From the NCBI GenBank assembly GCA_964036045.1, contig OZ038379.1, positions 4,774,001-4,838,000 on the forward strand: a stretch of DNA of 64,000 nucleotides, in the 5' to 3' direction. The stretch comes from Eutreptiella sp. 'Long Island Sound 2002'. Its lineage: Eukaryota; Protista; Euglenida. The notes below the pieces were generated by a model, which ran no database searches, was not told where the DNA came from, and saw only the letters and a program-made list of their open reading frames with translations. Shown piece by piece: positions 1 through 64,000 of this stretch. Within the stretch, counting starts at the first letter, position 1. Each line of letters starts with the position of its first letter. A program made the translations under genes and the position numbers.

Positions 1-138
1 CGCCCCCCCCCCCCCCCGGCGCAGCGACCACCCCCTGGTCAAAACAGCGCTCTTCCCTGCACTCATTTTTTGAAAAGGGCTGTGTTTTCATGGAGAGGGA
101 CGAATTGTGGTGCCTGCAGCACAAAAATTCATGTATGC

Positions 139-222
139 GGGACGAATGTTGATGCATGTGAGATGACAATTGAGGTACACAGGACGAAAATGGAGGCAAG
201 TAGGACGATGTACAGACAAAAG
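139..222. repeat. Degenerate 21-bp tandem repeat, about 4 copies
   Basis: GGACGA recurs at 139/140, 181/182 and 202/203, which are multiples of 21 bp apart. Confidence 0.45.
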
Positions 223-670
223 CTGAGGCAAACTGCAATGACTGCTGTCCTTGTCTACCACGGAGAACATCCCCAATGAAGATTTGCGGACGCCTCTCGA
301 GCGTGCCTTCTTCCCCAACAATTTGAGGCTTGCTCAGCTTGAAGATGTTGCGCATTGGGCAGCAAACCACCCAATGACCACCATTTCCTCTGGGAAGGGT
401 ATTTGGCATTCTGCCCCCGGTGCAGCCATGTTTTAGAAGCCGAAAACGGTGAGGAGAAGGGTCACACACACGCACACACACGCACACCCTATCAACCCCC
501 CGGGTCCAAACCTCTAAGTCGTCCGAAAATTGGAATGTGGCCAATGCAGAAGAACTCCAGTGCTTTTGGCGCCACTGATGTGCCATATGATGCAACCTTC
601 TTTGTCCACTGTCCACAGGTGAAACAATTTATCAGCTTTGTGGTTGGTGGGCTGTGAGTGTACACTATCC

Positions 671-805
671 AGAGCCCACCAGTAATTACCAGCAGCCATC
701 CAGAGCTCACTGGGAATTAACAGCAACCAACGAAAGCCCACCAGGAATTACGAGCAACAATCTCCAGCCCACTAGGAAATAACATTGACCATCCCAAACC
801 CACCC
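671..805. repeat. Degenerate 31-bp tandem repeat, about 4.3 copies
   Basis: Units start at 671 AGAGCCCACC, 702 AGAGCTCACT, 733 AAAGCCCACC, 764 CCAGCCCACT and 795 CAAACCCACC. Confidence 0.75.
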
Positions 806-1063
806 TGTAGTGGCATCATTCTGGCGCCTATGGCACCAAAACCTCTCAAATGCCAGTTGCTAAGGAGGAACCCCCCGTGAACGGTACCGGCAACAGCCCG
901 TCTCCGGGACAGCCGACCCTGGAGTAGTCAAACAGGACAAGGCATCCAGGGGCTCCGTTGACACAACCAAAACACGTTCGCACCCACATGTCAATTGCAA
1001 GCTCTGCCATGAGAGTGTCAGATAAAACCTGAAGCCCGGCATATGCAACCGGAGTACTCACCC

Positions 1064-4000
1064 CACAAACCATGCATGGAACAAGTTACTACATGAATGC
1101 ACATGCCTATTTCTACCAGGGGTAGTGAACAATGATGGAGTGTGTCATGCAGCCCCTAGTGGTAAGTCCATTTTCAGAAAGCATCGGTGTGATAACTGGT
1201 AGCACCTCCAAAGCCAGATATTTTTTCTGCTTGAGGTGTTATGATCTGGGTGAGTGCAATAGCTGTTTGTTGACAACAGCGTTAGGTGGTAGACAGTGTC
1301 GAAACTGCAGTCACACTGAGAGGGAAATGTTTTATGTGGTGGGCACACTCTGTCCACAATGCAGTTGCTAAGAGTCAATTCCAAAACTGGTCATGGTTGT
1401 TGTTTGTAGAGGAGGCATTGAATTGTGCCACACCATCAGATGGCATGGTTGCTCTTTCGATGTGCAACTGTGAAGAAGTATGGTGAAGATTGTGGTGTTT
1501 TTCCCCATGTTTTCAGGAGATTATTCTTTTTATGTGCTGCGTAATTGGAAGTTATGTTTTTACACTCCATGAGAGTACCAGGGGCATTGTGTTACTTTAT
1601 ATTTTGCCATGAATTGTACACCTTGTTAGTACCTTCACAGTCATACACACCATGAGATGCGTCAAAGTGTAGTAGAAGTGGATTGCATTTATTCATGCAC
1701 ATTTTGCAAAGTGATTTTGAGATTGATGTGATATGGCCCCGGTAGCATGCCACAATTTCATGGGATGCAGCCGTTGATTTGCAATGGCATTCCCATCATC
1801 ATAGGCTTGATGCCTCTCTCATGATGTGAGGTAGGCATAGGTTGGGTGTTGAACAAGTGTGAAGTTGTAGCTGTACAGCCGATGTTGACAGTTGATGCCG
1901 TATCTGTCTGCATCACAAACCATGCATGGAACAAGTTATTACATGAATGCACATGCCTGTTACTACCAGGGGTAGTGAACAATGATGGAGTGTGTCATGC
2001 AGCCCCTAGTGGTAAGTCCATTTTCAGAAAGCATCGATGTGATAACTGGTAGCACCTCCAAAGCCAGATATTTTTTCTGCTTGAGGTGTTATGATCTGGG
2101 TGAGTGCAATAGCTGTTTGTTGACAACAGCGTTAGGTGGTAGACAGTGTCAAAACTGCAGTCACACTGAGAGGGAAATGTTTTATATGGTGGGCACTCTC
2201 TGTCCACAATGCAGTTGCTAAGAGTCAATTCCAAAACTGGTCATGGTTGTTGTTTGTAGAGGAGGCATTGAATTGTGTCACACCATCAGATGGCATGGTT
2301 GCTCTTTCGATGTGCAACTGTGAAGAAGTATGGTGAAGATTGTGGTGTTTTCCCCCATGTTTTCAGGAGATTATTCTTTTTATGTGCTGCGTAATTGGAA
2401 GTTATGTTTTTACACTCCATGAGAGTACCAGGGGCATTGTGTTACTTTATATTTTGCCATGAATTGTACACCTTGTTAGTACCTTCACAGTCATACACAC
2501 CATGAGATGCGTCAAAGTGTAGTAGAAGTGGATTGCATTTATTCATGCACATTTTGCAAAGTGATTTTGAGATTGATGTGATATGGCCCCGGTAGCATGC
2601 CACAATTTCATGGGATGCAGCCGTTGATTTGCAATGGCATTCCCATCATCATAGGCTTGATGCCTCTCTCATGATGTGAGGTAGGCATAGGTTGGGTATT
2701 GAACAAGTGTGAAGTTGTAGCTGTACAGCCGATGTTGACAGTTGATGCCGTATCTGTCTGCATCACAAACCATGCATGGAACAAGTTACTACATGAATGC
2801 ACATGCCTGTTACTACCAGGGGTAGTGAACAATGATGGAGTGTGTCATGCAGCCCCTAGTGGTAAGTCCATTTTCAGAAAGCATCGATGTGATAAATGGT
2901 AGCACCTCCAAAGCCCGATGTTTCGTCTGCTTGAGGTGTTATGATCTGGGTGAGTGCAATAGCTGTTTGTTGACAACAGCGTTAGGTGGTAGACAGTGTC
3001 AAAACTGCAGTCACACTGAGAGGGAAATGTTTTATATGGTGGGCACTCTCTGTCCACAATGCAGTTGCTAAGAGTCAATTCCAAAACTGGTCATGGTTGT
3101 TGTTTGTAGAGGAGGCATTGAATTGTGTCACACCATCAGATGGCATGGTTGCTCTTTCGATGTGCAACTGTGAAGAAGTATGGTGAAGATTGTGGTGTTT
3201 TTCCCCATGTTTTCAGGAGATTATTCTTTTTATGTGCTGCGTAATTGGAAGTTATGTTTTTACACTCCATGAGAGTACCAGGGGCATTGTGTTACTTTAT
3301 ATTTTGCCATGAATTGTACACCTTGTTAGTACCTTCACAGTCATACACACCATGAGATGCGTCAAAGTGTAGTAGAAGTGGATTGCATTTATTCATGCAC
3401 ATTTTGCAAAGTGATTTTGAGATTGATGTGATATGGCCCCGGTAGCATGCCACAATTTCATGGGATGCAGCCGTTGATTTGCAATGGCATTCCCATCATC
3501 ATAGGCTTGATGCCTCTCTCATGATGTGAGGTAGGCATAGGTTGGGTGTTGAACAAGTGTGAAGTTGTAGCTGTACAGCCGATGTTGACAGTTGATGCCG
3601 TATCTGTCTGCATCACAAACCATGCATGGAACAAGTTACTACATGAATGCACATGCCTGTTACTACCAGGGGTAGAGAACAATGATGGAGTGTGTCATGC
3701 AGCCCCTAGTGGTAAGTCCATTTTCAGAAAGCATTGATGCGATAACTGGTAGCACCTCCAAAGCCAGATATTTTTTCTGCTTGAGGTGTTATGATCTGGG
3801 TGAGTGCAATAGCTGTTTGTTGACAACAGCGTTAGGTGGTAGACAGTGTCAAAACTGCAGTCACACTGAGAGGGAAATGTTTTATATGGTGGACACTCTT
3901 TGTTCACAATGCAGTTGCTAAGAGTCAATTCCAAAACTGGTCATGGTTGTTGTTTGTAGAGGAGGCATTGAATTGTGCCACACCATCAGATGGCATGGTT

Positions 4001-7000
4001 GCTCTTTCGATGTGCAACTGTGAAGAAGTATGGTGAAGATTGTGGTGTTTTCCCCCATGTTTTCAGGAGATTATTCTTTTTATGTGCTGCGTAATTGGAA
4101 GTTATGTTTTTACACTCCATGAGAGTACCAGGGGCATTGTGTTACTTTATGTTTTGCCATGAATTGTACACCTTGTTAGTACCTTCACAGTCATACACAC
4201 CATGAGATGCGTCAAAGTGTAGTAGAAGTGGATTGCATTTATTCATGCACATTTTGCAAAGTGATTTTGAGATTGATGTGATATGGACCCGGTACTATGC
4301 CACAATTTCATGGGATGCAGCCGTTGATTTGCAATGGCATTCCCATCGTCATAGGCTTGATGCCTCTCTCATGATGTGAGGTAGGCATAGGTTGGGTGTT
4401 GAACAAGTGTGAAGTTGTAGCTGTACAGCCGATGTTGACAGTTGATGCCGTATCTGTCTGCATCACAAACCATGCATGGAACAAGTTATTACATGAATGC
4501 ACATGCCTGTTACTACCAGGGGTAGTGAACAATGATGGAGTGTGTCATGCAGCCCCTAGTGGTAAGTCCATTTTCAGAAAGCATCGGTGTGATAACTGGT
4601 AGCACCTCCAAAGCCAGATATTTTTTCTGCTTGAGGTGTTATGATCTGGGTGAGTGCAATAGCTGTTTGTTGACAACAACATTAGGTGGTAGACAGTGTC
4701 AAAACTGCAGTCACACTGAGAGGGAAATGTTTTATGTGGTGGGCACACTCTGTCCACAATGCAGTTGCTAAGAGTCAATTCCAAAACTGGTCATGGTTGT
4801 TGTTTGTAGAGGAGGCATTGAATTGTGCCACACCATCAGATGGCATGGTTGCTCTTTCGATGTGCAACTGTGAAGAAGTATGGTGAAGATTGTGGTGTTT
4901 TCCCCCATGTTTTCAGGAGATTATTCTTTTTATGTGCTGCGTAATTGGAAGTTATGTTTTTACACTCCATGAGAGTACCAGGGGCATTGTGTTACTTTAT
5001 ATTTTGCCATGAATTGTACACCTTGTTAGTACCTTCACAGTCATACACACCATGAGATGCGTCAAAGTGTAGTAGAAGTGGATTGCATTTATTCATGCAC
5101 ATTTTGCAAAGTGATTTTGAGATTGATGTGATATGGCCCCGGTAGCATGCCACAATTTCATGGGATGCAGCCGTTGATTTGCAATGGCATTCCCATCATC
5201 ATAGGCTTGATGCCTCTCTCATGATGTGAGGTAGGCATAGGTTGGGTGTTGAACAAGTGTGAAGTTGTAGCTGTACAGCCGATGTTGACAGTTGATGCCG
5301 TATCTGTCTGCATCACAAACCATGCATGGAACAAGTTACTACATGAATGCACATGCCTATTTCTACCAGGGGTAGAGAACAATGATGGAGTGTGTCATGC
5401 AGCCCCTAGTGGTAAGTCCATTTTCAGAAAGCATCGATGTGATAACTGGTAGCACCTCCAAAGCCAGATATTTTTTCTGCTTGAGGTGTTATGATCTGGG
5501 TGAGTGCAATAGCTGTTTGTTGACAACAGCGTTAGGTGGTAGACAGTGTCAAAACTGCAGTCACACTTGGAGGGAAATGTTTTATATGGTGGGCACTCTC
5601 TGTCCACAATGCAGTTGCTAAGAGTCAATTCCAAAACTGGTCATGGTTGTTGTTTGTAGAGGAGGCATTGAATTGTGTCACACCATCAGATGGCATGGTT
5701 GCTCTTTCGATGTGCAACTGTGAAGAAGTATGGTGAAGATTGTGGTGTTTTCCCCCATGTTTTCAGGAGATTATTCTTTTATGTGCTGCGTAATTGGAAG
5801 TTATGTTTTTACACTCCATGAGAGTACCAGGGGCATTGTGTTACTTTATATTTTGCCATGAATTGTACACCTTGTTAGTACCTTCACAGTCATACACACC
5901 ATGAGATGCGTCAAAGTGTAGTAGAAGTGGATTGCATTTATTCATGCACATTTTGCAAAGTGATTTTGAGATTGATGTGATATGGCCCCGGTAGCATGCC
6001 ACAATTTCATGGGATGCAGCCGTTGATTTGCAATGGCATTCCCATCATCATAGGCTTGATGCCTCTCTCATGATGTGAGGTAGGCATAGGTTGGGTGTTG
6101 AACAAGTGTGAAGTTGTAGCTGTACAGCCGATGTTGACAGTTGATGCCGTATCTGTCTGCATCACAAACCATGCATGGAACAAGTTACTACATGAATGCA
6201 CATGCCTGTTACTACCAGGGGTAGAGAACAATGATGGAGTGTGTCATGCAGCCCCTAGTGGTAAGTCCATTTTCAGAAAGCATTGATGCGATAAATGGTA
6301 GCACCTCCAAAGCCAGATATTTTTTCTGCTTGAGGTGTTGTGATCTGGGTGAGTGCAATAGCTGTTTGTTGACAACAGCGTCAGGTGGTAGACAGTGTCA
6401 AAACTGCAGTCACACTGAGAGGGAAATGTTTTATATGGTGGACACTCTTTGTTCACAATGCAGTTGCTAAGAGTCAATTCCAAAACTGGTCATGGTTGTT
6501 GTTTGTAGAGGAGGCATTGAATTGTGCCACACCATCAGATGGCATGGTTGCTCTTTCGATGTGCAACTGTGAAGAAGTATGGTGAAGATTGTGGTGTTTT
6601 CCCCCATGTTTTCAGGAGATTATTCTTTTATGTGCTGCGTAATTGGAAGTTATGTTTTTACACTCCATGAGAGTACCAGGGGCATTGTGTTACTTTATAT
6701 TTTGCCATGAATTGTACACCTTGTTAGTACCTTCACAGTCATACACACCATGAGATGCGTCAAAGTGTAGTAGAAGTGGATTGCATTTATTCATGCACAT
6801 TTTGCAAAGTGATTTTGAGATTGATGTGATATGGACCCGGTACTATGCCACAATTTCATGGGATGCAGCCGTTGATTTGCAATGGCATTCCCATCGTCAT
6901 AGGCTTGATGCCTCTCTCATGATGTGAGGTAGGCATAGGTTGGGTGTTGAACAAGTGTGAAGTTGTAGCTGTACAGCCGATGTTGACAGTTGATGCCGTA

Positions 7001-10000
7001 TCTGTCTGCATCACAAACCATGCATGGAACAAGTTATTACATGAATGCACATGCCTGTTACTACCAGGGGTAGTGAACAATGATGGAGTGTGTCATGCAG
7101 CCCCTAGTGGTAAGTCCATTTTCAGAAAGCATCGATGTGATAACTGGTAGCACCTCCAAAGCCAGATATTTTTTCTGCTTGAGGTGTTATGATCTGGGTG
7201 AGTGCAATAGCTGTTTGTTGACAACAGCGTCAGGTGGTAGACAGTGTCAAAACTGCAGTCACACTGAGAGGGAAATGTTTTATGTGGTGGGCACACTCTG
7301 TCCACAATGCAGTTGCTAAGAGTCAATTCCAAAACTGGTCATGGTTGTTGTTTGTAGAGGAGGCATTGAATTGTGCCACACCATCAGATGGCATGGTTGC
7401 TCTTTCGATGTGCAACTGTGAAGAAGTATGGTGAAGATTGTGGTGTTTTTCCCCATGTTTTCAGGAGATTATTCTTTTTATGTGCTGCGTAATTGGAAGT
7501 TATGTTTTTACACTCCATGAGAGTACCAGGGGCATTGTGTTACTTTATATTTTGCCATGAATTGTACACCTTGTTAGTACCTTCACAGTTATACACACCA
7601 TGAGATGCGTCAAAGTGTAGTAGAAGTGGATTGCATTTATTCATGCACATTTTGCAAAGTGATTTTGAGATTGATGTGATATGGCCCCGGTAGCATGCCA
7701 CAATTTCATGGGATGCAGCCGTTGATTTGCAATGGCATTCCCATCATCATAGGCTTGATGCCTCTCTCATGATGTGAGGTAGGCATAGGTTGGGTGTTGA
7801 ACAAGTGTGAAGTTGTAGCTGTACAGCCGATGTTGACAGTTGATGCCGTATCTGTCTGCATCACAAACCATGCATGGAACAAGTTACTACATGAATGCAC
7901 ATGCCTATTTCTACCAGGGGTAGTGAACAATGATGGAGTGTGTCATGCAGCCCCTAGTGGTAAGTCCATTTTCAGAAAGCATCGATGTGATAACTGGTAG
8001 CACCTCCAAAGCCAGATATTTTTTCTGCTTGAGGTGTTATGATCTGGGTGAGTGCAATAGCTGTTTGTTGACAACAGCGTTAGGTGGTAGACAGTGTCAA
8101 AACTGCAGTCACACTGAGAGGGAAATGTTTTATATGGTGGGCACTCTCTGTCCACAATGCAGTTGCTAAGAGTCAATTCCAAAACTGGTCATGGTTGTTG
8201 TTTGTAGAGGAGGCATTGAATTGTGTCACACCATCAGATGGCATGGTTGCTCTTTCGATGTGCAACTGTGAAGAAGTATGGTGAAGATTGTGGTGTTTTT
8301 CCCCATGTTTTCAGGAGATTATTCTTTTTATGTGCTGCGTAATTGGAAGTTATGTTTTTACACTCCATGAGAGTACCAGGGGCATTGTGTTACTTTATAT
8401 TTTGCCATGAATTGTACACCTTGTTAGTACCTTCACAGTCATACACACCATGAGATGCGTCAAAGTGTAGTAGAAGTGGATTGCATTTATTCATGCACAT
8501 TTTGCAAAGTGATTTTGAGATTGATGTGATATGGCCCCGGTAGCATGCCACAATTTCATGGGATGCAGCCGTTGATTTGCAATGGCATTCCCATCATCAT
8601 AGGCTTGATGCCTCTCTCATGATGTGAGGTAGGCATAGGTTGGGTATTGAACAAGTGTGAAGTTGTAGCTGTACAGCCGATGTTGACAGTTGATGCCGTA
8701 TCTGTCTGCATCACAAACCATGCATGGAACAAGTTACTACATGAATGCACATGCCTGTTACTACCAGGGGTAGAGAACAATGATGGAGTGTGTCATGCAG
8801 CCCCTAGTGGTAAGTCCATTTTCAGAAAGCATCGATGTGATAAATGGTAGCACCTCCAAAGCCAGATATTTTTTCTGCTTGAGGTGTTATGATCTGGGTG
8901 AGTGCAATAGCTGTTTGTTGACAACAGCGTCAGGTGGTAGACAGTGTCAAAACTGCAGTCACACTGAGAGGGAAATGTTTTATATGGCGGACACTCTTTG
9001 TTCACAATGCAGTTGCTAAGAGTCAATTCCAAAACTGGTCATGGTTGTTGTTTGTAGAGGAGGCATTGAATTGTGTCACACCATCAGATGGCATGGTTGC
9101 TCTTTCGATGTGCAACTGTGAAGAAGTATGGTGAAGATTGTGGTGTTTTTCCCCATGTTTTCAGGAGATTATTCTTTTTATGTGCTGCGTAATTGGAAGT
9201 TATGTTTTTACACTCCATGAGAGTACCAGGGGCATTGTGTTACTTTATATTTTGCCATGAATTGTACACCTTGTTAGTACCTTCACAGTCATACACACCA
9301 TGAGATGCGTCAAAGTGTAGTAGAAGTGGATTGCATTTATTCATGCACATTTTGCAAAGTGATTTTGAGATTGATGTGATATGGCCCCGGTAGCATGCCA
9401 CAATTTCATGGGATGCAGCCGTTGATTTGCAATGGCATTCCCATCATCATAGGCTTGATGCCTCTCTCATGATGTGAGGTAGGCATAGGTTGGGTATTGA
9501 ACAAGTGTGAAGTTGTAGCTGTACAGCCGATGTTGACAGTTGATGCCGTATCTGTCTGCATCACAAACCATGCATGGAACAAGTTACTACATGAATGCAC
9601 ATGCCTGTTACTACCAGGGGTAGAGAACAATGATGGAGTGTGTCATGCAGCCCCTAGTGGTAAGTCCATTTTCAGAAAGCATCGATGTGATAAATGGTAG
9701 CACCTCCAAAGCCAGATATTTTTTCTGCTTGAGGTGTTATGATCTGGGTGAGTGCAATAGCTGTTTGTTGACAACAGCGTCAGGTGGTAGACAGTGTCAA
9801 AACTGCAGTCACACTGAGAGGGAAATGTTTTATATGGCGGACACTCTTTGTTCACAATGCAGTTGCTAAGAGTCAATTCCAAAACTGGTCATGGTTGTTG
9901 TTTGTAGAGGAGGCATTGAATTGTGCCACACCATCAGATGGCATGGTTGCTCTTTCGATGTGCAACTGTGAAGAAGTATGGTGAAGATTGTGGTGTTTTT

Positions 10001-13000
10001 CCCCATGTTTTCAGGAGATTATTCTTTTTATGTGCTGCGTAATTGGAAGTTATGTTTTTACACTCCATGAGAGTACCAGGGGCATTGTGTTACTTTATGT
10101 TTTGCCATGAATTGTACACCTTGTTAGTACCTTCACAGTCATGCACACCATGAGATGCGTCAAAGTGTAGTAGAAGTGGATTGCATTTATTCATGCACAT
10201 TTTGCAAAGTGATTTTGAGATTGATGTGATATGGACCCGGTAGCATGCCACAATTTCATGGGATGCAGCCGTTGATTTGCAATGGCATTCCCATCATCAT
10301 AGGACTGATGCCTCTCTCATGATGTGAGGTAGGCATAGGTTGGGTGTGGAACAAGTGTGAAGTTGTAGCTGTACAGCCGATGTTGACAGTTGATGCCGTA
10401 TCTGTCTGCATCACAAACCATGCATGGAACAAGTTATTACATGAATGCACATGCCTGTTACTACCAGGGGTAGAGAACAATGATGGAGTGTGTCATGCAG
10501 CCCCTAGTGGTAAGTCCATTTTCAGAAAGCATCGATGTGATAAATGGTAGCACCTCCAAAGCCAGATATTTTTTCTGCTTGAGGTGTTATGATCTGGGTG
10601 AGTGCAATAGCTGTTTGTTGACAACAGCGTCAGGTGGTAGACAGTGTCAAAACTGCAGTCACACTGAGAGGGAAATGTTTTATATGGTGGACACTCTTTG
10701 TTCACAATGCAGTTGCTAAGAGTCAATTCCAAAACTGGTCATGGTTGTTGTTTGTAGAGGAGGCATTGAATTGTGTCACACCATCAGATGGCATGGTTGC
10801 TCTTTCGATGTGCAACTGTGAAGAAGTATGGTGAAGATTGTGGTGTTTTCCCCCATGTTTTCAGGAGATTATTCTTTTATGTGCTGCGTAATTGGAAGTT
10901 ATGTTTTTACACTCCATGAGAGTACCAGGGGCATTGTGTTACTTTATGTTTTGCCATGAATTGTACACCTTGTTAGTACCTTCACAGTCATACACACCAT
11001 GAGATGCGTCAAAGTGTAGTAGAAGTGGATTGCATTTATTCATGCACATTTTGCAAAGTGATTTTGAGATTGATGTGATATGGACCCGGTACTATGCCAC
11101 AATTTCATGGGATGCAGCCGTTGATTTGCAATGGCATTCCCATCGTCATAGGCTTGATGCCTCTCTCATGATGTGAGGTAGGCATAGGTTGGGTGTTGAA
11201 CAAGTGTGAAGTTGTAGCTGTACAGCCGATGTTGACAGTTGATGCCGTATCTGTCTGCATCACAAACCATGCATGGAACAAGTTATTACACGAATGCACA
11301 TGCCTGTTACTACCAGGGGTAGTGAACAATGATGGAGTGTGTCATGCAGCCCCTAGTGGTAAGTCCATTTTCAGAAAGCATCGATGTGATAACTGGTAGC
11401 ACCTCCAAAGCCAGATATTTTTTCTGCTTGAGGTGTTATGATCTGGGTGAGTGCAATAGCTGTTTGTTGACAACAGCGTTAGGTGGTAGACAGTGTCAAA
11501 ACTGCAGTCACACTGAGAGGGAAATGTTTTATATGGTGGACACTCTTTGTTCACAATGCAGTTGCTAAGAGTCAATTCCAAAACTGGTCATGGTTGTTGT
11601 TTGTAGAGGAGGCATTGAATTGTGTCACACCATCAGATGGCATGGTTGCTCTTTCGATGTGCAACTGTGAAGAAGTATGGTGAAGATTGTGGTGTTTTTC
11701 CCCATGTTTTCAGGAGATTATTCTTTTTATGTGCTGCGTAATTGGAAGTTATGTTTTTACACTCCATGAGAGTACCAGGGGCATTGTGTTACTTTATATT
11801 TTGCCATGAATTGTACATCTTGTTAGTACCTTCACAGTCATACACACCATGAGATGCGTCAAAGTGTAGTAGAAGTGGATTGCATTTATTCATGCACATT
11901 TTGCAAAGTGATTTTGAGATTGATGTGATATGGACCCGGTACTATGCCACAATTTCATGGGATGCAGCCGTTGATTTGCAATGGCATTCCCATCATCATA
12001 GGCTTGATGCCTCTCTCATGATGTGAGGTAGGCATAGGTTGGGTGTTGAACAAGTGTGAAGTTGTAGCTGTACAGCCGATGTTGACAGTTGATGCCGTAT
12101 CTGTCTGCATCACAAACCATGCATGGAACAAGTTATTACACGAATGCACATGCCTGTTACTACCAGGGGTAGTGAACAATGATGGAGTGTGTCATGCAGC
12201 CCCTAGTGGTAAGTCCATTTTCAGAAAGCATCGATGTGATAAATGGTAGCACCTCCAAAGCCAGATATTTTTTCTGCTTGAGGTGTTATGATCTGGGTGA
12301 GTGCAATAGCTGTTTGTTGACAACAGCGTTAGGTGGTAGACAGTGTCAAAACTGCAGTCACACTGAGAGGGAAATGTTTTATATGGTGGACACTCTTTGT
12401 TCACAATGCAGTTGCTAAGAGTCAATTCCAAAACTGGTCATGGTTGTTGTTTGTAGAGGAGGCATTGAATTGTGTCACACCATCAGATGGCATGGTTGCT
12501 CTTTCGATGTGCAACTGTGAAGAAGTATGGTGAAGATTGTGGTGTTTTTCCCCATGTTTTCAGGAGATTATTCTTTTTATGTGCTGCGTAATTGGAAGTT
12601 ATGTTTTTACACTCCATGAGAGTACCAGGGGCATTGTGTTACTTTATATTTTGCCATGAATTGTACATCTTGTTAGTACCTTCACAGTCATACACACCAT
12701 GAGATGCGTCAAAGTGTAGTAGAAGTGGATTGCATTTATTCATGCACATTTTGCAAAGTGATTTTGAGATTGATGTGATATGGACCCGGTACTATGCCAC
12801 AATTTCATGGGATGCAGCCGTTGATTTGCAATGGCATTCCCATCATCATAGGCTTGATGCCTCTCTCATGATGTGAGGTAGGCATAGGTTGGGTGTTGAA
12901 CAAGTGTGAAGTTGTAGCTGTACAGCCGATGTTGACAGTTGATGCCGTATCTGTCTGCATCACAAACCATGCATGGAACAAGTTACTACATGAATGCACA

Positions 13001-16000
13001 TGCCTGTTACTACCAGGGGTAGTGAACAATGATGGAGTGTGTCATGCAGCCCCTAGTGGTAAGTCCATTTTCAGAAAGCATCGATGTGATAACTGGTAGC
13101 ACCTCCAAAGCCAGATATTTTTTCTGCTTGAGGTGTTATGATCTGGGTGAGTGCAATAGCTGTTTGTTGACAACAGCGTTAGGTGGTAGACAGTGTCAAA
13201 ACTGCAGTCACACTGAGAGGGAAATGTTTTATATGGTGGGCACTCTCTGTCCACAATGCAGTTGCTAAGAGTCAATTCCAAAACTGGTCATGGTTGTTGT
13301 TTGTAGAGGAGGCATTGAATTGTGTCACACCATCAGATGGCATGGTTGCTCTTTCGATGTGCAACTGTGAAGAAGTATGGTGAAGATTGTGGTGTTTTTC
13401 CCCATGTTTTCAGGAGATTATTCTTTTATGTGCTGCGTAATTGGAAGTTATGTTTTTACACTCCATGAGAGTACCAGGGGCATTGTGTTACTTTATGTTT
13501 TGCCATGAATTGTACACCTTGTTAGTACCTTCACAGTCATACACACCATGAGATGCGTCAAAGTGTAGTAGAAGTGGATTGCATTTATTCATGCACATTT
13601 TGCAAAGTGATTTTGAGATTGATGTGATATGGCCCCGGTAGCATGCCACAATTTCATGGGATGCAGCCGTTGATTTGCAATGGCATTCCCATCATCATAG
13701 GCTTGATGCCTCTCTCATGATGTGAGGTAGGCATAGGTTGGGTGTTGAACAAGTGTGAAGTTGTAGCTGTACAGCCGATGTTGACAGTTGATGCCGTATC
13801 TGTCTGCATCACAAACCATGCATGGAACAAGTTACTACATGAATGCACATGCCTGTTACTACCAGGGGTAGTGAACAATGATGGAGTGTGTCATGCAGCC
13901 CCTAGTGGTAAGTCCATTTTCAGAAAGCATCGATGTGATAAATGGTAGCACCTCCAAAGCCCCATGTTTCGTCTGCTTGAGGTGTTATGATCTGGGTGAG
14001 TGCAATAGCTGTTTGTTGACAACAGCGTTAGGTGGTAGACAGTGTCAAAACTGCAGTCACACTGAGAGGGAAATGTTTTATATGGTGGGCACTCTCTGTC
14101 CACAATGCAGTTGCTAAGAGTCAATTCCAAAACTGGTCATGGTTGTTGTTTGTAGAGGAGGCATTGAATTGTGCCACACCATCAGATGGCATGGTTGCTC
14201 TTTCGATGTGCAACTGTGAAGAAGTATGGTGAAGATTGTGGTGTTTTTCCCCATGTTTTCAGGAGATTATTCTTTTTATGTGCTGCGTAATTGGAAGTTA
14301 TGTTTTTACACTCCATGAGAGTACCAGGGGCATTGTGTTACTTTATGTTTTGCCATGAATTGTACACCTTGTTAGTACCTTCACAGTCATACACACCATG
14401 AGATCCATCAAAGTGTAGTAGAAGTGGATTGCATTTATTCATGCACATTTTGCAAAGTGATTTTGAGATTGATGTGATATGGCCCCGGTAGCATGCCACA
14501 ATTTCATGGGATGCAGCCGTTGATTTGCAATGGCATTCCCATCATCATAGGCTTGATGCCTCTCTCATGATGTGAGGTAGGCATAGGTTGGGTGTTGAAC
14601 AAGTGTGAAGTTGTAGCTGTACAGCCAATGTTGATAGTTGATGCCGTATCTGTCTGCATCACAAACCATGCATGGAACAAGTTATTACATGAATGCACAT
14701 GCCTGTTACTACCAGGGGTAGAGAACAATGATGGAGTGTGTCATGCAGCCCCTAGTGGTAAGTCCATTTTCAGAAAGCATTGATGCGATAACTGGTAGCA
14801 CCTCCAAAGCCAGATATTTTTTCTGCTTGAGGTGTTGTGATCTGGGTGAGTGCAATAGCTGTTTGTTGACAACAGCGTCAGGTGGTAGACAGTGTCAAAA
14901 CTGCAGTCACACTGAGAGGGAAATGTTTTATATGGTGGACACTCTTTGTTCACAATGCAGTTGCTAAGAGTCAATTCCAAAACTGGTCATGGTTGTTGTT
15001 TGTAGAGGAGGCATTGAATTGTGTCACACCATCAGATGGCATGGTTGCTCTTTCGATGTGCAACTGTGAAGAAGTATGGTGAAGATTGTGGTGTTTTCCC
15101 CCATGTTTTCACGAGATTATTCTTTTATGTGCTGCGTAATTGGAAGTTATGTTTTTACACTCCATGAGAGTACCAGGGGCATTGTGTTACTTTATGTTTT
15201 GCCATGAATTGTACACCTTGTTAGTACCTTCACAGTCATACACACCATGAGATGCGTCAAAGTGTAGTAGAAGTGGATTGCATTTATTCATGCACATTTT
15301 GCAAAGTGATTTTGAGATTGATGTGATATGGACCCGGTACTATGCCACAATTTCATGGGATGCAGCCGTTGATTTGCAATGGCATTCCCATCATCATAGG
15401 CTTGATGCCTCTCTCATGATGTGAGGTAGGCATAGGTTGGGTGTTGAACAAGTGTGAAGTTGTAGCTGTACAGCCGATGTTGACAGTTGATGCCGTATCT
15501 GTCTGCATCACAAACCATGCATGGAACAAGTTATTACATGAATGCACATGCCTGTTACTACCAGGGGTAGTGAACAATGATGGAGTGTGTCATGCAGCCC
15601 CTAGTGGTAAGTCCATTTTCAGAAAGCATCGATGTGATAAATGGTAGCACCTCCAAAGCCAGATATTTTTTCTGCTTGAGGTGTTATGATCTGGGTGAGT
15701 GCAATAGCTGTTTGTTGACAACAGCGTTAGGTGGTAGACAGTGTCAAAACTGCAGTCACACTTGGAGGGAAATGTTTTATATGGTGGGCACTCTCTGTCC
15801 ACAATGCAGTTGCTAAGAGTCAATTCCAAAACTGGTCATGGTTGTTGTTTGTAGAGGAGGCATTGAATTGTGCCACACCATCAGATGGCATGGTTGCTCT
15901 TTCGATGTGCAAATGTGAAGAAGTATGGTGAAGATTGTGGTGTTTTCCCCCATGTTTTCAGGAGATTATTCTTTTATGTGCTGCGTAATTGGAAGTTATG

Positions 16001-19000
16001 TTTTTACACTCCATGAGAGTACCAGGGGCATTGTGTTACTTTATATTTTGCCATGAATTGTACACCTTGTTAGTACCTTCACAGTCATACACACCATGAG
16101 ATGCGTCAAAGTGTAGTAGAAGTGGATTGCATTTATTCATGCACATTTTGCAAAGTGATTTTGAGATTGATGTGATATGGCCCCGGTAGCATGCCACAAT
16201 TTCATGGGATGCAGCCGTTGATTTGCAATGGCATTCCCATCATCATAGGCTTGATGCCTCTCTCATGATGTGAGGTAGGCATAGGTTGGGTGTTGAACAA
16301 GTGTGAAGTTGTAGCTGTACAGCCGATGTTGATAGTTGATGCCGTATCTGTCTGCATCACAAACCATGCATGGAACAAGTTACTACATGAATGCACATGC
16401 CTATTTCTACCAGGGGTAGTGAACAATGATGGAGTGTGTCATGCAGCCCCTAGTGGTAAGTCCATTTTCAGAAAGCATCGATGTGATAACTGGTAGCACC
16501 TCCAAAGCCAGATATTTTTTCTGCTTGAGGTGTTATGATCTGGGTGAGTGCAATAGCTGTTTGTTGACAACAGCGTCAGGTGGTAGACAGTGTCAAAACT
16601 GCAGTCACACTGAGAGGGAAATGTTTTATATGGTGGACACTCTTTGTTCACAATGCAGTTGCTAAGAGTCAATTCCAAAACTGGTCATGGTTGTTGTTTG
16701 TAGAGGAGGCATTGAATTGTGCCACACCATCAGATGGCATGGTTGCTCTTTCGATGTGCAACTGTGAAGAAGTATGGTGAAGATTGTGGTGTTTTTCCCC
16801 ATGTTTTCAGGAGATTATTCTTTTTATGTGCTGCGTAATTGGAAGTTATGTTTTTACACTCCATGAGAGTACCAGGGGCATTGTGTTACTTTATGTTTTG
16901 CCATGAATTGTACACCTTGTTAGTACCTTCACAGTCATACACACCATGAGATCCATCAAAGTGTAGTAGAAGTGGATTGCATTTATTCATGCACATTTTG
17001 CAAAGTGATTTTGAGATTGATGTGATATGGCCCCGGTAGCATGCCACAATTTCATGGGATGCAGCCGTTGATTTGCAATGGCATTCCCATCATCATAGGC
17101 TTGATGCCTCTCTCATGATGTGAGGTAGGCATAGGTTGGGTGTTGAACAAGTGTGAAGTTGTAGCTGTACAGCCGATGTTGACAGTTGATGCCGTATCTG
17201 TCTGCATCACAAACCATGCATGGAACAAGTTACTACATGAATGCACATGCCTGTTACTACCAGGGGTAGTGAACAATGATGGAGTGTGTCATGCAGCCCC
17301 TAGTGGTAAGTCCATTTTCAGAAAGCATCGATGTGATAAATGGTAGCACCTCCAAAGCCAGATATTTTTTCTGCTTGAGGTGTTATGATCTGGGTGAGTG
17401 CAATAGCTGTTTGTTGACAACAGCGTTAGGTGGTAGACAGTGTCAAAACTGCAGTCACACTTGGAGGGAAATGTTTTATATGGTGGGCACACTCTGTCCA
17501 CAATGCAGTTGCTAAGAGTCAATTCCAAAACTGGTCATGGTTGTTGTTTGTAGAGGAGGCATTGAATTGTGTCACACCATCAGATGGCATGGTTGCTCTT
17601 TCGATGTGCAACTGTGAAGAAGTATGGTGAAGATTGTGGTGTTTTCCCCCATGTTTTCAGGAGATTATTCTTTTATGTGCTGCGTAATTGGAAGTTATGT
17701 TTTTACACTCCATGAGAGTACCAGGGGCATTGTGTTACTTTATATTTTGCCATGAATTGTACACCTTGTTAGTACCTTCACAGTCATACACACCATGAGA
17801 TGCGTCAAAGTGTAGTAGAAGTGGATTGCATTTATTCATGCACATTTTGCAAAGTGATTTTGAGATTGATGTGATATGGCCCCGGTAGCATGCCACAATT
17901 TCATGGGATGCAGCCGTTGATTTGCAATGGCATTCCCATCATCATAGGCTTGATGCCTCTCTCATGATGTGAGGTAGGCATAGGTTGGGTGTTGAACAAG
18001 TGTGAAGTTGTAGCTGTACAGCCAATGTTGATAGTTGATGCCGTATCTGTCTGCATCACAAACCATGCATGGAACAAGTTACTACATGAATGCACATGCC
18101 TATTTCTACCAGGGGTAGTGAACAATGATGGAGTGTGTCATGCAGCCCCTAGTGGTAAGTCCATTTTCAGAAAGCATCGATGTGATAACTGGTAGCACCT
18201 CCAAAGCCAGATATTTTTTCTGCTTGAGGTGTTATGATCTGGGTGAGTGCAATAGCTGTTTGTTGACAACAGCGTCAGGTGGTAGACAGTGTCAAAACTG
18301 CAGTCACACTGAGAGGGAAATGTTTTATATGGTGGACACTCTTTGTTCACAATGCAGTTGCTAAGAGTCAATTCCAAAACTGGTCATGGTTGTTGTTTGT
18401 AGAGGAGGCATTGAATTGTGCCACACCATCAGATGGCATGGTTGCTCTTTCGATGTGCAACTGTGAAGAAGTATGGTGAAGATTGTGGTGTTTTTCCCCA
18501 TGTTTTCAGGAGATTATTCTTTTTATGTGCTGCGTAATTGGAAGTTATGTTTTTACACTCCATGAGAGTACCAGGGGCATTGTGTTACTTTATGTTTTGC
18601 CATGAATTGTACACCTTGTTAGTACCTTCACAGTCATACACACCATGAGATCCATCAAAGTGTAGTAGAAGTGGATTGCATTTATTCATGCACATTTTGC
18701 AAAGTGATTTTGAGATTGATGTGATATGGCCCCGGTAGCATGCCACAATTTCATGGGATGCAGCCGTTGATTTGCAATGGCATTCCCATCATCATAGGCT
18801 TGATGCCTCTCTCATGATGTGAGGTAGGCATAGGTTGGGTGTTGAACAAGTGTGAAGTTGTAGCTGTACAGCCAATGTTGATAGTTGATGCCGTATCTGT
18901 TTGCATCACAAACCATGCATGGAACAAGTTATTACATGAATGCACATGCCTGTTACTACCAGGGGTAGTGAACAATGATGGAGTGTGTCATGCAGCCCCT

Positions 19001-19511
19001 AGTGGTAAGTCCATTTTCAGAAAGCATCGATGTGATAACTGGTAGCACCTCCAAAGCCAGATATTTTTTCTGCTTGAGGTGTTATGATCTGGGTGAGTGC
19101 AATAGCTGTTTGTTGACAACAGCGTTAGGTGGTAGACAGTGTCAAAACTGCAGTCACACTGAGAGGGAAATGTTTTATATGGTGGGCACTCTCTGTCCAC
19201 AATGCAGTTGCTAAGAGTCAATTCCAAAACTGGTCATGGTTGTTGTTTGTAGAGGAGGCATTGAATTGTGTCACACCATCAGATGGCATGGTTGCTCTTT
19301 CGATGTGCAACTGTGAAGAAGTATGGTGAAGATTGTGGTGTTTTCCCCCATGTTTTCAGGAGATTATTCTTTTTATGTGCTGCGTAATTGGAAGTTATGT
19401 TTTTACACTCCATGAGAGTACCAGGGGCATTGTGTTACTTTATATTTTGCCATGAATTGTACACCTTGTTAGTACCTTCACAGTTATACACACCATGAGA
19501 TGCGTCAAAGT
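1064..19511. repeat. 849-850 bp tandem satellite, about 21.7 near-identical monomers
   Basis: The marker ATGATGGAGTGTGTCATGC recurs at 1132, 1982, 2832 ... 18125, 18975 (22 times, spacing 849 or 850). The length difference comes from a T5 versus T4 tract in TTATTC(T)nATG. Confidence 0.99.
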
Positions 19512-20272
19512 TTACTGCCTAATTGCACCACTTTTTCTTGAACAAGCCATCAAGCCTGGGTTCTACACAAGAAAATGCCCCGAATACCCTTTGCCCTCAC
19601 CACGATTATTTTTCCATGGAGTCAATTGCAATTATTGCTGCACATTTTGCAAAGTGATTTTGAGATTGATGTAATATTGACCCGGCAGCATGCCACAATT
19701 TCATGGGATGCAGCCGTTGGTTTGCAATGGCATTCCCATCATCATAGGCTTGATGCCTCTCTCGTGATGTGAGGTAGGCATAGGTTGGGTGTTGAACAAG
19801 TGTGAAGTTGTAGCTGTACAGCTGATGTTGACAGTTGATGCCGTATCTGTTTGCATCACAAACCATGCATGGAACAAGTTATTGCATGAATGCACATGCC
19901 TGTTACTACCAGGGGTAGTGAACAATGTCGAGGAGGCATTGAATTGTGCCACACCATCAGATGGCATGGTTGCTCTTTCGATGTGCAACTGTGAAGAAGT
20001 ATGGTGAAGATTGTGGTGTTCTCCACCATGTTTTCAGGAGATTATTCTTTTTATGTGCTGCATAATTGGAAGTTATGTTTTTACACTCTACGAGCGTACC
20101 AGGGGCATTATATTAGTTAACGTTTTGCCATGAATTGTACACCTTGTTAGTACCTGCAATGTCATACACAGCGCGAGATTCATCAAAGTGTACCACCACG
20201 TCGGATTAAATTTCCTGCATAAGCAATCAAGCTTTGGTTTTGCATTAGTCAATGCCCCCAAAACCCGATGCA
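19512..20272. repeat. Diverged and rearranged terminal satellite monomers
   Basis: Homologous to the monomer, with about 100 bp extra after TCAAAGT (19512-19610), an internal deletion at about 19926 (AACAATG joined to TCGAGGAGGC) and many substitutions. Confidence 0.9.
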
Positions 20273-20484
20273 CACTGGCTATCGGTACTGAGCGATCTCT
20301 TTTTTGTTTTTCAGTGCCTAGCTTCGGGTTACCCTTTCACCGCCCTCAGTCACCGTTCTATCGCCGTCCGCTAGCTTTCAACTGCTGTCGGTTACCCTGC
20401 AGCATAGCTGCACACAGATTTGTACCCGACACTGGTCCCTTTCCTTGTGCCGTACTGAGGTCCCTCTGAATTGGCAATCCTCAG

Positions 20485-20626
20485 AATCTCGTCTTCCGGA
20501 TCTGATTCACGCTTCAAGTTCAAGCCGTCGATGGTCCAATGGATGAACGACATCGAAAAGGACTCGCAATATGCCTCGTGGTCATCGTCGGTGCAGGAGC
20601 TCCTAAAGCCCTCGTTTTATGGCCAG
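20485..20626 (+). CDS. UGGT: UGGT visible exon 1 ([47 protein letters not shown])
   Basis: CTCAG acceptor, CAG|GTCCAT donor, W-x-N-D-I-E-K-D motif. The 5' boundary is less certain. Confidence 0.85.
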
Positions 20627-23600
20627 GTCCATGCACACCTACCGGCCCCAAACCCTAGACCATTTGCGCGTGCACATGTGCGGCTGTGCCTGTCATTGTC
20701 TTTCTGCGGCATGGCCGTTAGGGTTCACGGGAAGCCAGGGAAAACATGTGCCCACCAGGAGTTGTCGGAGAGAAGGTTTCAGGAAGCAGTGCAGTCTCTA
20801 AACCCTCAAAGGTGGTTCCAGCCCTCCTCTTTTCTGGCTCCCGTCACCTCCTTAGCTCGAGCCTGAGCTCCAGATGTGGCTCTAGCCGCAGCCCTGGCTC
20901 TAGCTGCAGCTTTACCACTAGCTACAGCTCTGGATCTAGCTCCGGCGTAGGCTGTGCACTCGGTCTAGCACTGGACACACACAATCAGGAGACAAAAAGA
21001 AACCAGTGGCAATGGCAAAATGCCTGGAATGTTTCACCGCCCCCAGTGCCTCCACGAGTGACCGGCCTCTTATCCCGCTGGCGCCGTTGGGCACCCTCGT
21101 ACCTGTGGAGGGTAGTGCAAAGGCTTGGTACTGCGGGAAGTACCAGGACCCTATTTCAAGCCTCAATCTGCTCTGGGCATGAACCCGTATGATGGGCTGT
21201 GGGCAGATGAGGATGCCTCTGGAAAAGATGATCACAATGATGAAGTATGTTTTGGTGCAATTCCTTTGTATTCTTCGGGGGTGGTGGCTGTCATGGGTGT
21301 ACAATTGGGGTTCCAGCAACAAATGTTGACGCACACGGGGCGCACGCAGTGCACAGTCGTCCCCCCTGGTGCTGAGGGAAGGCCGGTGTGTTGAGGGTGT
21401 GGCGTGCGGGGTGACGACCATCGTCAGATGATGGCCGAGGGCGGTATCCTCGTCCGACCATTGTTTTCCCTACCTTTGGCCGTGCTTGCGTAAGGGGCAG
21501 ATGGGGCGAGCCCTGTGTGCGGCACTCTGCAGGTGCGGTACTCGCGGCGGAATCTCTTCACAGCCATCTACCTCATAGACCCCAGCAAAAAGGAGCAGCT
21601 GGCGGCCCAGGCTGTGGTGTCCCGCTTTATTGCCCAAAGCGCGCCCACACGCGTGGGGTTCGTGCTGGTCTGCCCCGAGACACTGAAACAAGTCCAGAGG
21701 CTGCGAGTGGCAGACGATGTGGACATCCTCAGCTCCGGTGTGTGTGGCTTGTGGGTGCCATTGTGGGTGTGCCAAGGTCAGAGATGCCTTGTTCAGGGTT
21801 TGCAGCAGCAGCAGCAAAGAGAAGGGATGGAAGACCCATGCTGCTCTTGGGCTTTCGCCGGGGTCTCGAAGTGGAGCCAGGGCCCGAGCCACAGGGCACG
21901 AGAACCAGAGCTAGTGCTAGACTGAGTGCAGAGGTGAAGCTAGAGCCAGCGCTAGAGCTCGTGGTAGACTTGGAGCCAGAGTTGGGGCTAGGGCTGCGTG
22001 CGGATCGTCGAAATTGGCCGAGGGCGAGAGGCCCACGTCAGACTTGAAGTCGAGGGCCAGCGCCCCTGCCTCTTTGCGCGACTGTCCATTGGTGCCACTG
22101 TCACTTCCGGGCTCACTATTCGGGCATGCCGGGCTGGAGTAGTGTCGACTGCTGACCAGGGGCGCGACTGCAAGAGCACTGTGGGTATCTGCGTCGCCCA
22201 ACAGGACCAGTGCCCCCCACCAAGTACTCCTTCACTATGCGCACTCTCGGCACAGCACAGCATGGCACAGCAGGGCACAGCGCAGCACATCACAGTTCCC
22301 CGCACAAAGTGCGCCAAAGAGGCCAAAAATGTGTGGAATCGAAACACCTCATTTTATTGGTTCCACATCGTCAGCACACAGAGGGCTGTTGCGTGCTTGT
22401 GCTGTGCTGTGCTGCGCCGTTGCGTGCTGCGGCGTGCCGTACTGTGCTGTACCGTGCCCCGGCCCGACACGCTGTGCTGTCACGTGATCCGGCCCTCCGA
22501 ATCCGCTTTTCAAAGCTGCCCCGCCCTCGAAAGGGAACTCTCCCAGTGCATTTGGAGGGACGCGGCGTGGGCGCATAGACGGCGCGCAGACCGTGCGTAG
22601 AGGGCGCAGAGGTCGCATAGAGGGTGCACAGGGTGCGGAGGCCGTGTATAGAGGGCGGCGTTCCTGTTTCGCATCTCGGCAGTGCAGGGTGGGGCACCCC
22701 TCCCCAGACCCCAACCCCAGTAAACAGGAGGGGTGCCCCGGGGTCGGCAGGCCAGTGGCCCCATGACATGAAGCTGTCTGCCATCCCTTCCGTTCTCCTG
22801 TCAGACAAAGCGTTGGAGAAGCAGGTGCTTCAGGGCCTTGAGGACGCAGAGGACCAGTTTGAGGTCACAGCCGAGGGCAAGACAACGCGGGTGGAGGCAG
22901 ACGTGGCCGAGCCCGACGAGTATGTGCCACAGGTGACCACGGCCACCCAAATCATTTCGTTGTTCCATTACCTCAAGGCCGTCAACAAAGAGTACGCCTT
23001 TGCATTCCTGGGCCGCATGTATTCGATCTCAAAAGGTCTGCCTGTGTTTCCCTCCCCAGGTTCTATGCATCCCAACATGAACCGGGGATGGCACCCCCTC
23101 TGAGGTCGAGTCGGTGTATCCACATTGTCAGATGAGCTTTGAGGCAGCAGGGCACCCGGCCGGCCGGTGCTTGCGAGAGGCGCACGCTGGTGGTAGATGT
23201 CGAGGGCAGACCTTCTGAGGACTATCCTCTGTCTACCGCTGACCTTGCAAGCCCATGTGGTGGTTTTGGCACAAGTCGCATTTGACTGGCTGTCTGTCCC
23301 ATGGAGCAACCCTTCCACCACAGGTTGCCCCAGACCCACCGGAGCTTGACTCATCAGCATTTGGCCCACAGGGGGAGGGATAATTTCGTGCGAAAATTTT
23401 GTGTTCAAGGAAGGTGGCGCAATTTTTCCCTGGCGAAGTTTCGGGGTGTCGGCACTGCAGTGAAGATGCCAATGGCACTGCATACCGTGGGTCCATAGTT
23501 TTGAGGGCAACTGGAACAGCAGATTCTTTCAGATGTCGTGAGTTCATGCTGCTTTCAGTGGCAAGTTGAATTGCAAATCTGTCTACCTCTGTAACAGAGC

Positions 23601-25579
23601 ATGGGCTTGCACGTTGAGGCGTGCATGAGGCATTTGGGATTTGCTTATGTTATAGCAGCAAGGAACCAACACGATCAAATCGTTTGGTATTCTTACCCTG
23701 CTGCATACCTTTTTGTGATAGGGCTTGAAGGATGATTGGGTGCTGACATGTGCATGAATGGAAAAGGAGTGACCAGGAAGGTGAAGGCGCTCAACCAGCT
23801 AGCGCTAGTCAGCTTTAGAGAATCTTCATTGTTGTCAACTGCTTCACACTGATGGGCTTAGAGTTGTTATCCAAACACAAACTGATGGGTTTTTTGATGA
23901 TTGAGGAGGACGGGGCAATGCGAAGGCGCAAGCCAATAGTGGTAATCCAGGGTTGCTTTGATGACGGCTGGCAACTGACATGTGAAAGAAAGGTGCCAAT
24001 GATTGCAGAGGTAGCACAAACGTGCCAACACTCAAATGCTGGTCTTAGAGAGTACGTTAGCGCCGGGCAAAGTTTCCCCACGCTTTGGTGTGGCCCCTCG
24101 AGTTGGGGTAAAGGAATGCCACTCTTCGGTGTGGCCACTTGAGTGGTCCGTCACGCACAAGAGGGGGATTCTTTGATTCTGAGGTGGGTGGCCATGATGG
24201 GGCCTACAAGGGTAGGGTGCATGTGATCGTCCCATTTGTGGGGCGAAAAAATGGAAATTTAATTGATCGCCAACAGTCATACAAAGTGCCTGTGCTTAGC
24301 GTTCCTGGGCTAGAGGAGGGAGTGATATTTGGGGGTAAAGCATTGTGATAGATGGCCGGAACATTCATTTGGATGCCGGACGCGCTGGGCAAACGTATCC
24401 TCTAAGGGTTGGAAGGTGTTGCGCTCAAGCCACCCAAGCTCCTGTTAAGCCGCACAAGGTATCTGTGGAGCTGTATCAAAGGACGGCTACATTGCCATGC
24501 AGAAGTAGATATTCCGGGGGGGGGGGGGGGCTGGCGCTGGGTGTAAGAGAGGGGTTTTGTGGGTCTTGCACAAGCATGCAGCTTGTCCCGGATGCGCATG
24601 CAGCGACTGCCGGCATTGCACATTTGTGTGTTGCTTGGGGAGGCAAAAATCCACGAAGACCCTGCAAACACAACAAAACACCGCGCACCCTGTTGTGGTG
24701 TGCCAAGGCAATATTCATGTGCATCTTCAGTGACACCGTGCACATGTGGAATCGATCCACACAAGTCTCCTCGGAGCTCTTAACTTGACATGTCACATGT
24801 GTACTCCATCCAGTTTTTTGGGTTGCACTCCACATTTTCCAGTTCCACTGCAATCCTTGGCTTTTCACTTTACCCCCCGTCAACCTGCATTTTACACAAT
24901 ATGGGATGTAGGATCCGAAATGATTCCAACGTCTTGTAAGCCCAAGCTTGGCTCTGTTCCGGGGATTCGGACCTGGGGGTTGAGACCGCCGTGCCATGGG
25001 GGCGTGCCACCGAATCGGAGAGCCGCCTCAAGCACTTCCATGGCCTCGGTTGCTGCTTTACCCAAGCACACTGTGCCTCAAGCGCTGCTCTGCCTGGGGG
25101 CTGGTCTGGGAAGGTGGATGGAAGGGACCCCGCACCAAGAACTCACCACCAGACCGACCGACCGCCCCAGTCCGCGTGTCTGTTGGCTCAGTGGCAGCGG
25201 GCGAGCCGTGCTGTGCCCCGTCACCGCTGTGTAGGGGAGAACGTGACGTACGCGGACATGGAGACGGCGTGGCAGGGCGTCGCGCCCTCCCGGGACCGCA
25301 GTGTCAAGCGGATGGAGGAGGTGCTGGCGGAGGGCAAGGCCGAGAAGGACATCAAGAAGACGGCGCTGTACGTCGTGGACCGCGGCCTGACCACGCAGCC
25401 CCTGTGCCTCTTCAATGGGCTGCTGATCAAAGACAAGAGCCCACGGGACACGTTTTTCGAGGGCATGCAGAAGGAACAGCCCTACATCCGTGAACTCATC
25501 CGGTCTGCCACTTCTCCAACCGTTGGTATTGGTGGAACACTGGTTGGGGATGCGGTGGTCGGGGAATGGCGGGGCAGTG

Positions 25580-25625
<46 letters not shown>

Positions 25626-28600
25626 GCGCCTAGTGCAGGTGGGACATGCTACTGTTTTTGTTCTGCGTTGCACCTGACGAGATCTAGTACATCCAGACCG
25701 GCTTTCTCTGTGCTCTGTTTGTCGCCAAAGTGTGTGTGCAGTGGGCTGTCCATGGGTTGTTGGGGGTATTGAGGGCAGTCACGGGAAGCTGTTCAGGAAA
25801 GTACCGGGGGAATCTCTTGCGGAAGGCTGTTGAGTCCACGGCAGCTGGCAGTGCGTTGCTTGCGAGCCCCCCCCCCAAAGATCGCAATGGTGTCGTTGTG
25901 TCGCGATTCCATCGAGCCGTACTGCTTCCTGCATCGCATGACTGCGGCTGCCCTCTTCCTTCAGGGACGAGCACATCGTTGACAGTATGTCGGATGTGTA
26001 CAAGGGCATCTTGGAGCACAACAAAGCCGCGACACGGTACAGCCCACAGGTCGTCAAGCCCTGTCAGTGTGTCCCTTCGCATGGCTGGGGAGGCATGCTT
26101 TGTGGTGGGGCGTGATTCAGGGGGTGTTTCGCGTGCTGTCTGCACCCCCACCACCAACTTTCTGGAAGGTAGTGGCCCCAAAGGCTTCGCTGCAGGCCCC
26201 CACTTCCCACGCAGGTGGGTCTGTCTCATCGTGTTCTGCTGCTCATTGTGTTGCGTGTTGTGTGTTGCACACAGAATGCCCGTGCCCCTGCCCTGTCTGT
26301 GCCCATGCCTGTAGATGTTTCATACTGGGATGCCCCGTGCTCCTGGCATGCCCCCGTCACATGCCCCTGTGCAAGCCTATGCCTACGTCATATGTCTGCC
26401 CCCCTGTCCATGTCATATCCGTGTCATGCCCCATGTCCCGGGCTCTGCCCCCCCCCCTGCCCCTGCGAATTCACCAGGAAATCATTTCTCCGTCGTAGCT
26501 ACTCTGAATTTCAACGTGTTCCGAGGTTACAGTCGCATTCGTGTCTAGGTCTCGGCACATAGTTGGTACACGTGCCACAAAGTGCTCACATCACATACAC
26601 ACATTTGTGTCAAAATGCGTGGTTCTGTGAAATGGGCACTATGCTAAAATATACAAACCCACCAAAAAAGAGAAAAAATGCAATAAAATGTACAACATTA
26701 AAAGCGTATGGACCTCTGCACTTGCATGCAACATGCACACAGACGCACAGACATGGCACCCTTTTTTTTTATCTGGCAAACCTCCCATCAAGAGAGCTCT
26801 TGAGGCTGTCTCAGATCAGACTTCAGTGCAGACGGCATCGGACCTCAGCCACACAATGTAAATGTGCACCCCCCTATCGGCCCGGCCCCAGAGCACCGGT
26901 GCACTGGGACGTGGTCATGATGGGGAACGGAAATGAAGTCAACAGCAGGTATTCCACCCGTCATCCATTTCGACTTTCCTGTGATTTTGCCAGTCACCCT
27001 GCATCCAGACATATCCAACGCAATCGCAAGACCCGCTGCCGGTCGTCCCACGTGTTGAGAGGCACACCCGTAGCTGAGTTGGACATTCCCCACGGTCAGA
27101 TAGTGTGTACTTTCCAGTCTTCCAGATTAGATGTGTCTTTTTTTTTTCCGGTTGTGTCCACTGTCTCCCAATTTTTTTTGCAGATCGCACCAACGTATCC
27201 CAAACACATGAGCAATGTATCCACAAGGTATCCCGTATCTCAATGCACATTCGATTGCTGCGGCCAGTTTTTTCCCATACTTGTTGATGGTGATGTTTAT
27301 CAATTGCCAAACTGACCGCACCACACACATGCAACACAGTGTCTCCGAAATGTATCCACAATGTATCCCCTGGTACTTGCTCCCGTTACACATATTGGGC
27401 ACCAGAAGGTGAGGAAGTGTGGAAGAACATCCCACTGCTTCGCCATTTTGTCTGTCCTGGCAGGCCCCCCTTGCGCTGTGCAGGTTTACAACGTGGGCAA
27501 CATCCACGTCTGGCAGCCCAACGCCCCCGTGCTGGCCACGCTGCGGTACGTCTACTCCTCCCGCTACAACGGCACGATCACCGACGTGACCCACGTGCTG
27601 GTCGCGGACTGCAACACGCTGGAGGGCCTCGACGCCATCGTCCAGGGCCTCAACCACTTCGTGGCGGTGGCCCCCATGCGGTCCCGCATGGCCCTGGTCT
27701 ACCACAGCGCCAGCCCCTCAGCGGTGGTGCCGGCGGCCCTGCAGGCCCTCACCGACGTCACGGCGGGGCTGCCGGAGCAGGCGTCCACGCTGCTGCAGTT
27801 CGTGGTACTGCTGCGGAAGGCGCTGCTCAAGGGCGGGCCCGCACTGAGCCTGGGGGTCGTGCAGGACATCCTGAAGGCCATGGACGCGGCGCAGGGTGGT
27901 GAAGAGGAAGAGGACGGTGTGTGTGTGATGTGTGGGAATCAGGGTTGTGCTTAGTGTGTGGCCTACGGGACAGGGCAGGCGGGGGTTATGAGGGCAAAAC
28001 AAAGTTTGTGTACCCAAAATGGGTTTCTCATTTTTGGATCTGTATTTAAAATTTGATTTTTCCGCAGAGGAATTTTTTTTGGTTTTGGGTGGGTGCGTGG
28101 TTTAGCCGGGGGGGGGGGGGTCCGCCAGATCACCCCCACCCCCCTGTGGGTAACCACATCCCTGGTGGGAATGGCCTGGCAGAGAGCATGCAGTTCCGCA
28201 GCCGGGAGGTCCTTTCACAACCTTGGCGCAGCCAGTCCCGAAATTCCCATTTTTCCAGTTGGCTAGTTCGCCTGGCAAAATTCATCAAAGGAACTTGAGG
28301 GAAAGGTGGCGAGGTTGTGGAAAAGTGGGGGAAATGGGACTAGGAAAAATTGGAAATTTTGTCCCAAATTGTCCCAGTTTTCTCCAATTTTTCTCCCGTT
28401 TCCTACCAATTTCACACATTTTTTTCTACACTCCCCACAATGTATTTTTTTGGCAATTTCCCACAATTCCCAAATTCCCCCATTTCCCCCCATTTCCCCC
28501 CATTTCCCCACTTTTCCCATTTTCCTTCACCTCTGCGGCTAGTTGGCTAATTCGGCTGCGGCTAACGCCGACGCCTGCTTTCATTTCTGTTGATCGGGTG

Positions 28601-31600
28601 CGTCCGTTGGCGCCTTTTTGGGGCGCGTCTACTTGTGTCACTTTGCACTAATGTGCGGGCCACAAAGGGAGTGTCGTGGTACTGGTGTGAGACCGCCACC
28701 GCTTGGGCAGAAGCTGCGAGGGCACAAGAGGCAATTTTGCTGCAGCAGCGGGGCAATGGGCGTGGGCGGGTGCATCGTCAGGATCTGCTACGGTCGCAGT
28801 CTGACACTGACGCGGTCGAGGGGTTGGGGTTGCATCCCTGTGTCATCAGGGACAGGGCCCCCAACTGTGCACTGCGCATTGGTGAGGGGCTGTTGGGGGA
28901 TGGTGCTCAGTCGGGTCCCGGCGGGCAGGGGGTGGTGCAGGGCGGGTGACCGCGTGCGCTCATATGTCTCTGCATGTCCCTGCAGGCAATGTCTACAGGC
29001 GCAAGGCAAAGCTGGCCATCAAGTTCGATATCAAGGCTCTCCTGAAGCAGTTCAACGCCGGACAGGTGTTTGCTGTGCCCCCCACACACGACCCCTGGCT
29101 CCCACAAACACAACCGTGTCCACGTCCACAGCCAGACCGCGTATGACTGCCAGTTGTGCTCGGCGCTTAAGAGTTCACGGCTCCACACCGGCCCCTCCCT
29201 GCTCCCCCCCTCCACCCCCTCTAACCCTTGGGGCTGGACACTTGGATGTGGTGTGGAGGCATGCTGGGTACTCCCCAGCACGAACGGGGCGGAAAAGGGG
29301 GTTGGCTATGCCACCTGTGACCAGACCATATCCGTTGATCCTGAGCCACTCCTCAGCAGGCCACCCGCCCCTCTTGGATGCCAGGCGCCAGGGAGATCAG
29401 GTTGCAGGCGCGTGGCTTCTCTCCATGTGCTGAGGATTTGGTGGTGGGGGGCCCGTACCCAGCGATGAGCCACAAGCGACATCGCTGTCCACCGTAACCC
29501 AAATCTTTTGCTCCTTTGATCTTTTGATCCTTTGCTTTTTTCTGTGATCTCTCTGAGGTATCTACAGCGGATGGTGGGGCGGGCATCCCGTGAACACCCA
29601 ACCAGTGGGGAACCGCTTTGGCACACCATCTGCGCCTCGCACACTTTGCTCTCGCCTGTTCCTTGTTTGCTCATTTGGGCTGCAAAGTAAGTCCTGCTGT
29701 ACACAGAGCACGCACGGCACAGCACAGAGCGTACACAGAGCGCGCACAGCACAGCACAGCACAGCGCGTACTGACCTGCAGGTTTTGAGAGTTTTGAGAG
29801 TTTTAGAAAGCAAACACTACCCCCCCCCCCCCCACTATGGAACGATACATTTGTGCTGTGCTTTGATGGATCATTGTTTTCTTCACTTTGTCTTCTGATG
29901 TCTACTGTTGAACCCACTGACGAGGGGACAACACAACCCAAGAGGGACAAGGAGACAGCCAGGAGTACTGCAGACTGTTTGCAGTGGGAGTGGAAGCGGA
30001 AATGTGAGGAGGAGGAGTAGCAACACATGACCTCCCATGAAATGATTCTGTTGTGTTCGTCTTTGGAGGGTGTCGGGACATTCTGGCTACTGCCCACCTA
30101 CTCTGGGGCCTGTGCAAAGGCCAGGGCTGTCTCTGGGGTTGGGACCAGGACGCCGACTTGGTCTAGGGCTACATCAAAGCCAATGTCGGGGGGCTGGGAC
30201 AGGCCTGGCAAATGCTGCCCCAGTGCGGTGGTGTGGGTGTGTGGGCGTGTTGGGCCTCGTACCAGGGCCCATCGTGCCCCTCCCCCTCCTGGCCTGGCCC
30301 ATGACAGTGTGGCCGGCCGGTGGACGGCGGCCGACCTTCCGCGGACGGCGTCGGGCACAACACCGGACGGCGGTCGGCGAGAAGCTGACCGCAGCTGGCG
30401 GCTACCTGACAGCAGCCCCTGGCTGACCAGGCCGGGGTTTTGCGGTCGGGTGGTGTTGTTCCGTCTGAAAGTGCTGTGCTGCTTTGACACTCGCGACGGC
30501 CCTCCTCCCTGGTGTTGGGCGTCAGGGAGGTGTGTCCATCCAACAGCAGCTCCGGCCAGAGGCCCTGCGCCTCGAATATGGCCAGTGGCCGCGCCCGCCC
30601 CCCCCAACAGGCGGTCAGGGAGTGCGTGCAGGTCCTGGAGGCGCCAGCGGTACAGGCCCATGGCTGGTGATGCCATCCTCGACGGGTGTTTGCACCGGCG
30701 CTCGCCGGTTCGGGGGGGGGGGGGCGTGGTCCACTGTGAGTACATGGCAGGGGACGCCAGGTTTTCAACTCGGGGGGGGGGGGGGGGGGGGGGGGGATAG
30801 AGCCCCCCAAAGGGGGGGGGGGGCGGGTGGGAGAAGGGCTCAATTGACAGGACCATTGACCAGTTATTCTGAAGTCTGGTGCCAAAGGCGCCGAAAATTT
30901 TTCGAGCCCTTGAAAATGGTCAATTTTTTTTTCACCAAATGCAATGGCACATGATGGCTTTTCTGAACCCCCTCGACGCGCTGATTCCAAAAATACCATT
31001 TTCATTTTTTGCCGAAATTTGGGTCCAGGTTACCTCTGGGCCCACGGGTCAGTCTCGGTAGGATTTTGGGTGGCCCGTCAATTGGGCCTTTTTCGGGGGG
31101 GGTCTAGCCAGAGGGCTGTATCCCCCCCCCCCCCCCCCCGCAATTGAAAGCCCGCCCACCCCAGCAAGCCCAGCACTGCGCCCATCCCCTTCTCTGCAGG
31201 GCCCTGACGACATGGCCGCGACCCTCGCGGCCCATCGCGACTTCGGCAGCGCCTTCAGTGCCGTCCCGGTGCTCGTCACCAACGGCCGCATCCTGCAGCT
31301 GCAGGGCAAGGAGGCCCTGCTGACGGAGGACTACAGCATTCTGGAGCATTACGAGCGGGAGCAGCGCACCACGGGCCTCATGGCACTCCTGAAGGAGCAT
31401 GCATTCATCGGCGATGACACACCGCCCCCGGAAACCAGTAGGTGGTGCTACCGCTACCCCCCCCCCCCCCCGCCCTATGCACAACAAGCGGCATCCATCC
31501 GTGAGCGAGGCGCATGCGGCTGATCTCGGCAGGGTAAGGGGGTCTGGACGCCGCTGGGACCAGGGCATTGGTGGAGGGAAAGGGGGATGCAGGAGGGGCC

Positions 31601-34600
31601 ATGGGGGGGCGGTTGGAGCAGTGGGTACTGCTGAGCAGTGAAGCGGCTGTTTGGCGGTTGCAAACCGGTTGGCAGGGGGTGGGCGTGCAGGTTGGTGGTT
31701 TACATGTGGAAGGGTGTTGTGGAGGGACGCCCCTCCAACCCCCCCTTTCGAGCGGGCCTGGCCGCGCCGCCAGAAGTCCCGAGAAGCTCAGATTCAGAGA
31801 GGGCACATGCCGGCGTCCTCGGCACACAAGACATTGGAACGGTGGGCCACAGACCCCCCCCCCCTCCCATGAGGCAGCGTACGCGATGGGGGTGGGCGTG
31901 ATATGACGGGGGACTGCACAATGGCGGGACGGGGCTGTTCTCGCCCCAACCCCAGCCCCAGCCACAGCCCCAGCCACAGCCCCAGCCCCAGCCCCAGCCC
32001 CAGCCCCAGCCACACGCCCATGAACCGCCAAACACCAGCCGCAAGGCCCGCGTCATCGGTCCGAGCGCCGCCCGGAGGCTGCCGCTGGCGTGTATGGGCG
32101 TGGCCTGATTCGCTGCCTTGCACTTGGGCCCGCTGAACGACGTGCGCCGATTTTGGAATGCAAAGTCATGTTGGGCTTGTGGAGGGGCTGCAAAGCGAAG
32201 GGGCCTCACCAGCGATGGATGGTGTCACTCGACAGCTCAACGGCCCAACAATAATGACACGTCCAAATGGCCACGTATCCGCTGCCGTATCGGGGGTCCG
32301 ATGGTGGGGAAATTGGGGCCTGGTGGTGCGGGAGGGGGGGGGGGGGGGGGAAGGAGGTGTGGCACCAACCGGCCCCCTGCGCCCCGTCCGCCCCGCGGTC
32401 GCTCAGCCCCCCTGGGCGCCGTGGTAACGGTCTGTATTGTCTCTTGGCATCAGGGAAGGTCATGGGCAGGAGGGTGGGGGCAGGGATGCGCTTGAAGGGG
32501 AGGGAGGCCAGGGGGTGACTTCCAGAGCGGCTGAAAGGCGGTTGACGGCGGTTGGAAAAAGCGGTTGCGGGGCAATTGCTGGCGGTTACACAACGGTTGC
32601 AGTTGAAAAGCAGTTGGAACGGCACTGACCGACGAGTTGGGGCGTGGACCGCCGGCACGGAGCACGTCCCTCCGCATGGCCCTACCATGTGGTTGCCCCC
32701 TCCGTGCCCCCATCGCGTCGCTTCCCGCCGCATCGCTGTTTGCCAGGCGGCTGGCGGACACGATCTGCGCCATCGCCAGCATTTTGACCAGCGACTGGTT
32801 CAGCAACGGGGAGCGGGTGGCAACCATCCCCCAACGCTTGGAGAAGGACACTGAGGCCCTTCACGGTTTTGGAGTGCCTTCGCAGCCCAACTTGGCAGCG
32901 CCGGGGGAGGTATTGTGGGCCGTTGCATGGGACCGCGGAGGACTGGGAGGGAGGGCCGCAGTGCTGTTGACCTACGCTGTGGCATCACGTTTTTTTGGGG
33001 GGGTCTGCCCTGCCCCCACCCCCAGGGCTGTGGTTAATGCAAGGGAACACAAACTCCTGCCGGTACGCCCCGACAGCAACAGAGCACCGGCATGTGGGAA
33101 CGTCACCGCAGAGTGGCAGTGCAATGGGTCCAAGTGTCTGCACAACTCGGATCCGGGGGGGGGGGGTTACGGGTAGGGCCAGCCCCCACCCCTCCAGACC
33201 CCCCCAACCTACACCACCTGTACAACTCTGCCTGCTTTTCAACAATGGCTTTCAGACAACGTCATCTTCACTTGCTCCATGTCTTCAACTGCTCTCTCGG
33301 TGCCTTCGCTATTTCATTCGCACGTTTCCTGGGATGCCCTGCGTTGATTTTCTCCCACAGGGAATGGCAAATGGGACTCTACCGCTCAGAAGGAAACAGG
33401 GAATTCAAAAACATCCCCCAAAAATCCAAATCTGTTGACCCCCTTCCCCCCCCCCAGCCCCTCTTGAGCCCCTGCCCACGCCGCAGGGGTTGGGTCCGGA
33501 AGTATGTTTCACCGCCCCCCGCGCGTCCAAGCACGTGCACGACTCGGACAAAAGAGACGCACCTCCGTCCCATGACCGGGCCCAGGGGCACGAGGCGCTT
33601 GGCCTGCCCGTCACTTGCTCTTGGACCACCACTTCCTGTCTCTTCTTTCTCTTGGTTTGCGACCAAAGTGCGATGTGTTCCGGTCTGCTGCGGCAGACGC
33701 CCCCGCAAAACATGCACCCCGAGACATATGCCCGTCCCATGACAGGGCCATGCCTTCGGCGCCCCTTTCGTCTGATGGGGCTCCAAAATGAGGGCGCTTT
33801 GCTGACCTCAGCCCCGACTGAACGTGCCACGCCACAACCGCCCACAGGCTCCCAATCAAAATTGTAGATGGGCTCAGTCTTGAGCATACACTACTGTTGC
33901 CGTTGTCAACAGGCCACTATTCTGAGCATCGTAGCAGTGATCGACCCCTTGAGCACCGCTGCCCAGAAGCTGTCCACGTTCTTGTCTTCTCTGCACGAAT
34001 CCTTCAACTCCCACATCACTGTGTATTTTGCTCCTCACTCACAGGTCTGGTGTGTGTGTGTGTGTGTGTGTGTGTTTGCGCGCGGTTGCAGCGGCTAACA
34101 GGGTGCACGCAGAGCCAGGACACATACTAGATCAGAGGCATGTAAGCGCTGCTGCATGAGGCGGGCCAAGTTTTAACTCTCAATCCAGTCAATGATAATG
34201 GAGGGCAATCACATGACCCTCCACATGACACACTTATGCTGAACCTCATCCACTTTCATCATCACTGTCCGTCAGAAAGGCGCCTAGCCTCATGACTTTC
34301 TTTTGATGTTGACCTGACGAGCTGTTGTTACGGTCAGTGCTGTGCTCTCGCTGTGCGCTTCATCTCCTCATGCTGCGTGTCTTTGATTCTTTGTTCCTGT
34401 GTGTCCTGCTCAGCGAGCCGCCCGCCCCTACACATGAGCATGCAGCTTTGATAATTGGTGTGGTCACCTTAACGAGATCAGGTGCACCGCTGTTGGTGGG
34501 GCAGACTGCGAAGGCCAGTTCAATACCATAAGCCCAGAGGTGGTAGCCACCGAAATGCGCGAGGCTGCAGCGTGGCTCTCAAAGAAGTGATGCTGGTGTG

Positions 34601-37600
34601 CGCGCGACTTGGTATGGTCGGTTGTCATACATGACAAGGATAGAGACCGCCAGGGGTCGCCAAGGCAACTCGCTTTCATCATGTTTCCCATGACGAGCTC
34701 ACTGCGGTGATCCAACGGGATATGACGACCGTGCTGCAGTGGGTGCCGTTTGGCGTTGCATGAGCTGCATCCCTATGGGAGGCAGTTGCAGTGCCCAAAG
34801 CGGCAAATCTGCACTCCATCTGGGGCCTCAAAAAAGCTGTCTCTCAGTTGCCCCACCTCGCGGAGCTGGAGGTGAGCTCCGACGGTGTCCCTACTTGGCA
34901 GTGTCCACGACTCAGGGAATGGTACGGGCCACTTTGGCGTAATTCCGGTATAACATTATGTTCGGGACCTCGGGTGCAGTGGGCAGTGCAGAGGTGATGC
35001 AAGAGGTGTGTACCCTGCTCAGCCATGCCTCGGGCCTCAGTGAAATGCGTCTGCAAGGTAAACAAAGGGGACCGATGTAAGGGACTATGTATGAGAACAA
35101 CCTCTTGTCAGAACAACAGTTGTTGTTTCCACAACTTTTGGAATTTTACGTTTGTTCTCGTAAGGGGGGTACACGCCCAAGATTGTGCGTGGGCAAGGGC
35201 TTGGGCTCGTGCTGGGGCCTGGAACTGGGGCTTGGGCTTGGGCGTGGGTTTGGGTTTGGGTTTGGAGCTGGCTGGGGGGCCCTCATTTGATACCCTCATC
35301 TGAGGATTGTGGTGCGATTGGTGCCCAAGTAAGGAGTTTGGGGTGAAACTGGGGTTGCCTGGCAGATGGGCGTGCCATTGCTCTGGGGTAAGCGTCTTAC
35401 GTGGCCGGCAGCATCTTTCACTCATGCAGACCGCATCATGAGACTGATGCAGAAGCCAGGGCTTCGTTTTTTGGAGCTTGGATGACGGCTTAGGGCTGTG
35501 CCGAGGCTTGGATGGGGTTTCGCGCACATGTCTACCGCACCCCCTGCGTGATGCTTCGCAGGTATCCAATTTGCCACTGAAGTCGTTCTACCGCTACGTC
35601 TTGATTCCCGAGCTGCAGTTTGACACGGAGCGTGGCACCATCGCTCCTCCTGCAGCCTACTTCTCCAACGTCCCGGAGTCCAAGATCCTCACCATGGTAC
35701 TGCCCTGAGCCCTGCCACCCCCCGTTCCCGCTATGTGACCTCGCAGGGCGCGGCGGAGTCGATGGTGTGCTTCGGGGGGGGGGGGATGAATAGAGCCCCC
35801 GCAAAAGTTTGGGGGGGGGTGGGCGGGTGGTCAGGGCCGGGAACTCAGTTGATTGGGACCATCAATCACTCGCAATGACATCCGGTGCTCAAGGTGCCAC
35901 AGAAAGTTTTGTGGTGTCAATTTTTGGTTTTACCCGATCCTAGACAATTGACTGATTTCCCCCCAAAATGGCACATACCACCGAGCGGGGGAGGGGGTCT
36001 CCGTGCCCTGGGGGCCAGTTAGTTACAGAGGGTGGCCGAGTTTCGCCCATAGTGATGGTGGTGCTGAAGGTGTATGCCCCTTGGGGTCACAAGGCCTAAG
36101 CAGCCCCAGCCCTGGTTGGTGGCTGAGCTGTTGAGCGATGCCGTAAGTCAGGTATCATGCTGTCCCCCACCCCGTGGCGATCAATTTAAGGAACATATTC
36201 CGGGGGGGGGGGGGGGGGGCGACTCCGCGGGTCCCAGGACGCCAACTACCCCCCCCCCCCCTAGGGGCCTTCGGCCAACAGTTAGTTGCCAAAGGTGTCG
36301 CCCCCAGGCGTCCATGGGCGCCTAAGGCGCCCGATGCTCCATGAACACCAAACCAACTGGCTGCAAAGGTTAGGGTTAAGTTTATGGTGATGGTATGGTT
36401 AGAGGGAGGACAAGGGGAGGTAAGGGGAGCCTGTGCCCCCCTCCCCACCGACCCTCCCGGAGCCCCCCCCCCCCAACCGACCCTCCTGGACCCCCCCCCC
36501 CCAACCTCCCGCCCCAGCGTGCGCCAACAGGCCACGACCAGGGCGCGCTGCCCTGTCCAGCGCCCCACCTCCCGCCCCGGCGTGCGCCAACAGGCCACGA
36601 CCAGGGCGCGCTGCCCTGTCCAGCGCCCCACCTCCCGCCCCGGCGTGCGCCAACAGGCCACGACCAGGGCGCGCTGCCCAGTCCAGCGCCCCACCTCCCG
36701 CCCCGGCGTGCGCCAACAGGCCACGACCAGGGCACGCAGCCCTGTCCAGCGCCCCACCTCCCGCCCCGGCGTGCGCCAACAGGCCACGACCAGGGCGCGC
36801 AGCCCTGTCCAGCGCCCCACCTCCCGCCCCGGCGTGCGCCAACAGGCCACGACCAGGGCGCGCTGCCCTGTCCGGCGGCCCACCTCCCTCCCCGGCGTGC
36901 GCCAACAGGCCACAACCAGGGCGCGCTGCCCTGGGCGGCCCGAAAATTGCTTTGCGGGTGGGGGATGGCATGGGCGCCCGGCGAAGGAGGGGGGGGGGGA
37001 GGTTCCAGAATTGGGCTTCCGTGCCGGGCCCTTTGTTTTGTGTAAGGACGGATGTTGCCACCAAAGGCGCCGGAACACAAATTTTGGCCCGGAAAATTTT
37101 TTGTCACGAAAAAATTTTCCCCCACATATGTGTAGTCAAAATGATCAGCGCGACGTGGGGATCATTTTGAGCCATGTATGTTGGGGTCGGACCCCCCCCC
37201 CCCCCGGCACGGCAGGTAGGGCAGCCCCAGCCCAAACCCCCCTCCCGGCACGGCGACCAAGGAGGGGGAGGGGGGGGTTGGGCAAATGGGTTTCCGTGCC
37301 ATCCCCCCCCCCGCAAAGCAATTTTCTTCGCGCCCTGTCCAGCGCCCAACCACCCGCCCTGGCGTGCGCCAACAGGCCACGACCAGGGCGCGCTGCCCTG
37401 TCCAGCGCCCATCCTCCCGCCCAGGTGTGCGCCAACAGGCCACGACCAAGGCGCGCTGCCCTGTCCGGCGGCCCACCTCCCTCCCCAGCGTGCGCCAACA
37501 GGCCACGACCAGGGCGCGCTGCCCTGGGCGGCCCGAAAATTGCTTTGTGGGTGGGGGATGGCATGGGCGCCCGGCGAAGGAGGGGGGGGGGGGGGGGGGG

Positions 37601-40600
37601 TTCCAGAATTGGGCTTCCGTGCCGGGCCCGGAAAATGTTTTGTCACGAAAAAATTTTCCCCCACATATGTGTAGTCAAAATGATCAGCGCGACGTGGGGA
37701 TCATTTTGAGCCATGTATGTTGGGGTCGGACCCCCCCCCCGGCACGGCAGGTAGGGCAGCCCCAGCCCAAACCCCCCTCCCGGCACGGCGACCAAGGAGG
37801 GGGAGGGGGGGGTTGGGCAAATGGGTTTCCGTGCCATCCCCCCCCCGCAAAGCAATTTTCTTACCGCCCTGTCCAGCGCCCAACCACCCGCCCTGGCGTG
37901 CGCCAACAGGCCACGACCAGGGCGCGCCGCCCTGTCCGGCAGTCGACCTCCTGCCCCAGCGTGCGCCAACAGGCCATGACCAGGGCGCGCTGCCCTATCC
38001 AGCAGCCCACCTCCCGCCCCGGCGTGCGCCAACAGGCCACGACCAGGGCGCGCAGCCCTGTCCAGCGCCCATCCTCCCGCCCCGGCGTGCGCCAACAGGC
38101 CACGACCAGGGCGCGCAGCCCTGTCCGGCAGTCCACCTCCCGCCCCGGCGTGCGCCAACAGGCCACGACCAGGGCGCGCTGCCCAGTCCAACGCCCAACC
38201 TCCCGCCCCGGCGTGCGCCAACAGGCCACGACCAGGGCGCGCAGCCCTGTCCGTCGCCCAACCTACCGCCCCGGCGTGCGCCAATAGGCCACGACCGGGG
38301 CGCGCTACCCTGTCCGGCGGCCCACCTCCCGCCCTAGCGTGCGCCAACAGGCCACAACCAGGGCGCACTGCCCATCCACTCGCCCCGGCGTGCGCCAACA
38401 GGCCACGACCGGGGCACGCTGCCCTGTCCGGCGCCCAACCTCCCGCCCCGGCGTGCGCCAACAGGCCACGACCAGGGCGCGCAACCCTGTCCAGCGCCCC
38501 ATCTCCCGCCCCGGCGTGCGCCAACAGGCCACGACCAGGGCGCGCTGCCCAGTCAAGCGCCCCACCTGTGCCCCGGCGTGCGCCAACAGGCCACGACCAG
38601 GGCGCGCTGCCCTGTCCAGCGCCCATCCTCCCGCCCCGGCGTGCGCCAACAGGCCACGACCAGGGCGCGCTGCCCAGTCAAGCGCCCCACCTGTGCCCCG
38701 GCGTGCGCCAACAGGCCACGACCAGGGCGCGCTGCCCCGTCTAGCGCCAAACCACCCGCCCTGGCGTGCGCCAACAGGCCACGACCAGGGCGCTCTGCCC
38801 TGTCCAGCGGCCCACCTCCCGCCCCGGCGTGCGCCACCGGGCCACGACCAGGGCGCTGTGCCCTGTCCAACGCCCAACCACCCACCCCGGCGTGCGCCAA
38901 CAGGCCACGACCAAGGCCCGCAGCCCTGTCTGGCGCCCAACCTTCCGCCCCAGCGTGCGCCAACAGGCCACAACCAGGGCGCGCTGCCCAGTCCAGCGCC
39001 CCACCTCCCGCCCCGGCGTGCGCCAACAGGCCACGACCAGGGCGCGCAGCCCTGTCCAGCGCCCAACCTCCCGCCCCGGCGTGCGCCAACAAGCCACGAC
39101 CAGGGCGCGCAGCCCTGTCCAGGGCCCCACCTCCCGCCCCGGCGTGCGCCAACAGGCCACGACCAGGGCACACTGCCCTATCCAGCGCCCAACCTCCCGC
39201 CCCGGCGTGCGCCAACAGGCCACGACCAGGGCGCGCAACCCTGTCCAGCGCCCCATCTCCCGCCCCGGCGTGCGCCAACAGGCCACGACCAGGGCGCGCT
39301 GCCCAGTCAAGCGCCCCACCTGTGCCCCGGCGTGCGCCAACAGGCCACGACCAGGGCGCGCTGCCCTGTCCAGCGCCCATCCTCCCGCCCCGGCGTGCGC
39401 CAACAGGCCACGACCAGGGCGCGCTGCCCAGTCAAGCGCCCCACCTGTGCCCCGGCGTGCGCCAACAGGCCACGACCAGGGCGCGCTGCCCCGTCTAGCG
39501 CCAAACCACCCGCCCTGGCGTGCGCCAACAGGCCACGACCAGGGCGCTCTGCCCTGTCCAGCGGCCCACCTCCCGCCCCGGCGTGCGCCACCGGGCCACG
39601 ACCAGGGCGCTGTGCCCTGTCCAACGCCCAACCACCCACCCCGGCGTGCGCCAACAGGCCACGACCAAGGCCCGCAGCCCTGTCTGGCGCCCAACCTTCC
39701 GCCCCAGCGTGCGCCAACAGGCCACAACCAGGGCGCGCTGCCCAGTCCAGCGCCCCACCTCCCGCCCCGGCGTGCGCCAACAGGCCACGACCAGGGCGCG
39801 CAGCCCTGTCCAGCGCCCAACCTCCCGCCCCGGCGTGCGCCAACAAGCCACGACCAGGGCGCGCAGCCCTGTCCAGGGCCCCACCTCCCGCCCCGGCGTG
39901 CGCCAACAGGCCACGACCAGGGCACACTGCCCTATCCAGCGCCCAACCTCCCGCCCCGGCGTGCGCCAACAGGCCACGACCAGGGCGCGCAGCCCTGTCC
40001 AGCGCCCCACCTCCCGCCCCGGCGTGCGCCAACAGGCCACGACCAGGGCGCGCTGCCCTGTCCAGCGCCCATCCTCCCGCCCAGGTGTGCACAACCTGGC
40101 CACAGCCAGGGCATTGGCCGGGGCGTCTCCGCCGTCAGGTAGCTCCTCCCCCGCCCCAGAGTGTGCGAACCGACTACGGCCGGGGCACCCTGCCTGTCTA
40201 GAATACCCCCTCCCGCCCCGGCGTGCGCCAACAGGCCACGACCAGGGCGCGCTGCCCTGTCCGGCGCCCAACCTCCCGCCCCAGCGTGCGCCAACAGGCC
40301 ACAACCAGGGCGCGCTGCCCAGTCCAGCGCCCCACCTCCCGCCCCGGCGTGTGCCAACAGGCCACGACCAGGGCGCGCAGCCCTGTCCAGCGCCCAACCT
40401 CCCGCCCCGGCGTGCGCCAACAGGCCACGACCAGGGCGCGCAGCCCTGTCCAGCGCCCCACCTCCCGCCCTGGCGTGCGCCAATAGGCCACGACCAGGGC
40501 ACACTGCCCTATCCAGCGCCCAACCTCCCGCCCCGGCGTGCGCCAACAGGCCACGACCAGGGCGCGCTGCCCAGTCAAGCGCCCATCCTCCCGCCCCGGC

Positions 40601-43600
40601 GTGCGCCAACAGGCCACGACCAGGGCGCGCTGCCCTGTCCAGCGCCCATCCTCCCGCCCAGGTGTGCACAACCTGGCCACAGCCAGGGCATTGGCCGGGG
40701 CGTCTCCGCCGTCAGGTAGCTCCTCCCCCGCCCCAGAGTGTGCGAACCGACCACGGCCGGGGCACCCTGCCTGTCTAGTGTACCCCCTCCCGCCCAGCGT
40801 GCGCGCACCACCCATGACGGGGGCGAGCTGCCTGTCACGTGTCCTCCACCCGCCCCGGCGTGCGCGAACCAGCCACGACCGCGGTGAGCTGCCAGTCACG
40901 TGTCCCTCTCCCGCCGCGGCGTGCGCGCACCGGCCATGACCGGCGCGAGCTGCCTGTCACGTGTCCCCCTCCCGCCCCGGCGTGCGCGAACCAGCCACGA
41001 CCGGGGCGAGCAGCCTGTCACGTGTCCCTCTCCCGCCCCAGCGTGCGCGCACGGGCCACGACTGGCGCGAGCTGCCTGTCACGTGTCCCCCTCCCGCCCC
41101 GGCGTGCCCGAACCAGCCACGACCAGGGCAAGCTGCCTGTCGCGTGTTCCCCTCTCGCCCCGGCGTGCGCGCATCAGCCACGACCAGGGCGAGCTGCCTG
41201 TCGCGTGTTCCCCTTTCGCCCCGGCGTGCGCGCATCAGCCACGACCAGGGCGAGCTGCCTGTCACGTGTCCCCCTCCCGCCCCCGTGTGAGCGCACCAGC
41301 CACGACAGGGGCGAGCAGCCTGTCACGTGTCCCTCTCCCGCCCCAGCGTGCGCGCACCGGCCATGACTGGCGCGAGCTGCCTGTCACGTGTCCCCCTCCC
41401 GCCCCGGCGTGCGCGAACCAGCCACGACCAGGGCAAGCTGCCTGTCGCGTGTTCCCCTCTCGCCCCGGCGTGCGCGCATCAGCCACGACCAGGGCGAGCT
41501 GCCTGTCACGTGTCCCCCTCCCGCCCCCGTGTGCGCGCACCAGCCACGACAGGGGCGAGCAGCCTGTCACGTGTCCCTCTCCCGCCCCGGCGTGCGCGCA
41601 CCAGCCACGACCGCGGTGAGCTGCCAGTCACGTGTCCCTCTCCCGCCGCGGCGTGCGCGCACCGGCCATGACCGGCGCGAGCTGCCTGTCACGTGTCCCC
41701 CTCCCGCCCCCGTGTGCGCGCACCAGCCACGACAGGGGCGAGCAGCCTGTCACGTGTCCCTCTCCCGCCCCGGCGTGCGCGCACCAGCCACGACCGAGGC
41801 GAGCTGCCTGTCACGTGTCCCCCTCCCGCCCCGGCTTGCGCGAACCAGCCGCGACCGGGGCAGTGCAGCGCCGCACGCGCAGTGCTGTGCGGCACGGCAC
41901 GCACAGTGTGCAGTGGCACAACCCAGCACACACAGTGCAGAGGGGCACAACACACATGTGCAGTGCGGCGCGCCACGCTCTGAACGGAGCAGCGCAACAC
42001 GCACGGTGCAGTACAGCACGTCACACACAGAGCAGAGCGGTGCGCCGCACTGAGCAGTGTAGCACAGCACGCAAAGCGCAGTGTACAGCACAGCACAGCA
42101 CCGTGCAGTGCAGCGCGCACCGTGCAGCGCGGCACAACACACGCAATGTAGTGCAGTGCGCAGCACAATGCAGTGTGGCGCAGCACACATAGTGCAGTGC
42201 AGTGCGCCCCCCTCCCTCCCGCCCCCCCCCACCCTCCCACCACCCCCCTCCCCGCCCAACCCGCGGCACGGCGGCGAGCCTGCCCCCCCCCCAAGCCCGC
42301 GGCGGCGGCTGGGGGCGCGCAGCAGGCATGGCCGGCCGATATGCAGAGTCGTCGGGACAGCCATCGAGCGCCCCCCGGGCGGCCTGTGAGCCTCAAGATC
42401 GGCCTTCAAATCAAATCAAATCAAATCCTGGACCCCCCCCCCCCCCCCAAGGGGCCTCCGGCCAACAGTTAGTTGGGGGGGTAGTTGGCGTCCAGAACCG
42501 AGGGGTTGCCCCCCCCCCCCCCCCGGAACATATATGTTGGGGTTATCCCCCCCCCCCCCCCCCGGGCCGTTGGTTAGCCCCCCCCCTCTAGCCCCCGCAC
42601 CCCAAAGGGGACTTCCCCCCGCTTCTACTAGCGGAGGGGGGGTCGCGTTTCAACCTGAGAAGTCGTCTCGACCGTACCCTTTTCATTTCTACCGCCATTT
42701 CGGGGACAAACGCAGGGCTGCTTGAATGGTCGCCCGGCCCCTGGCATTGCCGCGCCATCTTGAGGGACCGACTGAGGTTGTGTGCAGACATGTCAAAGGC
42801 CTCTGGTGGTGTCTGGTTTGTCGGTGTCCGTTTCATTCCATGGACATCCACGCGCCATTGCCCAACGACAGCAGTGGTGGTCCATGCTGCAGCCCTGCTG
42901 GGGTGGAGTGTCAAGCTGGGACAGGGTCGCGCACAAATTCCTACGAAGGCCGAACGAATGATGTACAACACTTCGCACGGAATTTGTCTGACAGAAGTTG
43001 CCCGCCGCCGAATTCCCCAACCCCCGGTCGGAGCGCGCGCAACAGGGGCAAAGAACACGCAGAGTGCATTTCAGGGCTGCGTTGTGCTGGTGCGTGGGCT
43101 TGTGCTTGGGCCTGGGTCTGGGCTTGGGTCCTTGCGAGCGAGCGACCGTCCTGGCGACAGACGAAAGGGAGGTGAAGAAGGCAGCCGGGCTGCAGGGCTG
43201 CAGGGCTGGAGGCATTTCGAAACGCGGAAGGTATGTCCAGGTCCGTGTGGAGAGCGACTGAGGGGCAAAGGTCCAGTGCTCCCGGATTTTCACTTGCGGC
43301 GATGGGGGAGGGGGGTCTGATACAGCCCCCTGCCCCCCCCCCTCCCCCCCACAAAAAAGAGCTCCCTTGACGGGACCCCCTCAAAGCCCCCGAGATGGCC
43401 TGGATGTGACCCGGACATGAGCAAAGTTTGGCCGCCTTACTTCGTTCACCCTTTGTCAGGAATTGGTGCGGAATTTGTCGCGGTAAAACAAGTTGCTGCA
43501 GCAACCGCTTTGCTAGTCCCCTCGCCCACCCCCCGCATGCGCACGCCGCTGCCGCCTTGACTCAGGGGGTGGACGAACCTGAGTCCTGGAGCATCATGTC

Positions 43601-46600
43601 CCACTACGCCCCGGTGGATTTGGACAACATCAAACTGGAGGACGCCGATTTCAAGACCCTCTACGCAGAGTACGAGCTGGAGCATCTGATCCTCACGGGT
43701 GTGCACTGCATCGCACAACCCCCTCGCACACCGCCCCGCTGCTCGCCACCCCCTCTCCGCTGCTCCCTCACCGCCTCCCGACTTGTCCCCGGGACCTCAC
43801 CACCTCGTCCCCAGCCCCCTCCCGCCGCGTCCCCGCCTCCTCGCCACCCCGCCCTGGCCCAGCTCGTCCTCCGTGTGCACTGTTTGCGCGGTGGGCGTCG
43901 CCGCCTTCGACCTGCCGAAGGAGAGCGGGAGGTGGTAAAAAAGGAGTCGATTCCCAGCAAACGCAACCCGATTGCCGTGCTGCAGAGGATGGCATGGGCA
44001 CAGGGCACACGGATCTTCAGTGGGTACCAATGTCTGGGCAACAAGGGCCAAGAGCTCCGTTGTGTTCCCAGGCAGACCAGGCGAGGGCTTGCGAAAGTGG
44101 CCAAATGGCCCGGACCCGGCCACCCCATGCACAACTCCTGGTGGGTGGAACTTGGGCTCACCACGTCAGATCTTGAGACCCAAAATCCCAATTTTTGATC
44201 AAATTGTATGCACTCTGATGCCTCTTTTCGGTTGGCTCAGAAAGTCACCGCTCTCGTCCACCCTCGTCCCCCCCAGCCCCTACCCCTCTTCGGTCCCCCG
44301 TCCCTTCCCCATGGCTCACACATCCCCTCTGCCCCTCCTCTTCTCGCGGCCGGTGCCATCACCGCCACCTCTCCCCCGCGTCCTCCCCATCCCAACACCG
44401 CTACCCCCTCCTCCCTCTTCTGCGTCATCTCCACTACGATGCCTCTCTGGTCTCCCCAGGCCTTGGCCCCACATCCGCCCGCGCAGCCACTTCCGCGCCC
44501 ACCCGTCCATTTCCTCCCTCTCTCTCGACACCGCGCCCGTGCCCTGCACCGCGACCATGGGAGCTCAACCGGCCGTGGGCTTCACCCCCGCCGGGCCCGA
44601 GCTGGCGGCGGCCAGGAGCCTGTCCTCGGTGCCCCATGCGAGGGGAAGGGCTGGGGGCTCCTTGCGGAACACCGCTGCATCCAGCCAAAGCCAGAGCCCC
44701 GGAGGGAGGGTCCTGCCACCCGGTAGCCAAAGAAGTGCAGACCCAACCAGCAGTCGTCGCGTGCGCGTGCTCTCTGACTCAAAGCTGCACGGCTGCGCCC
44801 TTTCCTTTCCTTTCGGGGGTTGGTCGCAAGCCCACGTCCTGCCCCTTGTTCCCGCTACAGGGTCCTGCATGGACGTCACGGAGGGCAACCCGCCGCGCGG
44901 GCTGGAGCTTGTGATGACCAATGACGTCAGCGCCGCGGATGCGCAGGACACATTGGTCATGTCCAACTACGGGTACTTTCAGTTGAAGGGGAATCCCGGG
45001 ATTTGGCGGTTGGGGCTGAAGCCCGGGAGTCGGGGAGACAAGATCTTTGACATTGCGGGGCAGTTTACCATCGAGGCCAACCACAATGAGGGTGTGCAGC
45101 TCTGTGCGTGTGTGTGGTCCTGGACATGGCCTGGGCGGCGCCGAGGCAGGCGCGGGGGAGGGGGGGGGGGGGGATACCGGTGCGGTTTGCTCCGCCCGTG
45201 GGTGTTTCCCCAGCAATCGGTGCTGTTTGGTGCGCGGGGCACCTCGTTTTCGTGCGTTGGTGCCTGTGGCTCCGGTGACTATCTGTTTGTGTGCTGGCAG
45301 CTGCCGACTACACGTCCCCTTTACTCTAGAAGAGGGAGAGCATCTCTTTTTCGCACTTCTGTTTTGGTCCTAACAGAGAGAGAGTGTGTGTGCGTGTCTG
45401 TGTTTGTGTGTCGGCGGACTATCTGTCTGGTGAGCGCTCGTTGCCTTGCTTGTCGCATGGAAGTGATTGGTATCTGCCGTACGGCGCGCGGGAAAAGGGC
45501 CAAAGTTTGTCGGGTAGCATTTTGTGTGTGTCGGGGGGGGGGGGGGGGGGGCGACGCCAGACCTTTGCTTAGCAACGGGGGGGGGGGGGGCGGGGGGTCC
45601 CTGTGGGGCTGCCTCAGGACCAGGCAGCCCACCCACCCACCCAAGCTGACCCACCCACCCACCCACCCAGACCCCCCCCTACCCCCCCCCGTAGGGGGGG
45701 GGGGGTGCTCGTGTGCTGTAAGCATCAGCTGGTAACACAAAAACTCTGTGTATTTGGCCAAAAAAATTGTGTCATTCAGTCACTATGCCGTCTTTGAGCG
45801 GTGGTATAGCAGTACTGGTGGTTACCCTAGTGGTAGATCACTCCACTGTCAATCTTGCAAAGCGTCGGCTCAATTCCCATTAGCTGCAAACCGGAAACCT
45901 TTGTCACTTTTTACCACTGTGACCGGAAAATTTTGTCTCTTTCTACCACTGTTCTCTCAGTGAAAATTGACCCACCCATCCACCCACCCACCCACCCACC
46001 CACCCACCCACCCAGACCCTACCCCCCCCCCCAGGGGGGGGTAGGCACTTTGGGCCAAATTGCCCCAAACCAAACTAACCCACCCACCCACAGGCCACAG
46101 ACCCACCCCCCCCCACCCCCGTGGGGTAGGACTACCCTTAAGCAAAGGTCTGGGTGACGCGCGTGACCGGCGCCGCGCCCGTTTGGGCACACCAACAGCC
46201 CAAGGGTTGGGGTACAGGGTGAGATTGGATACCCTCGTGCCGCGACGCCCCGGCACCTGCATGGCCGCGTCTTGTGTTATGCCCCATTTCTTAAAGGATT
46301 GTTGGGGCCTCGAGTTGCCTGTGCAGTGGCCGTGGGGCTGTTGTTCGTTTGGTGGAGAGGATCCCCCATCTGGGGCTTGAGGGGACGTGGTGTGACCCCC
46401 CCTCGCCCTTCTCTTTAAAGAGAATCCACGTGCCCCCGATTCCCGTTGGGGGAACAGTTTGTTCTGCCCTAACCGCTTCTGCGTGCCCTTAACGGCCCAC
46501 CAAACGTTGTGTAAGCGCCAAACCGTGCCCTCAAACCGCCGTTCCAACCGCCCATAATACGTTTGACAACCTCTTCAGTTTCAGCCTCCTGCCCCCCTGT

Positions 46601-49600
46601 CCCCCCCTTTTCCCCCCAAGAAACACACGTTTCTAGAATCTTTTCTCCTCATACAGCTTCTCAGCCCATCTGAGCCCGCACAAATCTTGTCCCCCTACAT
46701 TAGGGACATGGAAAAGGACGGCGGTGACAAACGTCGTTATGAGCAGCTTCGTTGGAGAGGACACGTACCTGAAAGTGGCGCGGAAGGAGGGCATGGAGGA
46801 CGTGAACCTGCTGTCGGAGGATGAGGAGGAGGCGTCGGAGGAGAAGGGCTCGATTTGGAGCTCGTTGTTTGGGAAGGACGAGGAGAAGGCCAAGGACAAA
46901 AAGGACAAGGCGGTGGTGAAGAAAGAGGAGGCAACGCTGAACGTCTTCTCCCTGGCATCAGGTCTGGTTGCCCTGAAACCCTCCCCCCCCCTTTCCCTCT
47001 GCCAACCCCGCCCTCTACCACCAACGGCACGCTTGCTCAGCCTTCACAGAACCCTCCCTTGTCATGAATCTTCTCCGAACTCAGAGCTTGGGTAACCCCA
47101 GCCCCCCCTCTTATGCCTCTTTCCCAACCCTCCCCCTCTACCCCTCTCTGATTTGACCACATCTTCTCTCCCTCCCCCTCCCCCTCCCGCTCGGCACTCG
47201 TCAAAGTGATCTCCGAAGGACCCCTCCCTCCCGTCGCCTGCGTTGTGGAGAGGCCGTTGTGCACATGCTTCGGCGCCTGCCGCAGAGCCAAGCCTCGCAT
47301 TGCTCAGGGCATTTGTACGAACGCCTGCTAAAGGTCATGATTCACACCGTGACCAATTACACACAGACGAGGCCCAATTCCAACGTCAAGTTCTGGTTTG
47401 TGAAGAATTTCTTGTCCCCGCAGTTCAAGCGCTTCCTGCCCCACATGGCCAAAGAATGGGGCTTCTCCTTCCAGGTCTGGCCTTTGCTTACTGGGTATTC
47501 GAGTGTGAGGGTGGCCCCTTCCACTGGGCTGTGGTTCAGATTTCCTCCCCAGGAACCGGCTCGGATCCTCCACTGCGGGAATGCTTCGTGCGCCGCCGGG
47601 GAAGGGCAATGAGCTGCAGGGGTAATGAGCACTGCATTCATTTTCCTCAATTTTGGGTGAAGGAAGTGGTTCAAAAAAAACGGGCACAATGGCGAGGCAC
47701 AATACTCAAAATGGGCAAAAATGTTGCGATGCCCACTCCCCATTCAAAGGTACGGTTCATGAAGGGTACCGTTTCCCCTGTGCCATGACAATGCACCAAA
47801 TTGCGCGCCGTAGGAGTAGCATTCCCCAGGCAAAGGCATGTCTCAGGTCCCGCTGCATGTTGTTTGCAGCCCCCGCCAATCCCGACGGCAAAGCACCTGC
47901 GCTCTGTGCGCAGGCTTTGCCGGGCCCCTAGCCTCCTCCTCTGTGCCCTCGGACCCCAGGCGCTCTGCCCTCGCCTGCCCTGCCTGCAGTGCATGCGCCG
48001 GGTCCTGCCCCACCAAAGCATTCTCCACGTCTCATACCATTGGGACACTGGGAGTAACTGGGGAAAAGGAGAGAAGGGAAGGTACCCGAAAGCCGGTTGG
48101 GTTCGGCGTTCAGTAACCGACGGCGGCTTGGGCGGCACGGACGGCGGTAAGCGACAACGGTCATGAGGAGCCGATGGCGGCTTGGGCGCAGCCAATGGCC
48201 GTTGAATGATGCCGGAAACCCGGTGGAGTCCAGGGCTGACGTACAGCGGCGTTGTGCACCGCGGTGTAATGGAAACCGGGGCCGTTTCATTGGGACTGGC
48301 CTTCAGCAAAAGTAAAGCGGACCACCCCCCCTGCCCTCGCCTTCCCACAGTTCGTGACGTACAAGTGGCCGAATTGGCTGCGGAAGCAGACGGAGAAGCA
48401 GCGCATCATCTGGGCGTACAAGATCCTGTTCCTGGACGTGCTGTTCCCCTTGTCGCTGGACAAAGTCATCTTCGTGGACGCGGATCAGATCGTGCGGACG
48501 GACCTCCACGAGCTCTACAACAAGGACCTGCGGGGCCGGGCCCTGGCCTACACCCCCTTCTGTGACAGCAACCCCGAGACGGAGGGCTTCCGGTATGTCC
48601 CGAGGAAGGCACAGCGCTGACGCCCTGCTCCACGTGTGTGTGTGTGTGTGTGTGTGTGTTGATGGTTGGCGTGAAGACAGAACTCCTGTAGATAACTGGT
48701 GCTGTCCGGGGTGTGGGTGCAATGCTGTGGGGTGGGGGCCAGAATAATTTGCTTTGCTCCACAGGGCCGCAGGCCGACCTGTTGGATTGCATCCTGCTCC
48801 GTCACGCTGCACTGTCTCCGTAGCTTCGTACAGCCGAAAGACGTCCAGGACAGCGCTGCTGTCCCTGAGGAGTTTTCTTTCCACCGCTTTTCTTGCTTTG
48901 TTCTTGTTTGCGGTTACATTGTGTGTGTGTGTGTGTGTGTGTGTGTCTTCATCGGCATCCTCCAGTCCAGGTCAGCGACGCCCAACCGCCGTCGGAAACT
49001 CCCAACCGCCGTCGGGTACCCCCAACCGCCCCACGAGGCTGTCTGGCATCCTGCCGCGCTGCCCACACTGTGCCCATGCGACACACACACACACACACAC
49101 ACGCACACACTTCGTGCGGGAAACCAGGGACCCGGTCGCACAACGTCGGAATTCGGGACTGCGGTGCTGACACACGGCCGGTGTGTCGGCAGTGGCAGAG
49201 TGGGACCCGAAGCCGTTTTCCGCCGTGGGGGACGGCCCTGGCGTCCCGCTGTCCAGCGCACCGCCGGGCCCGATGCGACAGAGCGGCAGCATGCAGTTTT
49301 GCTGCAGCACCGGGGCGATGGTTGTGGGCGTGCATCGTCAGGAGCTGCCACGGTCGCAGGCCGCAGGACCCAGCTCTACGCGATGGGGTCTGCTGCGACG
49401 GATGCTCATGGCAGGGCCGGACCCCGACGCACGGCACACTGACAATGGCATGGTGGGGGTCAGCGGATTAAGACGAGCCGATGGGGTCTCCTCCGCTCTC
49501 CCCCGTTGAGGAAGGAATACTTTGTCAGGCGTTTCAGTGATTTTGGGCTCTGGACACAAGGGCCCAGACCCCCTTCTCCCCCAGCGTTGGGAGGCACCCC

Positions 49601-52600
49601 CCCCGCGCGCCTGCGGGATCCCTGAACAACATCTTCACGGACATCCGTCTCTGGCAACACTCCCCCACCTTGTGGACCCTTGACGGCCCTTCATGGCACC
49701 CCCTGGGCCCAAGATTTGTGCCGGACATCCGACGGCAGGAACTTCCCCATTCATGCATGCTGGAAGGGTTTAGGCCTTGGTGTAAATGATGGGCCGCCTG
49801 GGCGTTGGCCGTTGGGAGCACCAACCGCATGGGGCAGATGCTGGCAGGATGTCCATTGTGGCCGGGGGACGCGAACCAGCTCGGCCCATGGGGCAGCGGC
49901 ATGCGCCCCGTGCAGTGCCGGGGAGCCGAGGCCCGGAGCCGGGGGCTGGGGGTAAGGGGGTTACCGGGGAGGAGCGCATGGGGTGGTTTGGACAGGCGGA
50001 TGCCCCCTGCCACTTCTGTGGGGGGAGAGGGCCGCTGGGCCGGGGGGAGGTGTGGAGGCACCGGAGGGAGGGGCGCGTGCGACCGGCGCTGTGGCCGGGA
50101 AGGGAGGCGGATGCGGCGGAGGAAGGAGGGGATGCTGTTTTTGTCCGTTGCATGTTGTTGGTGTGGCGAGACGAAACTCCACGAAACCCAGTGACCTTTT
50201 TAAGCACACTTCTATTCGTTTTTTTGAATTTTTTTTAAAAAAATCGTTCTGCTTGCCGGTACTGAATTTTACTTAGCTACTGAACACCCCATTGTTTCTC
50301 CTCAGATTCTGGAAATCCGGATTCTGGAGGGATCATTTGCGAGGGGCGCCGTACCACATCAGCGCGCTGTACGTGGTGGACATCAAGAAGTATGTTCCGC
50401 TGCGACGCGCAATCCGAGTGGTGTGGCGTGCGCACTATGTGGACCGTAGGTGGGCTGTGGGCACCGGACCCTGAGTGCACATGCCCTCCCGGAGCTGCAC
50501 AGCCCGGGAGTGTTCTGCTGATCGTCGCGCCTTGCGGTCTGTTCTTGAGCGCGGGGGACGACGTGGCCGAGCCCGTCGCGCGTGTCTGTCCCTAGCGTGT
50601 GTCCTTCCGCCGCGGGGGTCGGTCCGTCGCGGTTGTCCCGTCGCCAGCCCGTGCCTGTGATGCGGGAAGCGAGAGGAGAGGGCGGCGCATAGGGCGGGTG
50701 CGTGCGTGCGTGCGTTTCTCCCGGCTCCAGCGGCTCATCGGGCGTGCCTGCATTCACGAGGTCAAGCAGCGTGTCTGCCCTGCCGGGCTTCAGTTTTCCT
50801 GCTCTGCCCTGACTGCCGCGTGAGTTCTGCCACATGTCATTGGCACAGACACACAGCCACGGGGGGGGGGGTTTCCGTGTCGGGCCGGACCCCCCCCCCC
50901 CCTCCTCAGAACCCCCCAACCCACACACAACGGTGATCGATGGGGGACAGCCGACTTGGGCGCCAGCGGCGCTTGGAACTTTGTTTTGGCCTCTGTGGAC
51001 CGGGGCACAGAATCCCCGTCCCCGTCCCCATCCCCCCCCCCCCCCTCCCCCCTCTGTGGTGAATGGTGATGAATGACTCTACCTCCCCCGAACTTGTGTC
51101 TATTCAAAATGCTCCGAATGAAACGGGGGGTTCAAAAAGGCCCCCAAACCCCGACAAAAAATTGAACCTCCCCCCCCCTCTGGACCCCCTGCCCACGCCG
51201 CGGGGGTTGGGGTCCGGAACTGAACTGAACCACCCCCCCCCCCCTCCCCCATGCACACAGCTGTGACCTCAGCTACGTGGGTGGATCGGGGTGTGGGCCG
51301 GGGACCATGCAACTCCGTCTTCCTTGTGTTGCTCAGATTCCGACAAATGGCCGCTGGAGACAACCTCCGGATGATCTACGACAACCTGAGCCAAGACCCC
51401 AACAGGTCCTGTGGTGCAAGGGCTGGCACTGCGCCGCCGTGGGGGGGGCTTGCCTTGCAGCTTCTCAGGGTCAGAGGCCATGTCTCTGGGCGGTTTCTCG
51501 GCTTCCTGCTTCTTGTTCCATCGCACACGGCCCTACGCACGGGCTCCAACTGCTGTGCAATAGCAATGTCCAGCGCGCAGTCGTTGCATCGTCAATCAAC
51601 GAATGTCCTGCTTTTTGGTGCGGCGGTTAATGTTGTGCACGCTTCATCCGTTGGCTAGCCTGCTACCGACGATGTCCTTCGCAGTCTGGCAAACCTGGAC
51701 CAAGACCTGCCCAATTACACGCAGTACATGATCCCCATTCACTCGCTCGAGCAGGAGTGGCTGTGGTGTGAGACGTGGTGCAGCAACAAGACGAAGGTTT
51801 GCGACGTCCTGGCACTACCTTTGCCTGTGCCCCCTCCCCCCCCCCATCGGAGCCCTCGCCTGTTGAGCCCTTTGCAGTGCGACATGCTTCGACCCCCCCC
51901 GCCCTCTACCCCCTCCCCCGCGCGGAATCTGCGTGTGGCAGGTCTCACATCATTTGGGTGGAGAGCACCCTCCAGAGCCCAACCGTCTGGGACTCACTGA
52001 GGGAGAAGGCCTGGCAGCGCCGGCAGGGGAGTGGACGCTACGGGGGCAGTATCCGGCAATGGTGAGCAATGGGCCAGATCTTCCACATACATTCCACCCC
52101 CCCCCCCCACCACCACCATGCCATTGCCGTTGGCACACTGCGCGAACCGGGAAAACCAAAAAACAACAGCGGCAAACTGCCCGGACATGCAGCGCACCAC
52201 CGATCGGTGACACTTGGGGATCCGCCACCCCCCGGCCCCTGTGTTACAGTTCCCACATCATTTGTGGTGGTGGGCACCCTCCGAACTTCACGGTCTTGGG
52301 AATGACTGAGTGTGTGACGCATGGCCGGTGCCGGCGTGGGGCGGGACGCCACAAGGCTGTCCCACGCTCGTCTACCCAAAAAATTTCCCCAGTGGCTTGG
52401 GGAAAACAGTGCGAACAATTTCTTTCTAAAACCTCAAACCGGTGCACACACCGGCAAATACCAACCGGCGCACTTACTCCGCCTTTATGGCAGCCCCCCC
52501 CCCCCCCCCCAACCACACACTGCCCGCAGGCACTCCACAAAACACAACGGAGTGCGTCAAACCGGAATACCAACTGGCAAACACCACTTTTAATGGTGCA

Positions 52601-53868
52601 TCCCCCCCTGCGCGGGTCCAAACCGCCCACTGTGCCTCACCCTTTTCTGAAGAGTGATTCGGAATCTATGGGGATGTGTCGGGACCAGCACATACAACAC
52701 TCGTGGGGGCAGGGTCTGTGCTCCATGCAGCAACGATCCCCCGCTGCCCCTCTCTGCGCACCTTCGTTCAGCCCACCTTATTCAGCCCCCCCCCCCCCCC
52801 AACATCGGATGTGATGTTGAACCCGTACGCGTCCCGTCCACAAGCAGGACAATGTTTCCGCAGGTTGGCATCCCAGTATCAGGGGGTGCACTTAGCGCAG
52901 TGCCCGCACAGTGCAACTATTTGGGCATCTCGCCGTACTAGAAACCAGCACTTTGTGGTACCAGGGGTATCATTGTTGTTTGAAAACAGGTATTTTGATG
53001 CTTCTTCTGCATTGGGGAAGTGCCATGTTTGTACTTTCACCCAATGTCACGCATTTTCACTCGGAAGCTGGCCTTATTTTGAGGGCATTCGGAGGGTGTG
53101 TGGTTGCGTGTGTTTGCGCCTCTTCGGGGGGAAATTCAGTCTGAAAGTAGTGCGCAGTGCGTGCGCAGTGCAAGGCCCCCCCCTCAGTAGAAGCGTGATC
53201 CTGACTGCAGGCAGGCTTGGGGCCAGCAGGTTGCCACAGAAGTCCGGCGGTGGTGGCACGTGTGGCATTGTGTTGTTTGCGGCTTCTGTACAGCAAGCCC
53301 GGTAAACTGCGATTTCATATGCGGTGGTCATCAGTACCTTTATTTGTATTTGTAGTTGTCTGTTTATATATTTTGTATTTGCATTTGTTTTTGTGTCCGT
53401 ATTTGCATTTGCATTTGCATTTGTCCTCTGGCATGGCCACACAATGGACAAATACGCACCTTAACACCTCTGAGGTGCCATCCAATGGTACTTGCGGACA
53501 GTGGACGGGCCACAAAGGGGGTAGCCCCCGCTTTTTGAATGCGGCCAATGCTAGGCCAAACCTCATAGTGTCGCATTTGCCCCCCCCCCCCCGATTTGCA
53601 TTTACATTTGCATTGGCAAACACCTGCAATCCTGAACACCAGCAATCCCCCATCATCTTTCAAAACCCTCAGCAGCCCTTCCTCCATAACTGGCCCCGCA
53701 CCGGTCCCCTCATGTCTGTAGTCTATGGCCAAGACCATTGACCTCTGCAACAACCCGCTGACGAAGATGCCCAAGCTCGAGAACGCCCGGCGCATTATTC
53801 CTCAGTGGGATGAGTACGACGCGCACATCCGCAAGTTTGAGGAAGGCTTGGGCCTGGCCAGATATTAG
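20485..53868 (+). CDS. UGGT: UDP-glucose:glycoprotein glucosyltransferase, spliced and 5'-incomplete (20 visible exons, about 1185 aa)
   Basis: Hand-spliced exons total 3559 nt and stay in frame across 19 GT-AG introns. Family motifs seen: [108 protein letters not shown]. Confidence 0.97.
21533..21737 (+). CDS. UGGT: UGGT exon 2 ([17 protein letters not shown]...RVGFVLV...DILSS)
   Basis: CTGCAG| acceptor, G|GTGTGT donor, phase 0 to 1. Confidence 0.9.
22248..22480. repeat. (GCACA)n / (TGTGC)n low-complexity tracts
   Basis: GGCACAGCACAGCATGGCACAGC at about 22250, with complementary TGTGCTGTGCTG at about 22395-22480. Similar tracts occur at about 29700-29770 and 41860-42205. Confidence 0.7.
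22805..23035 (+). CDS. UGGT: UGGT exon 3 (DKALEKQ...[13 protein letters not shown])
   Basis: TCAG| acceptor, AAG|GTCTGC donor, phase 1 to 1, matching both neighbours. Confidence 0.85.
24076..24146 (+). repeat. Isolated one-to-two-copy instance of the 41-bp repeat family
   Basis: CCCACGCTTTGGTGTGGCCCCTCGAGTTGGGG matches the units at 58372-58860. Confidence 0.85.
25235..25502 (+). CDS. UGGT: UGGT exon 4 ([13 protein letters not shown]...CLFNG...[10 protein letters not shown])
   Basis: GTAG| acceptor, CG|GTCTGC donor, GC3-rich codons. Confidence 0.92.
25582..25622 (+). repeat. (GT)n microsatellite
   Basis: Read directly, about 20 units. Confidence 0.95.
25965..26049 (+). CDS. UGGT: UGGT exon 5 ([28 protein letters not shown])
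   Basis: CTTCAG| acceptor in phase 2; CAG|GTCGTC donor gives the phase 0 that exon 6 needs. Confidence 0.82.
27484..27916 (+). CDS. UGGT: UGGT exon 6 (VYNVGNIH...[14 protein letters not shown]...EEEED)
   Basis: GTGCAG| acceptor, G|GTGTGT donor. An alternative same-phase donor follows 27895. Confidence 0.88.
28196..28561. mobile_element. Possible small non-autonomous element with 9-bp terminal inverted repeats
   Basis: CCGCAGCCG (28196-28204) and CGGCTGCGG (28553-28561) bound a G/A-rich half followed by a C/T-rich half. No clear target-site duplication (TSD). Confidence 0.35.
28986..29065 (+). CDS. UGGT: UGGT exon 7 ([26 protein letters not shown])
   Basis: CTGCAG| acceptor, CAG|GTGTTT donor, phase 1 to 0. 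Confidence 0.82.
31200..31441 (+). CDS. UGGT: UGGT exon 8 (GPDDMAAT...VLVTNGRI...[10 protein letters not shown]...)
   Basis: CTGCAG| acceptor, AG|GTGGTG donor, TNGR motif. Confidence 0.9.
31945..32012. repeat. (CCCAGC/CACAGC)n hexamer repeat
   Basis: Read directly. Confidence 0.85.
32747..32909 (+). CDS. UGGT: UGGT exon 9 ([13 protein letters not shown]...NLAAPGE)
   Basis: GCCAG| acceptor in phase 2, GAG|GTATTG donor in phase 0. Confidence 0.82.
33913..34044 (+). CDS. UGGT: UGGT exon 10 ([20 protein letters not shown]...APHSQ)
   Basis: AACAG| acceptor, CAG|GTCTGG donor, DPLS motif. Confidence 0.93.
34050..34075 (+). repeat. (GT)n microsatellite just after the exon 10 donor
   Basis: Read directly. 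Confidence 0.95.
35562..35696 (+). CDS. UGGT: UGGT exon 11 ([14 protein letters not shown]...SKILTM)
   Basis: CGCAG| acceptor, ATG|GTACTG donor. Confidence 0.95.
36942..37326. mobile_element. MITE-like element with about 29-bp terminal inverted repeats, copy 1
   Basis: Begins GAAAATTGCTTTGCGGGTGGGGGATGGCA and ends TGCCATCCCCCCCCCCGCAAAGCAATTTTC; contains internal hairpins. Confidence 0.6.
37535..37860. mobile_element. MITE-like element, copy 2, with an internal deletion of about 60 bp
   Basis: Same terminal inverted repeats; lacks the CTTTGTTTTG...TTTTGGCCC segment present in copy 1. Confidence 0.6.
40790..41860. repeat. 61-bp variant of the GC-rich minisatellite
   Basis: Unit approximates CCCGCCCCGGCGTGCGCGAACCAGCCACGACCGGGGCGAGCTGCCTGTCACGTGTCCCCCT; GTGCGCG occurs at 40921 and 40982. 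Confidence 0.95.
41860..42205. repeat. (GCACA/GCAGT)n low-complexity tract
   Basis: Read directly. Confidence 0.75.
43566..43698 (+). CDS. UGGT: UGGT exon 12 (GVDEPESW...DLDNIKL...YELEHLILT)
   Basis: CTCAG| acceptor, G|GTGTGC donor. Confidence 0.95.
44861..45091 (+). CDS. UGGT: UGGT exon 13 ([16 protein letters not shown]...[12 protein letters not shown]...HNE)
   Basis: TACAG| acceptor, G|GTGTGC donor, phase 1 to 1. Confidence 0.94.
46704..46961 (+). CDS. UGGT: UGGT exon 14 (TWKRTAV...[15 protein letters not shown]...LNVFSLAS)
   Basis: ATTAG| acceptor, CAG|GTCTGG donor. Confidence 0.93.
47308..47474 (+). CDS. UGGT: UGGT exon 15 ([10 protein letters not shown]...[15 protein letters not shown]...FQ)
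   Basis: CTCAG| acceptor, CAG|GTCTGG donor; start of the GT24 domain. Confidence 0.97.
48351..48592 (+). CDS. UGGT: UGGT exon 16 ([33 protein letters not shown]...FVDADQ...TEGFR)
   Basis: CACAG| acceptor, CG|GTATGT donor; contains the DxD motif. Confidence 0.98.
48634..48659 (+). repeat. (GT)n microsatellite
   Basis: Read directly. Further (GT)n at about 48921-48946 and (CA)n at about 49081-49110. Confidence 0.95.
50306..50389 (+). CDS. UGGT: UGGT exon 17 ([27 protein letters not shown])
   Basis: CTCAG| acceptor, AA|GTATGT donor. Confidence 0.96.
51337..51405 (+). CDS. UGGT: UGGT exon 18 ([22 protein letters not shown])
   Basis: CTCAG| acceptor, AG|GTCCTG donor. Confidence 0.96.
51685..51796 (+). 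CDS. UGGT: UGGT exon 19 ([37 protein letters not shown])
   Basis: CGCAG| acceptor, AAG|GTTTGC donor. Confidence 0.97.
53722..53868 (+). CDS. UGGT: UGGT exon 20 ([15 protein letters not shown]...[20 protein letters not shown])
   Basis: TGTAG| acceptor, KTIDLCNNP motif, in-frame TAG at 53866-53868. The true 3' end is uncertain. Confidence 0.9.
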
Positions 53869-55107
53869 ACGCTGGGGACATGGGGAGTGAGGAAGGAAGG
53901 AGGGAGCAGGGGAGGGGGTGAGAGGGAGGGCTGGGGCATGCGAGCGTGCGAGGGAGGGAGGGAGGGAGGGAGTGTGTGGGAGTGAGTGAGTGAAGGAGGT
54001 TGACGGGGGGAGGGAGGATCATACGTAACATTAAACTCTGAGCACTTTGGCTGTATTGTTGCGATTTTTGCTTGAGAAGACCATGCAAACCACACGAGCC
54101 AGACTTCCGAGACCAGAACGAGGGAACGAGGGAGGGAAGGGGTGAGGGTTGCCACTTGGATTGGGCACTTGGATCGGGGGGTCGCATGAGGTCAAGGGGC
54201 TGCCCATATCGATCTGAGAAGCTTTTGATGGGCTTCCGCAGGGCATCGCGGGAGGGCTGGACGCCATTGCAACGGACAGCCAACCGCGTGTCCAGGGGGC
54301 CAAAAAGGACCGCCCGCGGATGTCGGTTGGCGGGTGGCGGTTGGCGGTTGGCAGCCGGCGAAGGACCGACGTCCGCTGGTGAGTCCCCGACGGTGGTTGG
54401 ACGTAACCGACAGCAGTTGCTGGTCGAACGACGATGTCTCAGGGGGGGGCACGAGCATAGCACAGTGGGTTGTGGGGCCGCCGGGGGCTGGACCGGGGAG
54501 GCACAGGGCAGCGACGTGCAGGGGGTTTGGCGATGAAGATGGGGCCACGCGTGCGTGTACGGCGTGGGTATCGGGGCAAGGTCGGTGAAGAGGTTCACGG
54601 GTGTGGTCCAGGGAAGGGGAGGGGGCTTGCGGTGCACTCTCACTCCGCACGCCCCCGTTCAACAGCACCTTGTGGAGGTCCGTGGCATACAAGAGGAGTG
54701 CATGGCTGACACGCCCCTCCTGCCTCTTGCTCAAGCAGATGTATTGGAACGGGTGACAACCGTAGGAGGAGGAGCTCTACCTATCCCCCCCCCCCCCCCC
54801 CTCTCTTGGACCCCCCCTCCTGGGACCCAGAATTTATAGCAGGAAAAAATACAAGTTGATTTGGGCCATTTTTGGTACGCAAGCTGCTGGCTTCCGTACC
54901 ACCCCCCCCCCCCCCCTCGGTGTGCGCACTGCATGCAACGCCATGGCTCTGGTACATGCCGACTGACATGCAGCCGGCCTCAGTGCGCCTGGTAGGGCAT
55001 GGGTCGACACCCACCAGCACAAACCCGATTGGGTGTGGAGTGCTGTGGTCCGTGAGGGTGGTGTGAGTCGTGTGTCGAAGGGAGGGGGGCGGTGGCATTG
55101 CGGGGAC

Positions 55108-55176
55108 AGAGAGAGGGAGAGAGGGAGAGTGAGAGAGAGAGGGAGAGAGAGAGAGAGAGAGGGAGAGAGAGAGAGA
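55108..55176. repeat. (GA)n microsatellite
   Basis: Read directly. Confidence 0.9.
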
Positions 55177-57289
55177 AAGGAGGGGGGAGTCAACAGGCAC
55201 GTACCGAAGGAGGAGGGCATTGCAACCTGACCTGATTGCAGACCCCCGCACATGTCTTCCAAAGAAACCCTCAGGGGTGGGGTGGGGGGGGAGGTTGGGG
55301 GACTGCCATAAAGTAACCCTCGGGGGGGCAGAGTTTCCTTTACACAACTGAGTACCACCCCCTCCCAACAACAACAAAATATCTGCTCCCCTGCTTCCAA
55401 CGCTTGCTTGGCCCCTGCCTGAGCGCAACGCAAGATTCCAGGGGAGGGGGGGTTTGCATGCGACCACTTTCTGAATTCGTCCTACGGCCACCCCATTCCA
55501 GGAGGCAGTGCACGCAGGTGTCATCTAAACAGTGTCAAGGTGCAGACACGCAGCAGTGTGGTGAGTTGGGACCCGCCTGCCTGTGCATCCCTCTACTCAG
55601 CAATCTCGCGCCATTGGTGTGTATGTGTGGTAAGGTGCGACTCGAGAGCCTGACATGTACTCGGACGCACAATTGGAGTACAGATTCAGAAACGAAAACT
55701 TTTTTGGGTCGCCTTTGGTCCACAAATCCTTGCCACCCCCCTCTCCCATTCGTGTTCAAGCCTAAGCCTGCAGCCCCCTGCAGAGGCACGGGCTAGCCCA
55801 GTCTACGGCAGTCCTGATCCTAGTCAGACGGGGTTTGTACTTATGTCCGAAGGGGTTTCCTAATGGCTGGTGTCTCTTTGTGAACGTGAGATTCCAGCGG
55901 GGCCAAGCAGACGCCTGGGGTATCACCGTGGATGTGTGAGACCTTTCATTGGGGCTTGGGGACATATGGAGCGGATCCAAGACCTCGCCATCTGTGCGTC
56001 TCATGGACAACCCCATCGCCATGCACACAAAGCCATCTTTCTGCTCCCAATTGTGCTGGAACCAGTGCTTTGCTGCAAGTTGGGGGTGCACACCTTTTGC
56101 AGTTGCACTTGTGCATTGTGCCCAGTTATGGGCGTGTTGTATGGTCACCCCACGGCATCATAGCATAGTTGTTTCCTGGAACTTGGGACACAGCTCCGCC
56201 CCCCCCCTGCCTGACGCCGAGCTCTGCAAGGCGCACCCTCAGTCTTTCTCTCTCTCTCTCTCTTTCCCTCTGGGTGTGGGTGTGTGGGCCTGCATTAACT
56301 GAGCGACTTTTGTCTAGTTGGAGAGTCTTTAGCACGTGATCGACGGTGCGTTTCAGTGAATTGCTGCTTCAGTGTGTGCCTTTGCTCCCATTGTATTGTG
56401 GCGCCGGACTGCCTAGTTGTCTGCCTGTCCTTGTCGATTTGACTGGCTTGTGGCAGCCCACGTTTCACCTGTTGGGTTCCCAGACCCCCTCACCCACAAC
56501 ACCCCCCCCCCCCCCCAACGCACACACACACTCCCCACAATCACACACAGCTCAGAGGCACCTCGGAGGCACGCCTCCACAAAACACAACCAAGTGCATT
56601 AGACTGGAAGTACCCACCGACAAACCTACTGCACATTTAACCTCCCCCAATCCCCCCCTGGGGTGCCACGCCAAATTCAGGCTGTCCGACGGGATGCCCC
56701 CACTCCATTCCTAGCCAATGCTCTGATCAATGTTCATTGACCGAGCAAAGCCTTTCAAGCATACTGGTGGTAAATAGACAGAAGAGACAAATCATCCAAG
56801 ACGTGGATGGAACATTAACATGCACAGTAGCCCCCTGTCCAAGCTACACCTTGCGGAAGCCACACCACCTCCGGGGACCATATTTCTTTTTGTATGCATT
56901 TTGGAATCTTTTTTTTTTTTTTGCAAATCTGACAATCTACTGTTTGTAGACAACCTGTTTGAAGGATTTAGCAGTTTGCTTCCACTTTCTTCTTTTGGTG
57001 CTAAGGACAGCCCTTGTGGTGGGGCTGGCACTGGCATCAGTCTGTTATGTGCTACCCTTTTGGGTTACTACTAGGGAGGGCATGGCACAGCAGCTCAAAG
57101 GGGCTCCGGACGGAACTCAATGAGCAGGCCAGTCAATAGTGTGGCAGAAATCCTACCCCCCTTGGGGTTCAGCTCTTTTAGGACCCCACAGGTTCTTTTT
57201 CCTTGTACCAAGGACTGTCCCTTGGGACCGCCTTGTCATTGTCACATTGGCATCAGTCAATGAGTTTTTGCCATCGTTTGCCATACCCC

Positions 57290-57640
57290 TGAAGTTCGGG
57301 TTATGGAGTGGTAGGCCAAGGCGCAGGCGTCCATAACCCCAACTCGTGAGGCTACGCCAAATCGTGGGAGTCCATAATCTGAACTCGAGGGCCTACGCCA
57401 AAGCGTGGGTGTCCATAAGCCGAACTTGAGGGGCCACGCCACAGCGTGGGAGTGCATAACCCCAACTCATGAACCCCAACTCGAGGGGCCACGCCAACGC
57501 ATGGGAGTCCATAACCCCAACTCACAGTTATGGAGTCCCATGTGTTGGCGTGGCCCCTCGAGTTGGGGTTAAGAACTCCCCCTCGAGTTGGGTCGATGGA
57601 CTCCCACGCTTTGGCGTGCCCTCTCTAGATCGGGTTATGG
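57290..57640. repeat. 41-bp repeat array in head-to-head (inverted) arrangement
   Basis: Minus-orientation units start at 57330, 57371, 57412 and 57453; plus-orientation units start from 57527. Confidence 0.9.
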
Positions 57641-57966
57641 ACATGCTTTGGCTTGCCCCATACCTCCCCCCCTTTTCGTTGGCCACATTTTTAGGCACAA
57701 GTAATCCCTTCATATCACCGAAACCCCCTTTTATTTAGGTGAAGGGTTTGCTTATTCCACCTCACAGGTCCGCTTCAGTTAGACAAATGTTGCCCCTTGT
57801 GTTGAGGAGATTGACTTATGTAGCCAATGTGCCACTTTTGGGCCAATTCTGATCATGGCGGTCGTGAAGGAGCCAAATTTTTTTATTTTAAGGACCGCCC
57901 TTAAGGACCACCCCTCAGGGCATTTTACCACTGGCCCGACGCAGGCCACTCCTGTCCCCATTTTTT

Positions 57967-58370
57967 GGGAACCCCGAGAACGCAAGGGTTATGCAGCACT
58001 TCCACCCACTCTTGGGCCACCGAGAAGGCACGGGTGATGTAGCCACTTGTGATTTTGTCCCCTTTGATGGGGACCCCCGAGAACGCAGGGGTTGCGTAGC
58101 AATTCCGCCCACTCGTGGGCCCCCGAGAAGGCAGGGATGATGTAGCCGCTTATGTTTTGTCCCCTTTGATGGGGACCCTCGAGAACATAGGGGTTATGTA
58201 ACACTTCCGCCCTCACGCGGGGCCACCGAGAAGGCAGGGGTGATGTAGCCTTTTTTGATTTTGCCCCCTTTGATGGGGACCCCCGAGAACGCAAGGGTTA
58301 TGTAGCACTTCCGCCCACTCGTGGGCCACCGAGAAGGCAGGGGTGATCATACGGGTGATGTAGCCACATG
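57967..58370. repeat. About 102-104 bp tandem repeat, 4 copies
   Basis: GGGACCCCCGAGAACGC-like starts at about 57967, 58069, 58171 and 58275. Confidence 0.9.
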
Positions 58371-58371
58371 G

Positions 58372-58860
58372 ACTCCCAAGCTCGGCGTAGCCCCTTGAGT
58401 TGGGTTTCTGAACTCCCACGCTTTGGTGTGGCCCCTTGACTTGGGGTGATGGACTCCCACGCTTTGTGGTGGCCCCTTAGTTTGGGGTTATGGACTCCTC
58501 CGCTTTGGCGTGACCCCTGGAGTTGGGGCTAAGGACTCCCACACTTTGGGGTGACCCCTCGAGTTGGGGCTATGAACTCCCACGCTTTGGCATGGCACCT
58601 CGAGTTGGGGTGATGGAGTCCCACGCCTCGGCGTGGTCCTTGGAGTTGGGGTTATGCACTCCTACACTTTGGTGTGGCTCCTTGAGTTGGGGTTAAGGAC
58701 TCCCATGCTTTGGTGTGGCCCCTCAAGTTGGGATTATGTCTTCCCACGCTTTGTTGTGGCCCCTCGAGTTGGGGTTAAGGACTCCCACGCTTTGCTGTAG
58801 CCTCTCTAGTTGGTGTGATGGACTCCCATGCCTCGGCGTGGTCCCTGGAGTTGGGGTTAT
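58372..58860. repeat. 41-bp tandem array, about 12 copies
   Basis: Unit CTCCCACGCTTTGGCGTGGCCCCTCGAGTTGGGGTTATGGA; starts at 58413, 58454, 58495 and 58536. Confidence 0.95.
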
Positions 58861-60315
58861 TTCTTATTTGAGCCAACTAGGACTCACCGTCCATCACATC
58901 CCCGGAGTGAAGATTGGGTGCTCTCACTGCATCAGTCGCAACAACTTCGACACCCCGATTCGGGGAAAGTCCGAAGAGTTCCCTCAGGAGGCGTTCGCCT
59001 GTATGGACGTCCACCTGCACTTGAACATGACCATGATTTGCCCTTTGAACGGGCTCCAACAAGCTGAGTACGTGAAGGAGTTTGGGGGTATCTACAAGCG
59101 TCTAGAGCAGCGTCTGGAACCCATCTTGATCAGCAAGGAGCAATAGAAATGAGACCAGCGCTAGTGCAAGAAGACCCCGGCAAAAGGATTCCGGCACTCT
59201 TGAAATGGACTCATGACTCCAATGGACACCTTGGAGCGGACTGAACCCTCAAGCTATTCAAGAGGTGGTCCCACACTACATGGACTGACGACAACGTCCG
59301 AACAGCCCTCTTGCCTATGGTGGACAAGTGCCCGTGCAGGTCCTGTAAACCTAGGGATATTAGGGATCGGGGGCTCTATTTGACTATCCGTATCCCCCAC
59401 TTTTGCAAACAATGCCCTCTACGTGGACTACACGTGGATGCCCAAGTTCGGAGGCTATGATTTCGCCTTGGTCGTGACATGTGGTTTAAACCAGATTCAT
59501 GAGAGTTTTCGCCTGTACTAAGGACATCACCGGCGAGGAGACTATCAAGATACTCCTCGAATAGTTTAGTGTGTACGGGGCTCCTAAAGAGATGAACTAC
59601 GATGAGGACATACGAGTTTAGTCTGACACCGGGTGGTGTCAAAGGATCCTAAGATCCTTGAACGGCCAAGTTTTCACAGGGTTCCCTATTATACTCACAT
59701 GAGTGATCCCCTTTGTGAACGCCAAATACGTGTCCTCAAGGAGGACGTCAGACTTTGGTGCAAGACTGAGCGCACCAAAGATCCTCCCCGTCATCACTCT
59801 AATGATGCTCAAGAGAGTTCTTCTACAGGCTATTCACCCCACGAGTTGTGCAAGGAACACCCAGCCTGGTTTCTACATGCCCCCTACCTAGAGGACTCCT
59901 ATTCCACTCTGCGGGGGGGGGGGGGCTCAAGGAACAAGAGGACAAGATGAACAAGGTCAATGCCATGCTTCAAACTGTGAGGGAGCGTCAATGGAACAAG
60001 AAAAACAAGCAACGACTACCAGCAACCTATCGAGAAGGAAATTGGGTGCTCGTGCACCACAATTGACTACCCGCTTGGCCGCGCTCCACTAGCGACGATC
60101 CCTACTTGGGCCTCTAAAAGATCCTGTCTATTAATGGCCAGTGTATCACAGTACGGTGTTCTCCCGCACTTGGGGGGACTCTAGTTTGCGCCGCTCAACA
60201 ATTTAAGCACTACTATGACCCAAAGGACCTATGCGGGGAAGAATGGGAGATTAGTGACAAGGAGGTAGCAGCACTGGACCTGCACCTGCAGGGGGCTGCT
60301 AGCCCCATGGAAGTC
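58860..60315 (+). mobile_element. Decayed Ty3/Gypsy LTR-retrotransposon pol fragment (RNase H end, HHCC integrase, DDE core, GPY/F region)
   Basis: Peptides across frames: HHIPGVK...ISR; HDSNGHLGAD*TLKLF...CPCRSC; YVDYTWMPKFGGYDFALVVTCG; DPLCERQIRVLK; SSTGYSPHEL; YREGNWVLVH...DPYLG. Multiple stops and frameshifts. Confidence 0.85.
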
Positions 60316-61639
60316 CTCCTCATCACAGTTCAACCAATATTGCTTTCAATCTTCGTGCATGCGCTATAAGAATGCTCCTTCATTTGGTGTGAAAGGCTTC
60401 GTAACCCATATGCGTTATTTCTCTTGCCGATCCTTCCTCACTGCTGAAGGTCATTGGGAGACACCAACCGCCAAGCGCGGAGTACTCAATAAACGAGCAA
60501 TGCCTGTCAGGTAATTTGTGGGTAATTTGCACCAAAACGGAAAGTGTGGTTGCTGGAATGCTTTGTTGAGACCCTACTAATCCAAATTACTTCCGTTTTC
60601 ACAAATAACCTCCTCATCTTGACCTGGGCTCAAGCATGTGGGCCAGGTCAAAAGAATTGTGTTTTTGGTCAAACAACAAACAACACAATGGTTGGACCTG
60701 GACAGCTCGAAACCGTGGTTCTGAGAAGTTCTCTTGAGTGCCATACAGTGAGCAGGCTGTGCCAGCTGACCTTGGTCTGGACCAAAAAGAAAGAAGAGAG
60801 AATTCCTTTTTCAAAAGGGAACTGCTGTGGGATTATGTAAGCTGTTTTGATTGCTCCTTGCTCTTGGGGCCCTGAGACAGCAAAGGTTGTGTACCCCTGT
60901 GTATGACAATATGAACTGAGAGAGATTGAATCAACCCACTGCAGTGGGGCATTTGGCACGCACAACCCAGAACTGCCGTAGAGCGGACAAGAGAATCGAT
61001 AGAGGCGAAAAAATCATCCCCTGCCGTGGGGCAATTGGCAATTGGCATGCAGTGGCACTCACATACACACTGGCTTGCACGCACCCCCGGTTCGCACACA
61101 CACACCACACGCACGCACTGCTGCTGCTGCTGCTGTTGTTGTCTTTGGGAACAGGTATCGCACAGGGGACCCATAATCCAACCAACAAGAAAAGCGGCAT
61201 GCTTATGTCCAACTTTTGTATAGTTGAACTCATATGGTCTGATAGACGCAATCATGTTTCAGGACCTCGCATCATCGGTGATATCCACTTTATCCTTCAG
61301 TTGGACTTCACGCACAAGTAGCGCATCAGAAGTCATAGATTGGGGGAGGGGGGTCAGTGCTATGGAGACCAGCAAGCTCACACTGCACCATACTTTCTAT
61401 GTACGGCTGTGTCTTCACCAAAGCAGGTGTAGTGCTGTTGTCAAAGATTTTCACAGGGCTGTATTGAATATTTGAACGCTTTTTATCAGAGAACGTAAAC
61501 ATTGAGCATTGATTGAATTAACAATTAATTCAACACTTGAATAGATTACCAATTGCGCGATTGTGGAGGGTACCGCGTCCTTCGTCTCATCCACGGTCCC
61601 TCTCCTTCAGCCTGGCGTGCATGTGAGTGGGCACGCCAC

Positions 61640-61928
61640 ATGGCCAACGCCCCCACGACACACGAGATGCCAAAGGGGCTTCTCCGCATGCCCTCAATGG
61701 GCATCTGCCCACCGTCTCCCCTGTGCGCTGCCGTGGACGGCCCGAAGGTGCGCCCCCGCCCCGGCCCCCACTACGTCCACTGCACGGACCATCAGTCGCC
61801 GTTCACGCTGCGCATCATCACCGGCAACAGCCACCCGGAGCTCGCGGAGGACGTGGCCGCGCTCGTGGGCTACGAGATGCGGAGGACCGAGGATGGAAGC
61901 CTGTGCACGCCGAAGGTGTTCGCCAACG
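61640..61928 (+). CDS. PRPS: Ribose-phosphate pyrophosphokinase (PRPP synthetase), first visible exon
   Basis: LRIITGNSHPELAEDVAALVG...KVFANG matches the PRPS N-terminal motif (I-x-S/T-G-N-S-x-P-E-L-A...F-x-D/N-G). Donor AACG|GTATGC and GC3-rich codons. The start codon is uncertain and no later exon was found in the window. Confidence 0.85.
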
Positions 61929-64000
61929 GTATGCCTGTCAGTGTTAGCCCCCCCCCCCCCTTTTGGGGCCAGAGAATAAAGATGCACTCATGCCTGACTG
62001 TGGAGTGCATTACCTCTGGTTTGCATTTGTCTGTTTTTTAATTAGGTCACACCCCCCTTTTGGGGCCAGTCACTTGTGGTGGTGCCAGAGGGTGGTTGGA
62101 CCGCCCCCAGCGCGTTGCGGCCCCCACCCCCGGCCCCCCTCGACGTCGACCCTGAACCTGATGCGTTCCCGGCCCAGCAGCAGGGCATCAGTACTGTGAA
62201 CAGTTGTATGCTGCATTCAGTTGTGAACCTCGCATTTTGAGCAGAGGTTGTAATGTAATGAGATCACCCCCCCCCCCCCCCAGTGATGTGTTGGAACGGC
62301 CGTACACCGTAGGAGGAGGGGGGGTGTACCCCCCCCTGGACCCCCCTCGCCCCCCCTCCTCCCCTTCCAATGTTTGAGGCTGACAGCCAAAATTTTGCTT
62401 CGAAGAGGATTTAAGGCCAAAAATTTTCAGCCCGCCTTCGGCAGGGACCATAGGGGGTCCTTAGGAGGAGGGGGGTCCCGGCCAAACCCCCCTCCCCCAG
62501 ACCACTCTCCCAGAAGGTCGGTCGAGACATCAGAGCACATGGCTCCTGCACCCAAGGTCCCGGTTCGAATCCCAAGATTCGAGGGTCCCCTCCCTGACCG
62601 GCACCCACTCAAGAACCCCTGGTTGAGAGTCCGGGCCCGGGGTCTGACCGATGGTTGGACGCACGTCATGCGCCAGAGTGCCGGCGAGCGGTCCTCAGGA
62701 CTCATCGCGGGGATGTGCTTAGTGCTTGTCCCACCCTAGATGGGGGCACGCATATGGGGGCGCGTAAACGGCGGCGTGTGGATGGGGGCTGGTATATCGG
62801 GGCGTAGATGGGGGTGCGCAAATGGGGACATGTAGATGGGGGCGGGTAGATTGGGGCTCGTAGATGGGGGCACATAGATCGGGGCGGGTATATGGGGGTA
62901 TACAGATGTGTCCATCTCTGACCACTCGCTCGTGCTCATTTGGTTAAGGTGGAGAACTGGGGGCCATGCTGCCCCCCGACCCACACCACAACCCACGGTT
63001 GCACGTTGGTACATGCCGCATTTCAAGAAATTTCACCGCACACATGTCTAACATGGTGCCCCACCAATTGGTCCCCCCTTTGATTCAGGCAGGTCTATGG
63101 GTAGGAAGCCCCCCATACGGGGGGGGGGGGTGGCGAGGGCAGAAAAATATTGTTGTGCAGACCACCCTCCACTCCAATGTGCCAAAATCCTTCAAACCCC
63201 GAAACCCCCGCAGCGATGGATTGGCCGCAATCAAGCTGACAACCCACCCGGAGTGTCATGCAACGGTGGCCCATCTGAAGCACCCACCCGGGGCCGCGTG
63301 CTCCCGCCCGTCAGATGGATGTTCGATTTTTACTGTGCTTGTCGGAGGACAACGGGATTTGGGCAACCACCCGAACCCAGAAGAGTTTCCTCCAGCGGGA
63401 ACTGCAAATTTTGAAGAGAGAGAAAAATATTCAGGGGCCCATTTTAGCCCCCCCCCCCCCAAAACCAAAAAAAACGATCACCCAAAATCCCCGAACCGTC
63501 GCCTCCCGATGTTCCAACAACGGCGCTGTCTACGCGCGCCCTGAGAAGACACGAGCGGTGGCGCTACCCCAGTGCCCGGGCCATGTCTGATGACCTGCAC
63601 GCCTGGACCACCGGACAAGCGGCATCACGTGGCTGGGCAGCGGTTGGCACCCCCGAAATACCATCCCCAAGCCCCAAATCACCGGAAAAACTTGGTCTTC
63701 ACAGACGACCAGCCGATGCACCCGCGAGATGCCACGGTTCGAAAAGTTGCGGCAACAACGCCTCGTCTTGTTCTGAGAGAGGGGGGGGGGGGGTGCATCA
63801 GAACCAGACATGCCACTAGCGTTTGGCAGGGAAAGTGTTTCTCGGTAGCCATCGGCCCCGTATCAAAGGCCACTCAGTAATACCCGCCCCCTGCACCACC
63901 GGAACTCAGTGGGAACGTGCTGCGTCCAGCGTGTGGCTCAGTAGGACCCTCCACCTGATCATGTCTGAGCTGGCAGACGCTAGTGGCAAGTCCGATCGGG

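What the first reader, a model, noticed from the sequence alone, without database searches (positions are those of the whole stretch)
20624..61934. Non-canonical 5' splice-site consensus G|GTNTG with A never at +4: candidate loss of U6 m6A (METTL16) dependence
Seen in 20 inferred donors (19 UGGT, 1 PRPS): GTCCAT, GTGTGT, GTCTGC, GTCTGC, GTCGTC, GTGTGT, GTGTTT, GTGGTG, GTATTG, GTCTGG, GTACTG, GTGTGC, GTGTGC, GTCTGG, GTCTGG, GTATGT, GTATGT, GTCCTG, GTTTGC, GTATGC. Of these, 13/20 are GTNTG, 15/20 have T at +4, 0/20 have A at +4, none is GTRAG, and 19/20 have G at -1. Known: positions +4 to +6 pair with the U6 ACAGA box, m6A on U6 by METTL16 accommodates A at +4, and budding yeast (GUAUGU) lacks this mark. 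Inference: this lineage has a U+4-type spliceosome with a free +3 position, implying unmethylated U6 and/or a variant U1 5' end.
Basis: partly seen in the sequence, partly recalled or inferred. Interest (0 to 1): 0.75.

Follow-up and report, generated by a model that had tools for sequence, protein, structure and literature searches.

The report
Euglena's known GTGTG-type splice donors
The unusual intron starts are real and RNA confirms several of them, but they are the ordinary, already published splice signal of Euglena; the proposed link to a lost RNA-methylating enzyme fits the literature but was not tested.

Summary
Observation confirmed. The window holds the last 20 exons of a UGGT gene (+ strand, 20485-53868). 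RNA contigs from three runs confirm five whole introns and two more exon ends with no mismatches. The other 13 donors rest on protein homology and an unbroken reading frame. T at +4 occurs in 14/19 donors and UG at +4/+5 in 12/19, both well above background. A at +4 is 0/19, which alone is not significant (p=0.056).

The pattern is not new. Earlier agents of this scan call the genome Euglena. Gao et al. 2024 (BMC Genomics 25:595) report GTGTG as the consensus of 11,527 E. gracilis GT-AG introns, state that it pairs with the Euglena U1 5' end, and describe the C-rich acceptor tract also seen here. This scan also noted the same T+4 pattern before, on other DNA of this genome (MSH5, note s1-210353, unchecked).

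The METTL16/U6 m6A idea is an untested extension of Parker et al. 2023. Published data fit it: snRNP27 was not found in E. gracilis, no METTL16 was found in the sampled Excavata, and kinetoplastid introns start GTATG. I could not search Euglena for METTL16 or obtain its U1 and U6 sequences here. U1 pairing alone may explain U+4. Verdict: a known feature with a reasonable side hypothesis.

The parts
20485..53868 (+). 3' part of a UGGT gene (UDP-glucose:glycoprotein glucosyltransferase): 20 exons, 19 GT-AG introns, stop codon at 53866-53868. Corresponds to residues ~497-1714 of E. gracilis EG_transcript_196 (P0151). The 5' exons lie upstream of the window or are too diverged to find.
   Evidence: tblastn of P0002 and P0151; Pfam Glyco_transf_24 on exon 16; frame check of all exons without stops; spliced RNA contigs
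20627..21532 (+). intron 1, donor CAG|GTCCAT, acceptor CTGCAG
   Evidence: homology and frame
21738..22804 (+). intron 2, donor CCG|GTGTGT, acceptor CCTGTCAG after a C/T-rich tract
   Evidence: sequence read; homology and frame
23036..25234 (+). intron 3, donor AAG|GTCTGC
25503..25964 (+). intron 4, donor CCG|GTCTGC
26050..27483 (+). intron 5, donor CAG|GTCGTC. An in-phase GT three bases downstream (GTCAAG) would add one residue that the homologues lack.
27917..28985 (+). intron 6, donor ACG|GTGTGT
29066..31199 (+). intron 7, donor CAG|GTGTTT
31442..32746 (+). intron 8, donor TAG|GTGGTG, acceptor TTTGCCAG (corrected from 32779 after reading the alignments)
32910..33912 (+). intron 9, donor GAG|GTATTG
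34045..35561 (+). intron 10, donor CAG|GTCTGG
35697..43565 (+). intron 11 (7.9 kb), donor ATG|GTACTG. Holds a 63-bp minisatellite of about 74-76% G+C at 36500-41861.
43699..44860 (+). intron 12, donor CGG|GTGTGC
45092..46703 (+). intron 13, donor AGG|GTGTGC, acceptor ACATTAG. RNA contigs begin at 46703/4.
46962..47307 (+). intron 14, donor CAG|GTCTGG, confirmed by RNA
   Evidence: joint 46957>47304 (cut +4) in X4, X5, X7
47475..48350 (+). intron 15, donor CAG|GTCTGG, confirmed by RNA
   Evidence: joint 47471>48348 (cut +3) in X4, X5
48593..50305 (+). intron 16, donor CCG|GTATGT, confirmed by RNA
   Evidence: joint 48591>50305 (cut +1) in X4, X5, X7
50390..51336 (+). intron 17, donor GAA|GTATGT (the only donor without G at -1), confirmed by RNA
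   Evidence: joint 50389>51337 in X4, X5, X7
51406..51684 (+). intron 18, donor CAG|GTCCTG, confirmed by RNA
   Evidence: joint 51402>51682 (cut +3) in X4, X5, X7
51797..53721 (+). intron 19, donor AAG|GTTTGC. RNA contigs end exon 19 at 51796.
61931..61936 (+). putative PRPS donor ACG|GTATGC, not verified here
   Evidence: sequence only; no Pfam hit for the exon

Best explanation
These are ordinary conventional (U2-type, GT-AG) introns of a Euglena nuclear gene. Their donor pattern G|GU-N-U-G is the lineage's normal 5' splice-site consensus. It is published for Euglena gracilis as GTGTG, where all five bases are reported to pair with the Euglena U1 5' end (one pair is a G-U wobble). By standard U6 geometry, U+4 and G+5 can also form Watson-Crick pairs with the A and C of the U6 ACAGA box. 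Shown here: the donor positions (RNA for 5 whole introns and 2 further exon ends, homology and frame for the rest), the enrichment of U+4/G+5, the C-rich acceptor tracts, and no pairing between intron ends. Inferred from the literature: the U1 pairing and the presence of an ACAGA box in Euglena U6.
For: Exon map and frame-consistent model. Enrichment statistics. Acceptor tracts with C 41% and T 27%, as in the 'C-rich py tract' of Gao et al. 2024 (abstract). No excess pairing between 5' and 3' intron ends (19 z-scores scattered about 0, range -2.0 to +1.4), so these are not nonconventional or intermediate introns. Gao et al. 2024: GTGTG consensus of 11,527 GT-AG introns and its pairing to E. 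gracilis U1. Earlier agents call this genome Euglena.
Against: The species is not proven. The window's UGGT is only about 59% identical to E. gracilis EG_transcript_196, so it is a second paralogue or this is another Euglena species. I could not read the Euglena U1 or U6 sequences myself: Breckenridge 1999 is not held and the window has no snRNA gene. In this gene +3 is mostly C (8/19) rather than the published G. All 19 introns are conventional although 57-72% of Euglena introns are reported as nonconventional, so this gene is not a random sample of introns.
Confidence: 0.87

Rival explanations
1. The reader's mechanism, which does not exclude the explanation above. Euglenids (perhaps all Euglenozoa) lack the U6 m6A writer METTL16 and the tri-snRNP protein SNRNP27K. 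The central A of the U6 ACAGA box would then be unmethylated and select U at +4, as in budding yeasts.
For: Parker et al. 2023: in Saccharomycotina, loss of METTL16 and SNRNP27K goes with a switch from +4A to +4U, and no METTL16 hit was found in the Excavata they sampled. Gao et al. 2023: snRNP27 is one of only three snRNP proteins not found in E. gracilis. Kinetoplastid cis-introns all start GTATG. In this window, U+4 is 14/19 and A+4 is 0/19.
Against: Failure to find snRNP27 in a transcriptome is weak evidence for a short, fast-evolving protein. E. gracilis U6 is reported as very like human U6 over its internal 58 bases, so the METTL16 target site is probably still there. Reported U1 pairing with U+4 may explain the preference without any change in U6 methylation. 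In a tunicate, U6 m6A is low although METTL16 is present, so gene content does not predict the mark.
Confidence: 0.45
2. The pattern is a by-product of base composition: a GC-rich genome with few A's and many (GT)n/(TG)n runs gives GTNTG by chance.
For: A follows GTN at only 14% of background GT sites, so 0/19 A+4 is not significant alone (p=0.056). Two donors (introns 2 and 6) sit in GTGTGTGT runs.
Against: UG at +4/+5 is 12/19 against 12% in the background, and T+4 is 14/19 against 27%. The same consensus appears in 11,527 published introns.
Confidence: 0.04
3. The donors are misplaced, and some introns are really nonconventional Euglena introns forced into GT-AG.
For: Most Euglena introns are nonconventional. 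Four of the five RNA-supported joints can slide by 1-5 bases. Thirteen donors rest on homology only.
Against: All 19 give a frame-consistent model collinear with the homologues. Intron ends do not pair.
Confidence: 0.04

Closest known systems
Conventional GT-AG introns of Euglena gracilis (Gao et al. 2024, BMC Genomics 25:595; Breckenridge et al. 1999, PNAS 96:852, from my own knowledge of its abstract)
   Same: GT..AG borders, donor consensus GU-G/N-U-G, C-rich polypyrimidine tract, introns of 0.3-8 kb, no pairing between intron ends.
   Different: In this one gene +3 is mostly C rather than G. The species or paralogue is not proven identical, since the UGGT is only ~59% identical to EG_transcript_196.
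+4U 5' splice sites of Saccharomycotina that lack METTL16/SNRNP27K, such as S. cerevisiae GUAUGU (Parker et al. 2023, eLife 12:e91997)
   Same: U at +4 and G at +5. SNRNP27K is reported as not found in E. gracilis.
   Different: Yeasts keep the canonical U1 ACUUACC and are intron-poor with a fixed A at +3. Euglena is intron-rich, has a variable +3 and is reported to have a U1 that pairs with U+4. The METTL16 status of Euglena is unknown.
Kinetoplastid cis-introns (BMC Biol 2024, 22:281)
   Same: Same phylum. Invariant GTATG, so U+4 and G+5.
   Different: Only 2-3 introns per genome. U1 5' end is AACUCACCUGCA, which by my own alignment does not pair with U+4. A is fixed at +3.
Nonconventional and intermediate introns of euglenids (Milanowski et al. 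2014, 2016; Nomura et al. 2025)
   Same: Same genomes. Some begin with GT/GC.
   Different: They have variable borders, CAG/CTG at +4..+6 and -8..-6, and paired ends. None of these features is seen here.

Membership tests
Conventional (U2-type) spliceosomal introns of Euglena | GT (or GC) at the 5' end and AG at the 3' end | tested here: met
   19/19 are GT..AG. Five whole introns are fixed by RNA joints.
Conventional (U2-type) spliceosomal introns of Euglena | Donor consensus GTGTG, complementary to Euglena U1 | tested here: met
   T+4 14/19, G+5 12/19, UG 12/19. This matches the published consensus. The pairing to U1 itself is taken from the paper and was not recomputed.
Conventional (U2-type) spliceosomal introns of Euglena | C-rich polypyrimidine tract before the AG | tested here: met
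   Positions -25..-4 of the 19 acceptors: C 171, T 112, G 88, A 47.
Nonconventional/intermediate euglenid introns | Stable pairing that brings the two intron ends together; CAG at +4..+6 and CTG at -8..-6 | tested here: not met
   Duplex energies of the 5' end against the 3' end do not differ from internal controls (19 z-scores about 0, range -2.0 to +1.4). No CAG at +4..+6.
METTL16/SNRNP27K-less '+4U' spliceosomes (as in S. cerevisiae) | Preference for U over A at +4 | tested here: met
   14/19 U and 0/19 A in this gene. The published logo is GTGTG.
METTL16/SNRNP27K-less '+4U' spliceosomes (as in S. cerevisiae) | No METTL16 orthologue in the genome | not testable with these tools
   No tool-given METTL16 query and no access to the rest of the genome. 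The literature only says none was found in the sampled Excavata.
METTL16/SNRNP27K-less '+4U' spliceosomes (as in S. cerevisiae) | No SNRNP27K, or loss of its Met141 | not tested
   Literature only: snRNP27 was not found among 166 E. gracilis spliceosomal proteins.
METTL16/SNRNP27K-less '+4U' spliceosomes (as in S. cerevisiae) | Unmethylated central A of the U6 ACAGA box | not testable with these tools
   This needs an experiment on U6 RNA.

The most novel reading that the evidence does not exclude
Euglenids would be an intron-rich lineage, independent of budding yeasts, in which a +4U splice-site code goes with loss of both METTL16 and SNRNP27K. In addition, U1 would have changed to pair with U+4. 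Parker et al. 2023 looked for such a compensatory U1 change in 230 yeast genomes and did not find it. This would extend their association outside fungi and break the link between +4U and intron poverty.
Probability: 0.35. Interest if true: 0.55.

Novelty: already known. Interest (0 to 1): 0.27.

Why it matters
As an observation it adds little. The GTGTG donor consensus of Euglena, its fit to U1 and the C-rich acceptor tract are in print, and this gene is one more example, now with RNA support. Its use is practical: gene models in this assembly should be built with a Euglena-specific donor matrix (U+4, G+5, C-rich tract) and not with GTRAGT. The side hypothesis has some value. If Euglena lacks METTL16 and U6 m6A, it would be a non-fungal, intron-rich test of the METTL16/SNRNP27K versus +4 A/U rule. 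That test needs only a profile search of the gene set and one RNA assay.

Tried and rejected
1. Looked for an exact transcript-derived protein of this gene to fix all junctions. The full-length search found only relatives (EG_transcript_196 at ~59% overall, P0002). The exon 6 search found only the genomic ORF. Junctions 1-13 therefore rest on homology and frame.
2. Looked for snRNA genes in the window with Rfam: none.
3. Tried to read Breckenridge et al. 1999 for the U1 sequence: not held. Other Euglena papers do not print it.
4. Looked for the UGGT exon upstream of the 850-bp satellite in 1-2200: no credible hit.
5. Looked for published intron sequences, to recompute the share of A at +4 genome-wide. 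The supplement holds only figures and one table.
6. Considered using E. coli RlmF as a stand-in query for METTL16. Rejected, because the word-based search would return only bacterial RlmF.
7. A local-alignment score for junction choice mis-ranked some sites (intron 2, the intron 8 acceptor). These were corrected by reading the alignments and the sequence.
Full report
WHAT IS THERE. The window has three parts. From 20.4 kb onward the DNA is GC-rich and intron-rich. Earlier agents of this scan identify the genome as a Euglena. A phmmer search with one exon and a follow-up search gave full-length euglenid UGGT proteins: P0002 and P0151, the latter being E. gracilis EG_transcript_196. tblastn of these against the window maps 20 collinear exons on the + strand from 20485 to the stop at 53866-53868. 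Exon 16 matches Pfam Glyco_transf_24 at E=1e-39. The exons correspond to residues ~497-1714 of P0151. The 5' exons were not found in 1-2200, so the intron that ends at 20484 contains the satellite.

CHECK OF THE DONORS. Public runs were found that hold only the exonic words of 46650-52650. Contigs of three such runs (X4 and X5 guessed to be RNA, X7 an estuary metatranscriptome) were laid on that stretch. They match the exons with 0 mismatches and skip five segments. Each segment has exactly one GT..AG reading: 46962-47307, 47475-48350, 48593-50305, 50390-51336 and 51406-51684. The contigs also start exon 14 at 46703/4 and end exon 19 at 51796.

For introns 1-13 I used homology, phase and absence of stops. 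I corrected two of my own placements, the intron 2 donor to 21738 and the intron 8 acceptor to 32746. A frame check carried exon by exon shows no stop across all 20 exons. The PRPS donor at 61931 is plausible but unverified.

IS IT MORE THAN CHANCE? Among the 19 UGGT donors, T is at +4 in 14, G at +5 in 12, UG at +4/+5 in 12, A at +4 in 0, and G at -1 in 18. At +3 the counts are C 8, G 6, A 4, T 1. The background is all 2021 GT sites of the same strand and region: T4 0.27, TG 0.12, A4 0.14, G-1 0.26. One search gave p=2e-4 for T+4, p=3e-6 for UG and p=5e-10 for G-1. That run had intron 2 one base off, so the true counts are slightly higher. The absence of A at +4 alone is not significant (p=0.056), because A is rare in this DNA. 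The acceptors have C-rich tracts (C 171, T 112, G 88, A 47). [quoted passage not shown] These are therefore conventional introns, not the nonconventional or intermediate type of euglenids.

WHAT IS KNOWN. Gao et al. 2024 (PMC11170887) extracted 28,337 E. gracilis introns. For the 11,527 GT-AG introns the 5' consensus is GTGTG. [quoted passage not shown] 1999 among others). They also report the C-rich polypyrimidine tract as a special feature. Another first-stage note reports the same pattern in MSH5 of this genome (21/24 T+4, not checked by me).

THE METTL16 IDEA. Parker et al. 2023 (PMC10581693) showed for 230 Saccharomycotina that the largest 5' splice-site variation is an A/U switch at +4. 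They found that +4U goes with loss of METTL16 and SNRNP27K, while the U1 ACUUACC and U6 ACAGA sequences stay invariant. They named a U1 change from pseudouridine-5 to A as a possible compensation but did not find one. They found no METTL16 hit in the Excavata species they sampled.

Three further published points bear on this. The Sun laboratory reports that snRNP27 is one of three snRNP proteins not found in E. gracilis. It also reports that E. gracilis U6 is very like human U6 over its internal 58 bases. In kinetoplastids every cis-intron starts GTATG, and the U1 5' end is AACUCACCUGCA.

Together these make a Euglenozoa-wide U+4/G+5 code without METTL16 and SNRNP27K a reasonable hypothesis. 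In the paper library no article links METTL16 to Euglena. It remains untested. I had no tool-given METTL16 query and no access to the rest of the genome. The window holds no snRNA gene. A tunicate shows that U6 m6A can be low with METTL16 present. If U1 really pairs with U+4, that alone may drive the preference.

SPECIES CAVEAT. The window's UGGT is only ~59% identical overall to EG_transcript_196, and 60-85% identical in the catalytic exons. No transcript-derived protein of this exact gene is in the protein collection. It is either a second, weakly expressed UGGT paralogue or the orthologue in another Euglena species. Either way the donor consensus, the C-rich tract and the earlier agents' spliced-leader findings place it with Euglena.

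One oddity remains. All 19 introns are conventional, while 57% (E. gracilis) to 72% (E. agilis) of Euglena introns are reported as nonconventional. If intron types were independent, this would be very unlikely (0.43^19), so intron type must cluster by gene.

VERDICT. Its nature is already known. Interest is low to moderate.

Noticed in passing
window 1064-20272: About 19 kb of a tandem satellite with an 850/849-bp unit, 43% G+C and constant GC skew. It lies directly upstream of the first UGGT exon seen (20485), so it is apparently inside a UGGT intron. TRF missed it because the period exceeds 500.
   Followed up: partly
window 36500-41861: A 63-bp (partly 61-bp) minisatellite of about 85 copies and roughly 74-76% G+C fills most of the 7.9-kb intron 11 of UGGT.
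   Followed up: no
window 20485-53868: All 19 introns of this gene portion are conventional GT-AG, although 57-72% of Euglena introns are reported as nonconventional. Intron type seems to cluster strongly by gene.
   Followed up: partly
window 20485-53868: This UGGT is only ~59% identical to the E. gracilis UGGT transcript EG_transcript_196, yet it is spliced and present at low depth in RNA contigs of three runs, including estuary metatranscriptomes. It is a second UGGT paralogue or belongs to a different Euglena species.
   Followed up: partly
window 50875-52814 (also 48834-49021): Introns 16, 17 and 19 carry many C12-C17 homopolymer tracts and short dispersed repeats. These collect very high depth from unrelated contigs in all laid runs, so depth there is meaningless.
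   Followed up: partly
window 57953-58860: Two adjacent tandem arrays (103-bp unit x 3.8 copies, 41-bp unit x 12 copies) lie between UGGT and the PRPS start.
   Followed up: no
window 53722-53868: The UGGT reading frame ends ...EGLGLARY, without a recognisable KDEL/HDEL-type ER retrieval signal.
   Followed up: no
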